Of a stretch of 64,000 nucleotides of DNA, positions 1 to 64,000 are shown in pieces. The position numbers and the translations under genes were made by a program. This stretch comes from Nitrospina sp. LS_NOB. Its GTDB lineage: Bacteria > Nitrospinota > Nitrospinia > Nitrospinales > VA-1. Every line of letters begins with the position of its first letter. The stretch's first letter is position 1. The notes under the pieces are model-generated. The model did not search any database. It was not told where the DNA came from and was given only the letters and a program-made list of their open reading frames with translations. The DNA is taken from the NCBI GenBank assembly GCA_001542995.1, contig LFLA01000024.1, positions 68,499 through 132,498 of the forward strand, given 5' to 3'.

Positions 1-1494
1 AGGAGGACCCGATGGTGTGGGCTTTACCTCACCCTGTTTCAGGATCACTTGCACCTCATGACCGCTGGCTGATTTGACCATATCTTTGATGAACTGAACA
101 TTTTCCGGACTCCCAACCATTTCAAGGGTGAAGGAATCTGAAAACATCAGCTGAATTTCTTTTTCGTTCAGCACAAGAACCTGGCATTTATCCAGATAAT
201 GTTCGAAAGTCGGTCGTTTTCGGGAAACTTCCTGGCGGATCTTGGTCCAGGTCGAAGAATCGAAAGAACCATTACCCGGTTGAGTCTTCACGGGTGTTGC
301 GCTCGAATCGTTTTGCGCTGTCAGTGACGATGTAACCGGCTGGGCCGACTGAACTTCAATTTCCGCCTGATTGATCTTGTGGATGAGGTCATCGATATTT
401 TTAAAAGGCCGGGTTTCCGTTAACCTCAAAATAGCCATTTCAAAAACCATCTGCGTCAGGGAACTTCGTTTCATTTCCGCTTCGGCACGAGAAAGAATGG
501 TGAACATTTGTTGCAACTCGTCGGCATCGAATCCTTCGGCCTGTTTTTTCAAAACTTCCAAGTTGCAGGTATGTGCGTTGAGCAGTTTTTCCGGATTGCG
601 CGAAACTTTGACCATCAGCAGGTTTCTTAAATATTCCATCACACTCCGGCAAAACAGGGCCAGGTCTTTACCCTGATTGGCGACCTCCTGAACCAGAGCG
701 ATCAGTTCAGCCGGTTCCCGTTTTATGAGACGTTCGGCGAAAAGCTCGAGAGTGGTGCCCCCAACAATACCGAGCACCGACTCTACCGAATCGGTATCGA
801 TATTTTTGCCGCTGTAAGCAATGACCTGATCCAGCAGACTTTGCGCATCACGCATACTGCCAGCACCAACTTTGGAAATTTCTTCCAATCCTTTTTCATC
901 AATTTGAATTCCTTCCTGCCCGCAAATCAGTTCCAGTTGTTTGGTAATCTGGACATTGGACAGCGGTTTGAACTCAAAACATTGGCAACGCGAAAGGATG
1001 GTGTCCGGAATCTTGATCAGTTCGGTGGTGGCAAAAATGAAAATAACGCGAGGGGGTGGTTCTTCCAGCGTTTTCAACAATGCGTTGAACGCGCTTTTTG
1101 AAAGCATATGAACTTCATCGATAATATAAACTTTGTAACGGGCAGAGGACGTGGCGTATTGCACGTTGTCAATGAGATCGCGCACCTCGGCCACCCCATT
1201 ATTGGAAGCCCCATCGATTTCCTGAACATCGATGCAGTGGCCTTCGGTAATTTCCACACAAAAACTGCAGGTACCGCAAGGCTCGATAGTCGGTCCCTTT
1301 TCGCAATTGAGCACCCGCGCAAGAATCCGCGCCGTGGTGGTTTTACCCACACCGCGTGTTCCGGAAAACAGAAACGCATGCGAAACACGGTTCAGTTCAA
1401 TGGCGTTGGAAAGGGTTCGGACAATATGCTCCTGCCCAATCAATTCGCTGAATTTCTGGGGGCGCCATTTTCGGGCTGAAACCTGGAAGTCCAT
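1..1494 (-). CDS. dnaX: DNA polymerase III subunit gamma/tau (5' part; runs off the window start)
   Basis: Hand translation from ATG at 1494: MDFQVSARKWRPQKFSELIGQEHIVRTLSNAIELNRVSHAFLFSGTRGVGKTT (Walker A, DnaX N-terminus). Absent from the ORF track because its stop lies outside the window. Confidence 0.95.
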   Translation of the reverse strand, partial: MDFQVSARKWRPQKFSELIGQEHIVRTLSNAIELNRVSHAFLFSGTRGVGKTTTARILARVLNCEKGPTIEPCGTCSFCVEITEGHCIDVQEIDGASNNGVAEVRDLIDNVQYATSSARYKVYIIDEVHMLSKSAFNALLKTLEEPPPRVIFIFATTELIKIPDTILSRCQCFEFKPLSNVQITKQLELICGQEGIQIDEKGLEEISKVGAGSMRDAQSLLDQVIAYSGKNIDTDSVESVLGIVGGTTLELFAERLIKREPAELIALVQEVANQGKDLALFCRSVMEYLRNLLMVKVSRNPEKLLNAHTCNLEVLKKQAEGFDADELQQMFTILSRAEAEMKRSSLTQMVFEMAILRLTETRPFKNIDDLIHKINQAEIEVQSAQPVTSSLTAQNDSSATPVKTQPGNGSFDSSTWTKIRQEVSRKRPTFEHYLDKCQVLVLNEKEIQLMFSDSFTLEMVGSPENVQFIKDMVKSASGHEVQVILKQGEVKPTPSGPP

Positions 1495-1560
1495 TATTTC
1501 AGAAGACCGACAATTTGCAGGCAACCGCTGATGGCGGGTCGCCTGGGGATGTTATTTAAA

Positions 1561-1671
1561 GGCAGAATTGTTGGGGAACTCACAGCACACATGGGATTTT
1601 GCTACCGCTGCTTCCTTCCGGATCTGACGGGTTTCACAAAGCCACGTTGCGTGAGGCCCAACAAAACTGCC
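1561..1671 (-). ncRNA. ffs: Signal recognition particle RNA (4.5S type)
   Basis: Minus strand has CCCGTCAGATCCGGAAGGAAGCAGC (SRP domain IV with GGAA tetraloop) inside a long hairpin closed by GGCAG..GTTGGG / CCCAAC..CTGCC. The position just upstream of dnaX is typical. Confidence 0.92.
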
Positions 1672-1779
1672 AATACTTTTGCGGAGAATCTCCGCTAATA
1701 ACTGCAATCGCTCTATCTGGCGAGCAATAATTTCTCTCGGCCTTACGAACTCTTGCCAAATTACCCCCACGGTTAGTGG

Positions 1780-1869
<90 letters not shown>

Positions 1870-1880
1870 TGCTAGGCGCA

Positions 1881-1932
1881 GGGCCAATGTGCACGTAATA
1901 TTCTTCCTTAAACTTCGTGCCCCGGAGGGGTA
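1881..1932. repeat. REP-like dispersed repeat, family A (TACCCC-N3-GGGGCACGAAG...GGAANAATATCACG)
   Basis: Reverse complement is near-identical to 58202-58253. Related copies at about 1990-2035, 4845-4870, 5683-5710, 22601-22645, 26944-27000, 28875-28900, 48905-48930, 56447-56472 and 56751-56776. Confidence 0.85.
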
Positions 1933-2050
1933 ATAGCTCTTGCTTGCTGGCAAAGAGTTCTCTCGGCATTATTTTTACACGCTTACTCAATTTACCCCGT
2001 TGGGGCATAAAGGTAATGATAGGAATATCACAGCCTCCCCTGCCAAGGGG

Positions 2051-2119
2051 TATTCTAACAAAAAAAGGTCGAGAACACGTCCGCAAATAGAGAGCTACCA
2101 ACGTTGGTCCCGACCACAA
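2051..2119. repeat. ~70-bp direct repeat, copy 1 (hairpin plus T-tract on the minus strand)
   Basis: TATTCTAACAAAAAA...ACGTCCGC...TAGAGAGCTACCAACGTTGGTCCCGACCACAA recurs at 2411-2482. Confidence 0.85.
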
Positions 2120-2220
2120 TCAAAGCGTGTCGTATTCTAGATTTATCCACCGTAAGATTCAAGGTTAAATCCGCTTCCAACTCGCTAAGACCCTTTATTA
2201 CAATGCTGCGCCTGAGAGAA

Positions 2221-2308
<88 letters not shown>

Positions 2309-2410
2309 CAACGAGCAATCGCGTTATTTGGCAAGCGAAAGTTTTTCTCGGCTGAATTGAGCTTTTGCCCTATCAACACTCGGCTAACCTGAGCCGTTCA
2401 CCCAAAGCCC

Positions 2411-2482
2411 TATTCTAACAAAAAAGTCGGGAAAACGTCCGCTGTTAGATTAGAGAGCTACCAACGTTGGTCCCGACCACAA
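2411..2482. repeat. ~70-bp direct repeat, copy 2
   Basis: Matches 2051-2119; the 3' 31 nt are identical. Confidence 0.85.
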
Positions 2483-2512
2483 CAATTCTAAAAATTAAAT
2501 TGGAAGCAATAT

Positions 2513-2917
2513 TTATCGAACCCTTAGTTCGACTGCCTTTTTTAATTCTTTACAAATCTCTATTTGTCCATCTTTTGCCTCTGGCCAATTTACTATCACC
2601 GCATGGAGCGGGTGGGATGAGGTTTCTGGTATCACATCTAATTTCTGTTTATTTCTAATTTGTTCTGCTTGTAGGACAGCTATAGCTTTTGGGGGCTTTC
2701 GCTTTAAACCTGCAAAAGCATCCCCTGACTCCCATATTTCTTTATCTTGCTTTAAAGTAGATGTCCTGAATATTGAGGTTTCTAATCTATCAAGCTGCTC
2801 ACAAAATACTGGCATCAGCCTATTCCATCGGATATTTCCTGAGCTTTCTGTAAAGTCTTGATTGTCAAAAAGAAATCTGGACAACTCTTCTTGATCTGAA
2901 ACTAAACTAAAATTCAA
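2513..2917 (-). CDS. Hypothetical protein, possible ADP-ribosyltransferase/RES-like fold toxin
   Basis: 134-aa ORF in an AT-rich island with spaced R (LSRF), S (ETSIF) and H (HPLHAVI) motifs. The fold call is inference. Confidence 0.6.
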   Translation of the reverse strand: MNFSLVSDQEELSRFLFDNQDFTESSGNIRWNRLMPVFCEQLDRLETSIFRTSTLKQDKEIWESGDAFAGLKRKPPKAIAVLQAEQIRNKQKLDVIPETSSHPLHAVIVNWPEAKDGQIEICKELKKAVELRVR

Positions 2918-2918
2918 A

Positions 2919-3317
2919 TTATTTCCCTTTTATGACCCTTAATATATTTTTACTAATGGGCTCGGGAAACCAAAATCTATTAAAAATTTCAACACCTCTT
3001 TGTTTAGCCCCATTTGCAAAAAGCCCTGCAAAGAATAATTCATCGTTTGAGCCAAAACTGACCGCGAAGGAAGTATCTGCATTTTCATGTTCCCAATCCA
3101 AGGCAAAAGAACCATCTGGCTCTAAAAGTACTGTAGGAATTAGTTCTAACAACGACTCGGGAATTAAACGAATAAATTCACGAATATTTCTAAAGGAATT
3201 AATATTACCTGCTTTACCTCCATAGTTATCAGCGTTTCCCCCTTGAGAATCTGCAAAAACTTGATCAATTTCTTCAAGAAGCAAATGAATTTGGCGCCCT
3301 AACAGGGGAATCCTCAA
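2919..3317 (-). CDS. Hypothetical acidic protein (candidate antitoxin)
   Basis: 132-aa ORF 1 nt from the downstream gene; P...EPDGSFALDW motif of the small proteins I recall next to TIGR04255 genes. Confidence 0.65.
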   Translation of the reverse strand: MRIPLLGRQIHLLLEEIDQVFADSQGGNADNYGGKAGNINSFRNIREFIRLIPESLLELIPTVLLEPDGSFALDWEHENADTSFAVSFGSNDELFFAGLFANGAKQRGVEIFNRFWFPEPISKNILRVIKGK

Positions 3318-3410
3318 TCAATTCTTCTAAATCAACTATAACTACTGAAGAACAGGAAAAGCTAATTTCGTCTGACTCAAAAGGCAACATGCTTCTTTCT
3401 TTCGGAGTAA

Positions 3411-4153
3411 TCATTGATATAGCTCCACTCCTTTTGGTGTGAGGGAGTTAAAAAATATTGAATTCTTAAAAACTCTTAATTTATTCAAGTTTTCATTAAT
3501 TTTAGTATTTTCATTTTGAATTACATCCAGGCTAAACACATCAATATCAAAGATAACAGGGAGTTTTGGTTCTTTTATTTTATTACGGTCTAAACCTAAA
3601 TAAACAATAGCAGAAACAGAATTATCATCATCGTAAAGGGTCATTTGATTTAAAAACCCTGCCATCTCAAAACGGGTGCCTTTTGGAGAAGTTGGTGAGT
3701 TTACTATAATTTCCTTTAATTCTACATTGCGAGGAATATTAAGATTATTAATAAATCTAGAACCTATTTTAATTAAAGCATTTCTTTTCAATATTTTATC
3801 TGCTTTATTCCAAAGTTCCAAAGCTTTAGATGAAAATTCTTCCCATTTAGAATATTTCCCTACCCAGACAAATGAAAAGCTATCCCTTTTTAACTGAATT
3901 ATTTTTTTCTTATCAACAGAATAAAAAATAATAACTTCTGGGCCCAGACACTCGGCTTGTGGTGCGGCTGGCTTATCTTTCCCAAAAGCGAAGTCTACTT
4001 TACCACGGCGAATTATTTTTTTTCAGGGAAGTCCTTTTCAAATGCTGAATGAACAGACTCAAGGATTTGGAATTCTGCTATTTTATTTTGGAACCTAAAC
4101 TCTATCGCCGCTTCCGTTATCGGTGCGTTTTTAAGGTTAGGGTGTTCGGTCAT
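3411..4153 (-). pseudogene. TIGR04255-family protein split by a frameshift in an A8 tract
   Basis: ATG at 4153 gives MTEHPNLKNAPITEAAIEFRF...FPEKK* (the L.NAPI.EA.IEFRF motif). After the A8 run at 4016-4023 another frame continues ...IIQLKRDSFSF...YSKWEEFSSKALELW...IGSRFINNL...IFDIDVF...LRVFKNSIFFNSLT. Confidence 0.75.
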
Positions 4154-4357
4154 TTTTTAATGCTCTTACAGAGAAAAATTTATCAACACCTCATATATAT
4201 ACTTAAAGCTAAGGTGTAATACAATTATACCCTTGGTAATTTTGAATTTACATAATTAAAAAATAAAGTACCTGCGATTTTTAAATTCAACCTTTTGAAT
4301 ATTTTACTGAAAATCAACATCAGAAAATGAGCCATACTCTGCCCCTGCGGCGAGCGG

Positions 4358-4555
4358 TTAGCCGTCGCCGAGCTGGTTGAGTTCGACAATAGACTCGGGG
4401 GTGACGAGTCCTTCAGGGTCGGACCCTAACATCCAGGGTTCCCGTTCATATTTTTCTGAAGCTTCGACATGTGCTATATAATCGGTCATTTGCTTCTGGT
4501 TGTCCTGTAAAAACTTTCGGAAAACCATTTTCGGCCGTTTCTCTCTTTTAGTCAT
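4358..4555 (-). CDS. Small hypothetical protein
   Basis: 65-aa ORF between tRNA-Arg and the island; no motif recognised. Confidence 0.3.
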   Translation of the reverse strand: MTKREKRPKMVFRKFLQDNQKQMTDYIAHVEASEKYEREPWMLGSDPEGLVTPESIVELNQLGDG

Positions 4556-4671
4556 TAGCGCTCTTCCTTTTTTGTTTAAATATATTTGGTTCCCCAGAAG
4601 AAACGAACAATCGCCCTGTCTGGCGAGCGGGGGGAAGAGTTTTTACAAACTCCTCCCACAGCGGGTAGTAA

Positions 4672-4748
4672 TGGTGCGCCCAGCAGGACTCGAACCTGCG
4701 ACCTACGGTTCCGCAAACCGTCGCTCTATCCAGCTGAGCCATGGGCGC
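4672..4748 (-). tRNA. tRNA-Arg(GCG)
   Basis: GCGCCCATGGCTCAGCTGGATAGAGCG, anticodon arm ACGGT-TTGCGGA-ACCGT, GGTTCGAGTCC T-loop, GGGCGC-A-CCA; 77 nt. Confidence 0.93.
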
Positions 4749-4913
4749 ATAATTGGGTTTTAAGCGGAGTACCTCCGCAGGTAAATAGCAATATCTTTAT
4801 CTCGCGTCCAACCGTTCTCTCGGCTTGTAATATTCCCTCCATCAACTTCATGCCCCGGAGGGGTACAACAAGCTATATCAATTTGCCTCCCCTGCGAAGG
4901 GGCGGCTAGCAGG

Positions 4914-5522
4914 TCAGGACACATCGATGGGTATGTAATCCATCAACTGCAGAGCAAAATCTTCGTGCTCGAACGCGTACATCGTGGGATATTTCGCGAA
5001 TGCCCACCCTGTATAAATGGTCTTGCCATTTTGTTCAACCACTAATTGAACAGCAGGGTTGGTCAGTTCGTTTCCGCCAGATGTATAAGCTTTCTGGCTC
5101 ATTACAAAATTGGGCAAAAACGGGCCCACCGTAACCCTGATTCCCGAATCTTCCAATTCAAAACTGGAGCCCAGGGTGATGGTTTTCATTTCATTACGTT
5201 CTTTGTCTTTCTTGTTCTTGATCAGAAGCTTGACCGCTTTCCACTTGCCTTCTGCCTCCTCCGGCACGACAATCGCTCGCTGGACTTTCACCCCCTCCCG
5301 AACATTGGGGTGACTTCCGTCAGGAGCGTCGTAGTTGCCCGAACCTTTTTCCGATGAAGCTTCAACCTGCTGGATGGGCTTGGACCGGGACCCTTCAAAC
5401 TGGGAAACATTCAGTTTGCTGATGTCGGTCTCTTTCAGACCAGCGATATCTTCCTTGCTTTCGTAAGTGCAACCCACCATAAAAACCAGTGCCAGCACAA
5501 TTATATATTTTATGAAACGCAT
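4914..5522 (-). CDS. Lipoprotein with DUF2155-like domain
   Basis: Lipobox MVGC; C-terminal NPAV...GWAFAKYP...FEHEDF motif. Confidence 0.75.
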   Translation of the reverse strand: MRFIKYIIVLALVFMVGCTYESKEDIAGLKETDISKLNVSQFEGSRSKPIQQVEASSEKGSGNYDAPDGSHPNVREGVKVQRAIVVPEEAEGKWKAVKLLIKNKKDKERNEMKTITLGSSFELEDSGIRVTVGPFLPNFVMSQKAYTSGGNELTNPAVQLVVEQNGKTIYTGWAFAKYPTMYAFEHEDFALQLMDYIPIDVS

Positions 5523-5769
5523 TTAACTCCTTGCAAGTTGCTGAAAAACTCACCGTGATGAAATTTTTCTTCGATGTCATGCTGAAGCTCTCGAAGCATA
5601 CACCCTATTTAAAGGGGTTATCCCCTTTCGAGGGCGTCAGGGTGACAGACAAAAACCCTCTTGAGGTCAATCACCTATTTGCCTTCATGCCCGGCACGGG
5701 TACTTTTAGAAAGAGGGGGATTAAATCCCACCCCATGAGTCATTGCTATCAGCCCCTCTCGCTAGAGAG

Positions 5770-5860
<91 letters not shown>

Positions 5861-5939
5861 AATAAGTAATATTTTATCTTGCGCTCAAACCCTGTTGACC
5901 GCTTGAGGGGCTATTGCAATCTGCCCCCACGGCTAGTGG

Positions 5940-6025
5940 TGGCGGAGGGAGTAGGATTCGAACCCACGGAACTTTCGTTCAACGGTTTTCAAGACCGCCG
6001 CCTTAAACCACTCGGCCATCCCTCC
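5940..6025 (-). tRNA. tRNA-Ser(TGA)
   Basis: GGAGGGATGGCCGAGTGG, anticodon arm GCGGT-CTTGAAA-ACCGT, CCA encoded. Confidence 0.97.
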
Positions 6026-6189
6026 TGAATATTGTGAACCCGTTTATATTTATCCACTTGCGGGAAAATGTCAAGAGACGGTTTCCTGCTTTAAGTCAAT
6101 GCTTTATGGCGAAACATAAAACCTGCTATCAGCATTGACACGACCTTTAAAAAAAGGTTACGCGAATGGCAAAAATGAAAATTATAGAT

Positions 6190-7473
6190 TTATGGATGCC
6201 CTGCTAAAACTTCCTGCCCGTGCAAATAGGGGCGCAACACTTCCGGCACTACAACTGTTCCGTCTTCCTGCTGGTAATTTTCCAGCAGGGCCACAAACAA
6301 TCTGCCTGCGGCCAAGCCTGAACCGTTCAACGTGTGGACAAACTCCGGTTTACCGCCCGTGCGTTTTTTATAGCGGATCCGAGCCCGCCGGGCCTGATAG
6401 TCGGTAAAATTGCTGCAAGATGAGATTTCCCGATACGTATCCTGACTGGGAAGCCACACTTCCAGATCATAAGTTTTAGCGGCAGAGAAACCCAGGTCAC
6501 CGGCACATAGCTCCATCACCCGGTAATGCAAGTTAAGTTTTTTAAGGATGGACTCCGCATTCTCGACTAAAGCTTCAAGCTCTGCGGGTGATTCCTCCGG
6601 CCGGCTAAATTTGACCAGCTCTACTTTGTCGAACTGGTGCTGCCGAATCAATCCCTGCGTGTCTTTGCCATAGGACCCGGCTTCTCTCCTGAAACAAGGA
6701 GTGTAGGCGGCATAACAGATGGGCAACGACTCTTCTTCCAGAATTTCATCACGATGAAAATTGGTAACAGGAACTTCGGCGGTGGGGATGAGGTAAAGAG
6801 GGTCGTCGCGGGTGGCGAATAATTCTTCCTCAAACTTAGGCAATTGCCCGGTGCCCTGCATGCTCTCCTTATTGACCAAGAAAGGTGGATACAATTCCTC
6901 ATAACCGTTTTCCCGGGTTTGCACATCAATCATAAAATTGATCAAAGCACGCAACAGTCCTGCTCCTTGTCCTTTATAAACTGCGAACCGGGCTCCGGAA
7001 ATTTTTGCGGCTCTTTTTAAATCGATCAGGCCGAGCTGTTCGCCAATTTCCACATGATTTTTTGGTTTGAATGAAAGTTCCGGCTTCGTTCCCCAATCAC
7101 GCACCTTTCGGTTGGCGCTTTCATCGGCACCATCAGGAATGGAGTCATCAGGAGTGTTGGGGATGCCAAGCAGTTTCTCCTGCACCTGTTGTTCCAGGGT
7201 TCGGATTTTATCATCCAGCTCTTTTATGGAGCTGTTAATGACTTTGACCTCTTCCATAAGTTCTGAAGCGTCCTGGCCTTTTTGTTTGAGCTGACCGACC
7301 TCTGCAGAAAGTTTCTTTTTTTTATTTTTCAGCGATTCTGATTCCTGAAGTCCCAACCGCCGGTCTTCTTCGGGCTTGAGCAATTCATCCAGTTCCTTGA
7401 AATCACCACCCCGACGTTTGAGACGGATTTTCACCGCGTCAGGATTTTCGCGAATAATTTTTAAATCGAGCAT
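6190..7473 (-). CDS. serS: Serine--tRNA ligase
   Basis: [13 protein letters not shown]-terminus; [22 protein letters not shown] and HTLNGSGLA class II motifs. Confidence 0.98.
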
Positions 7474-8312
7474 CAGTGTTTCTTTTTCATCCTTTTTTCG
7501 ATGCCCACCAGTTTCATTTTAAGTATGGCGGGGTAAATATAATGCCCTTCCAAAACCTTAAACCGGTTGTAAGCTTCTTGTAAATGCCCCTCTTCCTCCA
7601 AGCAGGAGGCAACAATAAAGTCCATGTCTTCTTTAAAACGGCTTTCAGAATATTCCAGATTAAAATGCCGGTACTGTTCTCTTGCCTCGGGACACCGACT
7701 CAACGTATAAAGAATTTCAATAATTTTAAATTTGGATTCTTCCGCCCAGGAACTCTTGGGATAGTTTTCCAATAAAATTTCCAGTTCTACCAGAGCCTGC
7801 TCGTAATTTAGTTTTTTATAATAAATCGAGGCAATGCGGTATTGATGATCGCCGGTGTCATTTTTACCAGGATAATGATTGATTAAGTTCTGGTATTCGA
7901 TGATCGCCTGATCATAATCCTTCAAACCAAATTCGGCGATTTCCGCAATATATTTTTGTGCTGGATAACTGAACTCTCCACTTCGATTCATTTGCCGGAC
8001 TTCTTGAAAATAGACCAGGGACCGCGAACTACTGTTTAAGCTGAAGTGGTGGATTTCACCAAGGCGAAACAGGGCTTCTTCCGCCAGCGGGCCGGAGGGA
8101 TGCTCTTTCAGCACCTCATTGAATATCTCGATAGCGCTATGGTTTCGGCCTTGAATCCATTCTTCATTCGCCTTCTGAAGAAGAGGGTCCATCTGTTCTG
8201 AACAGGAAACCAGGAAGATCCACCCCAGAAAAAAAATCCCCACACTCAAGTTGTTCCAACCCGCCGGGTTAGACCATATTGGAGCAGGACAAGTCTGGGA
8301 GGTCACATCCAT
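7473..8312 (-). CDS. TPR-repeat lipoprotein (BamD/YfiO-like)
   Basis: Lipobox LVSC and repeated TPR-like helices ([19 protein letters not shown]). True start probably downstream of the listed ATG. Confidence 0.75.
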
Positions 8313-8323
8313 AGGGAGGGATT

Positions 8324-10744
8324 TTATTCAACCAGTTTTTCGATGCTGACAACCTGGTTGCCTTCGCCGGTACCCACCACGCGAACGCCTTGGGTGTTTC
8401 GGCCTATCAGGGATATTTCGCTGACGCGCATGCGAACAATATTACCATCGGAAGTGATGACCAGAAGCTGATCTGCCTCATCTACCTGTTGTACGCCCAC
8501 CACGGTCCCTATTTTTTCATTGCAGCGGATCGTCATAACACCCAGTCCGCCTCGACCTTGTTGAGGGTACTCTTCTATGGGCGTTCGCTTGCCATAACCG
8601 TTTGAAGTTACCGTGAGGAGTTTGGTGCCGGGTTGAACGATTTCCGCACTCACGACCCGGTCTCCGTCTTTGAGACGGATGCCGCGAACCCCTCTACCTG
8701 TGCGGCCGATGGGGCGTACTTCTTCTTCGTTAAAACGAATGGAAAAACCCCTTTCGGTGGCGAGTAAAATATCGCTTTTCCCGTCACACAATTCTGCGCC
8801 GATCACCCGGTCTCCGTCGTCGATCGTCAGCCCGATAATGCCGCCCTGTCGAGGCTTCTTATATGCCATCAGAGAAGTTTTTTTAACGATACCGCGTTCT
8901 GTAGCAACCATGACAAATTTATCTTCTTCAAATTCCCTGAGGGAAAGGATACTGGCTATGGCCTCTCCCGGCTGGAGACGCAAAAGATTGGCGATGGATT
9001 TTCCTTTGGCTATCCGGCTCACTTCCGGAATAGAATAAACCCGCAATGCGTGAATCTTTCCGATGCTGGTAAACACCAGAAGATGGCTCAGTGTTGAAGC
9101 GATGAAAAGTTTTTCGACAACATCTTCTTCTTTGAGGTTCATCCCCCGAATGCCCTTACCGCCTCTTCTTTGCGCCCGGTAATTATCAACGGTTTGCCGT
9201 TTGATATAACCGCCTCGGGTATAAACGACCACTGCATCCTCATCGGCGATGAGGTCTTCAATGTCTATATCGCCCTCACCATCCGTATCGGCGATTTCTG
9301 TCCGCCTCTCATTGCCATACTTGTTTTTAATTTCCAGCAATTCTTCTTTGATGATCTTAAGCTTGATTTCTTCGTGGGCAAGAACATTTTGCCGTTCTTT
9401 GATCTGTTTGCGGGTTTCTTCCAAGTCTTCAACTATTTTTTTCCGCTCCAGTCCGGTGAGACGTTGCAAGCGCATTTCAAGAATGGCTTTGGCCTGAATT
9501 TCTGACAACCCGAACTCTGCCATGAGCCCGTCGCGTGCCGCAGCCGGGTCCTGGGCATTGCGGATAAGCTGAACCACTGCATCCAGGTTATCCAACGCGG
9601 TGGCCAATCCTTCAAGGGTATGTTCTTTCTCGCGGGCCTTCTTTAAGTCAAACTCGGTTCTTCGAGTCACCACTTCTTTACGGAACAGGATGAAATGGTG
9701 CAAAAACTCTTTCAGGTTGAGAACCCTGGGTTGCTGATTCACCAAAGCTAACAGGATGACCCCGAAGGTGTCCTGAAGTTGGGTATTTTTGTAAAGAGAG
9801 TTTAAAACCACCTGACCCATGGTGCCTTTTTTCAATTCCACCACAACGCGGATTCCGTCCCGGTCCGACTCATCCCTCAGGTCAGAAATTCCTTCCAATC
9901 GCTTGTCTCTCACCAGTTCGGCGATCTTCTCCACCAGCCTGGCTTTGTTGACCTGAAACGGCAACTCGTTGATGACGATGCGTTCCCGGTCACTCTTCTC
10001 CATGGTTTCAATCTCAGCACGTCCCCGAACCCGGATGATACCTCTGCCGGTTTTATAAGCGGACCATATTCCATTTCTTCCCTGTATGATTCCCCGGGTG
10101 GGAAAATCGGGACCCGGCATAAGCTCAATAAGGTCTTCCACCGAACAATTGGGATTCTCAATAACGTGAACCGCGGAATCGATAACCTCTCCCAAGTTAT
10201 GCGGAGGAATATTGGTCGCCATACCCACGGCGATTCCTGACGAGCCGTTAACAAGCAATTGCGGAAAACTTGCAGGTAACACAGAAGGCTCTTTCAGAGA
10301 GTCATCATAGTTAGGGGTGAATTGAACGGTGTCTTTTTCCAAATCCCGGAGCAGTTCACCGGTGATCTCTTCCATGCGAATTTCTGTATAACGCATGGCG
10401 GCGGCGGAATCGCCATCTATCGAACCAAAGTTCCCCTGGCCATCGACAAGCGGGTGTCTTTGGGAAAACTCCTGCGCCAAACGAACGATTGTGTCATAAA
10501 TTGCCTGATCTCCATGTGGATGGTATTTACCCATCACATCACCAACGATGCGGGCGGATTTTTTATAGGGTTTGTTCCAGACATTCCCGGTCTCATGCAT
10601 CGCATAAAGGGCGCGGCGGTGGACAGGCTTCAACCCGTCTCGGACATCTGGCAGGGCGCGTCCAATGATTACGCTCATTGCGTAATCAAGGTACGAGTTT
10701 TTCATTTCATCGTCTATATTGATCGGTTCGATCGTTTCCGGCAT
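8324..10744 (-). CDS. gyrA: DNA gyrase subunit A
   Basis: [25 protein letters not shown] active site, QRRGGKG GyrA box. Confidence 0.98.
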
Positions 10745-10815
10745 TCAAAGACCTTTCTGTACTTGAAACTTCAAAAGCGACAAAAGGAGAAAGAGGTCAC
10801 CTGTAAAACGTTCCT

Positions 10816-13675
<2,860 letters not shown>

Positions 13676-13680
<5 letters not shown>

Positions 13681-15037
13681 CTTTTTCGATAAGCTCGATT
13701 ATTTTCCGGATGGACATCTCTAACTCATTGTTTTCTTTAACTAAATTAGATATTTTTTTGTAGGAGAAAATCACTGTTGTATGATCCTTGCCGCCAAACT
13801 GACGACCGATTTCAGGAAGTGAGGATTTAGTGTGTTCCCGACATAAAAACATGGCTATTTGGCGGGGTACAGAAATATCCCGAGTGCGCCTTTTAGATTT
13901 AATATCAGATACCTTAAGGTCGTAATATCCGGCAACAGTTTTAAGGATGTTGCTAATGGTGAAATGTTTGTTTTTATCTAGCGTAAAATCTTTTAACACT
14001 TCTTTGGTTAATTCTAAATCAAGCTTTCTATACGTAAAAGAGGAAAACGCGATGACCCTAAGTAAGAAACCTTCTAACTCGCGAATATTGGATTTTATGT
14101 TACCAGCTATGAAAATAGCGACGTCTTGCGAAATAGTTTTTTGGTGAAAGTCGGCCTTTTTATACAGAATAGCAACCTTCGTTTCTAGGTCGGGAGGATT
14201 GATATCTGCCACCAGCCCGGACTCAAACCGGGATCGTAACCGTTCTTCCATCTTCTGAATATCTTTAGGATACTTGTCGCTGGAAATAACGAGTTGTTTA
14301 TGTGATTCGTAAAGAGTATTGAAGGTATAAAAAAACTCCTCTTGAGTCCTTTCCTTGCCGGCAATGAATTGAATATCATCGACTAGCAGGACATCTAAGG
14401 GACGATACCTTTTGCGGAATAATGGCATTTTATCTTTTTTAATGGATTCAATTAGGTCAACGGTGAAGCTTTCGGCAGAAATATAACGGACTCGGGATTC
14501 GGGGTTGTTCTCACAAATTTTATTACCAATGGCATGTAGAAGATGTGTTTTACCTAACCCTACTGCCCCATACAAAAATAAAGGGTTATAAGCGACGGCT
14601 GGGTGGGTGGCAATGGCCAAAGCCGCTGCATGGGCAAACTGGTTGCTCGAACCAACCACGAAATTTGAAAAATTGTATTTAGGATTGAGAGAGGACGAAA
14701 CGCTAAGGCTCTCAACGGGCTTAATAACCAAGGTTTCCTCAACTTCTTTGTCTTGTCCCGTTTGGGCTATAGTTTCAGATTCTATGCAAAAGTCTACCAG
14801 GATCGGTTTTTCTGTGACAGATTTCAAAGTACTTTCGATCAGGTCCCGATAATTCTCTATGAGGCACTTTCTATAAAATTGATTTGGAACTGCGATGGTC
14901 ATCAAACCATCATCGAGAGTCCTGGGATAGGTGGGCGAAAACCAAGTGGTATAGCTTTCGGGCAGTATTTGCTCCTCAATTTTTTCTAAACATTTTTTCC
15001 AAAGGGCTTCTTTGACTTCCATAGTTTTTGGAAACAA
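13676..15037 (-). CDS. dnaA: Chromosomal replication initiator DnaA
   Basis: YNPLFLYGAVGLGKTHLL, LLVDDIQF, RELEG and GRQFGGKDHTTV motifs. Confidence 0.98.
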
Positions 15038-15514
15038 ATAATGAGTTGTGGGGGAAATTGGCGTTCAATATATAAAAGAAGAGCCCTAAAAGCAACCTCA
15101 AAAACCAGGAATAAGATCAAAGCCCTCCAACTTCAACATTAACAAAAGTTTTTAAAACAGATTTTTTTATATGTTTGCTTAATCAAGAGTCTGCCCATGA
15201 GTCTTCTCTCCACACTTAATTTTTAAAGGTTAGAAACCACACTATTCCAGTAGGTTAGGGAATCCGTACCTTGTTCCGGGTTACATAAGTTAAGAGGGTT
15301 GGTTTGCGAGTCCTTTTGGAAGAAGAATTTTTAACCAAAATGGCTTTCTAGCACACTAATTTAAAATTAGCCCATTAGTTCTAATTTTCCTATCAAGCCT
15401 TTTGCGCACTGGGCTTTGCCTGCCTCAGGAAAAGGTCGGAATTTTCCGGCCTTTTCCTCCCCCCAACAATAATAAATTAACAAAACATTTATTGTTAACT
15501 GGAGATATATCTGC

Positions 15515-15748
15515 ATGAATTGGTTGAATGGAAAAAAAACGTATATTATTTCCGCTCTGATGGCCATGGCCTCGCTGGTAAGTTTAGTAACAGGCGATCT
15601 AACACTGCTGGAATTTTTAAATGGCGAGCAGATGATAAACCTGTTCGAGGCCTTAGGGCTCACTACTTTGCGGGCTGGAATCCAGCAAAACCAGAAAGAT
15701 ACAACCCACGAGATCTTAAAAAATATTCACTTTCCCTATGCAGGTTAA
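15515..15748 (+). CDS. Small phage membrane protein (holin-like)
   Basis: 77 aa with GKKTYII..TM..GLTTLRAGI pattern, common among small phage membrane proteins. Confidence 0.6.
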   Translation: MNWLNGKKTYIISALMAMASLVSLVTGDLTLLEFLNGEQMINLFEALGLTTLRAGIQQNQKDTTHEILKNIHFPYAG

Positions 15749-15789
15749 TGACCCGGTCATGAATAGCTCGCTTTTATCAGATCAAACTC

Positions 15790-16143
15790 ATGAGTCTTGA
15801 ATTATTTCGGGCTCTGACGCCCTGGGTCTCGCTCTTACTTTTGCTGGGACTTGGAACTATCGGCTGGTTGATACGTTGGATGTTGGCAGAAAACCTTCGC
15901 CGGTTCCGTGACTTTAAGGAAAACCTCGAAGAGATTGAAACTTCCCTTCGCGATCTTGAGCGGGGGAGACAGGACGATCAAAAATACCTGTTTGAGCAAT
16001 ACGTCGATAAGAAAGCCTTTTATGTTGCTGTCGGGAAAAATGAAGCTTTGATAAGCAGGATATTTAAACAATTAAACGAACTTGCAAAATCAGTAAACCA
16101 GATTGTCGGTGCTTTGAATGCAGGAGAAAATAGAAATGTCTAA
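15790..16143 (+). CDS. Phage membrane/coiled-coil protein (DUF2730-like position)
   Basis: N-terminal TM helix followed by a coiled coil; lies before the terminase genes as in Mu-like phages. Confidence 0.6.
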   Translation: MSLELFRALTPWVSLLLLLGLGTIGWLIRWMLAENLRRFRDFKENLEEIETSLRDLERGRQDDQKYLFEQYVDKKAFYVAVGKNEALISRIFKQLNELAKSVNQIVGALNAGENRNV

Positions 16144-16582
16144 ACCCTTATCTGAAAATTTGGATCGCCTTGATGAATTGCTCTCAGGGCTTGAGGAGCT
16201 AAAAGAAATTGTACGGAATTTGATCCATGATTTTCCTGACGATTTAAAAATTCATCGGGTTTACTGTGCCTATGCAGGAAAAATTTTAGAAACTATTAAG
16301 ACCCGCATTCAGGTTGAAAACATAGATCCAGACTGGCTTCTCTCAGAAGCCTTAAAAACCGTCGCTCTTTTTCTTGCAGAAAATGGAGAGATCAGCGCCG
16401 CAAACCTTGTGGGGAACCACGTAGAAGAAATTGAGGAAAAAGTTAAACAAATATGGTGGCAACCCGAAGAAACAAAAGTATCGAGCCTAAATATAAAACA
16501 GGAACCTTCATTAAAGAGCTCCTCAAACCATTTGGTAAAACCAGCCAAAAGCAGAAAGAAAAACGAAGAACCCGTGCAATAA
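16136..16582 (+). CDS. Putative terminase small subunit
   Basis: Helical protein directly upstream of and overlapping terL; RBS (GGAG) before ATG 16136. Function inferred from position only. Confidence 0.5.
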   Translation: MSKPLSENLDRLDELLSGLEELKEIVRNLIHDFPDDLKIHRVYCAYAGKILETIKTRIQVENIDPDWLLSEALKTVALFLAENGEISAANLVGNHVEEIEEKVKQIWWQPEETKVSSLNIKQEPSLKSSSNHLVKPAKSRKKNEEPVQ

Positions 16583-18045
16583 AAGAACTTAAATATTTTG
16601 CCCAAAAATATTTTCCCCACCATTTGACGGAAAAACCCTCATCCATGCATGAGGACATGTTTTTGCGTTATCAACAACAAATTATTAATTCCGCGTCATC
16701 GGGAAAAGGAGGAAAAGAAGCGCTGGCCGCTCCACGCGGCAACGCCAAATCGACTCTCAGTACGCTTATTTTGCCGCTCTGGTGTATTGCCGGGGCTAGA
16801 AAAAAATTTATCGTTATCATTTCTGATACCACGGAGCAAGCTGAAGAGTTTCTTGATGGCATAAAATCAGAACTGGAAGCTAATAAAAGGTTGATGGAAG
16901 ATTTCCCAGAAGCCTGTGGTCCGGGCCGCACCTGGAAAGCCGCCAAACTCATTACGGAAAATGGTATTGCCGTCCGGTGCTGGGGAAAGCGTAAAAGATT
17001 GCGGGGAGCCAGGCATGGAAACCGTCGGCCCGACCTGGTTATTTGTGACGACCTTGAGGACGATGAGAACATCGATTCTCCCGAACAACGCGAGAAGGAC
17101 CGTAAATGGTTCTTCAAAGCGGTGATGAAGATTGGTGGCCGGTACACGGTTTATATCGTTATCGGCACCCTTCTTCATTACGATTCTCTGCTAGCTCGAT
17201 TATTAAAACGGCCAGGCTGGAACGGCAAAAAATGGCAGGCGGTTATTCGCTGGTCTTCTTCCCAACTTTGGGAAAAGTGGGAAGGGCTTTATACCTCCCG
17301 CTCTCTTGATGCGGAGCAAAAAGCCGAGGAGTTCTTTTGCCAGCATCAAAAAGAAATGTTGCGGGGCACCTCTGTTCTCTGGCCGGAAGTAGAAAACTAT
17401 TATTATCTGATGGCTATGAAGGTTTCAGATGGCCCGGCATTTTTTGACTCTGAAAAACAGAATGAACCGGTGAACCCTGATGACTGTTTGTTTCAGGAAG
17501 AGTGGTTCCGTTTTGCCCCGGAACCCGTGCCTACTCAAAAAGAAACGAGGTTCTACTGTTCCATTGACCCATCCATGGGTTCATCTTCCAACAAGGCCGA
17601 TCCGTCAGCCATTCTTATTGGGGCACTTCAGCCCGATGGAATCATCGATATCATCCAGGCTGACATTCAGAAGCGGCATCCGGATTCCATCATGGAAGCC
17701 CTTTTCGATTATCACCGTCAATACCAGTTTGAAAGGATCGCTATTGAAGAAGTCCAGTTCCAGCAACTGTTTAAGGACCAGGTAATTAAAGAAGGGGCTA
17801 AACGGAAATTGTATCCCCCGGTTGAAGGGGTACGGCCCATCAATGATAAAACTCTGCGGATTTCGAAATTACAACCTCATATTAAAAATGGTCTGATCCG
17901 GTTTCGCAGAAACCAGACGGTTTTTTTGGAGCAATTGAAATATTTTCCCAAAGCCAGTCACGATGACGGGCCTGATGCTCTGGAGATGCTCTTTAATCTT
18001 ATCAACAACGGTTTTAACGGGCCTCGTATCCGTCGAGTCGCCTGA
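16453..18045 (+). CDS. terL: Terminase large subunit (Mu gp28-like)
   Basis: YFAQKYFPH, Walker A APRGNAKST, Walker B RPDLVICDDLEDDEN, nuclease IDPS ... HDDGPDALE. Confidence 0.92.
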   Translation: MVATRRNKSIEPKYKTGTFIKELLKPFGKTSQKQKEKRRTRAIKELKYFAQKYFPHHLTEKPSSMHEDMFLRYQQQIINSASSGKGGKEALAAPRGNAKSTLSTLILPLWCIAGARKKFIVIISDTTEQAEEFLDGIKSELEANKRLMEDFPEACGPGRTWKAAKLITENGIAVRCWGKRKRLRGARHGNRRPDLVICDDLEDDENIDSPEQREKDRKWFFKAVMKIGGRYTVYIVIGTLLHYDSLLARLLKRPGWNGKKWQAVIRWSSSQLWEKWEGLYTSRSLDAEQKAEEFFCQHQKEMLRGTSVLWPEVENYYYLMAMKVSDGPAFFDSEKQNEPVNPDDCLFQEEWFRFAPEPVPTQKETRFYCSIDPSMGSSSNKADPSAILIGALQPDGIIDIIQADIQKRHPDSIMEALFDYHRQYQFERIAIEEVQFQQLFKDQVIKEGAKRKLYPPVEGVRPINDKTLRISKLQPHIKNGLIRFRRNQTVFLEQLKYFPKASHDDGPDALEMLFNLINNGFNGPRIRRVA

Positions 18046-18106
18046 AAAAACAATGGGTATATTTTTATTAATCAAATGTATTTCCTTTTATTAAAGGAGT
18101 TTTCTT

Positions 18107-18373
18107 ATGACCGATCCCTTCAAAAGCTATGAAACGGCTCCTACCAGCCCGGCCCGTAAGGGTTTTTCCATAACGCCTGATGATTCAGTGGATCTTTCGA
18201 TAACCTGCCGGGCTCTGTTTGTGGGTGGAGCAGGGGACATCGCTGTTATTCTTGCCGCTGATTCTTCTTCGATCATGTTTAAAAATATTCCTGCAGGAGT
18301 TGTTTTGCCAATTTCTGTTAAACGGGTGGAGGCGACTCTTACCACAGCAACCGATATTTTGGGGCTTTACTGA
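18107..18373 (+). CDS. Head-spike base protein, RcGTA Rcc01079-like
   Basis: DPF....TSPA..FSITPDDS.DL...RALFVGGAGDIAV....FKNIPAG..LPISVKRV.AT.TTATDILGL matches the Rcc01079 family pattern as recalled. Confidence 0.8.
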   Translation: MTDPFKSYETAPTSPARKGFSITPDDSVDLSITCRALFVGGAGDIAVILAADSSSIMFKNIPAGVVLPISVKRVEATLTTATDILGLY

Positions 18374-19065
18374 TGGAGATTGGGCTAGGAAACAGCCTTG
18401 CGACTGCGCGCGGGATTTCGGGGCCTTCTGGCCTTAACCCAGATTATGTAAAACTGCGACTTCATTTTGATTCTGATTTTTCGGATTCGTCGATTCATGA
18501 CAGGCTGCCGACCCTTATCGGCTCGTCAACAATTGATACGGTAGAAAAGGTGTTTGGCGATGGGTCTATGAAAAATCCGGGCCTTAGCGACATGATATCT
18601 TTCCCGGCCAGTTCTGATTTCAATATGGGTGATTCTATCCCTTTTCAATTGAGCTGGAGGATGCGTAGGACATCTGGGAGTCAAGCGGTATTTTTTGCGG
18701 TGGGTAACTATAACAATGGTTACATACTTGCCTCAAATGGGAATTGGACTGCGGTGGAAATTGGGTCGAACAATGCGGTGCAAGGCTCATGGCCTTATTC
18801 AGTCCTAATTAATACATGGGTCGCTTATAGGTTCAATCACGATGGAGCTAATAATTATAGATGGTATGTAAATGGAGTTTTACTAAGCATTAAAGTAATT
18901 ACTGGAATGGTTGACGCGTCTCTTCCATTTGTAGTAGGTGGGCGGCTCACTAATACGGGTATGGCCGGAAACTTTGATGAAGTTCTTTTTGAAAAACACG
19001 CTGATTTGGTTGTCACGACTGACCTGACTTATGAAGTGGAAACCACAGCATTCCCGGATCCATAA
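18373..19065 (+). CDS. Head-fibre-like protein with LamG/concanavalin-A-like domain
   Basis: Coupled to the spike-base gene; N-terminus MEIGLGNSL; LamG-like ...NTWV...WYVNGVL...VGG...GNFDE signature. Confidence 0.7.
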   Translation: MEIGLGNSLATARGISGPSGLNPDYVKLRLHFDSDFSDSSIHDRLPTLIGSSTIDTVEKVFGDGSMKNPGLSDMISFPASSDFNMGDSIPFQLSWRMRRTSGSQAVFFAVGNYNNGYILASNGNWTAVEIGSNNAVQGSWPYSVLINTWVAYRFNHDGANNYRWYVNGVLLSIKVITGMVDASLPFVVGGRLTNTGMAGNFDEVLFEKHADLVVTTDLTYEVETTAFPDP

Positions 19066-19092
19066 GGTCCTTTTATGTGTTTTTAAATTTTT

Positions 19093-19305
19093 ATGGAGAA
19101 AAATAAATTGAAAACAGGATATCAGAAAACGGTTCTTGAATCATTCGACACCGAAAATGTTTTTAGTGGTTCTTCAGATTCCACACCTCTGGAATACATT
19201 AACGATCCGATTATTGAAAAACTTTTGATACAGCAGGAAAAGATAAACCGGTTTAAAGATATCTGTAACCCAGGTATTTCTTATGGTTTTTATCATAATG
19301 GGTAA
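19093..19305 (+). CDS. Hypothetical protein
   Basis: 70-aa AT-rich ORF within the cluster. Confidence 0.35.
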   Translation: MEKNKLKTGYQKTVLESFDTENVFSGSSDSTPLEYINDPIIEKLLIQQEKINRFKDICNPGISYGFYHNG

Positions 19306-19368
19306 ACTCCATAGGTGTTTCACTATCCAATTCTCGCTGAGTTCCATTAAAAAAATAACAATTAAATT

Positions 19369-20577
19369 ATGAAATTTATCGACTGGTTCAAAAACATCCA
19401 GAAAAAAGAAAGCGCGGTGACCCGGGCTATGACCTTATGGTTGCCAGCAGGGCAGGGGGTCTCCAGCAAAACCGATTATGCTTCTTTGGCAAAAGAAGGG
19501 TTCACCCAGAACAGTGTTGTGTTTTCCTGCGTTAAAGAGATTGCTTCGGCAAGCGCTGGCATTCCCTGGGTTTTATTCAGGCAATTGCCCGATGGGGGAC
19601 GACGGGAGGTGTCTCAGCATCCTCTGCTTGATTTGATTGCCCGGCCTAATCCGCTCCAGGGAAAATATGAACTGATTGAATCCATGGTCTGCCATCTCTA
19701 TCTTTCCGGAAATGCTTATATGGAGTCTGTAGGTCCGCCCAGTGGTGGTCCTTCCGGTTTACCTAAAGAACTTTATGTTCTCAGGCCCGATCGGATGAAA
19801 GTCATTCCCGATGTGGTTCATTATGTCGGTGGTTATGAGTATACGGTATCCGGACAGAAGGTGGAGTTCCCTCGTGAGCAAATATTACATTTGAAACTGT
19901 TTAACCCTCTTGATGACTGGTATGGTTTGTCTCCGGTTCAGGTTGCGGCTTTGGCCATTGACAAACTCAACTCAGGCGATAAATGGAATGCATCGCTGTT
20001 GCAGAACGCGGCGGTTCCTTCCGGAGCATTAACCTGCAAGCAACGCCTGACGGACGATCAGTTTGACCGCTTGAAAACCGAAATGCGACGGCAGATTCAG
20101 GGAGTCAACAATGCCCGCGAACCTCTGCTTCTCGAACAGGATCTTGAATGGAAAGAGTTGGGGATTTCCCCCAAAGATATGGATTGGATTGAAGGTCTGA
20201 AAATGAGCGCTCTCCAGGTGGCGCAGGTGTTCAATGTTCCTCCGGAGTTGGTGGGGCTGGGTCCGGCCACGTACCAGAACCGCAAGGAAGCGCGCAAGGC
20301 TTTATATACCGAAGTGGTTTGCCCATTTCTCAACCGGCTTCGCGATGGTTTTAATAATTGGCTGGTTCCGCGATTCGGCGAAAATCTGATTTTGGACTAC
20401 GACAAGGACGGTATTGAGGCTTTGTCGGAAGACCAGGAAGCGTTGTGGAACCGGGTTAATCAAAGCGAATTTTTAACGGTAAACGAAAAACGCCGCATGG
20501 TTGGATTCGATGATGTGGCCGACGGGGATAAGATTTTGCTTAACCACCGTCCAAATTCAAGGAGTGAATCATCATGA
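19369..20577 (+). CDS. Phage portal protein, HK97 family (RcGTA-like)
   Basis: HPLLDLIARPNP, LSGNAY, ELYVLRPDRM, DDWYGLSP, PSGAL and FNVPPEL motifs. Confidence 0.95.
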   Translation: MKFIDWFKNIQKKESAVTRAMTLWLPAGQGVSSKTDYASLAKEGFTQNSVVFSCVKEIASASAGIPWVLFRQLPDGGRREVSQHPLLDLIARPNPLQGKYELIESMVCHLYLSGNAYMESVGPPSGGPSGLPKELYVLRPDRMKVIPDVVHYVGGYEYTVSGQKVEFPREQILHLKLFNPLDDWYGLSPVQVAALAIDKLNSGDKWNASLLQNAAVPSGALTCKQRLTDDQFDRLKTEMRRQIQGVNNAREPLLLEQDLEWKELGISPKDMDWIEGLKMSALQVAQVFNVPPELVGLGPATYQNRKEARKALYTEVVCPFLNRLRDGFNNWLVPRFGENLILDYDKDGIEALSEDQEALWNRVNQSEFLTVNEKRRMVGFDDVADGDKILLNHRPNSRSESS

Positions 20578-21266
20578 AAGAAATTAAATCGTTTCCTTTT
20601 AAGCTGGATGCGCTGAATGATGCCGGAGAGTTTTCCGGCTATGCTTCCACTTTTGGGTCTGTCGACCTGGGCGGGGATGTGGTGGAAAAGGGAGCTTATA
20701 AAAAAACCCTGAAGGAAAGCCAGGGGCGCATCCCTATTCTTGACCATCATGACCCCACTCGGCAGATTGGCTGGAACGTTCAGGCGCATGAAGACGAGCG
20801 TGGTTTGTTCGTGCGCGGACTGCTTGATCTCAATGTCAGTGCGGCACGGGAACGCCATAGCCTCATGAAAATGGCACAGAGCATCGGCGGACGCACAGGG
20901 CTTTCTATCGGATTTAGAACGATCAAGGAGGAACCGGACCGGAAGCGCCCCGACATTCGCCGGTTGAAGGAAATCCAGCTCATGGAATACAGCGTTGTCA
21001 CGTTCCCCATGAACCCGCAGGCGGGAGTGCTCAGCGTAAAAGCGAAAGAACAATTGATTGGCCAGTTTTTGCAAAATGCCGTGGGGTTGGACAAACGACA
21101 AACCCAACTGGCAATCATTAATTTTAAATCACTCCTTTCTAAAAGCAACGAGCCGGGTTTTGCCCACTCGGGTAGATTGAAAATGGGAGCCGATATCCCG
21201 GACTGGGAGCCGTTACGGCTGTCCCTGTGCCGACTTTTAAGCTCTGTAAAGGGAGCCCTGAACTAA
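20574..21266 (+). CDS. HK97-family prohead protease
   Basis: FSGYASTFG..DLGGDVVEKGAY, HHD..IG, GLSIGF and EYSVVTFPMNP motifs. Confidence 0.95.
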   Translation: MKEIKSFPFKLDALNDAGEFSGYASTFGSVDLGGDVVEKGAYKKTLKESQGRIPILDHHDPTRQIGWNVQAHEDERGLFVRGLLDLNVSAARERHSLMKMAQSIGGRTGLSIGFRTIKEEPDRKRPDIRRLKEIQLMEYSVVTFPMNPQAGVLSVKAKEQLIGQFLQNAVGLDKRQTQLAIINFKSLLSKSNEPGFAHSGRLKMGADIPDWEPLRLSLCRLLSSVKGALN

Positions 21267-21369
21267 CCTCGAATTTCTAATTTTAGACCTTCCTCGGGCC
21301 AATTTATACCGTGTTTGTTCCCTATTATATAAGGTCTTCTCGTAAGGGGCCGGGTGAGGGTTTTTTTTA

Positions 21370-22581
21370 TTGAAGGAGATTGAAATGGAAGAGATTAAAC
21401 AGCTTGTTGAGGAACTCAATCAGGCATTTATAGAACATAAGGTAAAAAACGATCAGCGCTTGAACGAAATCCAGAAAAAGGGTTATGCCGATCCTGTTCT
21501 TGAGGAGCAGGTTGATCGTGTGGCGAAAGAGATCCAAAAGCTGGCTGAGGTTAAGGAACGACTTGAGCGGGTAGAAACCAAGCTAGAGCGCCCGATTCTG
21601 GGCAAGCACGAAAGCGATAAGACGGAGCCCTTTTCCAGCGAAAGAAAAGAAGCCGTGATTCATTACCTCAGAAAGGGAGAAGGGTTTTTGACCCCACAGG
21701 AAATCAAACTTCTCGCCACCGACAGCGATCCGGATGGCGGGTATTGGATGACTTCGGAAATATCTCAACAGGCCATTCAAAAGGTTTATGAAACTTCACC
21801 CATGCGCAATATTGCTACGGTTGAGACCATCTCAACCGATGCTCTGGAAATTCCTGAAGACCTTAACGAAGCTGATAGTGGATGGGCTTCGGAACGGTCT
21901 GCCCGCCCTGAAACCAGTACTCCGCAGATTGGCGTACGGAGAATTCCTGTGCATGAGCTTTACGCAATGCCGAAAGCGACACAGACCTTACTGGATGATT
22001 CACGTATTGATGTCGAGTCCTGGTTGTCGGTAAAAATTGCCGACAAGATGGTGCGCATCGAAAACTCCGCCTTCATCAATGGGGATGGTGTCGGAAAACC
22101 GCGCGGCATATTGACTTATTTGCCAGGCACTACCAATCCCGGCCAGGTGCAACAGGTCAATTCCGGAAATGCCAGCTCTTTGACCGCTGATGGCCTGCGC
22201 TCGTTATTTTACACTTTGAAGGGTTCATATATTCCCAATGCCCGGTGGTTGATGTCACGAAGTGCTATTGAAGAAGTTTCCAAGCTGAAAGACTCTGCCG
22301 GTTCTTACATCTGGCAACCGGGGTTTCAGGAGGGAGAACCGCAAACCTTGCTGGGTCATCCGATTGAGCGCATGGAAGATATGCCGCAAGTGGCAGCTAA
22401 TTCCATGTCTGTAGCGTTTGGGGATTTCAGGCAGGCTTATACCATTGTTGACCGGATGGGATTGAGGGTTCTTCGCGATCCTTTCAGCTCCAAACCTTTC
22501 GTGCTGTTTTATACCACGAAGCGCACTGGTGGTGATGTGGCTAACTTTGAAGCCTTCGCCATCCAGAAAACAGCCGCATAA
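21370..22581 (+). CDS. Major capsid protein, HK97 fold (RcGTA g5-like)
   Basis: DGGYW, HELYAMPKATQTLLDDS, AFINGDGVGKPRGIL, AFGDFRQAYTIVDR and LRDPFSSKPFVLFYTTKRTGG motifs. Confidence 0.97.
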   Translation: MKEIEMEEIKQLVEELNQAFIEHKVKNDQRLNEIQKKGYADPVLEEQVDRVAKEIQKLAEVKERLERVETKLERPILGKHESDKTEPFSSERKEAVIHYLRKGEGFLTPQEIKLLATDSDPDGGYWMTSEISQQAIQKVYETSPMRNIATVETISTDALEIPEDLNEADSGWASERSARPETSTPQIGVRRIPVHELYAMPKATQTLLDDSRIDVESWLSVKIADKMVRIENSAFINGDGVGKPRGILTYLPGTTNPGQVQQVNSGNASSLTADGLRSLFYTLKGSYIPNARWLMSRSAIEEVSKLKDSAGSYIWQPGFQEGEPQTLLGHPIERMEDMPQVAANSMSVAFGDFRQAYTIVDRMGLRVLRDPFSSKPFVLFYTTKRTGGDVANFEAFAIQKTAA

Positions 22582-22600
22582 AAAAACCTAACCCCCTCAA

Positions 22601-22705
22601 TACCCCTTCGGGGCACGAAGATTTAGGAAAAATATCACGTCGACCTTGCCAGGGGGAAGTTTTTAAACTCCTCCCCTGTCAAGGGGAGGCGGGGAGGGGT
22701 TAAAA
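22601..22705. repeat. Composite host REP (family A plus CCTCCCC/GGGGAGG hairpin) inside the phage cluster
   Basis: TACCCCTTCGGGGCACGAAG...AATATCACG; the GGGGGAAG..TTTT..AAACTCCTCCC segment also occurs near 4630. Confidence 0.75.
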
Positions 22706-22729
22706 ATAAAACTCTTTTCGGAGAAAATA

Positions 22730-23107
22730 ATGAAAGATCTCAAAAACCATATAGACGCGGTCAACTCCATTAATCCGGATGATTACACCGCAACTATTAA
22801 CGGACTGGGCATTGACCTTCAGGGCTTCGAAGGTTCTGCCGTTGTTTTCAGTGTCGGCACGGTTACGGACGGAACCCATACCCCGAAGATTGAAGAGTCG
22901 GATGATAATTCTAACTGGATGGATGTAGCCTCGATCGACCAGGAGGGACTGTTGTCCGATTTAGCTTCTGACACCAATCAACGTGTAGGATATAAAGGCA
23001 CGAAGCGTTATCTACGTGCGGTATTGACCGTTTCCGGCGCTACCATTGGGGCCCAGGCCGCCAGTCTGGTGCTGAGAGGAATCCCGCATCGGGCACCTGT
23101 CAACTAA
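22730..23107 (+). CDS. Phage protein following the capsid gene (possible decoration/cement protein)
   Basis: beta-rich 125-aa ORF with GIDL..G...ESDD..W..VGYKG.KRYLR pattern. Confidence 0.65.
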   Translation: MKDLKNHIDAVNSINPDDYTATINGLGIDLQGFEGSAVVFSVGTVTDGTHTPKIEESDDNSNWMDVASIDQEGLLSDLASDTNQRVGYKGTKRYLRAVLTVSGATIGAQAASLVLRGIPHRAPVN

Positions 23108-23111
23108 TCAA

Positions 23112-23155
23112 TCCTTTTCCCTTTTTTAATTTGAGGGGAAGGGGAATTTTTTTGG
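23112..23155 (+). terminator. Possible intrinsic terminator
   Basis: Imperfect TCCTTTTCCC/GGGGAAGGGGA hairpin followed by T7. Confidence 0.35.
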
Positions 23156-23164
23156 ACATTATTT

Positions 23165-23374
23165 ATGAAAATTAAAATGCTCAAAACCCGGCAAGGTTCT
23201 CCGGATGGAATCGCCGTCAACACTTATATCAGTGGTGAAATGGTGGATGTTCCGGATGAGTTAGCGCGTGTTTTCATTCAACAACGCTGGGCGCGCAAGG
23301 TCACCAAACCGACAACGAAAGACCGGGGCAAGGCCCCTGAAAACAAAAACACTGTAAAAAAACGAAAACCTTAA
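23165..23374 (+). CDS. Small phage head-region protein
   Basis: 69 aa, MKIKMLK...SPDG...Y..GE.VDVPDELA..FI..WA. Confidence 0.6.
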   Translation: MKIKMLKTRQGSPDGIAVNTYISGEMVDVPDELARVFIQQRWARKVTKPTTKDRGKAPENKNTVKKRKP

Positions 23375-23386
23375 CAGAAAAATAAA

Positions 23387-23989
23387 ATGGCTTTAATAAT
23401 AAGTGTTCCGCCTGTTTCGGAGCCGGTTTCTCTGGCCGAGGCTAAAATCTATTTGCGTATTACGGATAGCGATGATGACGCGTTGATCAATTCTCTGGTT
23501 ACCGCTATCCGGCAAAAGGCCGAAACCTGGACCCGACGTTTGTTCATCACCCAGACTTGGACCTTGTGGCTGGATTGGGCGCCGGAAGGCACGATGCTTC
23601 CCATCCCGCTCTCACCTTTGCAGTTGGTAGTTGATATTAAATCCTATGATTCCGCCAATACGGTCAGCACTTTCGATGCCAGTAAATATCTGGTAGACGG
23701 CGTGTCCACTCCCGGTCGAGTTGGCTTAAATGATGGACAGACTTGGCCTAATGCTCTAAGAGCAATGAATGCGCTGGAAATAAAATTCGTGGCCGGTTTC
23801 GGGGATGCCTCCAAAGTTCCGGAAACGATCAAACAGGGCATTCTGCAATGGGTCAAACTGTTGTTCGCCAACAAATCCAAACTGTATGAATCCAATGAAT
23901 CCACTTCTGGACTGCTAGAATTGAACCGCGTACCCATTCCACCCGCTGTGATGGTTCTGTGGGAACCCTATCGAGTTTTCAAAATATAA
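23387..23989 (+). CDS. Head-tail connector/adaptor (gp6/phiE125 gp8-like)
   Basis: PP.SEPVSLAEAKIYLRI..DDDALI..L...AE..T.R.FITQTW; GFG..VP..IKQGIL. Confidence 0.9.
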   Translation: MALIISVPPVSEPVSLAEAKIYLRITDSDDDALINSLVTAIRQKAETWTRRLFITQTWTLWLDWAPEGTMLPIPLSPLQLVVDIKSYDSANTVSTFDASKYLVDGVSTPGRVGLNDGQTWPNALRAMNALEIKFVAGFGDASKVPETIKQGILQWVKLLFANKSKLYESNESTSGLLELNRVPIPPAVMVLWEPYRVFKI

Positions 23990-23997
23990 TTGATTTG

Positions 23998-24462
23998 ATG
24001 GCTATTTTTCTTCGTTTTGATTCGTTTGAAAAGATAAAGACCTGTTTCCTGCATTTATCACAAGGCGTGAAAGAGGCAACACGTGAGACCGCTCGCACAT
24101 TAATGCTCCGCGCTGGGCATCTGGCAAAGGCAAGGGTCCGATCCACAACCCGTAAACCCAATATAGGCAAGGGCAATTATTTCCGATCCATTAAATCTGG
24201 TTTTCTGGATGGGGGCGGGTCTTTCACCTCAAAGCTGGAAAGCAACTCGCCCGTGGCGGGAATCATTGAGTTTGGCAGCCGCCCGCATATTATTCGACCC
24301 AAGGGAAATAAACTTTTGTTCTGGCCGGGGGCGAAACATCCCGTAAAAGAAGTCAAACACCCTGGCACTCCAGCATTCCGGGTGCTGGGTGAGGCAACCG
24401 AAGAGGCGGCTGAAGACATCGGAAAGACTTTTGAGTCCGCCCTCAAGCGGAAATTTAATTAA
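23998..24462 (+). CDS. HK97 gp10-like tail-completion protein
   Basis: IEFGSRPHIIRPK..K.L....KEVKHPGT motif. Confidence 0.75.
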   Translation: MAIFLRFDSFEKIKTCFLHLSQGVKEATRETARTLMLRAGHLAKARVRSTTRKPNIGKGNYFRSIKSGFLDGGGSFTSKLESNSPVAGIIEFGSRPHIIRPKGNKLLFWPGAKHPVKEVKHPGTPAFRVLGEATEEAAEDIGKTFESALKRKFN

Positions 24463-24493
24463 GAGAGACCTGAATAATTAAAGGAGAGATTCG

Positions 24494-24970
24494 GTGACCG
24501 ATTATACCGTTCTTGGCAATGCCATTAAAACCACCCTGGAAAACGACGCGTGGACAGGCAATTCCGCCAATGTGAAAACCCTTGAAACTCATAAACGTGG
24601 ATTTTCCATTCAGGATGAGAAGGACGCGCGGTTTTTTGCCCCGTCCGACCTGCCCGCCATCGCGGTGGTGCCTAACGCAGAGGCCAAACAACAGGAGCCC
24701 GGAGCTACTAACGAGATTCGTGAAACTGTTCCGGCGCAGGTGATCGCCGTGACCCGGCAGAGGGACGCCCAATTCGGGTTGGCGGCTCATCATACCCTGG
24801 TGGCGAATATAGAAAGAGTGTTGGATAAACAAAAAAGTTCCAATGACGATCTGGGCATCGGAGGTTTTGTCCGGGAGGTCAGCACCACCGAAGAACAGTT
24901 TAAAAAGGGAGAATACTATTATTTTATTTCCATCACCACAGCCCAAATTGAATTGACCGTAAACTTTTAA
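24494..24970 (+). CDS. Putative tail terminator
   Basis: Position before the tail tube gene; LPAIAV motif; alpha/beta pattern. Confidence 0.55.
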   Translation: MTDYTVLGNAIKTTLENDAWTGNSANVKTLETHKRGFSIQDEKDARFFAPSDLPAIAVVPNAEAKQQEPGATNEIRETVPAQVIAVTRQRDAQFGLAAHHTLVANIERVLDKQKSSNDDLGIGGFVREVSTTEEQFKKGEYYYFISITTAQIELTVNF

Positions 24971-25056
24971 CGATTCATCAATAATTCAAGTTATTAGAAA
25001 CTCCATTAATTAATCATAACATCAATAGCAGGAGCAATAGACTCTGAGGATATTTT

Positions 25057-26100
25057 ATGACGACGAAACGTATCACTACAGGATGGCGTGGATTTTCCAC
25101 TGCCAAAGAAGTTAGCTACGGAACCCCGACAGGAATTTCCACCGCTTTCAATTTTGAAGGCCCCATCACCGATGTGCAACCGAATGAGGTTCAGACGGAT
25201 GAAAACGAGACCACCGGACTCAATGAGCCGTCGATTCAGGAAGTTTTGAACTGGAAACTGGATGGCACCCATCAACAGCGTGCCATGCCACATAACATGG
25301 CTTATTTTCTCGCACTGGTTATGGGAAAAGTAACCACCGACCAGCCGGATGATGTCAACGATCCCACTGTTTATCGGCATTTCATGGAGCGCGACCTGGC
25401 CAATATTACCCTGCCCTCTGTGACCTTGGTGGAATATGACGGAATCGCCAACAAGCGTTTTACCGGATTGTTCGGCAAATCCGTCAAAATCAGCGGGTCG
25501 AGGGGCGACTTTGTCAAACTTGAGGCGCAGTTTGGCGGCATGGGCAAAGAAGAACCCAATGCCGACTCCAAACCCACCGTGATTGGGGAATCTTATTTAA
25601 GATATGGGGACGTCAATTTCAATCGAGGCGGTTCTCTTTCAGGCTCGGTTGCGGGAGGAGATCTTGCGGTTGTTGGTTCGCCGACATCATTCAAAGCAGA
25701 TTTGCTTTCCTTTGACTGGACAATGGATAACCAAGTAAAAACCTTTTACGAAATGGGCGACAGTTCCGGATATGTAACGAGAGCAGAACGCGGCGACCGG
25801 TTCCAGCAAACTTTAAACGCGACTCTGGAAATGCAGGACGATAGCCACAAGTCCGGGCTGGTCAACGGTACCGAATATGTGTTTCACATTCCCGTTACCG
25901 GAGCGGTGATCGCAGGGGGATCCGGTTCGTTCAATTATTCCTGTGATCTTATTTTTCCCAAGGTTGTTTATAAAGAAGCCAAAAAGGATCGGGATGGAGA
26001 AGTGCTGACGGTGAACGCCGAGTTTCAGGTGCTGGAAGACACGACCTACGGGTCGGTGATCGTAAAAGTAATCAATGAGCAAACAGGGTACTTGCTTTGA
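25057..26100 (+). CDS. Major tail tube protein
   Basis: 347 aa; KEVSYGTP N-terminus, beta-rich, immediately before the chaperone genes. Confidence 0.75.
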   Translation: MTTKRITTGWRGFSTAKEVSYGTPTGISTAFNFEGPITDVQPNEVQTDENETTGLNEPSIQEVLNWKLDGTHQQRAMPHNMAYFLALVMGKVTTDQPDDVNDPTVYRHFMERDLANITLPSVTLVEYDGIANKRFTGLFGKSVKISGSRGDFVKLEAQFGGMGKEEPNADSKPTVIGESYLRYGDVNFNRGGSLSGSVAGGDLAVVGSPTSFKADLLSFDWTMDNQVKTFYEMGDSSGYVTRAERGDRFQQTLNATLEMQDDSHKSGLVNGTEYVFHIPVTGAVIAGGSGSFNYSCDLIFPKVVYKEAKKDRDGEVLTVNAEFQVLEDTTYGSVIVKVINEQTGYLL

Positions 26101-26184
26101 TTCAGCATTTACTAATTGTCACCCTGGGTTTATCGAAGGGTACATCCTTCGACAGACTCTGGATGACCCAAAATGGAGGTTTGA

Positions 26185-26574
26185 ATGGCAATCAATATAA
26201 ATCCGGGAGTTATAAAAGTTGAAATTCCTTATTGCGGGGCGACCGTTGTTCTGGTTTTGCGGGATTATACGACCGAAGAGTATTGCCAGTTCCAGAAAAA
26301 CCGGTTTAAGTTTGTTTCTCCCGGCAATGTCGATGACCACTCCTCGCAGGCGCGCATCGAGTTCATCGAAACAATTTTAATGGATATAAAAGTTAAAACC
26401 AAAGAGGGCGAAGAAGAGGTTGTTTTTACCGACCCTGCTACAGGCGAGGAAAAACCTTTGACTCCTTCGATTCCAAACTGGAAAAAGTATGTCCAGGCCT
26501 CATTCAAATGCGCCGCGGCCATGGTGTTTGAGGGAACCTCCGCCAACTTGGAACACGCCACGCTAAAAAACTGA
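26185..26574 (+). CDS. Tail assembly chaperone (gpG-like)
   Basis: Lies between the tube and tape-measure genes; ends in the slippery heptamer A-AAA-AAC just before TGA. Confidence 0.75.
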   Translation: MAININPGVIKVEIPYCGATVVLVLRDYTTEEYCQFQKNRFKFVSPGNVDDHSSQARIEFIETILMDIKVKTKEGEEEVVFTDPATGEEKPLTPSIPNWKKYVQASFKCAAAMVFEGTSANLEHATLKN

Positions 26575-26894
26575 TCACCTACTTCCAGGACGATGTGCCG
26601 GGACTGGAAGTAGAGTACCAGAATTTTCTAAAACGGGTTCACGAGGAAACGGATGACCCGCAATGGAATATCGAAAATCACCCGGCACGAAAAATTCTCA
26701 ACCGCTACTCTGAAGGGTTCGGCAAATGGGTGGGGTATCTGGAAAACCTTCTGTTGTTAAAAAAGGGTGGCTATCCTTTTGAGAAGAATGATCTGGGTAT
26801 TACTGAATGGAAAGCCCTGGCCCTGCTGGAACTCCTCGGCGGAGGGCCAATGAACAACCGGTCAGCGACCGGTGACGATAAATTGTACAAATAG
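26565..26894 (+). CDS. gpGT-like extension reached by -1 frameshift
   Basis: The -1 frame from 26565 reads K-K-L-I-T-Y-F-Q-D-D straight into the ORF 26595-26894. Confidence 0.7.
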   Translation, partial: KKLITYFQDDVPGLEVEYQNFLKRVHEETDDPQWNIENHPARKILNRYSEGFGKWVGYLENLLLLKKGGYPFEKNDLGITEWKALALLELLGGGPMNNRSATGDDKLYK

Positions 26895-27187
26895 ATAGCT
26901 TCCTCCTGATAAGGGGGATTTCAATGGACCCCTCTTTCTTAAAGTACCCGTGCCGGGCACGAGGGCTTTGGAACAATATCACGAGGGGCTGGGGTGATTT
27001 ACCCTCCTCCTTGACGGGCCTCCTCTTTCTCTTTCACCTTAAGGGTGAGAGGGAAGGGGGGATTACCTTCTTATCACTGATTTCTTTTCCGCATTCTTGG
27101 CAGGGGATCAGAGCCATGGCTGTTTCTCCATATTGGTTTACGGGTTTTAGCATAGCTGATTAACAGTTTTAACGAATCTCTTTTTCA

Positions 27188-27300
27188 GGAATTTAATTAT
27201 GGCCAGTCCAGTTAACGTAAGCGCAAAAATAACAGTTGGGTTTGAAGATCAGTTCAGCGGGCAAGCCTGTCAGGCATTTGAAACCTGTGCATGTCTATAG
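27188..27300 (+). pseudogene. Duplicated 5' end of the tape-measure gene (33-codon stub)
   Basis: 27188-27283 closely matches 27661-27756 (MASPVNVSAKITVGFEDQFSG/AQACQAFE), then stops at 27298-27300. Confidence 0.8.
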
Positions 27301-27319
27301 GAAATAGGGGCAGGATGAA

Positions 27320-27541
27320 CTATAAGCCGAATATGCGAGTTCCCACCCAATAAAGTCCTAAGGCGGAAACAAAAGAGATGGATAAAAAGATAATTAATGA
27401 AGATAATACTTTTAGAATCTTTTCTGACCCGGTCATTTCAGAAAAACTTTTTTTTATGCGAATAGGTACGCCGCAATGCGGACAGGTTGATGCCTTGTCG
27501 CTGATTTGTTTGTCACATTCCGGACAGGGGAACAGGGCCAT
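27320..27541 (-). CDS. Double zinc-ribbon membrane protein (moron-like)
   Basis: CPEC...CPHC plus a C-terminal TM helix; AT-rich and antisense to the cluster. Confidence 0.75.
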   Translation of the reverse strand: MALFPCPECDKQISDKASTCPHCGVPIRIKKSFSEMTGSEKILKVLSSLIIFLSISFVSALGLYWVGTRIFGL

Positions 27542-27671
27542 TTGTTAGAACCTTCTTTCAGGTGCGGAAGAGTATTTTAGCGGTAACATTTATTGCTTCT
27601 TTATAAATCAAGTGCAGTTATTCTAACATTAAATTTGCTATAGCAATTTTATTCTTTAAGGGAATTTAAAT

Positions 27672-28790
27672 ATGGCCAGTCCGGTTAATGTAAGTGCAAA
27701 AATAACAGTCGGGTTTGAAGACCAGTTCAGCGCGCAAGCCTGTCAGGCATTTGAAATCGTAAAAAAATGCGCTGAGGACGCCTTTCAAGTAATGGACTCG
27801 TTCCCCAAAGCATTGGCACCCGGTGGTTTTCAGGATGATGTTGAATTATTTTCGCAATCGGTGGAAAAACTCGAGAGTTCCATAAACCGCATGAATGAGA
27901 GCCTGATAAAGTCACAGGAAGAGGCCACCCGGTTTGGTGAGTCTTTGGAAAACCCCAGCAAGTTTGTGGCTGACTTTTGGGAAAGCTTGAAACAAGGGAA
28001 TACTTTTGCGGTCACTACCGCCATAGCTGGCTTGACTGTTGGGTTAGCTGGCTTAGCAACATTAAACGCTCCATTAGCTGGACTTGGTGCGGTTATTTTA
28101 GGTGTAGGTTTAAACGCTGCATTTTTGGCGTCACTTTTGAATGATGTCGAGGAATCACTGAAAGCGTTGGAGGCTCAAAAACTAATTGAACCTAAAATCA
28201 CCGAAGATTCGATCTTTCAACTGGAAAGATTTTCTTCTGCGCTTGAGCCGTTAAGAAATCCGCCGGACTTCCAGCTCAAAGTTGATTTGCTGGATAACGC
28301 CACGGGAAGTGGCGCAAAAATTCGCCAGCAACTGGAAGAAATGTTTAAGTCTCCCATCACCCAGACGATCGTCACCGAACGTGTGGATGCTGTTTTAAAT
28401 TTTTCAAAATCGCCTGGGCGGTCCTCGTCCGATCCATTCAACTCCTTTTTTGATGATGGATTGCCGGAATTTCTGACATCGAGCCCGGACCTGACTGGGT
28501 TTAACAAGTCGGTGGGATTCTCCCCGGCTAAACCCGCTCTTCCCAGTTTTGCCAGCGGCATCGACCGGGTTCCACGGGACATGCCGGCCCTTATCCATAA
28601 GGATGAAGCGGTTCTCCCCAAAACCCAGGCAGAAGATTTTCGCCGTGGCGGCTCCAGCGGGATGAGCATTGAAAACCTTAATTTCAGCTTCAATGTCGCC
28701 AACGGCGCCAAGCTCGACCGGGAGGAGTTTCGCAATATGGCTTTTATGATGCGTGATGAACTCAAACGCCTCGACCGCCGAATCGATTAG
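27672..28790 (+). CDS. Short tape measure-like protein
   Basis: Helical N-half with a hydrophobic A/G/L-rich stretch; C-terminal FASGIDRVPRDMPALIHKDEAVLP motif typical of tape-measure C-termini. Confidence 0.8.
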   Translation: MASPVNVSAKITVGFEDQFSAQACQAFEIVKKCAEDAFQVMDSFPKALAPGGFQDDVELFSQSVEKLESSINRMNESLIKSQEEATRFGESLENPSKFVADFWESLKQGNTFAVTTAIAGLTVGLAGLATLNAPLAGLGAVILGVGLNAAFLASLLNDVEESLKALEAQKLIEPKITEDSIFQLERFSSALEPLRNPPDFQLKVDLLDNATGSGAKIRQQLEEMFKSPITQTIVTERVDAVLNFSKSPGRSSSDPFNSFFDDGLPEFLTSSPDLTGFNKSVGFSPAKPALPSFASGIDRVPRDMPALIHKDEAVLPKTQAEDFRRGGSSGMSIENLNFSFNVANGAKLDREEFRNMAFMMRDELKRLDRRID

Positions 28791-28998
28791 CCGCTAGGCT
28801 GGGTTGCCATCCTGTGCGTCATCGCGAGCGACTGTAAGAAGCGCGGCGATCCAGGTTTGTGATATTCCCTCATTAGCCTTCATGCCCTGCAAGGGTATTT
28901 TTGGATTGCGCTGTCGCCTTTGGCTCCTCGCAATGACGACCGGGCCATGGTTTTTTATTGGAAGAAGTTTTTTTATATAGTGATTTGGAGAATGTTTT

Positions 28999-29379
28999 AT
29001 GAGTTTTGGTTTTTATTATCCGACAAAGTCCGCACCGACGGCGCAATGGGTGCCTGTTACACAGCCGGAGTACCCGGCGGGGGAGGTCCTGGATTATCCT
29101 GAACAGATCAATTCGGTCACTGCCGGTGGCACGCTTTATGTGCAGGAGAAGGGTGGCCAGCGCCAGACCTTTCAGTTTAATTTTTCCCGAATCAACCAAG
29201 CTGACCGAGACAGCGCCCAAACCTTTTTTGATACCGTTAAAAAATCATTCAAGACCTTTGAATTGGAGGACCAGAATGCAACCCTGCACACCGTACGGTG
29301 GATGAACGGATTAAATTTTCAGCTGGTCCTCTTTGGCAAATATTCCGGGACTATTGATCTCAGGAAAGAACCGGCGTAG
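28999..29379 (+). CDS. Distal tail (Dit-like) protein
   Basis: Follows the tape measure; TAGG..YVQ......F.F...FFDTV...F pattern. Confidence 0.6.
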   Translation: MSFGFYYPTKSAPTAQWVPVTQPEYPAGEVLDYPEQINSVTAGGTLYVQEKGGQRQTFQFNFSRINQADRDSAQTFFDTVKKSFKTFELEDQNATLHTVRWMNGLNFQLVLFGKYSGTIDLRKEPA

Positions 29380-29537
29380 CTGCCGGGGGCAAATTGCAAT
29401 AACTCTTTCAGGCGAGCAAAAAGTTGTCTGGGCCTGAGAAATCTTTGCCCAATCACCACCGGGCGTTGCCTGGCCAGCGTCACGCTGGTCACGCCGAGTG
29501 GGTGGAGGTTTTCCGTAAATAAATAAAGGAGATAAAT

Positions 29538-29855
29538 ATGATTGATTGGAGCCAGTGCCGGCCTGAGGATTTCAACCTTGTGGTGGATGGCGAGGAAATT
29601 CAGCAGGTGGGGCAGACACAATTGTTCCCGATCCGGGTCTTTTATAAAGGGGATACTTTTGTTTTCCGGAAATCGGTTCCCCTTCGAGCTGAATTTTATG
29701 CCCAGTTGAGAGAGAGGGAGGATTGGAAAGAACGGTTGATGGAAATTCTGAAAAATCGGGTGCGGGGGGAGATTGATGAAAGGATTCACTCAAGCCAGAT
29801 AGGCATTGACGACAAACTGGAGTTGATGGCTATGAGCAAGGACCCGATTGGATGA
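29538..29855 (+). CDS. Hypothetical protein
   Basis: 105-aa ORF with an AGGAG RBS; no family recognised. Confidence 0.65.
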   Translation: MIDWSQCRPEDFNLVVDGEEIQQVGQTQLFPIRVFYKGDTFVFRKSVPLRAEFYAQLREREDWKERLMEILKNRVRGEIDERIHSSQIGIDDKLELMAMSKDPIG

Positions 29856-29935
29856 AAAGGCAACCCCCTAAATCCCCCTTGTCAGTGGGACTTGCAGCCA
29901 AACTTTTTTATTAACATTTACTTTTCTGACTCGTC

Positions 29936-32827
29936 ATGCGAACCGATTTTACATCCGGATTTAACACTTCGAGAAATAGCAAGACCAATGCGCCGGTCAA
30001 TTTATTACAAATTGACTGGCCTGCCATGAATGGTTTGCCGGCGTTAACGTTAAGGCTGACCGATCGGGAAGGGATCACGATCAACTCTCTTTATTGGTAT
30101 CCGCTGGTGAATGATATGGGAAACCTTGACCGACTGGTATCTCCCGATCAAACCGATAGCAATTCTTACCCCAACCTCACGGTGAACGTGGTGAATGCGC
30201 CGGTGGACTTGTTCAGTCCGGTGGCCCGATTCTCAAACTTGTTTCGCCATCGTCCCCCTGAATCGGCTGTGGTGACTCTTTACCAGTGGTTTGCGGGTGA
30301 CGGGCTGACCGATGCGGATCTTGGCGTCCTTTTTATTGCTCGCATTGGAGACCCGATCCAATATGACGAGGCGATTTGTATTTTTGACCTGGTGGATATA
30401 TCTCAGGGCTATGGTGCCACAGTGATCGGCAATACTCTTACCCTTGCTGATTACCCTAATGCTCCCGAACAATCGGTTGGAAAAATCAGGCCCATCGTTA
30501 TTGGAAATGTCGATGAAGCTCCCGGGACTTTGGTACGGAAATCACAACAAACCCAATTAACTTCGGTGGCGATTCCTGGTGGGACGTTGCTGGATGTTTC
30601 TTCCACCGCTAATTTTCCGGCGTCCGGGACGGTTATCGTCAATGATGATGAAATCAGTTTCACCAGTTTGAACTCCACTCAGTTTTTGGGCTGTTCCGGG
30701 ATCAACGAATTTCATTATAGCGGTGACGCGGTTCTCGAGAAGGTGACAGACCATCGTTATTTGTTCAGCGATCCCGATTATCCTATTAAGGGTATTACTA
30801 ATATCAGGGTTGGGGGCCACCTGGCCGATTCCGGAGAATTTTTGGTAGATGTTGCTGAAGGGGAAGTGGTATTTTCTTCCAAGCCTAAAAAATCTGATTC
30901 CATCGATACCAAATTCTTACAGGCGCAGAACGATGTAGTGGGCGCGGGGAATACTGCTATCAATCCCACCAATGCCAACATTCCCAATAGTCCTACCACT
31001 TACGCTAAAATTAACCAGAGCACCAATGTTCTATCGTTACGGCAAACCGATTCCCTGGCTAATATTGGAACCATTGGTAAAGTACTTTTGCGGGTCGAGC
31101 ATTTTGTTGAGGAGAAACTTCCTAATGACAGTATGACGGCCCATGTTACCGGTGTGGGCCAAGTCGGCGTCTTATCTGCCCCGGCTGTGGACGATGTGGT
31201 GGTCTCAAGCGGGACGACGGATATCACTCATACGCATTTGGATTCGTTTGGGTTTCCCATCAGCGATCCACAACATCAGCATACCGAAGCCCTTCCTCCA
31301 AAGATAACGCAAAGTGCTCTATCCGGGATCGGCGGGCTGACGATCAGCTTAGGGAGCGGACAACAACATATTATTACTTTTCCCGATCCGGGTCCGGGCA
31401 CTTGGGCAACGGGGGAGTATGGAATTGGATTTGAATGGACCGGTACGATTTCTGGTCCGAGCACGGTGGATGTCTATGCGAAAAACAGTGGCGGAAGTCC
31501 TTCTGATGACTACAGAGTGTGGAGACGGCAAGGAACGACGCAGACCTACACCACAGGCGGCAACATCAATACGGACACGAACTCCATTCGTCTCACTCAC
31601 AACGCGACACTTATTACTTTTAAGGTGACTTTTGCCACGCGGGTCGTGACCATGAATGCACCGTTAAGCGTGAGTACGCAAGGGACCAATGTTTCCACCT
31701 CAAAAACGGGTTCCTTAACTCAACATTCTTCCAGCCCGGCGATTAATTCCACGGCTGAAAAAGCCACTCGCAGTGTTGTTGATTTTTTTGATATCACCAG
31801 CCATGTGAACGGGGACTGGAACTGGTTCACCAACCGGGAATCCCAAATTCAATACAATGGTTCCAGTGATGGCCGCACGGCCTTTATCGTTCACCTTGCT
31901 TATGAAATTGAGTATGCCCGGAGGCGAATCCAGTTCACCGATGAGGTCAGCGCTGATATCCAGGGTGTGAAGGATGATTCCAGTGGAACCCTGACCGGGA
32001 TTGCCGACTCCCTTGTTGAAAGACCGGATCATGTTTACAAATGGTCAATTCTCAAAGCGTTAAATTTTGGCAGTTCGGTCCTGGACTCTGCGTCTCTGGA
32101 TCAGGCCGGAGGTTTGTTTTCCAGTTATTATCTGGCCGGGATAATAGTCAATAAGGTTTCAGCCCGCGAACTCTGGAATCAATGGGGCAAGGAAAGCCGT
32201 TCTTTTTTTTATTGGGATTTGGGATTGGCAAAAATTCTGTTTCGTCCATTAAACCTTGTGAACACCAGCACCATCGCGGATAAAATCATTTTGGACAATA
32301 TGGTTTTGTTGGATTCTAAAAACCAGGTTCGGTTTAAATCCACGCGTAATCCTATTGAGGATGTGGTGAATAAAATCGATCTGAGATATCGCAAAAACTG
32401 GTCCGGTGAGGGCTATAAATCGGTGGAAAGCGCCAATGATGTTGAATCGATCAATCAGTTTGGGCAAAAGGAAAAGCCGGCTGATTTTGAGTTCAATTGG
32501 ATTCGGACCGAGGTCCTTGCGGCGGATCTGGCTTTATTTTATTTGCAGGAACGCGGGTTTCCCCGGGATGTTTATGAGATTGAATTGCTGCTGGATAATA
32601 TGGAGATTGAGCGGGGCGATATTCTTGAAGTCAACCCTCCCACGCATGAATTGAAAAATGTCAAAGTCATGGTTTTAGGTGCCGGTAGGTCTATTGGCTC
32701 GGGAATCGCCCAACGTATGGATACGGTTCCTGTAATTGCCCGGCAAATGCGCGGACTTGTCGGCAATGCGGGATTTGGGCTGCAGGGTTTTGGGGACTCG
32801 GGTTTTGGCGGCGCGGAAATAAATTAA
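29936..32827 (+). CDS. Baseplate hub/tail-tip protein with internal variable region
   Basis: 963 aa; hub-like N-part (RPIVIGNV), T/S/G-rich internal region, C-terminal INQFG..EF.WIR...A..LA...L tail motif. Confidence 0.75.
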   Translation: MRTDFTSGFNTSRNSKTNAPVNLLQIDWPAMNGLPALTLRLTDREGITINSLYWYPLVNDMGNLDRLVSPDQTDSNSYPNLTVNVVNAPVDLFSPVARFSNLFRHRPPESAVVTLYQWFAGDGLTDADLGVLFIARIGDPIQYDEAICIFDLVDISQGYGATVIGNTLTLADYPNAPEQSVGKIRPIVIGNVDEAPGTLVRKSQQTQLTSVAIPGGTLLDVSSTANFPASGTVIVNDDEISFTSLNSTQFLGCSGINEFHYSGDAVLEKVTDHRYLFSDPDYPIKGITNIRVGGHLADSGEFLVDVAEGEVVFSSKPKKSDSIDTKFLQAQNDVVGAGNTAINPTNANIPNSPTTYAKINQSTNVLSLRQTDSLANIGTIGKVLLRVEHFVEEKLPNDSMTAHVTGVGQVGVLSAPAVDDVVVSSGTTDITHTHLDSFGFPISDPQHQHTEALPPKITQSALSGIGGLTISLGSGQQHIITFPDPGPGTWATGEYGIGFEWTGTISGPSTVDVYAKNSGGSPSDDYRVWRRQGTTQTYTTGGNINTDTNSIRLTHNATLITFKVTFATRVVTMNAPLSVSTQGTNVSTSKTGSLTQHSSSPAINSTAEKATRSVVDFFDITSHVNGDWNWFTNRESQIQYNGSSDGRTAFIVHLAYEIEYARRRIQFTDEVSADIQGVKDDSSGTLTGIADSLVERPDHVYKWSILKALNFGSSVLDSASLDQAGGLFSSYYLAGIIVNKVSARELWNQWGKESRSFFYWDLGLAKILFRPLNLVNTSTIADKIILDNMVLLDSKNQVRFKSTRNPIEDVVNKIDLRYRKNWSGEGYKSVESANDVESINQFGQKEKPADFEFNWIRTEVLAADLALFYLQERGFPRDVYEIELLLDNMEIERGDILEVNPPTHELKNVKVMVLGAGRSIGSGIAQRMDTVPVIARQMRGLVGNAGFGLQGFGDSGFGGAEIN

Positions 32828-32874
32828 AGAATTTTGATTCATACCGGCCGGGGGTTCGGCCTTGGATTTAAATT

Positions 32875-33351
32875 TTGGAAAGGAGTTTTATGGCTAATAC
32901 TTTTACAATGAACCTGAATCTTGCAATTCCCTCCGCCGGAGATTTAAATTGGGAAAATGAGTATTCCGACTTTTCCGAGGCGGTGGATGATCTTGGGAAT
33001 TTGTTTTGTTTTACCGTTCCCGTTCTCGATTCGGCTGCCAATGGAATGGTATTTTTTGATGGATTTATTCCAGCGGAAAATATTACGGTAAAGGCTATAG
33101 GCCTTTTTGCGCAAATCGCTCCCACCGGCCAGGATATGAAGGTCGATGTTTTGAAAAATGGAACGGCCCAGACCAACCCCGGAACCTTAACGGACGGAAG
33201 CCAGTTTGGGAAAACGGTTTTAGGTTCTTCAATTGGGTTTTTGGTGTCCGACCGGCTGGGTTTAAAATTTACTCAAGTCGGATCGGTTGTCGCAGGGGAT
33301 AAGATTGTGGTGACCATTTATTACCAGAAAGAAGCAATACCCGGCCCTTAA
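32875..33351 (+). CDS. Putative tail-associated structural protein
   Basis: 158-aa beta-rich last gene of the cluster (APTGQD..VDVLKNG..DRLG). Confidence 0.6.
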   Translation: MERSFMANTFTMNLNLAIPSAGDLNWENEYSDFSEAVDDLGNLFCFTVPVLDSAANGMVFFDGFIPAENITVKAIGLFAQIAPTGQDMKVDVLKNGTAQTNPGTLTDGSQFGKTVLGSSIGFLVSDRLGLKFTQVGSVVAGDKIVVTIYYQKEAIPGP

Positions 33352-33433
33352 AAAAGTGAGCACCTCCGCGCCTCTATTATGGCTTACCGAGGCGGAAATT
33401 GTAAAATCAAATTGTCTGGATTGTGGAAGGAGT

Positions 33434-34324
33434 TTAAAGCTCTTTCCAGGCACCAATAACGCGACCGACAATGGGGTCGGGATGTTCGTTGAGGTTGATG
33501 ATTTGTACCTGAGAATTGGGGTTGATAGGCCTGAGAATTAACAGGTTTTTTTGGGATTCCACATATTTTGCCGTTAAGCCCTCATCATAGAAGATGGCAA
33601 AGATGCGGTTTTTCAATAATTTTTTGTCGTCCCGGTCAATGACCACAATGTCGCCCGAGTGCAACATGGGCTCCATGGAATCCCCGTCTACCCGACTGGC
33701 CACCAGATTTTTCTTTTTGCCTGCCGCCCGTATATGAAGGAGAACATAATCCTCAATATTATTTTCCTGGATGATGGGTTGTCCGGCGGCGATGGAAGAG
33801 GCCGTGAGAGGAATGGAGATATAGTCTTCCCCTTTAATGGCTGGAGCTTCTGCGATGCTCCTGGGTTGATAAATTTTCAATTCCGGCACCTGCACTGGAA
33901 ACGTGTCCCCCTCCTTCAAAAACTCGTTCGGCGGAATATTCATTTTTTCTGCCAGGTCGTTGAGCAAATCAGGGGAGATGGACCAGTTTCCATTTTCGTA
34001 GTTTTGTAAAACCTGCGGAAAGAGAGAAACGCGCTTGCCCATTTCTTCAAGGGACCAGCCATTCTTTTTTCTCAAACGTTTGAGCTTTTTACCAATTCTC
34101 TGGTTAAGGGGAGAGGAAGAAGTGATGCCCGTAATCAGCCATCCCAGATCCAGCCTGAAATGCCTGGCGATTTTTTCCAGGGTTATAGAATCAGGAGGTC
34201 CATTGTTACGCCTATGGCTCTTCTTGAATTTTTCATAATTCAAGCCAACCTTTCGACAAAAATCGGCAAGGTTGTTGTTCCCCGGCAAAGACCCTATTCT
34301 TTCCCAAACCCGTGTTTTTGGCAT
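33434..34324 (-). CDS. CI/LexA-like repressor: two HTH domains plus S24 peptidase
   Basis: LDLGWLITG (CI-like HTH); second XRE HTH (LKRLRKKNGWSLEEMG..YENG); VDGDSMEP Ser and AKYV Lys dyad. Confidence 0.9.
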   Translation of the reverse strand: MPKTRVWERIGSLPGNNNLADFCRKVGLNYEKFKKSHRRNNGPPDSITLEKIARHFRLDLGWLITGITSSSPLNQRIGKKLKRLRKKNGWSLEEMGKRVSLFPQVLQNYENGNWSISPDLLNDLAEKMNIPPNEFLKEGDTFPVQVPELKIYQPRSIAEAPAIKGEDYISIPLTASSIAAGQPIIQENNIEDYVLLHIRAAGKKKNLVASRVDGDSMEPMLHSGDIVVIDRDDKKLLKNRIFAIFYDEGLTAKYVESQKNLLILRPINPNSQVQIINLNEHPDPIVGRVIGAWKEL

Positions 34325-34342
34325 GGCGGAGTGAAAAAGCTC

Positions 34343-34397
34343 TTGACATAAGAGGACAAATGTCCTATATTAAAAATAAGAAAAGGGAATAATGTCC
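34343..34397 (+). promoter_or_regulatory. Sigma70 promoter with overlapping palindromic operator, divergent from the repressor
   Basis: TTGACA (34343-48), 17-nt spacer, TATATT (34366-71); palindrome AGGACA-AA-TGTCCT at 34353-34366; 11/14 copy GGGAATAATGTCCT at 34384-34397. Confidence 0.7.
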
Positions 34398-34446
34398 TTA
34401 TCCCGAATTCGCTGTTTTTTTGTAATTTGCTCTTCGGCGAAACAGT

Positions 34447-34483
34447 CTCGCTTTTCTGCTTTATCGACTTACGCAAAGGTCTC
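34447..34483. repeat. Single end of the GAGACCTTTGCATAA MITE family
   Basis: ...TCGACTTACGCAAAGGTCTC matches the ends at 56232, 56536 and 63252. Confidence 0.6.
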
Positions 34484-34857
34484 TTTATTGGCAGTATTGC
34501 CTGGCTCTAATTCTGCTTTTCCACTGATTATACCATTTTGATCAGGTATTTTGAGAAGAGGGGAAATGAATAGATAAAATAATTCACTATTTATCAATTA
34601 ATTATAGCAACTACAAAATGGTTATTTTAATGTGCAAAATAGCCGAAACGAATGGCCCCCGGCTTTCCTGCGATATGGATTTGCCGGACAAAACTCAAAG
34701 GGTCAAGCTGGGGACTTGGGAATTATAACAATTCCTATCCGGACAATGCAATCGGTAAACGAAAATTATCCGGAAAATGATGGGAATGTGTTTGGTTGGG
34801 GGTTGGTTGAGATTTTTTCAGGTAGCGGGTCACTATTATTTATGAGGGGGGGGTACT

Positions 34858-35292
34858 GTGGAAAAGATACGGATAACACGTTCTTCTGCGGGTCATAACG
34901 CATCTGCCAGGAAAAGACTCAAACTTTGTTTGCCGGTTTCTTATGTATTGGAAAGCGGAGAAACTCTTCAAAGGGGTTGCGGTAGAAAGGGATTGTACGA
35001 AACCGATGTGGGTTGGCATTGCCTTTATTGTGGAAATTATTTATACCGTCGGGAACCTTCGCTTAAGGCACTGTGGTTTCATTTCAGGGTAGGACGTGAA
35101 TATTGGCGGACGATGTTCTCCCGGGATAAAGTTTTTATTAACGGTGTTCCCGTGACGGGTTTGCCAGATGGTTTGCCGCGCAGTCTTTTTGCCGATTTGC
35201 TCGAGCCCGATCCGCCTCCCTGGTTTTCCTATTTTATTTTTTATGATGGTCCTCAATTTCTAAAATACTTGGAGAATCACGAGCATGTCTGA
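34858..35292 (+). CDS. Hypothetical protein with C..HCxxC (possible zinc ribbon)
   Basis: 144-aa ORF overlapping the next gene; GC...WHCLYCG motif. Confidence 0.6.
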   Translation: MEKIRITRSSAGHNASARKRLKLCLPVSYVLESGETLQRGCGRKGLYETDVGWHCLYCGNYLYRREPSLKALWFHFRVGREYWRTMFSRDKVFINGVPVTGLPDGLPRSLFADLLEPDPPPWFSYFIFYDGPQFLKYLENHEHV

Positions 35293-35629
35293 ACCCTGCA
35301 AAACAAATGAAGGTATAGATTATGGATCGGAGAATGACTATCACTTGAGGTTTTTTCCTCCTGATGAGTTGGAAATTATCCGCAATGCCCAGAATTTCGG
35401 GGTTGAATATCAGGACTACCGTCCGCACTCAGAGTTTTCCTATTTAAAGGAAGGTTTCTTGAACCTTGAAGATATGGGATTGACGGACAGGCAGTTGATG
35501 GCTGTCTCATTGGTGTTTTATGGGAGGCTTAAGAAAAAACTCGCTGCGCGTATCATGAAGATCAGCAGCCAGGCCCTCTCCGACCACCTCAAGGCCGGCC
35601 TCAAAAAAATGACCTTTGTTTTGGGGTAA
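35285..35629 (+). CDS. Sigma-70 region-4-like HTH regulator
   Basis: LTDRQLMAVSLVFY...KKLAARIMKISSQALSDHLKAGLKKM resembles sigma70_r4 / LuxR-type HTH. Confidence 0.7.
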   Translation: MSEPCKTNEGIDYGSENDYHLRFFPPDELEIIRNAQNFGVEYQDYRPHSEFSYLKEGFLNLEDMGLTDRQLMAVSLVFYGRLKKKLAARIMKISSQALSDHLKAGLKKMTFVLG

Positions 35630-35676
35630 ACCCCCCCTATATTTGTCTCTTATTTACCATATAGCACAATGGAGGC

Positions 35677-35776
35677 TTGACAATTCATGGACTTTTTATA
35701 AAACTTCAATAGTATAGAGGGCGATATGGGCATTCTGCCCATCGATATTGATTCTGTTCTGGAATTGTTCTACAAT
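35677..35776 (+). promoter_or_regulatory. Shared promoter/leader element, copy 1
   Basis: TTGACA, then 51 nt on, GGGCATTCTGCCC..TATTGATTCTGTTCTGGAATTGTTCTACAAT; 45/49 identical to 53532-53580. Confidence 0.65.
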
Positions 35777-35941
35777 GCCCCATTCAACTTTATTTCAGGT
35801 TTTTCTACGGGTATCCAGAGAGGTGTCTTTTATTCCATTTTTTGTGGAAGTTTCTCTTGATGCGACGCACGCTATTATAGGGTTTAGAAAAGCCGATTTT
35901 TCGCCGTAATGTATTTATAATCTTAATCCGACAAGGCATAA

Positions 35942-36295
35942 ATGACCGATAAAACAAAACCCAAGCAAGAAGTTCACTTCAAGTACCAGAAAACTCATGG
36001 GTATAGAAACTTTCATGTAGATGGGATTTACGGGGGCCTCACTGGAAAGGGTTTCTTGCATATGGATTTCTTTGTTGAGAAACACCCTATACCGGATGAA
36101 GAGACCTACTCACTAGAGCAGAAGGGTTTCGAGCTCTCAGACAAAAAAAGCTCAGAATCAGTTATTAGGGAGGTTGAAGGAGGGCTTATGATGGATTATA
36201 ACATGATGAAGGCGATGAGAGCGTGGTTGGATGACAAGATCCAGCAATTTGAGAATACTTTTGTAGCCCCAAAGCAACCTACACAAAAACATTGA
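35942..36295 (+). CDS. DUF3467-like protein (candidate chaperone)
   Basis: YRNFHVDGIYGGLT..G.LHMDFFVE...VIREVEGGLMM.....MRAWL pattern. Confidence 0.7.
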   Translation: MTDKTKPKQEVHFKYQKTHGYRNFHVDGIYGGLTGKGFLHMDFFVEKHPIPDEETYSLEQKGFELSDKKSSESVIREVEGGLMMDYNMMKAMRAWLDDKIQQFENTFVAPKQPTQKH

Positions 36296-36302
36296 GGAAA
36301 CC

Positions 36303-36695
36303 ATGCCCCCAGCAACTCTCAATGACATAAACCTTGATGATGCTCAGCGTTGGAATGCCTTGCTACAACAAGCGGGGATAGCTGTGACCGCTCCCATCCC
36401 TGAAGTGGACAGTTTTTCACAAAGAGGCTTCCTTCTCCGAATTGAGGATTTGGGAGAAGGTATCATGCTAAGTGACCCCATAATGGTCACTGTAGAGTTT
36501 TCGCAGGACGGGCCCTCTGGGTATTACAAGCCTCTAAGCCTTCATACATTCAGTGATACCATTCCTGAAATAGAGCAAGAACTCAAGGGTGAAATCCTTG
36601 ACCTTTGGGACTGGCTTAAAGAAGCCGATGAATCAGAGTTAGGTCAAGAACCATTAGAATGGAAATCCCACCTTAAAGACATTATCTTGGCTTAA
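36303..36695 (+). CDS. HicB-like (partial RNase H fold) candidate antitoxin
   Basis: PIMVTVE..G...Y..L.L.TFSDT..E....L..EI.DLW..L..ELG pattern. Confidence 0.6.
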   Translation: MPPATLNDINLDDAQRWNALLQQAGIAVTAPIPEVDSFSQRGFLLRIEDLGEGIMLSDPIMVTVEFSQDGPSGYYKPLSLHTFSDTIPEIEQELKGEILDLWDWLKEADESELGQEPLEWKSHLKDIILA

Positions 36696-36701
36696 CGTAA
36701 T

Positions 36702-37019
36702 ATGGCGGAAAAGATAAAGCGTTTCCTTGAGTCAGAAATAAATTCTAAAATCAAGTCAAAGGTAAGCAAAGTCAGAATCCCCGGAAGAAAAAAGAGGGGT
36801 CCGCACCCCACATTTGCTATTTCACTAAATGGCAAGATAGTAGGGAAGGTTAAGGTTCCTAACGATCACGACAGGTTATTTTCCGAAGGGAAATCAGAAA
36901 AAATTGCCCAAGCCTTAAAGTTAACTTTCGAAGAATATAATAACCTGATCGAATGTTCCCTCACAGGCTCAGGATATTTTGAAATCCTTGCAACCAGGCT
37001 AAACCCTGCCCCAGCTTGA
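36702..37019 (+). CDS. HicA-like candidate toxin
   Basis: Basic protein; GPH..F....K..GKV.VP.H......IAQALKL...EY..LIECSL pattern. Confidence 0.6.
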   Translation: MAEKIKRFLESEINSKIKSKVSKVRIPGRKKRGPHPTFAISLNGKIVGKVKVPNDHDRLFSEGKSEKIAQALKLTFEEYNNLIECSLTGSGYFEILATRLNPAPA

Positions 37020-37150
37020 CAGATCCACTCCCCGTCGTGTAGCTCTCCTTTTATTTTCGTGCGTATAGTTAAGGTTACTAGATATTGTGGTTTTGCAAAT
37101 TGCCGCCCTCTGCGATAATATCCAGATTAAATTAATTGTGCTTGAGGATT

Positions 37151-37927
37151 ATGAAAATCATCGTTTGTGTTAAACAGGTTTTGGATACTGCCGCTCAAAT
37201 CCAGATTGAAAATGGAAGAGTGGTTTCCCCCGGGAGTTCCCGCATCATCAACCCCTACGATGAGTTTGCGATTGAAGAAGCGGTGCGCATTAAAGAAAAA
37301 AAACCGGATACCGAAATCACACTTTTATCGCTGGGGCCCGAGGGAGTTAAGGATTCCATTAAAAAAGCTCTTGCTATGGGTGCGGACAAGGCCGTGCATT
37401 TGATGGATGCTAAATTTGAAGGACTGGATTCTTATGCATTGGCCCAAGTTTTGGCCTGCGCGATTGAAAAAATTCCCTACGATTTAATTCTTTGCGGCAG
37501 GCAGGCTGTGGATGTGGATCGGGCCCAGACCGGCCCGGCCCTGGCTACTTTTCTCGATATTCCCTTCGTCACTGTGGTGACGGGGATTGAGTTCTCCGAC
37601 GACTTTCAAAATGCTAAAATCACCCGGCAGGTTGAAGGCGGCAGCGAAGTTCGCGAATTGCCGCTTCCCTTGCTGTTGACTTGCCAGAAGGGCCTGAATG
37701 AACCTCGCCTGCCCTCCCTCAAAGGCATAATGGCCGCTAAGAAAAAAGAAGTTTTAACGCTATCAGCCCTTGATGTTGAGACGCTTGACATTGGTGACAA
37801 CCGGGTGATTGAGGAAAATCTCTGCTTGCCCCCGGAGCGAAAAAAGGGAATAATTCTGCAAGGATCTGAAGAAGAAATAAGCGGCGAGCTGGTTCGCTTG
37901 CTGCGTGAAGAGGAAAAAATCATTTAA
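37151..37927 (+). CDS. etfB: Electron transfer flavoprotein beta subunit
   Basis: MKIIVCVKQV, INPYDEFAIEEA, CGRQAVD and NEPRLPSLKGIM motifs. Confidence 0.95.
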   Translation: MKIIVCVKQVLDTAAQIQIENGRVVSPGSSRIINPYDEFAIEEAVRIKEKKPDTEITLLSLGPEGVKDSIKKALAMGADKAVHLMDAKFEGLDSYALAQVLACAIEKIPYDLILCGRQAVDVDRAQTGPALATFLDIPFVTVVTGIEFSDDFQNAKITRQVEGGSEVRELPLPLLLTCQKGLNEPRLPSLKGIMAAKKKEVLTLSALDVETLDIGDNRVIEENLCLPPERKKGIILQGSEEEISGELVRLLREEEKII

Positions 37928-37944
37928 ATAAGAAAATATACCCT

Positions 37945-38130
37945 ATGAATGAAACTCCTGCCCCCGCGGACAGCGGACTAAAAAGCCTGGCACAGAAATA
38001 TAAAGGTCAGATTGGCATTGGTCTCCTGGTTCTATATGTTTTTCTTCTCGGACTGGGAACCATTGGCGAAATCTGGGAGGTTGAATGGATATTGGATCTT
38101 CCCCTGTTTCGCCCACCCGGAAAATCTTGA
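37945..38130 (+). CDS. Small single-pass membrane protein between etfB and etfA
   Basis: 61 aa; hydrophobic helix IGIGLLVLYVFLLGLGTIG. Confidence 0.55.
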   Translation: MNETPAPADSGLKSLAQKYKGQIGIGLLVLYVFLLGLGTIGEIWEVEWILDLPLFRPPGKS

Positions 38131-38254
38131 CCGTACTGTGATTTTAAATCCCATTAAATGCGCTAATTGGGCTATGCCCAAAATGGCAATTTTTATTTTT
38201 GTTCTGGCGCCTTGATGCCGGCCACCCTATTTATTTTTTGTTCCGGAGTTTTTT

Positions 38255-39238
38255 GTGAGTGTTGACTGTGTCCTAGCTGTGGTGATCGAGCATGACCAAG
38301 GTAAAACCAAACCAGTATCGTTAGAGGTTCTAAGCGCCGCCCGGAAACTGGCGGACCAGATCTCTGGAAAGGTCGTTGCCTTTTGCTTTTGCCATGCAGC
38401 AGATTTTGAGGTTGATCTTTTTATTCAACACGGCGCCGATGAAGTGCGTGTTCTCACCCATCCCGATCTGCAGCACTATGTCCATGAAAATTATGCTTTC
38501 GCTTTATTGCGGCAGCTGGAAAAATCTGAATTCGATTATCTATTGTTACCGGCGACCAATAACGGCAAGGAATTGTCAGCGGTTCTTTCGGCCCGGTTAG
38601 GGGTAGGGGTGGCGACAGACTGTATTTCCCTTTCTGTCAGCGGTGGTGAGGTGGAGGCGGTGCGGCCGGTTTCAGCTGGGAAGGCCCATTCCACTGTCCG
38701 CTTCAAGGGCAAGAAACCGCATATACTATCCCTCAGGCCGAATGTGTTTCGCGATCCTCCGCTTTCCCGGCAGGGTGACATTATTCAGGAAGAAATCGAA
38801 TTGCCGGAATTTTCCCAACGAGTCCGGGAACTGGTCAAACAGGTGGGTTCCCAATTAGATGTCACCGAAGCCCGGATTGTGGTATCGGGTGGACTGGGGA
38901 TGCAGGGGCCGGAAAATTTTAAACTGCTGGAAGACCTGGCAGAAGTCCTGGGTGGGGCGGTAGGGGCCAGTCGGCCTGTGGTGGATAATGGCTGGCGCGA
39001 CTATTCTAACCAGGTGGGCCAGACCGGGCGAACCGTTTCTCCGGACCTTTATTTCGCTTGTGGTATTTCTGGGGCGGTACAGCATTTAGCCGGCATGTCT
39101 TCGTCACGATGCATTGTGGCCATTAATTCTGACCCCAACGCCGCTATTTTTTCCGTTGCCGATTATGGGTTAGTTGGAGATGTGCTTAAGATCGTTCCTA
39201 TTCTTACCCGGGAATTTAAAAAGATTCTTGCTTCCTGA
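38255..39238 (+). CDS. etfA: Electron transfer flavoprotein alpha subunit
   Basis: LDVTEARIVVSGG, AVGASRP, QVGQTG, LYFACGISGAVQHLAGM and AINSDPNAAIF motifs. Confidence 0.95.
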   Translation: MSVDCVLAVVIEHDQGKTKPVSLEVLSAARKLADQISGKVVAFCFCHAADFEVDLFIQHGADEVRVLTHPDLQHYVHENYAFALLRQLEKSEFDYLLLPATNNGKELSAVLSARLGVGVATDCISLSVSGGEVEAVRPVSAGKAHSTVRFKGKKPHILSLRPNVFRDPPLSRQGDIIQEEIELPEFSQRVRELVKQVGSQLDVTEARIVVSGGLGMQGPENFKLLEDLAEVLGGAVGASRPVVDNGWRDYSNQVGQTGRTVSPDLYFACGISGAVQHLAGMSSSRCIVAINSDPNAAIFSVADYGLVGDVLKIVPILTREFKKILAS

Positions 39239-39253
39239 ACGCCATTTTGCCCC

Positions 39254-39898
39254 ATGCAAAGGCCTCCCATGCAAGGTACCATTGGACATATTTTGCAGGA
39301 CCCCCGGCTGGCTCTCGCTAGTGAGCTTTCTAGCCTCGTGGAGTCCCGGATTCAGCACTATCTGGATCTTTTGGTCAAGTGGAACCACAAAATAAATCTC
39401 ACCGCAGAAAAAGACCCTGAAAGCATCCTCAAAAGACATATATTCGACTCTCTGCAGTATTGCCGGGCACTCAAACCCGATTTTCGGACCATGGATATAG
39501 GCAGTGGTGCTGGTTTTCCCGGGATTCCTTTAAAAATCATTTTTCCTGAAATGCCATTGGTTTTGGTGGAAAGCCAGCGAAAACGCTGTAGTTTTCTGGA
39601 AACGGTCATCCGGGAGCTTGGGCTGGATCGGGCTGAAGTGATCAATGCCAGGGCGGAAGACATTCCGGCCCAACAGGAAGGTCAATTCGATGCAGTCGTA
39701 TTTCGCGCTGTATCAGGTGTAAACCCGTGTCTGGCCCTGGGTGAGAGGTTTTTGGTTGCTGGAGGCAGGTTGGTCCTGAAAAAGCCCCCCGACGAAACCC
39801 TGCCAGAATCCGAGCTTTCTTTAAAAGACGAGATCACCATAACCAGCTATCAGGGACTGGTCTCAAGCCTCTTGATTTATGAAAAATGTTCCACGTGA
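39254..39898 (+). CDS. rsmG: 16S rRNA G527 methyltransferase
   Basis: KWNHKINLT, HIFDSL, DIGSGAGFPGIPL and RAE..RAV motifs. Confidence 0.93.
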   Translation: MQRPPMQGTIGHILQDPRLALASELSSLVESRIQHYLDLLVKWNHKINLTAEKDPESILKRHIFDSLQYCRALKPDFRTMDIGSGAGFPGIPLKIIFPEMPLVLVESQRKRCSFLETVIRELGLDRAEVINARAEDIPAQQEGQFDAVVFRAVSGVNPCLALGERFLVAGGRLVLKKPPDETLPESELSLKDEITITSYQGLVSSLLIYEKCST

Positions 39899-39902
39899 AA
39901 CA
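39887..39902. promoter_or_regulatory. parS: parS site 1
   Basis: TGTTCCACGTGAAACA, one mismatch to consensus TGTTTCACGTGAAACA. Confidence 0.88.
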
Positions 39903-40073
39903 GTGGCGAACCGCCACAGGTGTGATAACTTACCTAAACATTCGCCCGCAGGGGTATAAATGGTAATAGCTTCACCATGCGGGCAAACGTTGTTTCGGTC
40001 TCACGCTTGGTCAAGCCGAGAAAAACTGTTGCTCACCAGAAAGAGCTATTGCTAGTCGGCCCCACGCAGTGGA

Positions 40074-40089
40074 TGTTTCACGTGGAACA
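40074..40089. promoter_or_regulatory. parS: parS site 2
   Basis: TGTTTCACGTGGAACA, upstream of parA. Confidence 0.88.
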
Positions 40090-40276
40090 CCCGCTCCAGC
40101 GGGAGGAAACTAATCAAGGGCTCAGCCAAAAAAAAGATTGTTTTCAGAGAGACTATTGCCAGTTGGGTCCAGCGTTTCGCTGGTGAAACAATGGTCCAAG
40201 AATCATTTATATATTGGCAAAGAATTGAAAATATGGTAATTTGAAGCGGTTGTCCGAACTGTTCTCAAGAGGTTTC

Positions 40277-41071
40277 ATGGGCAAAATCATAAGCATCGCA
40301 AATCAAAAAGGCGGGGTGGGCAAAACCACCACAGCCATCAATCTTTCCGCCTCTATAGCCCTTTCGGGCAAAAAAGTGTTGTTGATCGATATTGATCCCC
40401 AAGGCAACGCCTCCAGTGGATTGGGGATTGATGCCAATTCCCGGGGGGTTTATGAACTCTTGATGGGTGAGGCGAGTCAAAAGGAAGTCATTTGCTCCAC
40501 TGAAATTGAAACGCTGAAAATCATTCCTTCGAGGGTGGATCTTACCGGCGCTGAAATCGAGTTGGTATCCAGAGAAGCCCGGGAAAAAGTTTTGAAGACT
40601 GCGCTCAACGGTGTGCGCGAGGAGTTTGAGTTTGTGGTTATAGATTGTCCACCTTCTTTAGGTCTTTTGACTTTGAATGCCTTGGCTGTTTCCAACTCGG
40701 TGCTGATTCCCATGCAATGCGAATATTATGCTCTTCAGGGTTTGAGCCATTTGCTGAAAACTTTAAAGCTGATAAAAAAATCCATCAACCCGGATTTAAA
40801 AGTGGAAGGTATCTTGTTAACGATGTTTGATAGCAGAACCCTACTGGCGTCACAGGTGAAGGACCAGGTGCAAAAATATTTCAGCGACTTCCTGCTAAAA
40901 ACAATCATTCCAAGGAATGTGCGGTTGAGCGAGGCGCCCAGTCATGGCAAGCCGATCATGCTGTATGCCGGTCGCTCACGCGGCGCGGATTCTTATGTTG
41001 AACTGGCTAAAGAAATTATTTCCCGATCTAAAACCGATGAACGAACCTCACTTCCAGGCTCGGCGGCATGA
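40277..41071 (+). CDS. parA: Chromosome partitioning ATPase
   Basis: NQKGGVGKTT, DIDPQGNA, DCPPSLG and IPRNVRLSEAPSHG motifs. Confidence 0.96.
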   Translation: MGKIISIANQKGGVGKTTTAINLSASIALSGKKVLLIDIDPQGNASSGLGIDANSRGVYELLMGEASQKEVICSTEIETLKIIPSRVDLTGAEIELVSREAREKVLKTALNGVREEFEFVVIDCPPSLGLLTLNALAVSNSVLIPMQCEYYALQGLSHLLKTLKLIKKSINPDLKVEGILLTMFDSRTLLASQVKDQVQKYFSDFLLKTIIPRNVRLSEAPSHGKPIMLYAGRSRGADSYVELAKEIISRSKTDERTSLPGSAA

Positions 41072-41940
41072 ACCGAAAAGCATTAGGCAAAGGCATTAAC
41101 GCATTGATCCCGGACTTCGAAATGGGAGTTCCTGAGTCCGTCGAAAGAGGAACGAGCCTGGGAACGGAACTACTGATTGATGAAATTTCACCGAACCGGT
41201 TTCAACCGAGAAAATATTTCGATGATGACAAGCTGGAAGAACTGGTAACGTCCATTCGTGAAAATGGAATTCTGCAACCGGTGATTGTGCAAAAAGCCGA
41301 AACCGGTTATGAGTTGGTGGTGGGTGAAAGACGATGGCGGGCATCAAAAAAAGCAGGACTGAAAAAAATTCCCGCATTGATTCGCGAAGTCAGCGACAAT
41401 CAGGCTCTGGAATTGGCGATCGTTGAAAATATTCATCGTCAGGATCTCAACCCCATAGAAGAGGCGGAAGCTTATGCCCGCCTTTCCGATGAGTTTGCCC
41501 TGACTCAGGAAATGATCGCTAAAAAGGTAGGTAAAAGCCGGGCTACGGTTGCCAACATTTTGCGCCTTCTCAAGCTGTCCAGAAATATCAGGGAAGATTT
41601 AATTTCCGGCAGACTTTCCATGGGCCACGCCCGGGCTCTCCTGGGGCTGGACAATGCCGGACAAATGCAAGCTCTGCGTAAAGAAATTTTCAAACAGGAT
41701 CTTACGGTACGGCAAACAGAAAGCCGGGTGAACAGGTTAAAACAACCGGCGCTGACAAAACTCGTCCCTGCCAGTAAAAAAAATATTTTTATCAGGGACT
41801 TGGAAAAGGAGTTGGAGCGCAAGCTGGGGACCAAAGTTGAGATTAATCCAAGGAAAAAAGGTGGCAAACTGGTGGTGACTTATTACTCGGATGACGATCT
41901 GGATCGCATCCAGGAATTGATTGGTCAACAAAAACATTAA
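41068..41940 (+). CDS. parB: Chromosome partitioning protein ParB
   Basis: LGKGINALI, QPRKYF, GERRWRA and ENIHRQDLNPIEEA motifs. Confidence 0.96.
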   Translation: MNRKALGKGINALIPDFEMGVPESVERGTSLGTELLIDEISPNRFQPRKYFDDDKLEELVTSIRENGILQPVIVQKAETGYELVVGERRWRASKKAGLKKIPALIREVSDNQALELAIVENIHRQDLNPIEEAEAYARLSDEFALTQEMIAKKVGKSRATVANILRLLKLSRNIREDLISGRLSMGHARALLGLDNAGQMQALRKEIFKQDLTVRQTESRVNRLKQPALTKLVPASKKNIFIRDLEKELERKLGTKVEINPRKKGGKLVVTYYSDDDLDRIQELIGQQKH

Positions 41941-41978
41941 AACGGGACGGGTGGTTTCTCATGTGGAGAGAGAAAATT

Positions 41979-42386
41979 ATGAAAAAAGAAGACACGCAAA
42001 TTAAAGCCTATATGAGCGAAGACACGGTTTTTAACGGATCGTTATATTTTGACGGGACTGTTCGCATTGATGGCAAGTTTGAAGGCGCGGTCCACACCGA
42101 TGATACGCTGGTTGTCGGGGAGACGGGACATCTTGTCGCGGAAATTTCTGCGGGGACGGTTGTCTGCATGGGCCGTATAGAGGGAACCATCATTGCTTCC
42201 AAAAAGGTTGAGATTCATGCGAACAGCCGGGTGGTGGGAAATATTAAGTCCCCTGCTTTGTACATTGAGCTGGGAGGGGTATTGGACGGTTCCTGCGATA
42301 TGACGGGAAAAGAAAATAAAATCATACCTCTGGTAAAAACCGAAGAAAAAGAAAAGAAAGTTTCCGGCCAGTCCGCGAAAGGGTAA
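41979..42386 (+). CDS. Bactofilin (polymer-forming cytoskeletal protein)
   Basis: Beta-helix repeats VRIDGKFEG..VVGETG..VVGNI..GVLDGSC. Confidence 0.9.
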   Translation: MKKEDTQIKAYMSEDTVFNGSLYFDGTVRIDGKFEGAVHTDDTLVVGETGHLVAEISAGTVVCMGRIEGTIIASKKVEIHANSRVVGNIKSPALYIELGGVLDGSCDMTGKENKIIPLVKTEEKEKKVSGQSAKG

Positions 42387-42460
42387 CTGAAAATCGGTCC
42401 TGATTTTCCGCACGAAGAGTTGAGTTTTTCAAAACCGGAGACTAAAATAAATATTCAATC

Positions 42461-43171
42461 ATGGCTGTTGTGCAACCGGGGTCAGTGGAAGCGGGCAATT
42501 TATTTGTAGTGAGCACCCCGATTGGCAACTTGGGTGATGTGACCCATCGCGCTATAGAAACCCTTGATGCGGTTTCCCTGATAGCGGCTGAAGATACCCG
42601 CCGGACAAGAATTTTGTTGAACAGGTACCAAATCCAAACGCCCCTTTCCAGTTACAACAGCTTTAACAAAATTAAGAAAGGCAGGGAGTTTGTCGAGCGG
42701 CTCAAAAAAGGCGATGACCTTGCCCTGGTTTCAGATGCCGGAACCCCCGGAATTTCCGATCCGCATTATCATTTGGTGAACAGCGCAATCGAAGAGGGGG
42801 TTTCTATTTATTCCATTCCTGGTCCATCGGCACTGCTGGCGGCATTGACTGTTTCCGGTTTGCCCATGGACCGGTTTGTTTTTGAGGGGTTCCTGCCCCG
42901 TAAAAAAGGGCGCACGACGATGCTGGAGAATCTGGCGAATGAAAAACGCACCGTAGTTTTATTTGAATCGCCGAACCGCATTCAAAAAACGCTGCAAGAC
43001 CTTTACCGGTTTTTTGGAGATCGCAAGGTGGCTGTCGCCCGCGAGTTGACTAAAATGTATGAGGAAGTGATTCGAGGAAACCTGAAAGAACTTTCCACTC
43101 TGACACGGACCTGGAAAGGCGAAATCACCGTGGTGATCGCCGGCTCAGACGAGAAAAAGAGGAAAAGTTAG
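42461..43171 (+). CDS. rsmI: 16S rRNA C1402 2'-O-methyltransferase
   Basis: TPIGNLGD, AAEDTR, VSDAGTPGISDP and ARELTKMYEE motifs. Confidence 0.95.
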   Translation: MAVVQPGSVEAGNLFVVSTPIGNLGDVTHRAIETLDAVSLIAAEDTRRTRILLNRYQIQTPLSSYNSFNKIKKGREFVERLKKGDDLALVSDAGTPGISDPHYHLVNSAIEEGVSIYSIPGPSALLAALTVSGLPMDRFVFEGFLPRKKGRTTMLENLANEKRTVVLFESPNRIQKTLQDLYRFFGDRKVAVARELTKMYEEVIRGNLKELSTLTRTWKGEITVVIAGSDEKKRKS

Positions 43172-43278
43172 TAGTATTTTCTATTAAAAAGTTTTTCATC
43201 ATCCCGTTTAACAATGGGGAAGATATCCAGGATATGCGGAACGTCCGATTTATTTCATAAAGAAAAAGGAGTAGGAGT

Positions 43279-43566
43279 ATGAATGATTTTTGGTATAGAT
43301 ATGTTGATGAACATCTAACAAGGGCTTATGGTGGTGATATGACCATGGAAACCAGATTAAATGCTAGGATTAAAGTTCTCGAAGAAAACCCTAAGCAATC
43401 AGGCACAGCATCCCATGATAGATTTGAACTTTATGCGAAATGCAGGACAGTTGGCGCATATATAGAAGAGATCAAAAAAGGCACGGAAGAAAATGGAAGG
43501 AACTATGGATCGCCCGATCTGAAATGGGATAGTGAACGCAATTTCATTGAATTTGAAATACCTTAA
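43279..43566 (+). CDS. Hypothetical protein (NPK..RFELY..DLKWD motif)
   Basis: Strong AAGGAG RBS; AT-richer than the flanking genes. Confidence 0.6.
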   Translation: MNDFWYRYVDEHLTRAYGGDMTMETRLNARIKVLEENPKQSGTASHDRFELYAKCRTVGAYIEEIKKGTEENGRNYGSPDLKWDSERNFIEFEIP

Positions 43567-43582
43567 ACCAGGAAATTCCGAA

Positions 43583-44956
43583 ATGAAAAAACCATGGAGC
43601 GGTCGGTTCAAACAATCGACCGATGCGTTGATGGAAACCTTCTCGGCTTCCATTTCTTTTGATAAGCGGCTTTACGCCTGTGACATCGAGGGGAGTATCG
43701 CGCATTGCAAAATGCTGGCGCATTGTAAAATCATTTCCCTGTCCGAATCGCAGAAAATCCAAAAAGGGTTGAAACGTATTTTAAAAGAATGCGAAGCGGG
43801 GCGGTTCCAGTTCAGCGACAAGCTGGAAGATATTCATATGAATATCGAAAGCCGCCTGCGTGACATGATAGGACCCGCCGCCGGCAAACTCCACACCGCT
43901 CGCAGTCGCAACGATCAGGTTTGCCTGGACATCCGTCTGTATTTGCGAAACGAGGTGGATGAGACAGTAAAGGAAATCGACCGGTCGTGCAAAACTCTGG
44001 TGGCTCTTGCCAAAAAGAATATCGATCGGGTGATTCCGGGATACACACATTTGCAAAGGGCACAACCGGTTTTGTTGTCACACCACCTTTTGGCTTATGT
44101 GGAAATGTTGCTTCGCGACAAAGACCGTTTTCTGGATGCGCGCAAAAGGATCAACGTTATGCCTCTCGGTTCAGCGGCATTGGCCGGGACCAATTTTCCC
44201 ATCGACCGCCAATACACTGCCAAACTTTTAAAGTTTCCGGAAATTTCCCATAACAGCATGGATGCGGTGGCGGATCGGGATTTCGCCGCAGAATTTTGCA
44301 GCGCTTCGGCTCTACTGATGATGCATCTCAGCCGATTCTGTGAAGAACTGGTCATTTGGAATTCCAGTGAGTTCGGGTTTGTGGAGTTATCCGATGCGTT
44401 CACCACCGGCAGCAGTATCATGCCGCAAAAAAAGAATCCCGACGCAGCAGAACTGATTCGGGGGAAATCCGGCCGCGTGTTTGGCAATCTGGTTTCCCTC
44501 CTTACCTTAATGAAAGGATTGCCGCTGGCCTACAATAAAGATTTGCAGGAGGACAAGGAACCCCTGTTCGATTCGGCGGATACGATCAAAGTCTGCCTGA
44601 AGATTTTCACCGATATGATGAAGTCGGCAAAGTTCACTTCGCTTTCAGACGAGGAACTGGAGGCCAGTGGGTTTTTGACTGCCACCGACATGGCGGACTA
44701 TCTGGTCCTGAAAGGGGTTCCCTTTCGTGAGGCCCACGAGATTACCGGAAAAACCGTCGCCTGCTGTTTGGATGAGAAAAAAACCCTCGGCAACCTTTCG
44801 TTGGGCGAACTTCGCAAAATTTCCAAACGGTTTGAAAAGGATGTCACCGAGCACATTGCTCTTAAGAACTCAGTGGACCGGAAAAATGTTCACGGGGGGA
44901 CGGCAAAAAAACAGGTGAAGGCGCAAATTGTCCGATTGACGAAAAAACTGAAATAA
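43583..44956 (+). CDS. argH: Argininosuccinate lyase
   Basis: WSGRF, EDIHMNIE, LHTARSRNDQV, GSSIMPQKKNPD and YNKDLQEDKE motifs. Confidence 0.97.
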   Translation: MKKPWSGRFKQSTDALMETFSASISFDKRLYACDIEGSIAHCKMLAHCKIISLSESQKIQKGLKRILKECEAGRFQFSDKLEDIHMNIESRLRDMIGPAAGKLHTARSRNDQVCLDIRLYLRNEVDETVKEIDRSCKTLVALAKKNIDRVIPGYTHLQRAQPVLLSHHLLAYVEMLLRDKDRFLDARKRINVMPLGSAALAGTNFPIDRQYTAKLLKFPEISHNSMDAVADRDFAAEFCSASALLMMHLSRFCEELVIWNSSEFGFVELSDAFTTGSSIMPQKKNPDAAELIRGKSGRVFGNLVSLLTLMKGLPLAYNKDLQEDKEPLFDSADTIKVCLKIFTDMMKSAKFTSLSDEELEASGFLTATDMADYLVLKGVPFREAHEITGKTVACCLDEKKTLGNLSLGELRKISKRFEKDVTEHIALKNSVDRKNVHGGTAKKQVKAQIVRLTKKLK

Positions 44957-45026
44957 GGCCGGCGAGCCGCCGGGGGCAGAAAACATCCGTGCCAGGCATG
45001 AAGGCGGGGATACCACAGGTGCGAAT

Positions 45027-45140
45027 ATGAAAATAAGAACGATTGTGCTTTTGTTAGTGATCCTGGCTTTTCTTGGCGGCGTAGTCGGTTGCGGCAAGAA
45101 AGGCCCTCCTGTTCCTCCCCCAAACACATCAATGTATTAG
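45027..45140 (+). CDS. Small lipoprotein, LptM/YifL-like (37 aa; below the ORF-track cutoff)
   Basis: MKIRTIVLLLVILAFLGGVVGCGKKGPPVPPPNTSMY; lipobox plus CGKKGP motif. Confidence 0.8.
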   Translation: MKIRTIVLLLVILAFLGGVVGCGKKGPPVPPPNTSMY

Positions 45141-45195
45141 AAAACCGGAAGAATCCGCTTGAATCCGCTAGCCGGTTTCGTTTAAAGTAATAAGT

Positions 45196-45726
45196 ATGCT
45201 TTCCGAATATACAAGTAATAGCCAGGGCTGTGTGCGCTTGATGACTTTTCGAATGAACAGGAAAATTTCAGGTTTGTGGAGGTGGATATTTTTGGGGATC
45301 ATTATTCCGCTCTCTTTGCTTCCGTTCATTCATTATCATCCTGAAACCGAGCATCTCCATGATGAACGCGCAGGCGCTCATCAGCATCAGGGGCGCTATC
45401 ATTCCGCGACTTTGGAAGCTTATGCCCATCTTGTTAGCGGGCATTTTTCCAATTCTGAACTCGATGACCATTTTCACCATTCGCATTCTTCCCGGGACGA
45501 GGGTGAAAACGATTCCGATTATTTTGTCCTGGCTAAAAACGCCAAGTCCTTCAAGCAGGGGCTGGTCTTTACGCCGGATTCCTCACACTTTGAATTTTCC
45601 GCTCCCCTGGTTTTTGTTCCTATAGGCTCTGAAACCGTTTCATTCCAATTACGTTTTAGAAGAAGTCCAAATTCTTCGCGTGCCCCCCCCTTTGTTGTTT
45701 CTTTAAACCCATCACCACAAATTTAG
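45196..45726 (+). CDS. His-rich exported protein upstream of czcC
   Basis: Hydrophobic segment, then HYHPETEHLHDE..HQHQGRYH..HFHHSH; ends in the RAPP motif. Start codon uncertain. Confidence 0.6.
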   Translation: MLSEYTSNSQGCVRLMTFRMNRKISGLWRWIFLGIIIPLSLLPFIHYHPETEHLHDERAGAHQHQGRYHSATLEAYAHLVSGHFSNSELDDHFHHSHSSRDEGENDSDYFVLAKNAKSFKQGLVFTPDSSHFEFSAPLVFVPIGSETVSFQLRFRRSPNSSRAPPFVVSLNPSPQI

Positions 45727-45822
45727 TTCCTTTTAAATTTCCGGCGTCATGAAGCCTGTTGCGTAATGGTTTGCGTCTGGGCTTGATTTTTATGTGCCGG
45801 AAAAGCATCGAGGATAAAGCAG

Positions 45823-47124
45823 ATGAAACGCGTGTTAAAAACCCTTGGGGTTTGTCTGGCTCTAAGCTTTTCTATACCAGTCATCTCCTGGGCAGAAGAA
45901 CAACAACAGAAAACCTTAACCGGGACCATTACTCTGACCCAGGTCTTACCGGTGGTCTTGTTGCAAAACCCTGACCTGAAGGCTTTTTCGTATGAGGTTC
46001 GTGCTCGGGAAGCCGAGACCCTACAGGCCGGGTTGGTCTCTAACCCTCAACTGCATGTGCAGGTGGAAAACGTAGCGGGATCGGGAAACTTTAACGGCTT
46101 CGACCAATCCGAAACCACGGTTCAATTGAGCCAGCGACTGGAGTTGGGAAGTAAGCGCGATCTTAGGAGAAGTTCCGCCAATTTATCGAAACAAATTGCC
46201 GGATGGGATTATGAAGTCCAGCGCCTCGAAGTATTGGCCCGTGTTTCGAAAGCTTTCACTCATGTGCTGAAAGCCCAGCAAAAAGTTTCTTTAACAGCCG
46301 AAGGAGTGCAACTGGCGAGAAAATTTTTGAATGCGGTCTCTGAGAGAGTCACAGCGGGCAAGGTTGCGGCGATAGAAAAAATCAAGGCGCAGGTGGCTCT
46401 TGCCAATATGCGCATGGGAAAAGAACGGGCCCAACAGAAACTGGAAAATGCCCGCAGGAAATTGTCCGTACTGTGGGGGAACGCCGAACCCCGGTTCGAC
46501 TCGGCTCAGGGAGATTTTTTCGCAATTTCCGACAAGCCGCCAGCAACAGAACTGTCCGCCAATCTGCGCCTCTCTAGATCGGCAACGGCTCTGGCCCATC
46601 GGCAGGCGGAGCTGGATGTAGAGAATTCCAAAGCGATTCCTGATTTGACACTCAGCGGTGGTTACCGTCGGTTGGAACAAACGGATGATAACGCTTTGGT
46701 GTTTGGTGTAACCGTTCCCTTGAACTGGTTCAACCGCAATCAGGGAGGCATTGCCAAAGCCCGTCACAGGCTGTCCAAAGCTCAGGAAGAAAAAAAGGCA
46801 GAGGCATTGCGAATACAGGAAGCTCTGTTGAAGGCCCACAGCGAAGTGTCTTTTTCTCACGCAAAAGTAATTTCGATCAAAGCCGAGGTTTTGCCCGGAG
46901 CTAAAAAAGCGTTCGATGCCATCAGCGAAGGTTATCGGTTCGGCAAATTCGGTTTGTTGGATGTGCTGGATAGCCAGAAAACATTTTTTCAGGTTCAAAG
47001 CCAATACCTTGATGCGCTGGCCGAGTATCACAACGCCGTTGTCGATGTGAAACGCCTGACGGGGGTGGATCCATTTACCCAAAACAAAACTCTGGAAAAC
47101 GGGAAAGGAGAAAACCAGCCATGA
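45823..47124 (+). CDS. czcC: Heavy-metal efflux outer membrane factor (TolC family)
   Basis: Signal peptide; NP.L..SQRLELG.KR, PDLTLSGG, VPLNWFNRNQG and GKFGLLDVLDSQ motifs. Confidence 0.9.
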   Translation: MKRVLKTLGVCLALSFSIPVISWAEEQQQKTLTGTITLTQVLPVVLLQNPDLKAFSYEVRAREAETLQAGLVSNPQLHVQVENVAGSGNFNGFDQSETTVQLSQRLELGSKRDLRRSSANLSKQIAGWDYEVQRLEVLARVSKAFTHVLKAQQKVSLTAEGVQLARKFLNAVSERVTAGKVAAIEKIKAQVALANMRMGKERAQQKLENARRKLSVLWGNAEPRFDSAQGDFFAISDKPPATELSANLRLSRSATALAHRQAELDVENSKAIPDLTLSGGYRRLEQTDDNALVFGVTVPLNWFNRNQGGIAKARHRLSKAQEEKKAEALRIQEALLKAHSEVSFSHAKVISIKAEVLPGAKKAFDAISEGYRFGKFGLLDVLDSQKTFFQVQSQYLDALAEYHNAVVDVKRLTGVDPFTQNKTLENGKGENQP

Positions 47125-48866
47125 ACGGAAAGATTTCTTTCGGCGCGATTGCCATTCTGGTTGTAGGAGCGGTTCTGGCCTGGGGCATTTTAAATATGGA
47201 CAAGCCAAAACCTGGACTTGATGAGCCGGGCTCATCGCTTGCTCAAGGAAAGGAGCTCTCCGTTCAAAGGGGAAAACACGGGGGCTGGTTGTTTGTCGAA
47301 CAGGATTTTCAGGTGGAGGTGAAAATTTTTGAAGACGGTATTCCGCCGCAATTCAGGATCTATATAACTTCAAGCGAACAAGTGAACCTTGACGAGATTA
47401 ATTTGAATATCGTTTTAAAGAGGTTGGATAGGACCGACACCATTGGTTTCAAACCTTCGGGAGATTATTTGCTGGGAGACCAGGTGGTTGCCGAGCCGCA
47501 TTCTTTTGAAATGATTGTCAACGCAAAATGGAAAGGGCAAAACTTCCAGTGGAAACTTTCTCAAATTGAAGGCCGGGCAGAATTTTCCCCAGAGGCGATT
47601 CAAAACGCGGGACTTGTTTTTAAAAAAGCCGGTTCGGGAAAACTAGTGACAAAGATACGTTTGCCGGGCGTGATCGGACTCAACGAAGAAAAAGTGGTCC
47701 ACATTGTTCCAAGGGTTGATGGGGTGGTTAAAAAAGTATTTAAAGATTTGGGAGATCAGGTTTCCCGTGGCGAGGCCATCGCCATCCTGGAAAGCCGGGA
47801 ACTGGCCGACGCGAAGATCGATTACCTGACCAACACCAAGCAGGCTGACATGGCTGGGGCAGACCTGGACCGGGAAATACAGGTCTTCGAAAACACCCAG
47901 CGCATGCTGGATCTGCTTGAGAAGAATTTGGACCCGGAGGAAATATACCGTCAGCTTAAAGACCTGGTGATCGGAAAAAGCCGCGAACTGCTCATTCCCG
48001 TCTCTGCCAAATTGAGACTGGCAAAGTCCATTCACCTGCGTGAAAAGGGATTGCTGGAAAAGGGCATCTCATCCGAATCGGAATATTTAGTCGCTTTGGA
48101 AGATTACAAAAGCACCGAGGCTCGTTATATCGCTTTGCGTGAAAGAATCTCCTACGATGGCGCGTGGTCTCTCCGGCAAAAGAAAAAAACTCTGGAGATC
48201 GATCAGCTTAATCTGAAAACCGCCAACCAAAAACTGCTGGCATTGGGACTGACCCCGGAGGAAGTGGATCATTTGCTGGAACAGGATGAACAGCATTTCA
48301 CCCGGTATGAACTGCGCGCTACTTTAGACGGTACGGTGATCCAGAAACATCTAACCACCGGAGAGGCGGTCAAAAAGGACGATGACATCTTTCTCCTGGC
48401 CGATCTTTCAGAGGTCTGGGTGAATTTTGCCATTCCGGAAAAGGAACTCAAAAAAGTTCACCTCGGGCAAAAGGTGCTTTTTGAGGGAGGACTCAATACG
48501 GCGAAACTGTCTTATCTCAGTTCGATCATTGATGAAAAAACCCGAACGGTGACAGGGCGTGTAGTGATTCCCAATAAGAAGCGCGATTTGCGTCCCGGTG
48601 GTTATGTCACGGTGGAACTGGTTCTTGGTGAACGAAAGGTTCCGGTGGCGGTGGAACCGGATGCCATTCAAAGTTTCCGCGACTGGTCGGTGGTCTTTGT
48701 CAAGTACGGATCTCAACTGGAAGCACGGCCTTTGGAGCTTGGAGAAAACGATGGCAACCGGGTGGAAGTTCTACAGGGTTTGAAAGCCGGGGAACAGTAT
48801 GTGGCAAAAAACAGTTATGCGGTGAAGGCCGAGATTGAAAAGTCTGGCGCCACCCACAGTCACTAG
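47121..48866 (+). CDS. czcB: Heavy-metal efflux periplasmic adaptor
   Basis: IVPRVDG, ESRELADAK, LADLSEVWV and TRTV..LRPG motifs; long helical hairpin. Confidence 0.88.
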   Translation: MNGKISFGAIAILVVGAVLAWGILNMDKPKPGLDEPGSSLAQGKELSVQRGKHGGWLFVEQDFQVEVKIFEDGIPPQFRIYITSSEQVNLDEINLNIVLKRLDRTDTIGFKPSGDYLLGDQVVAEPHSFEMIVNAKWKGQNFQWKLSQIEGRAEFSPEAIQNAGLVFKKAGSGKLVTKIRLPGVIGLNEEKVVHIVPRVDGVVKKVFKDLGDQVSRGEAIAILESRELADAKIDYLTNTKQADMAGADLDREIQVFENTQRMLDLLEKNLDPEEIYRQLKDLVIGKSRELLIPVSAKLRLAKSIHLREKGLLEKGISSESEYLVALEDYKSTEARYIALRERISYDGAWSLRQKKKTLEIDQLNLKTANQKLLALGLTPEEVDHLLEQDEQHFTRYELRATLDGTVIQKHLTTGEAVKKDDDIFLLADLSEVWVNFAIPEKELKKVHLGQKVLFEGGLNTAKLSYLSSIIDEKTRTVTGRVVIPNKKRDLRPGGYVTVELVLGERKVPVAVEPDAIQSFRDWSVVFVKYGSQLEARPLELGENDGNRVEVLQGLKAGEQYVAKNSYAVKAEIEKSGATHSH

Positions 48867-48904
48867 GGAAAAGCAAATCCCCCCGACCCCTGTGGTATTT
48901 AACA

Positions 48905-49205
48905 TCAGCCTTCATGCCCCAAAGGGGTACTTCGTAGAAGGAGAGTTTTGCATAAGTCGAAAAATCGAAGAATCAAGATTCTTCACTACGTTCAGAATGA
49001 CAATGCAATCTCGTTCAGAATGCCAATACTGGGCCATTTTGTCATCCTCGAGGAGCCGAAGGCGACGAAGGATCTCGCCTTGTACTAATCTGGGGATTCT
49101 TCACTACGTTCAGAATGACAATGCGATCTCGTTCAGCATGATAATACTGGGCCATTTTGTCATTCTGAGGAACAATATCACGAGGAGCTGGGGTGATTTA
49201 CAACC
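48905..49205. repeat. REP/MITE composite between czcB and czcA
   Basis: Family A hairpin, left end GAGAGTTTTGCATAAGTCG, and GATTCTTCACTACGTTCAGAATGACA / GTCATCCTCGAGG..GGATCT units shared with 56232-56797. Confidence 0.8.
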
Positions 49206-49237
49206 TCATATGTAATATGTGAATCAGGGGAAAAAAT

Positions 49238-52200
49238 ATGTTAGAAAAAATTATCGCATTTTCCATTCGGCAAAGATTTTTTGTGATTGCAGGGGCTTTG
49301 GCCCTCATCGCGCTGGGTGGATATAATTTTACAATCCTTCCCATTGATGCGGTTCCCGATGTCACCAATATTCAGGTGCAGATCAATACCGAAGCCCCGG
49401 GCTTCACCCCGTTGGAAGTTGAACAGCGCATCACCTTCCCGATTGAAACCACCCTGGCGGGCATGCCCCGATTGAAGCGTACCCGTTCTCTATCCCGCTA
49501 CGGCCTTTCCCAGGTCACGGTGATTTTTGAGGACGGAACAGATATTTATTTTGCCCGGCAATTGATCAATTCCAAAATTCAGGAAGTAAAAAGTCACCTG
49601 CCTGAAAATGTGGAACCGGTCATGGGTCCGATCGCGACGGGACTGGGGGAAATCTTCATGTGGTCGGTAGAAGCCGAAGACCAAAATCGAAAACCCTATT
49701 CACTCACAGAGTTGAGAACCATTCAGGACTGGATCATCAAGCCGCAACTGAAGAACATCCCCGGAGTGACAGAGGTCAACAGCCTTGGCGGTTATGTTAA
49801 AAACTTCCAGGTGTCGCCCGATCCGCAAAAGCTGATCGCCTATGGTTTTTCGTTCAGGGATGTCATCGAAGCGTTGAGCAGAAATAACGAAAACATTGGT
49901 GCGGGTTATATTGAGCACAGCGGCCAGCAATACCTTGTGCGAACTCCCGGTCAGGTATCGGGCTTGGAAGATATAAAAAATATCGTGCTTGGCTCGCATC
50001 AGGGCGTTCCTATTTATATCAAGGATGTGGCAGGTGTAGACCTGGGTAAAGAGCTCAGGACAGGAGCCGCCACTAAGGACGGTGCGGAAATGGTGCTGGG
50101 TACCGTCTTCATGCTCAAGGGAGAAAACAGTAGGACGGTTTCATTAAGGGTTGCCGAGAAAATGAAATTGATCAACCAGACTCTGCCCGAAGGCGTGGTG
50201 GCACGAACCGTTTATGACCGCACCCATCTGGTTAACGCCACTCTCAAAACCGTCCGCGATAATCTGCTGGAAGGAGCGCTTCTGGTTGTCGCCGTTTTAT
50301 TTTTGTTGCTGGGCAATTTCCGCGCGGCGGTGATCACGGCGCTGGTGATTCCCCTTTCCATGTTGTTTGCAGTAACGGGGATGGTGAGCAACCGGGTCAG
50401 CGGTAACCTGTTGAGCCTGGGCGCCATTGATTTTGGCATCATTGTTGATGGCGCGGTGATCATTGTGGAAAACTGTAGCCGCTGTCTTACCGAGAAACAA
50501 AAACGGTTGGGGCGAATACTGAATCAGCAGGAACGCTTTGACATTGTGCAAAGTTCTGCCTGCGAAGTTTCCCGCCCCAGCATCTTCGGGGTGTTCATCA
50601 TCATGATCGTTTATCTGCCTATACTCACTTTGACTGGAATCGAAGGCAAAATGTTTCAGCCTATGGCTTTCACCGTGTTGATGGCTCTTGCCGGAGCATT
50701 GATTCTTTCGATCACTTTTGTTCCGGCGATGATGGCTCAGTTTGCGTCTTCTTCCATCTCTGAAAAGGAGAGCATCATTTTAAAAGGTGCGGGCCGACTT
50801 TATTCCTTCCTGCTGGACGTCACCGCTAAAAATCGCGCCTCGGTGATCGCCTTTGCCGGGGTTCTGGTTGTGCTCAGTATTTTATTGAGCCAGAAATTGG
50901 GCAGCGAGTTTCTCCCGACTCTGGATGAAGGGGATTTCGCCGTTCACGCCCTCCGGGTTCCAGGCACCAGTATTTCCCAGGCTGTTTCCATGCAGGACAC
51001 GCTGGAGAAAAAAATAAAGGAACTGCCGGAAGTGGATTATGTTTTTGCGAAGATCGGCACGGCGGACATCGCTACCGACCCGATGCCACCCAGTGTGGCC
51101 GATGTATTTATAATCGTGAAACCCCGTTCTGAATGGAGTGACCCCACAAGGGAAAAATCAGCTCTGGTGCGGGATCTGGAAAAGAAGCTGGCCGAAGTCC
51201 CCGGAAACAAATACGAAATCACCCAGCCGATTGAGATGCGGTTTAATGAATTGATTTCGGGCGTGCGCAGTGATGTGGCGGTTAAAATTTTTGGCGATGA
51301 TCTGGACAAGCTGCTGGTTCTGGCCGATGAGGTCGAACATGTCCTGGCCGATATTCCCGGTGCGTCCGATGTTAAAGTTGAACAGGTGACCGGACTCCCG
51401 GTTCTGACGGTGGAGATGGACCGTCCTGCAATGGCCCGGCTGGGAATCAACGCCGCCGATGTTCAGGAAGTCGTCCAAATCGCCATTGGAGGTAAAAAGA
51501 CCGGGCAGGTTTTTGAAGGAGACCAACGGTCTGACCTCATCGTGCGTTTGCCGGAAGACATCCGCGAAAAGATGGACTTGCTCAAGGAGCTTCCCATTCC
51601 ATTAGCTCAGGACGGAGAAGAAGTACACTCGGTGATGAGTTCGCGTTTCCCCAAATTCATACCACTTGGCACGATTGCGGAATTTAAAATTATTAAAGGA
51701 CCGAATCAGATCAGCCGCGAAAACGCCAAGCGCCGTGTGGTGGTGACCGCCAATGTAAGAGGCCGCGACCTGGGTTCTTTTGTTGCAGAGGCGCAAAACG
51801 CTTTGCAGCTTAAAGCAGAGCCGGGTTATTGGATCGAGTGGGGCGGTCAGTTCGAGCACCTGATTTCCGCAACGCAAAGATTGTGGGTGGTGATTCCCCT
51901 GACCCTTGTGCTGATTTACTTGTTACTGTTTGCGGCGTTCGGTTCCAACGCCAATGCTCTGCTGGTTTTTACCGGAGTCCCTCTGGCGCTCACTGGCGGG
52001 TTTCTCTCCCTGTGGCTGCGGGGAATTCCCTTATCGATTTCGGCGGCGGTGGGTTTTATAGCTCTGTCGGGAGTCGCGGTGCTGAACGGCATGGTGATGA
52101 TTTCATTCATCGGCAACCTCCGCGACCAAGGGGTTCCCTTGGATGATGCCATTCGACAAGGATCGCTCACGCGGCTCCGTCCGGTTTTGATGACGGCACT

Positions 52201-52414
52201 GGTCGCTTCGTTGGGGTTCATCCCCATGGCTCTGGCAACGGGAACCGGTGCCGAAGTGCAACGTCCGCTGGCAACGGTGGTGATCGGCGGCATCCTCTCC
52301 TCGACCGCATTAACTTTAGTTGTCCTTCCCGCTCTCTACCGCTACTTCCATGAGGCGCCCGCCTCAAGGGAGAGGAAGATAAAAGTCCCTTCTCCCCTGG
52401 AGGGAGAAGGTTAG
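49238..52414 (+). CDS. czcA: CzcA/CusA-family heavy-metal RND permease
   Basis: IDAVPDVTNIQVQI, DFGIIVDGAVIIVEN, FLPTLDEG, GVAVLNG and RLRPVLMTA motifs. Confidence 0.95.
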   Translation: MLEKIIAFSIRQRFFVIAGALALIALGGYNFTILPIDAVPDVTNIQVQINTEAPGFTPLEVEQRITFPIETTLAGMPRLKRTRSLSRYGLSQVTVIFEDGTDIYFARQLINSKIQEVKSHLPENVEPVMGPIATGLGEIFMWSVEAEDQNRKPYSLTELRTIQDWIIKPQLKNIPGVTEVNSLGGYVKNFQVSPDPQKLIAYGFSFRDVIEALSRNNENIGAGYIEHSGQQYLVRTPGQVSGLEDIKNIVLGSHQGVPIYIKDVAGVDLGKELRTGAATKDGAEMVLGTVFMLKGENSRTVSLRVAEKMKLINQTLPEGVVARTVYDRTHLVNATLKTVRDNLLEGALLVVAVLFLLLGNFRAAVITALVIPLSMLFAVTGMVSNRVSGNLLSLGAIDFGIIVDGAVIIVENCSRCLTEKQKRLGRILNQQERFDIVQSSACEVSRPSIFGVFIIMIVYLPILTLTGIEGKMFQPMAFTVLMALAGALILSITFVPAMMAQFASSSISEKESIILKGAGRLYSFLLDVTAKNRASVIAFAGVLVVLSILLSQKLGSEFLPTLDEGDFAVHALRVPGTSISQAVSMQDTLEKKIKELPEVDYVFAKIGTADIATDPMPPSVADVFIIVKPRSEWSDPTREKSALVRDLEKKLAEVPGNKYEITQPIEMRFNELISGVRSDVAVKIFGDDLDKLLVLADEVEHVLADIPGASDVKVEQVTGLPVLTVEMDRPAMARLGINAADVQEVVQIAIGGKKTGQVFEGDQRSDLIVRLPEDIREKMDLLKELPIPLAQDGEEVHSVMSSRFPKFIPLGTIAEFKIIKGPNQISRENAKRRVVVTANVRGRDLGSFVAEAQNALQLKAEPGYWIEWGGQFEHLISATQRLWVVIPLTLVLIYLLLFAAFGSNANALLVFTGVPLALTGGFLSLWLRGIPLSISAAVGFIALSGVAVLNGMVMISFIGNLRDQGVPLDDAIRQGSLTRLRPVLMTALVASLGFIPMALATGTGAEVQRPLATVVIGGILSSTALTLVVLPALYRYFHEAPASRERKIKVPSPLEGEG

Positions 52415-52599
52415 GATGAGGGGGATATCACAGCCTTCGGCGGTCGCGCCAGCGTCACCGCCACATTGCCACCGGCGGCTACGCCGGCGGGTTCCGATAA
52501 TACTATAACCTATTGATTTTATGTATTTTATATCTATCAGGTTGGCGGGTTCTGTGTTATATTGAGTCCTCTTTCAACATACTCGAATAGGAAAACTTC

Positions 52600-53334
52600 A
52601 TGAATAAAGACCAGATCGCTATTTATCTCAACGAGCACCCCGAGTTTTTCAATGAATACCCGGAACTGTTGAAAAAAGTAAAAGAGATTAAAGACGAAGA
52701 CCTTCCTATCGAGCCGATGACGACATTGAGTCTGGCGGACCGGATCATCAAGCGGGTTTACGACGATAAAGAGCATCTTGAAAGCAAATTGGAATGGTTG
52801 TTCGAAATTTCCCGCGCTAACGAAAAAATTCAGGATCACCTGTTCGAAATCGAAAGACTGGTGTTGACCAGCACCAATCTCGACCAAATGGTCCATCAAT
52901 TACAAAAAGAAATTCCCAACCGGTTTGGCATTCCCAATGTCAAGGTTTGTCTGGTGAAAGGCTCCGACCCTTGTATGGAAAACCGGTTGCGGCAACGCTA
53001 TAACGGCACCCTCGATGAAACGGTGAAATTCATTTGCCGGGAAACGGCTGATAGCTGGTTTCCAAACGGGCTCAAGCCCATCCTTCGCAGTGAGATTAAA
53101 GAATCGGAAATGTTCGCTAATGATGACAGCATTAAATCAGAAGCGTTGATTCCCATCATGGCGCAGGATGTCATGGTCGGGGCGATTGCCTTTGGCAGTC
53201 CCAACCCTTTTCATTTTCATGACGGACTCGGCACCGAGTTTCTCGAACGCATGGCCGACAAAGTTTCCATCTCCATCAACAATATCCTCCTCATCGACCA
53301 ACTCAAAGACCAGCTGGTAGTAAACCCAGCGTGA
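52600..53334 (+). CDS. DUF484 family (GAF-like) protein
   Basis: IAIYLNEHPEFF N-terminus; SEALIP..GAIAFGS..FHDGLGTEFL C-terminus. Confidence 0.85.
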   Translation: MNKDQIAIYLNEHPEFFNEYPELLKKVKEIKDEDLPIEPMTTLSLADRIIKRVYDDKEHLESKLEWLFEISRANEKIQDHLFEIERLVLTSTNLDQMVHQLQKEIPNRFGIPNVKVCLVKGSDPCMENRLRQRYNGTLDETVKFICRETADSWFPNGLKPILRSEIKESEMFANDDSIKSEALIPIMAQDVMVGAIAFGSPNPFHFHDGLGTEFLERMADKVSISINNILLIDQLKDQLVVNPA

Positions 53335-53480
53335 CGCTGGACTCAGTAAAAAAAAGACTGTTATAAATAGTGAATGGGGGAGGGGGGAATAGCGGATAAG
53401 TGAGTTGGAGAAGAAGGCGAAGGTGAGGTAATTTGACGTAGGAGTAAGCCAAAGCATTTCAATGCGAAAGCCGTTAAGTA

Positions 53481-53580
53481 TTGACAAATTAGAGGTTTAT
53501 TGTAGTATCTAGTCAGTTGATGAGGATATTTGGGCATTCTGCCCCTCAGTATTGATTCTATTCTGGAATTGTTCTACAAT
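53481..53580 (+). promoter_or_regulatory. Shared promoter/leader element, copy 2
   Basis: TTGACA (53481), TAGTAT (53503), and the 49-bp block at 53532-53580 matching 35728-35776. Confidence 0.65.
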
Positions 53581-53758
53581 ACTGGTTAACCATTAAATTA
53601 TACGATTTACTTGGGCGTTCGGTGCGGTGTCTTTAAAATTAATCCGCTGGTGGCGGTTATGTGATTTTGTCACTATATTTGGGTTATATAAAGGTTTACG
53701 CCCCCTGACCCGATATGTAAATCAGGAATAGAACTTACTTTATTTATCGGAGAATATA

Positions 53759-54205
53759 ATGAGTACGGCAACTTACGATTCTTTCTTAGATGACGTATCT
53801 GCTGAAAAGAGTAAAGTAGCGTCTTTATTGGGGACTTTGAGCGATATGCCAGAAGTTTTTGCATCAACGCTTAAAGTTTCAGTGAAAAGCTACGCCCTCT
53901 TGCGCGTGGTAGACAGTTTTGTTTCTGAGGTTGAAAGAGAAGATGGGAAGTATAAGCAAGAACTGCAAGATGTTGAATTTCTTAAAAAGTTGGGGAGCCA
54001 TCTTGAATGGTTGGTTTCTAGCCTAAAAGAAATGATCAGCCTCCAAATGGAACATAAGGCCTTCAGGTATTTCATCGGATGGGAATCAGAGTTGATTGAT
54101 AGGATGGAAGACTTAATAGAAGATTTAGACATATCTACCGACCCCGAAATTAGAAGCCTTATGCACGAGGCAGGGCAAAAACTATCCCCTGCCGATGTCA
54201 TTTGA
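53759..54205 (+). CDS. Acidic helical protein (candidate antitoxin)
   Basis: 148 aa, overlaps the downstream RelE-like gene; C-terminus STDPEIRSLMHEAG resembles Phd-type helices. Confidence 0.6.
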   Translation: MSTATYDSFLDDVSAEKSKVASLLGTLSDMPEVFASTLKVSVKSYALLRVVDSFVSEVEREDGKYKQELQDVEFLKKLGSHLEWLVSSLKEMISLQMEHKAFRYFIGWESELIDRMEDLIEDLDISTDPEIRSLMHEAGQKLSPADVI

Positions 54206-54542
54206 GTTTGCCTCCCCTACAAGTCACTACTCAAGCCACTTAGAATCCCTATTTGAGACATACCCAAACTCCAAGGCGTCTATTGAAGAAGAGATCAATA
54301 CAAAAACCCCAGACTTCACCCTTACAAATAAAATCCGATTTCTAAACACCGGGATAAGGAAGCTGAAAATCCCTCTCACAGAATATGAGATTAGTACTCG
54401 CCGTGGACTAAGGTTGATTTATATAATCGCAAAAAATAAAATATGGCTTATTACTATTTATTCTAAGAGTGAGTTTAATAGAGGGAGAGAAATAAATAGG
54501 CTAATTAAGGCCGGGTGGGATGCAATAGATTTCGACCATTAG
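54195..54542 (+). CDS. RelE/HigB-like toxin
   Basis: IRKLKI...STRRGLRLIY...IWLITIYSKSE RelE-superfamily signature. Confidence 0.75.
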   Translation: MSFEFASPTSHYSSHLESLFETYPNSKASIEEEINTKTPDFTLTNKIRFLNTGIRKLKIPLTEYEISTRRGLRLIYIIAKNKIWLITIYSKSEFNRGREINRLIKAGWDAIDFDH

Positions 54543-54887
54543 TCCCACCCCTGTAACTCCCAAGAGACGAAATGAGAACTATAGCTTTTATTAACCAGAG
54601 GGGCGGAGTTGGGAAAGGATTAGTTGATCAAACCAGCATGACGTTTGTTTGGAGTGGCGGTAAATAGCTAAGGGTTTTTCAATGTAAATGGGGCGAGGCC
54701 GGTTTGTATTGGCCCTGCCCCGTATTTTTTGCCATTGACTAAATTAATAATCTCCCCGATACTACGAAATCACCGTTTTTTTAGAAAAAAGTTTTATTGA
54801 CTAACAAGCGATATTTCAAAGCTTATTGATTGTTAAGTTGCCAACGGAGAGCTTTCGTTGGCAACTTACGTTAAGGTTCCTATATAA

Positions 54888-55406
54888 ATGTTACGAGAAG
54901 CTAAAATAGAGGATGCGCAGGCCATCCAGAATCTGATCTGTTTCTATTCGGAAGATGGCAAAATGCTGTTTCGCGCGTTGGCGGAAATAGAAAAAAGCAT
55001 TGCCGATTTTCTGGTTTACGAGAAACATAATGAGATCATCGGCATCTGTAGCCTGAAATTTGGTTGGGACCGTCTCGTAGAGATCCGCTCGCTCGGTGTC
55101 GACCCGCGCTATCACCGGCAGGGCATCGCCACCGAGATGATTCAAGGCAGTGTGGAATGCGCTTTGTTGCGGGACGATTGCGACACCGCCTTTGTTCTGA
55201 CATACGCGGTGCCATTGTTCACCCGGTTCGGATTTGAAGTGGTCGATAAAATGCTTCTGCCGCAAAAGGTGTGGAACGATTGCCAGGCTTGCCTGCATAA
55301 AGACAATTGCGATGAAACGGCCATGAGCCTTTCATTATTACCGTTGAAAAAATTGCCATTGGCAAAGCCGGCAGCCTTGAAAGATTCTGCAGAAGTCCTA
55401 TATTGA
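54888..55406 (+). CDS. GNAT N-acetyltransferase (short ArgA-like)
   Basis: LVEIRSLGVD....QGIA, FVLTY..FF..GF and LPQKVWNDC..C..CDE motifs. Confidence 0.85.
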   Translation: MLREAKIEDAQAIQNLICFYSEDGKMLFRALAEIEKSIADFLVYEKHNEIIGICSLKFGWDRLVEIRSLGVDPRYHRQGIATEMIQGSVECALLRDDCDTAFVLTYAVPLFTRFGFEVVDKMLLPQKVWNDCQACLHKDNCDETAMSLSLLPLKKLPLAKPAALKDSAEVLY

Positions 55407-55437
55407 CCGGGATAAGGGTTTAAGGAGGATTTAAGCC

Positions 55438-56153
55438 ATGTTAGGTCCTATATTCAACGCGTTAACAGGATTAAGAAACGCGTCTCAAAGACTGCAAAAC
55501 AGCGCCAACAACGTTGCCAACATCAACACCGCCGGATTCAAGAAAAGCGATGTCAACAGTGTCGAATTAAAATCGGGCGGCACCCGGGTCAGCGATATTT
55601 CCAGATCCAATACTCAGGGGTCGTTGATTCCGACTGGCAATCCTCTCGATCTTGCCATTGATGGCAATGGTTTTTTTCAGGTGACGAATCCAAACGGCGG
55701 CACCAGCTTCACCCGCTCGGGTAGCTTCAAACAAGACGGTGCGGGAAATATTGTTGATGCCAGTGGCAACGCCCTGGTCCCGGCGATCAATATTCCGGGA
55801 AACAATACTGGAATCAGTGTCGATGCCAATGGGCAGTTTTCTGCGCAGGTAGGCGGACAGCCTGAGGTCTCCGGTCAGATCACCCTCGCAAACTTTCAGA
55901 ATCCATCAGGGTTAACTGCCGCAGGTGGGAACCTGTTCAACGAATCGGCTGCCTCCGGTGCGCCGGTGGCTGGCAACCCGGGAGCAGGCGGATTGGGCAC
56001 ACAGTGCGTTCCGGCTTTCTCGAAGGTTCCAACGTCGACATCACCGAGGAGATCGTCGATCAGATCGTAGCGAAGGCGGCGTTTAAAGCCAACGTCAATG
56101 TCATTAAAGCGAACGACGAATTGCCGGGCACCATCCTGGACATTAAGGGGTAA
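55438..56153 (+). pseudogene. Flagellar basal-body rod (FlgG/FlgE-like) gene with frameshift near the 3' end
   Basis: ANNVANINTAGFKK, TGNPLDLAIDGNGFF and FTRSGSF motifs. The C-terminal GFLEGSNVDITEEIVDQI..FKAN domain is in another frame after ACACA at 55999-56003 (stop 56151-56153). Confidence 0.8.
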
Positions 56154-56193
56154 CTACCTGATAATGTGAGAAGCAAATTGCAAAGCACTCTTG

Positions 56194-56797
56194 AAGGGAG
56201 AGGAGGCAAAAAGTTCCTTCTCCCCTGGAGAGAGACCTTTGCATAAGTCGAAAAACCTGAAAAGCGAGATTCTTTACTACGTTCAGAATGACAAGAAACG
56301 CCAGTTTGTCATCCTCGAGGAGCCGAAGGCGACGAAGGATCTCGCCTTGCACTAACCTGGGGATTCTTCACTACGTTCAGCATGACAATAAAGAGCTATT
56401 TTGTCATTCTGAAGAGCGTACGCGATGAAGACGTGATACTGTTCCAAAGCCCTCGTGCCCCGCAGGGGTAATCTCGGGTTATGCAAAGGTCTCTTCAAAG
56501 GGAGAGGAGGCAAAAAGTTCCTTCTCCCCTGGAGAGAGACCTTTGCATAAGTCGAAAAACCGGAAAAGCGAGATTCTTCACTACGTTCAGAATGACAAGA
56601 AACACCAGTTTGTCATCCTCGAGGAGCCGAAGGCGACGAAGGATCTCGCCTTGCACTAACCTGGGGATTCTTCACTACGTTCAGCATGACAATAAAGAGC
56701 TATTTTGTCATTCTGAAGAGCGTATGCGATGAAGACGTGATATTGTTCCAAAGCCCTCGTGCCCCGCAGGGGTAATCTCGGGTTATGCAAAGGTCTC
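56194..56797. repeat. Tandem duplication (period 304 bp), each unit containing a MITE-like element with 15-bp TIRs
   Basis: GAGACCTTTGCATAA...TTATGCAAAGGTCTC at 56232-56493 and 56536-56797. Confidence 0.9.
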
Positions 56798-56869
56798 CTG
56801 GAGGGAGAAGGCCAGGATGAGGGGAGGGGCTAATATGGGTAAAATTCTTTCTTTTATTTCATTAATTTC

Positions 56870-57133
56870 GTGAATCTTGAAAACCAAAACTATCTTGTCA
56901 CTGTTGAACAGTTTTTTCTTGCCCTGAAAGATTCGGGCCTGGCGCTTTCCGCCACCGATTACGATTTGATTCAGCAATGGGAGAGCCGGGGCATTCCGGT
57001 CAATGTTGTTTGTCGCGGCATTGAGAACGGAGTCGTCGAATTTGACAGGCAGAACACCCGGCAATCTTCGAGAGTGGGTTTGAGTTATCTCAAGGTATTT
57101 GTCGAAGCGGAAATGGAACGGTCTCATTCATGA
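56870..57133 (+). CDS. DnaD/DnaB_2-like small protein
   Basis: LSATDYDLIQQWESRGIPVNVVCRGI pattern; coupled to the ATPase gene. Confidence 0.55.
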   Translation: MNLENQNYLVTVEQFFLALKDSGLALSATDYDLIQQWESRGIPVNVVCRGIENGVVEFDRQNTRQSSRVGLSYLKVFVEAEMERSHS

Positions 57134-57957
57134 AAAGTAAGACGGCCAACTCGGTGAACTGTAACACCTGCCGCGATCATCAGTATGTGGTGTCCAATCA
57201 AAAAGGCAAAGTCCGCGCCGAGGCCTGTAAATGTTTCGCCTGTGAAAGTTGCCAGGGGACAGGAAGAATTCTGGAGGAAGATGCGAATGGCATTTCCCGA
57301 ATCCGCGAATGCCAATGCGCCGATTTTAATAAAAGATTAAAGCTATTCAATCAAGCTGGGATTCCCGGCAAGTTTGTGCACGAGGGTCTGGACAATTATG
57401 AGGTCACACCGCCCCGGCACAGGTCGCTGAAAGACGCTTTGACCCGGTCCAGAACCTTCATCAAAGAGTTTGTCCAGATGAAGGGTCAATACAGTCAGGG
57501 CCTGATATTCATGGGCGAACCCGGACTGGGCAAAACCCATCTCGCGGTATCCATCATCAAGGAGTTGATTTTAAAACATGGCGTCGAATGTAAGTTCGTC
57601 GACTTTTTTGAACTGTTGCGCGACATCCGCCACGGTTATGGAGAAGATATCTCGGAAGGGGAATTCATCAATCCGTATGTCGGCGTCAAGGTATTGGTGG
57701 TCGATGAGTTGGCCAAGGGCAGGAACACGGATTGGGAAATAACCATTCTCGATCACTTCATCTCCACCCGCTACAACGATGACGACAAGGTGACACTGGT
57801 CACCACCAACTTCAATGACAAGCCGGCAATCGACGACAATAAAAAATCCGCACCTTCCTACACTCTGGAGGAGAAAATCGGCCCGCGCATTTTTTCCCGA
57901 TTGATGGAAATGTGCAAGAAGGTCCACCTGCAGGGCAAAGACTTCCGCCAGGTTTGA
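57130..57957 (+). CDS. DnaC/DnaI/IstB-like AAA+ ATPase with N-terminal Cys clusters (helicase-loader-like)
   Basis: GEPGLGKTHL, VLVVDEL, TLVTTN and IGPRIFSRLMEMC motifs. Confidence 0.85.
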   Translation: MKSKTANSVNCNTCRDHQYVVSNQKGKVRAEACKCFACESCQGTGRILEEDANGISRIRECQCADFNKRLKLFNQAGIPGKFVHEGLDNYEVTPPRHRSLKDALTRSRTFIKEFVQMKGQYSQGLIFMGEPGLGKTHLAVSIIKELILKHGVECKFVDFFELLRDIRHGYGEDISEGEFINPYVGVKVLVVDELAKGRNTDWEITILDHFISTRYNDDDKVTLVTTNFNDKPAIDDNKKSAPSYTLEEKIGPRIFSRLMEMCKKVHLQGKDFRQV

Positions 57958-58161
57958 GTAAAGCCCTTCCAAGTTAATAGCTTACCAACCCCCCGTTGCC
58001 GATTTTCCCTTTTCGACTTATATTTAATAAGAAATCGGGGAGGTGTCCTATGCCTGGAAAACCAGCTACCGATTCATCCAGGAAATTGTCCGCCGAGTCT
58101 ATGTCCCCTTTCGGATTCAGCGTCACGCCCCTTTTCAGGGGACGAAGTTGGGCAATAATTC

Positions 58162-58725
58162 ATGAGGCTACCAATGTCATCTGCTAGTCAAAAAAAGAAT
58201 CTACCCCTCCGGGGCACGAAAGCTAAGGAAGAATATCACGTGCACGCTGGCCCCAAGCCGAGTGGACCGAATCGTGCCGAGCTTGCAAAAGTTCATATCG
58301 CCAAACGTGATTTGAAACTGACTGATCAGTTGTATCGCGGGTTTTTGAATGTGTTGTTTGGTGAAACCTCTGCCAAAGATCTCACTCATGAACAGATCGA
58401 CGAACTACTCGATCATTTTAAAAGCCTGGGTTGGGAAAGCGGCTACCCTTCAGCACCAGCAACGGGGGCTGTTGTTAAAACTAAAGACCCTGACCGATTA
58501 CAAACCCCTCACCCCATTACTACCTCCGGGCGCAAGCCTGCCACCATGGCACAACTCAGTTTGATCATGTATTTATGGCAGCACGGACCCGGCATTCGCA
58601 ATGAATCGCTACAGGCGCTGGACCATTTTTTGAACCACCATTTTCATGTTTCTCAACTAAGCGAAGTGAAAGCGGGTCAGGTGCCAGGCATTTTAGGCGC
58701 GATCAAAAATATGGGAAAAGTGTAG
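58162..58725 (+). CDS. Mu gp16/GemA (DUF1018)-like regulatory protein
   Basis: LAKVHIAKRDLKL..YR.FL...G.TSAKDL...L.HFKSLGW; AQ..LI..LW..L..F. The 5' end overlaps a family A REP. Confidence 0.8.
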   Translation: MRLPMSSASQKKNLPLRGTKAKEEYHVHAGPKPSGPNRAELAKVHIAKRDLKLTDQLYRGFLNVLFGETSAKDLTHEQIDELLDHFKSLGWESGYPSAPATGAVVKTKDPDRLQTPHPITTSGRKPATMAQLSLIMYLWQHGPGIRNESLQALDHFLNHHFHVSQLSEVKAGQVPGILGAIKNMGKV

Positions 58726-58739
58726 TTTTACTATTTTTG

Positions 58740-59297
58740 CTATTTGAGTACGTGCTGGAAGATGGTTCCGAAAAAGTAGCAATAAATAAAAATGGGAAGA
58801 GGGAGCCCGATTATCGTTCCCAGGATGTAATGACTGAATCGAACGTTTGCCATGGCCAAGGCATAATTCAGTGCCGGTACGGTTTGGAACATCAACCTCA
58901 ACAGCGCTATGGAGTAAATCGGGTATTGGTCCAGTTTTGAAAATATTCTATCGGCATATTTGTTGTTGATGCTGCGAAGAGCATCCCCGCCTATCTTATG
59001 AATGAGGAAAAAACTAATTGTGGAAGAGGTGAGAGCCGCAATATAAGTGGTCAAGCCTCCCCATTCCTTACCAAGAGCAAAAACCGCTCCCAGCAAAAAA
59101 ATCCAACCAGGAATATAGAGCAGGTTCCCGATGCTGAAGCTTATGCAGAATATCAATATGCCCCAAAGCTGGAACTGCAGAAATAATTCTTTGATGTGTT
59201 GAGGAGAAAGGCTTGCCCGAAGGCCTGTAAGTTCTGCTACTAAAAAAACTATCACCAATAGCGCGCAAATCATTAATAGCTTTATTTTTGGGTTCAT
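58740..59297 (-). CDS. TVP38/TMEM64 (VTT/DedA-like) membrane protein
   Basis: Multi-TM protein; YIPG...GAVFALG..G, LLRL..P..NYA..Y.LGT..G.P motifs. Confidence 0.85.
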   Translation of the reverse strand: MNPKIKLLMICALLVIVFLVAELTGLRASLSPQHIKELFLQFQLWGILIFCISFSIGNLLYIPGWIFLLGAVFALGKEWGGLTTYIAALTSSTISFFLIHKIGGDALRSINNKYADRIFSKLDQYPIYSIALLRLMFQTVPALNYALAMANVRFSHYILGTIIGLPLPIFIYCYFFGTIFQHVLK

Positions 59298-59342
59298 TGG
59301 ACTAAGGACTAAAAAGAGATCAGCATGAGTACATCAAAAATT

Positions 59343-59912
59343 TTACCCTGATGAGGCCGGATATTTTTTATTGAGTAGATAAACGATAGCCGCTTCGGTT
59401 TCCTGGTAACGCCCTTCGCCGAAATGCATGTATCGGACTATCCCATCTTTGTCTACCAGATACATAGCCGGCCAAAACCTGTTTTTGTATGCTCTCCACA
59501 GTTTAAACTTATTGTCGATAGCAACTGGAAAAGTCAAGCCAAACCGTTTCACCGCTCCGATTACGTTATTCAGTTTTCGCTCATAATTAAATTCCGGAGC
59601 ATGAATGCCCAAGACCACCAAGCCTTGATCCTTATAAGCTTGATGCCATTTTTGTACATGCGGTAAGGTGTGGATGCAATTAATGCAACCAAACGTCCAA
59701 AAATCGATGAGAACGACCTTTCCTTTTAATTCGTCCATAGAACGAATTTCAGAAGAGTTGATCCAATTGGTCAGGCCGGTGAATTCCGGGGCTGGGTAAA
59801 ATTTCGGCAACAGTTTGCCTTGGTCAGGCCGGTCATGTGCCCAGGCCGGGTAGAAATAAAACACTCCGGTCAGTAAAATAACAATGAGAGAGACGCGTTT
59901 GATCGATTTCAT
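59343..59912 (-). CDS. Thioredoxin-like redoxin (DipZ C-terminal type)
   Basis: APEFTGL..WIN, VLIDFWTFGCINC, GIHAPEF and NRFWPAMYLVDKDG motifs. Confidence 0.9.
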   Translation of the reverse strand: MKSIKRVSLIVILLTGVFYFYPAWAHDRPDQGKLLPKFYPAPEFTGLTNWINSSEIRSMDELKGKVVLIDFWTFGCINCIHTLPHVQKWHQAYKDQGLVVLGIHAPEFNYERKLNNVIGAVKRFGLTFPVAIDNKFKLWRAYKNRFWPAMYLVDKDGIVRYMHFGEGRYQETEAAIVYLLNKKYPASSG

Positions 59913-60038
59913 CGATAAATGGTTTCTAAAATAAGCAACGATTATCCTCCGAGAAAGAGAGGTTTCAAGATGGGTCGGGTTTTCCGGCCTGAGCTTACAT
60001 ACGCATAAACCATTCCTGTATCTTTATAATGTAAGGTA

Positions 60039-61406
60039 ATGTCTTTATTCAAGACTTACTTGAAAACAACCCCTGAACGACCTATTCATATGAAAAATAT
60101 AAAACGTACTCAGATTTTCGATGCTGTGCAGACGGAGGAGATAAGCGAAAACGAAAAAAAGGAACGCGAAAAAGCACTGAGAGCCACCCGCAAGCGATTG
60201 GGAAAGTTTAACCAACCCAATCAGTTTTTGGGTTCTCGCAACTCGATCGGGTGTGTATCGGTTGAGATCAGCCAACGCTGCAACTTGAGTTGCTCTTTGT
60301 GTTATCTGTCCGAAAACTCCAACGATGTTACCGACCTCCCTTTATCCGAAGTTTTTGAGCGGTTGGAAGGTGTGCGCCGGAATTTTGGCATAGGGACCAA
60401 CGTCCAAATCAGTGGCGGTGATCCGACTATGCGAGATCGTACCGAGTTAGTTCAGATTGTGCGGTACGCGCGTAACCTGGGGTTGCATCCATCGCTACTC
60501 ACAAATGGAATACTGTGCCCTCGCGATTTACTGGTCGAGCTGTGCGAAAATGGGTTGAGTGACGTGGCGTTCCATGTAGACCTGACCCAAAAACGAAAGG
60601 GGTTTACCACCGAAAAGGAACTAAACACCATCCGACTCGAATATATCGAACGTGCTCGGGGCTTACCCTTGATGGTCATGTTCAACACGACCATCTTCAC
60701 GGATAATTACCATGAACTTCCAGACCTGGTGCAGTTTTTTATCGAGCAGTCCGATGTGGTGGGTTTGACATCGTTTCAATTGCAAGCGGATACCGGGCGC
60801 GGCGAAGTGCGGGGCCGACCGGACTGCATAAGTTTGGAATCCGTTCGCAACCAGATCAGCCTGGGGGCAGGTTCTGAATTACCCTGGGAGGTTGTTCTGG
60901 TCGGGCATCCCCAATGCCAAAGTTATTTACCTGCTCTGGCGGTGAACGGAAAAGCATTCGGCCTCATAGACGATGCGAATTTATTTGCCGGATTTTTACG
61001 TGAGTTTGGTGATGTCATGCATGATCGGAGGCAAAGTGCTTCGGCTATCGCCTGGTCCTATTTTAAAGTCATGCTGCGCAAGCCCCTTTGGTTGTTGGAG
61101 ATGTTGAGATATGTCCTGGCCAGATTGTGGTTCCTTCGGCATCATTTTTGGGCGGCTAGAGGAAAAGCTCGACCGATTATTTTTTTCGTGAAAAATTTTA
61201 TGCACGCAGACCATTTAGATCAGGAACGAATCGATGCCTGTTCCTTTATGGTGATGACCCCCGACGGTCCGGTTTCGATGTGTGCACACAATGCTGAAAG
61301 GGATGAATATATTTTGCGTCCACTGGAAATCGAAACCGATCATGGTAAAGAAATTTTTTATCCGCTTTCTTCCGAAAAAACTTTGATAAAGGACTCCGCC
61401 GCTTGA
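60039..61406 (+). CDS. Radical SAM protein (distantly MJ0619/Tes-like)
   Basis: CNLSCSLC, QISGGDPT, LLTNG and SFQLQ..TGRG motifs; C-terminal FM...LD.ERIDACSFMVMTPDGPVSMCAHN. Confidence 0.85.
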   Translation: MSLFKTYLKTTPERPIHMKNIKRTQIFDAVQTEEISENEKKEREKALRATRKRLGKFNQPNQFLGSRNSIGCVSVEISQRCNLSCSLCYLSENSNDVTDLPLSEVFERLEGVRRNFGIGTNVQISGGDPTMRDRTELVQIVRYARNLGLHPSLLTNGILCPRDLLVELCENGLSDVAFHVDLTQKRKGFTTEKELNTIRLEYIERARGLPLMVMFNTTIFTDNYHELPDLVQFFIEQSDVVGLTSFQLQADTGRGEVRGRPDCISLESVRNQISLGAGSELPWEVVLVGHPQCQSYLPALAVNGKAFGLIDDANLFAGFLREFGDVMHDRRQSASAIAWSYFKVMLRKPLWLLEMLRYVLARLWFLRHHFWAARGKARPIIFFVKNFMHADHLDQERIDACSFMVMTPDGPVSMCAHNAERDEYILRPLEIETDHGKEIFYPLSSEKTLIKDSAA

Positions 61407-62221
61407 TCCTCAATGCACGACATCTATTTTATCGTTTTGTCTTTCTTTTGTTCGCCCTGATGGCTATGGGAGTTCTTCAAGGGTGCAGTAAGAATATTAA
61501 AATACCAGCATCTTCCGGAAGTCAGAAGGACTGGACACCGAAACAAGCGGATCGATTATGGGCCGTCATTTTGAAACAGGCAGTGGATGCTAAAGGTCAA
61601 ATTGGTTTTTCAGGTTTGACCCGAAACCCCAGCCGCCTGCGCGCCTATGTGGCATATATCGGACACAATGCACCGCACAACCGTCCCGATTTGTTTCCCG
61701 ACCCGGATAGCCGGTTGGCGTATTACCTGAATTCTTATAACGCTCTGGCTATGTACGGGGTGGTGAAGCTTGGGGTGGAAGACGGATTTGAAAGCCTGTT
61801 GGATCGCACAAAATTTTTTAAACTAACCCGGTATGCTGTTGGCAAAGATTGGATTTCGCTATTGGATTACGAAAACAAAATCATCCGGCCCCTGGGAGAC
61901 CCGAGGGTTCACTTTGCTTTGAATTGTATGGTGGTGGGGTGCCCCCGCTTGCCCCAAGCACCCTTTCAGGCAGATCAGTTGGACAAACAATTGGAACGCG
62001 TTACCTATGAATTTTTGAATCACTCGCGCAACGTCCAGGTTCATAGAAAGAAAAAAGTAGCCTACCTTTCGGAGATTCTGGATTTTTATACAGATGATTT
62101 TGTGGACCGCGAACGAACTCCCACATTAATCACTTATATCAACAGGTACCGCAAAACCCCAGTCCCCGAACATTATGACATCGAGTTTATTCCTTATGAC
62201 TGGACGCTTAACCAACAATAA
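61403..62221 (+). CDS. DUF547-domain lipoprotein
   Basis: Lipobox LQGC; LAYYLNSYNA, DPRVHFALNC...CP.L and F.PYDWTLN motifs. Confidence 0.9.
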   Translation: MILNARHLFYRFVFLLFALMAMGVLQGCSKNIKIPASSGSQKDWTPKQADRLWAVILKQAVDAKGQIGFSGLTRNPSRLRAYVAYIGHNAPHNRPDLFPDPDSRLAYYLNSYNALAMYGVVKLGVEDGFESLLDRTKFFKLTRYAVGKDWISLLDYENKIIRPLGDPRVHFALNCMVVGCPRLPQAPFQADQLDKQLERVTYEFLNHSRNVQVHRKKKVAYLSEILDFYTDDFVDRERTPTLITYINRYRKTPVPEHYDIEFIPYDWTLNQQ

Positions 62222-62633
62222 AATCTTCGGTCGTTTTCTGCGGTTTTTTATCGCGGCCATTCTACTGACCACAGGATTGGGCAAGGCTCTGGATATTCAC
62301 GGTTTCGTCGAAATCCTGATCACTTATCAGGCGTTTGCCGACTGGATGCTCTATCCTGTTGCCTTGGGCATGATAGCCGCAGAGCTAATTTTGTCTTTTT
62401 GGTTGTTCAGCGGGCGCATAATATTTTGGGCGGCGTTTAGTTCATTGGGGTTGCATACGGTGTTTACGCTTTGGGCCTCAGTGACGGTTATGAGAGGACT
62501 TGATATTCCCAACTGTGGGTGCTTTGGTGTGTTTTTCGCCCGACCTTTGGATGGTTGGACCATCCTGGAAGATCTGGTCATGGTGGCATTTTCCGGATTG
62601 TTAATGGTTTCCGCGCGGATGTTGGAGCGTTAG
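62196..62633 (+). CDS. DoxX/MauE-family membrane protein
   Basis: GLGK..D...F......Y, E..L..L and GLDIPNCGCFG motifs. Confidence 0.85.
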   Translation: MTGRLTNNKIFGRFLRFFIAAILLTTGLGKALDIHGFVEILITYQAFADWMLYPVALGMIAAELILSFWLFSGRIIFWAAFSSLGLHTVFTLWASVTVMRGLDIPNCGCFGVFFARPLDGWTILEDLVMVAFSGLLMVSARMLER

Positions 62634-62636
62634 ATT

Positions 62637-62956
62637 ATTTTTTCAGCCTGGATTTGACTTTATTAAGTTCTTCTTCTGTTTGATCTCGGGTGTTCAACCC
62701 TTTTCTTTCAAGAATCATTAATACCAGTTCAACTATCTAATCCAGGCATACTGATGTCTGAGGTGATCAGGTCGGGTTGGAATTCGTGAATTTTTAGAAT
62801 AGCGTCATGACTGTTATGAGCCACTTCAACCCGGTAATTACTTTTTAACATTCCGGCTAATAGTATGGTGATGGATTTTTCACCATCAACAATCAATATT
62901 TTCTTTTTTGATTCTGCCATATCCTTTTTGGCAATATTGGAATATGAATTTCGCAA
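62637..62956 (-). pseudogene. Degraded response-regulator receiver domain
   Basis: KILIVDGE..PDLITSDISMPGLD then an in-frame stop; a shifted frame continues VELVLMI..., consistent with a small deletion in the DG motif. Confidence 0.6.
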
Positions 62957-63123
62957 GTTACAACATCATTTGTGATGATATCAGAGTTTGGCTATATTTT
63001 AGATGCGGTCCGCAAAACGGCGCATTTAGGGGAGGGTGCTTCGCTAATGGGTTTTAAAGTTGGGGGGATGAAGAATTTGGGGCACATGGGAGGCAATTCC
63101 TCCTGGAGTCGCCTCCCATGTAT

Positions 63124-63252
63124 GAGACCTTTGCATAACCCCGGATTCTTCGTCACCTTGTTCCTCAGAATGACAAATAGCCTTGTATTGTCATTCTGAA
63201 CGCAGTGAAGAATCTCGCTTTTCTGTTTTTTTTCGACTTACGCAAAGCTCTC
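63124..63252. mobile_element. Short MITE-like element with flanking 6-bp direct repeat ATGTAT
   Basis: GAGACCTTTGCATAA...TTACGCAAAGCTCTC; ATGTAT at 63118-63123 and 63253-63258. Confidence 0.7.
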
Positions 63253-63382
63253 ATGTATGGGGTAATTGCAATCGTTCCAACTCTACCTTGGTAGAGGATT
63301 AGAAGTTAGCCAGTCATCAAAATTATCCCAATAAAATTGTATGTGGCTCCGGTGGCGGAGCCGAAAGTTCAAGCCAGTCAGA

Positions 63383-63580
63383 CTATTTAAGATTTTCATC
63401 GTCGTAATCCATGTTTTTCTGCGATTTTCGTTTGCGTCCCTTCGCTTTCATCGACTCAGCCAACGGATTGTTAAAAAACGAGTCCCAGTACTTTGTGCTG
63501 AGCTTCTCGCTGGAAAGGACCTTTTTGACTTTGCCCTTTTTATCGAATATTTTGACTTCGTGAAACATGTTACACTCCAA
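63383..63580 (-). CDS. Small basic hypothetical protein
   Basis: MFHEVKIFDKKGKVKKVLSSEKLS..YW; plausible GGAG RBS. Confidence 0.55.
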   Translation of the reverse strand: MECNMFHEVKIFDKKGKVKKVLSSEKLSTKYWDSFFNNPLAESMKAKGRKRKSQKNMDYDDENLK

Positions 63581-63802
63581 ACTTAAGGTCGGCCTGGTCG
63601 ATTTTCGCCCCGGTTTGGAGGTTTAAGTACATATTTGAAGTGCCTCCGCCTGGTTGATAAATCAACGTGTTGGGTCGGTTTCAGCCCTTTGGGCCGAATG
63701 AAATTATGAACTGGGTATTGTAGTATTAATGAAATCTACTAGTTAGGATGTCAAGCACCTGCCCAAGATTTATTTCTTCGGCCTGTATGCTCTTATCGGA
63801 GG

Positions 63803-64000
63803 ATGATTTTGAAACGATTAGCGTTATTTTGCTATTTTTTGGGAATTCTTGGGCTAGCGGGGTGTGATGGGGAGTTGAAAGAGCACCCTCTGCCCGAAAG
63901 CCTGAAAAAAGAACTGGCCAGAAAGGCCGATCCGACTATTCACCTTAATGACGTTTCCGGCACTATTGTACTCGACCCTGCGCTGCGGGTGAGTTTGAGC
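63803..64000 (+). CDS. Lipoprotein, 5' part (runs off the window end)
   Basis: GGAGG RBS; MILKRLALFCYFLGILGLAGC lipobox; frame open to the window end. Confidence 0.75.
   Translation, partial: MILKRLALFCYFLGILGLAGCDGELKEHPLPESLKKELARKADPTIHLNDVSGTIVLDPALRVSLS

Follow-up and report, generated by a model that had tools for sequence, protein, structure and literature searches.

A conserved element, probably a sigma-70-type promoter, precedes unrelated small operons in Nitrospina sp. LS_NOB and its relatives

Why should two small operons that encode unrelated proteins be preceded by almost the same 49 nucleotides? The question is raised by a 64,000-nt stretch of contig LFLA01000024.1 from Nitrospina sp. 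LS_NOB (referred to below as the window), in which positions 35728-35776 (copy A) and 53532-53580 (copy B) are identical at 45 of 49 nucleotides, the mismatches falling at positions 35741, 35744, 35745, and 35756 of copy A. The first-pass annotation had pointed out this match, the TTGACA hexamer 51 nt upstream of either copy, and the unrelated operons some 165 to 180 nt downstream, and these observations were borne out. Sequence reading and a pattern search returned exactly two matches in the window and 0 of 100 shuffled sequences matched; TTGACA starts at 35677 and 53481, in each copy 51 nt ahead of GGGCA; and the first start codons past the element are at 35942 (166 nt on) and 53759 (179 nt on), with no BLASTP similarity between the downstream proteins. 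A repeat finder extends the match around the element to 53 nt at 91% identity. The interpretations originally offered for the element were a shared RNA, a common operator of a toxin-antitoxin (TA) regulon, and a recombination site. What fits the data is a common cis-regulatory promoter/operator ahead of unrelated modules, and the RNA, recombination, and TA-regulon parts have found no support. The parts of the two copies are as follows.

35677..35682, + strand: TTGACA box that starts 51 nt ahead of the GC dyad in copy A; it might serve as the -35 of a weak upstream promoter (P1) or bind a protein
35728..35740, + strand: GC dyad of copy A, GGGCATTCTGCCC, directly upstream of the -35
35746..35776, + strand: core promoter P2 of copy A, with -35 TTGATT (35748-35753), the dyad TTCTGGAA (35757-35764) in the 17-nt spacer, and -10 TACAAT (35771-35776)
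35809..35831, + strand: conserved 5'-UTR box of copy A, GGGTATCCAGAGAGGTGTCTTTT, about +25 to +50 from the predicted start, from alignments
53481..53508, + strand: upstream promoter-like site P1 of copy B, TTGACA, 16-nt spacer, TAGTAT; 10/12 in the promoter scan
53532..53544, + strand: GC dyad of copy B, GGGCATTCTGCCC, from the pattern search
53550..53580, + strand: core promoter P2 of copy B, with -35 TTGATT (53552-53557), a 17-nt spacer that contains TTCTGGAA, and -10 TACAAT (53575-53580)
53613..53634, + strand: conserved 5'-UTR box of copy B, GGGCGTTCGGTGCGGTGTCTTT, from alignments

A promoter scan reads the 31-nt core of the element as a sigma-70-type promoter (-35 TTGATT, 17-nt spacer, -10 TACAAT), both in the two copies of the window and in the orthologue of copy A in the relative L013; in all three, the hexamers are close to TTGACA and TATAAT, and their spacing falls in the 16-to-18-nt range of such promoters. 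Because the core behaves as a -35/-10 promoter, most of the 49-nt "leader" probably lies outside the main transcript. Transcription from copy A is predicted to start near 35783-35785, ~7 nt past the element; given this start, the 5' UTR from P2 should be ~160 to 175 nt long, and the TTGACA box would lie ~100 nt upstream of the start. The columns that do not vary in an alignment of seven copies, drawn from four lineages, read TATTG.TTCT.TT...GAA.T....TA...T and comprise the TTG of the -35, the T1, A2, and T6 of the -10, and, in the spacer, TTCT.TT and the bases of a TTCnnGAA dyad. The positions at which RNA polymerase is strictest are thus invariant in the seven copies, while the 4-fold degenerate sites of the adjacent gene are saturated. 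The -10 is TATAAT in the orthologues of copy A from L004 and L012 (L004A and L012A). The TTC/GAA halves of the spacer dyad are kept in all seven copies; in L013 (TTCATGAA) and in a further copy, copy C, of L022 (TTCTAGAA), the dyad is a perfect palindrome of 8 bp. Copy C itself reads TTGTTT-17-TATACT, and its weaker -35 places it below the threshold of the promoter scan.

The age of the copies can be judged from the relatives, in which the element lies upstream of A1 orthologues with saturated synonymous sites. Between the window and L013, only 8 of 23 4-fold sites of A1 are identical (i.e., saturated) and the flanks agree at 37 to 41%, whereas the core agrees at 26 of 31 and the GC dyad at 11 of 13 positions; copies A and B of the window agree at 30 of 31 core positions and 13 of 13 dyad positions, with flanks 36 to 53% identical. 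Searching with a module profile brought up a third paralogue, copy C, both in L022 and relatives (E = 1e-5) and on the sister chromosome OZ252246.1 (E = 3e-8). Every copy C precedes another two-gene unit, consisting of a 134-aa gene and a DUF2335 gene, which splits etfB-etfA in relatives. The proteins of the A, B, and C operons are mutually unrelated by BLASTP. Copy A is syntenic and vertically inherited, and close strains differ in the presence of copies B and C. Selection has conserved the element, which stands before three small operons of unrelated content, two in the window (A and B) and one in relatives (C). Sequence comparison can show that its copies are old: the flanks are saturated, and the -35, the spacer, and the -10 have been selectively retained.

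The genes downstream of copies A and B, and the insert that carries copy B, are listed here.

35942..37019, + strand: operon A (A1, A2, A3)
35942-36295, + strand: A1, 117 aa, member of a large uncharacterized family
36303-36695, + strand: A2, 130 aa, acidic
36702-37019, + strand: A3, 105 aa, basic
53326..54888, + strand: strain-variable insert B, 1.56 kb, carrying copy B, between a DUF484 gene and a GNAT gene
53759..54542, + strand: operon B (B1, B2), with an 11-nt gene overlap
53759-54205, + strand: B1, 148 aa, acidic
54195-54542, + strand: B2, 115 aa, basic, weakly HigB-2/RelE-like
54572..54667, + strand: what is left of the N-terminus of a ParA-type ATPase, MRTIAFINQRGGVGKG..., with a Walker-A-like motif recognized by eye; it lies at the right end of insert B

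Both operons had been labeled toxin-antitoxin loci on the basis of gene size, charge, and overlap. Operon B looks TA-like, but weakly: B2 matches HigB-2 in the PDB at E = 0.075 over residues 18 to 95 (profile E = 0.34); the B pair had no match in Pfam, NCBIfam, or PADLOC, and the AlphaFold model of B2 is unusable (pLDDT 49). For operon A the label is not supported: its proteins have no match in Pfam, profiles of A3 and A2 retrieved no HicA or HicB from the PDB, and a model of A1 (pLDDT 66) has no Foldseek or PDB fold match, so that neither a HicAB system nor a toxin-antitoxin-chaperone system with a SecB-like A1 finds support. With only B looking TA-like, and weakly, "TA regulon" is an overstatement. 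The A1 family matches DUF3467 marginally (2 of 34 members at E≤0.01), and operon A adjoins the S24-repressor, zinc-finger, and sigma-region-4 genes of a particle gene cluster. Insert B is retained in strains X7 and X8; a contig of strain X2 matches 52507-53325 and 54889-56195, with 3,370 nt of other DNA in between, and the sister chromosome OZ252246.1 carries different cargo, without the element, at the DUF484|GNAT site. The B1B2 pair is also present, with the same 11-nt overlap, in L028 (B1 37% and B2 68% identical), where the element is absent; as these homologues from another organism have a different upstream region, the promoter must have been joined to its cargo within this clade.

The reading favored here, to which we would give a probability of about 55%, is that of a portable promoter-operator module that has been reused ahead of unrelated accessory operons, probably under one regulator. 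The 49 nt would be the conserved heart of a ~155-nt promoter/5'-UTR module, placed ahead of at least three unrelated small accessory operons (A, B, and C) in a Nitrospinales clade of sponges and groundwater. A single trans-acting regulator, in the simplest case a dimeric repressor bound between the -35 and the -10, would control all copies, and the A, B, and C modules would be switched together. One regulator is proposed because the spacer (TTCT.TT and TTCnnGAA) and the GC dyad are conserved beyond the needs of RNA polymerase; the conservation, the promoter anatomy, the paralogous copies, the variable inserts, and A1 expression are all shown, but we infer where transcription starts, that the dyads act as operators, and that there is a regulator and which one it is. 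With seven copies only, the conservation of the spacer could also be explained without an operator, by promoter strength or DNA shape. Along these lines, a good constitutive promoter might have been copied together with incoming cargo, or recombined onto it, without any common regulator, the extra conserved bases being due to promoter strength (spacer or upstream-element effects), recent ancestry, or short-tract gene conversion. Such promoter reuse is a common phenomenon: Matus-Garcia, Nijveen and van Passel (2012; PMC3575422) described >4000 families of putative mobile promoters (PMPs), most of them pairs, with an average identity of 92%. The module is not accompanied by a regulator gene, and the L013 contig has A1 and cargo only. 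However, the spacer positions and the GC dyad have been kept across lineages in which synonymous sites are saturated, so that recent ancestry cannot explain them; gene conversion cannot account for the conservation seen among orthologues of separate genomes; and promoter spacers are normally free to vary. On balance, we consider passive reuse of this kind fairly unlikely. A bolder proposal, which we consider quite doubtful, is that the promoter-operator is a lineage-specific "plug-in" that places newly acquired TA- or defense-like modules under one master regulator. The neighboring particle (GTA-like) control region may be the source of this regulator, with A1 itself, the S24 repressor, and the zinc-finger and sigma-region-4 proteins as candidates. 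If this were true, scattered unrelated modules would fire together with particle production or phage attack, and a defense/TA regulon would be set by a portable cis element and not by adjacent regulator genes.

Action at the RNA level would depend on P1, which could transcribe through the element. A start at P1 would make the 49 nt a true 5' leader (an mRNA-stabilizing stem-loop, then a conserved single-stranded stretch targeted by a protein or an sRNA) or else part of a small RNA of its own. The promoter scan gives P1 10/12 in copy B and in L013 (TTGACT-18-TAAAAT); the distance from TTGAC to the dyad is held at 51 to 52 nt in the orthologues of copy A and in copy B, and is 41 nt, i.e., one helical turn less, in copy C of L022; and the copies of the module share the UTR box (aligned pattern G....C...G.G....TTT in A, B, and C) some 25 to 50 nt past the predicted P2 start. 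However, P1 is poor in L004A and in copy A (where the -10 partner is TAAAAC at 16 nt), an IS30-like remnant takes the place of its -35 in copy C of OZ252246.1, and the invariant bases follow the promoter pattern TTG...TA...T. Nor does the stem behave as a structure: the outer GGGC/GCCC is kept in five of the seven copies but broken in L004A and L012A, and it is weakened in L013A and in the B copies of strains X7 and X8 (53538 T>C and 53540 T>C), in no case with compensation. The covariation analysis called for by the first-pass annotation, run on the seven-copy alignment, gave 0.156 against a shuffled mean of 0.159, i.e., a score no higher than that of shuffles; the alifold consensus is weak (-9.9 kcal/mol), the UTRs fold no better than shuffles (z-scores -0.3 and -0.6), and an Rfam search with the element yielded no match at the gathering threshold or at E≤1. 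With neither compensatory pairs nor a match to a curated family, by which structured cis-regulatory RNAs are recognized, the GGGCA-TTC-TGCCC hairpin had to be given up as a shared structured leader, and a conserved structure of either RNA or DNA was rejected; an RNA-level role as such appears improbable. Pairing of the core with the ribosome-binding region of B1 (53556-53570 with 53719-53733) has no counterpart in copy A and is taken as chance.

The suggestion that the element is the recombination site of a cassette-capture system (an integron attC/attI or phage att site) that delivers defense or TA modules draws on the occurrence of B and C as strain-variable inserts at intergenic sites and on the different cargo found in different strains at the DUF484|GNAT site. 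Such a site should mark boundaries, be common to the cassettes, and have a recombinase nearby. The element is instead internal to insert B, 155 nt from the left edge and 5' of the cargo, the ends of inserts A, B, and C share no sequence, the alternative cargo of OZ252246.1 came without the element, copy A is syntenic and vertically inherited, and the dyad is not kept as a structure; no recombinase gene was seen in the Pfam listings of the fetched loci, and the Pfam search of the window itself covered a few proteins. The recombination-site reading is largely refuted, and we regard it as highly improbable. Hardly any credence can be given to a regulatory leader peptide (MGILP..IDS..ELFYN) whose translation across the element would control the downstream genes. 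A GAGG-like site and an ATG, TTG, or GTG do precede GGGC in A, B, L004A, and L013A, and the B and L013A frames both have 19 codons and end in N-T-x, but a 1-nt deletion breaks the frame in L012A, and stops occur after 11 codons in copy C of L022 (which has no start codon there) and after 3 in that of L030. Moreover, the A/B differences are all nonsynonymous, yet 10-nt runs are invariant, a pattern that points to constraint on the nucleotides themselves.

An ordinary REP or MITE would be present in many copies in unrelated intergenic contexts, an outcome that was not seen. Only two contigs in the 86-Mb Logan assembly of the source sponge sample match a 61-nt query at ≥80%, and they represent copies A and B. 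The 2.86-Mb chromosome of the sister strain has a single exact match to a 20-mer and, by profile, one further, diverged copy; against genome contigs the 20-mer gave one true and two chance matches. Searches with the invariant pattern against metagenome contigs recovered the known contig, gut-bacterial promoter look-alikes, and a tRNA upstream region; viral contigs gave no match and then a single chance match in coding sequence. The module profile found no further weak copies in the window at E<1, and the degenerate spacer motif is no more frequent there than expected by chance. Correia elements of Neisseria, ERIC, and REPIN are small repeats that carry promoters (cited in PMC3575422) and, like the element, are repeated intergenic DNA able to supply promoter activity to neighbors. 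However, they occur in tens to hundreds per genome, are bounded by inverted repeats, and are often flanked by target duplications, whereas the element has two detectable copies per genome in the available data, one orientation relative to the cargo, and no terminal repeats. Integron arrays likewise bring unrelated small accessory modules, including TA pairs, to intergenic sites; in contrast to these, the modules described here have no attC-like structure at cassette 3' ends, each has its own copy of the promoter, they are inserted at scattered sites, and no integrase gene appears in the Pfam listings of the fetched loci.

The element is an example of promoter reuse, a phenomenon already described and catalogued statistically in 2012. 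PMPs were defined by ≥80% identity over ≥50 nt between upstream regions of one genome, with nonparalogous adjacent coding sequences (PMC3575422). The 53 nt at 91% identity and the lack of BLASTP similarity among the A, B, and C proteins agree with this definition, but the block (approximately -218 to -166 in A and -231 to -179 in B) lies outside the sampled -150 to -50 region relative to the start codon, into which only the weakly similar UTR box falls. As with PMPs, highly similar noncoding DNA precedes nonhomologous genes, mostly as a pair, with no recognizable transposon and with related copies in the clade; in contrast to the PMPs of that study (PMC3575422), the copies here were shown to be old and preferentially head strain-variable accessory modules. 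To our knowledge, few cases of promoter reuse have been dissected, and here the sequence itself tells how old the copies are, exactly which bases are under selection, and what sort of cargo is involved (strain-variable, TA- or defense-like). Repressor operators between -35 and -10 are familiar from synthetic placements of LacI-type sites, phage CI/Cro operators, and the autoregulation of TA promoters by type II antitoxins. The TTCnnGAA dyad has a comparable position in the 17-nt sigma-70 spacer, where a bound dimer would block RNA polymerase, and the downstream operons are small and TA-like. Classical type II antitoxins each bind an operator of their own, whereas three unrelated operons here share one operator-like sequence, so that the regulator would be encoded elsewhere. 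If one regulator binds the spacer dyad, an uncultured nitrite oxidizer of sponges and groundwater would be seen to wire foreign modules into a common switch, and the short operator could be used to find that regulator; if there is no common regulator, the element is a well-documented mobile promoter. Either way, the hairpin RNA leader and the cassette recombination site can be dropped.

Two further observations concern regulation and expression. The LexA box of alphaproteobacteria and acidobacteria is the direct repeat GTTC-N7-GTTC. An SOS box of this form was considered and rejected: it is absent from L004A, L013A, and both C copies, reads ATTC...GTTC in B, and is found only in copy A, its sister orthologue (L001/OZ), and L012A. 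A contig start at 35793 in run X5 was rejected as a transcription start, as this run, with a contig of 123 kb, probably derives from DNA. In the only RNA run found, a groundwater metatranscriptome (X9), mRNA of A1 is represented by two 151-nt contigs inside the gene.

The two copies of the 49-nt element that head separate operons in the window differ at four positions, in agreement with the 45/49 match claimed in the first-pass annotation, and a repeat finder aligns them over 53 nt with 91% identity. The TTGACA hexamer reported 51 nt before the GGGCA of each copy is likewise in place, starting at 35677 and 53481. The features concerned are as follows.

35728-35776, copy A of the element (core, its last 31 nt)
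35942-36295, A1, first gene of operon A (A1, A2, A3)
36702-37019, A3
53532-53580, copy B of the element, upstream of operon B (B1, B2)
53326-54888, insert B, containing the promoter/5′-UTR module, genes B1 and B2, and the remnant of a ParA-like N terminus

These two copies were the sole matches in a pattern search of the window (shuffles, 0/100). Over the 51 nt 5′ of the element, copies A and B are ∼53% identical in pairwise alignment, which also reveals a second common box, GG.GTGTCTTT, ∼45 nt 3′ of it. Copy number was gauged indirectly, from Logan contigs of the source sample, the sister-strain chromosome, and the JGI metagenome collection. In the 86-Mb Logan assembly, a 61-nt query matched just 2 contigs at ≥80%, corresponding to copies A and B; the 20-mer TTCTGGAATTGTTCTACAAT occurs exactly once in the complete 2.86-Mb sister-strain chromosome OZ252246.1; and a 22-base invariant pattern retrieved from the JGI collection one Nitrospinota contig and unrelated look-alikes. 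With counts this low in the source assembly and in OZ252246.1, the element is not an ordinary REP-type repeat, the alternative that the first-pass annotation had set against its own proposals. It is neither a Correia/ERIC/REPIN-type repeat nor an integron site.

A consensus promoter scan called the 31-nt core as a promoter in both copies (P2: TTGATT, 17-nt spacer, TACAAT). Orthologs of A1 were gathered at 62 to 86% protein identity and their contigs compared upstream of A1; alignment placed the element there in every contig fetched, including L013, where operon A sits in a different neighborhood, flanked by L,D-transpeptidase-like and argininosuccinate-lyase-like genes. The columns invariant in the seven-copy alignment, TATTG.TTCT.TT...GAA.T....TA...T, comprise the −35 TTG and the −10 T1, A2, and T6, which are the positions that the sigma-70 holoenzyme reads most strictly, plus several spacer bases; the TTCnnGAA dyad of the spacer is a perfect palindrome in 2 of the seven. 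Between the window and L013, the core is retained at 26/31 positions and the GC dyad (GGGCA..TGCCC) at 11/13, despite flanks that are 37 to 41% identical and 4-fold degenerate sites of A1 that are saturated (8/23 identical); the core is thus under purifying selection as a DNA sequence.

An nhmmer search of the relatives' contigs with a profile of the ∼160-nt module detected a diverged third paralog, copy C, in groundwater relatives (L022:10289-10392, E = 1e-5) and in OZ252246.1 (L030:12489-12607, E = 3e-8). Its layout is that of A and B: GGGC-N5-GCCC, CTATTGTTTCTGTTCT(A/G)GAAATACG.TAT..T, and then a G.GTTTTCGGAGAG box, preceded in L022, at a distance of 41 nt, by a TTGACA box. The cargo consists of a gene for a 134-aa protein and a DUF2335 gene (C2), overlapping by 11 nt, and the proteins of A, B, and C are mutually unrelated. 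The C unit interrupts etfB-(62 aa)-etfA in relatives (L022:10190-11616; L030:12006-13990); the same site in the window (38131-38254) is just a 124-nt intergenic region lacking the unit. The OZ252246.1 insert is decayed, having MITEs with GAGACCTTTGCATAA ends inside a 61-aa gene and C2, and the C-terminal remnant of an IS30-like transposase abuts the element.

The best-supported reading is that of a portable promoter module, reused before unrelated accessory operons, that would drive a 5′ UTR of ∼160 to 175 nt. Since both dyads, that of the spacer and the GC one, are kept beyond what RNA polymerase requires, a regulator shared by all copies can be postulated, in the simplest case a repressor that occupies the DNA between −35 and −10; candidates would include A1 and three proteins encoded nearby, an S24 repressor (296 aa, 33434-34324), a zinc-finger protein (144 aa, 34858-35292), and a sigma-region-4-like protein (114 aa, 35285-35629). 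Such a module fits a known class, the putative mobile promoters (PMC3575422), in which like upstream DNA, mostly as pairs with a mean identity of about 92%, precedes nonhomologous genes. It shares with them matching upstream DNA at the head of nonhomologous genes; unlike them, the element is at a greater distance from the start codon than the region sampled in that study, and the module is, in addition, demonstrably old and selectively maintained.

The GGGCA-TTC-TGCCC hairpin proposed in the first-pass annotation does not survive comparison with relatives. The GC stem is disrupted in both L004A (TTCCC) and L012A (GGTCA..TTTCC); L013A lacks its inner pair, as does copy B of a close strain owing to the substitutions 53538 T>C and 53540 T>C, and all these changes are uncompensated; the covariation analysis suggested there gave 0.156 for the element alignment against a shuffled mean of 0.159. 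A shared cis-regulatory or small RNA, whether known or structured, was also rejected: Rfam had no matches to the element, whether the gathering threshold or a permissive one was applied, and folding of the putative 5′ UTRs did not surpass that of shuffled sequences. A minor RNA-level role could still arise by transcription through the element from P1, a promoter-like site upstream of it, which scores 10/12 in B and L013. Two other candidates were discarded, a leader peptide spanning the element (MGILP..IDS..ELFYN), frameshifted in L012A and with early stops in both C copies, and an alphaproteobacterial-type LexA box (direct repeat GTTC-N7-GTTC), confined to copy A, its sister-strain ortholog, and L012A.

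The suggestion that the element is the recombination site of a cassette-capture system can be weighed at the DUF484/GNAT intergenic site, which is a hot spot holding the B1B2 insert in the window and different cargo in the sister strain. A contig of strain X2 matches 52507-53325 and 54889-56195, with 3,370 nt of other DNA in between. In OZ252246.1, the site (L032:18910-20465) carries genes for 86-aa, 217-aa, and DCD-domain (dCTP-deaminase-like) proteins, preceded by a GGTGTATT repeat run (L032 ∼19090-19180); this cargo may be a defense module with its own iterons, and the module profile found no element copy in it. Inserts A, B, and C have no end sequence in common; the element therefore belongs to the 5′ region of the cargo itself and not to the insertion site, and a role in cassette recombination is judged very unlikely. 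In another organism (L028), the sequence upstream of the B1B2 homologs is different. In insert B, a 31-codon open reading frame at 54572-54667 (MRTIAFINQRGGVGKG...) resembles the Walker-A N terminus of ParA/Soj ATPases, which suggests descent from a plasmid or other mobile element. In copy B, GCCGTTAAGTATTGA around the upstream TTGACA (53470-53484) recurs 71 nt on as GCCCCTCAGTATTGA around the core −35 (53541-53555), a hint that its tandem P1 and P2 arose by internal duplication.

The downstream operons had been described as unrelated and toxin-antitoxin-like. They are unrelated, starting at 35942 and 53759 (166 and 179 nt past the element); toxin-antitoxin status is plausible for operon B and unproven for operon A, given that the similarity of B2 to HigB-2 is weak (E = 0.075; profile E = 0.34) and that acidic A2 and basic A3 lack any HicB or HicA signal. 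A1 belongs to a large, uncharacterized family of ∼110- to 140-aa proteins (1,868 clusters at E ≤ 1e-3, 544 at 1e-10), marginal to DUF3467 and barely caught by Pfam, with the conserved motif R..HVDG..GG.TP.G...M.F..E..P.P ... REVE.G..MD......W; its predicted model (pLDDT 66), with six strands plus a helix at the C terminus, had no fold match in the PDB. A1 mRNA was detected in a groundwater metatranscriptome. The cargo linked to A1 differs among lineages, and genes following it (L012:2110-2688, E = 3e-9; L013:1814-2395, E = 5e-3) match the PADLOC candidate system PDC-M32A; A1 may be the common first gene of variable defense-like operons. Sister-strain A3 (L030:10760-11100) has an 8-nt insertion, GAGTCAGA, after the position equivalent to 36728, shifting the frame after 13 codons, so that this toxin-like gene is probably a pseudogene there, with A1 and A2 intact.

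Two further observations concern other loci. An unrelated locus in gut metagenome contigs L014, L016, L017, L018, and L021 has a post-terminator promoter, TATTGATTCTGTTGTAGAATTT(A/G)ATTATAAT, that strikingly resembles the element and fits its invariant pattern, spacer TTCTGTT and GAATT included, probably by convergence or chance. Between its TP_methylase and Lyase_1 (argH-like) genes, OZ252246.1 has ∼6 kb of extra DNA (L032:2029-8143, around window 43172-43531) that resembles a restriction-modification island, with genes for a protein of 867 aa, a DUF1828 protein, and an N6_N4 DNA methyltransferase; judging by the open reading frame list, just a few hundred bases seem to separate those genes in the window.
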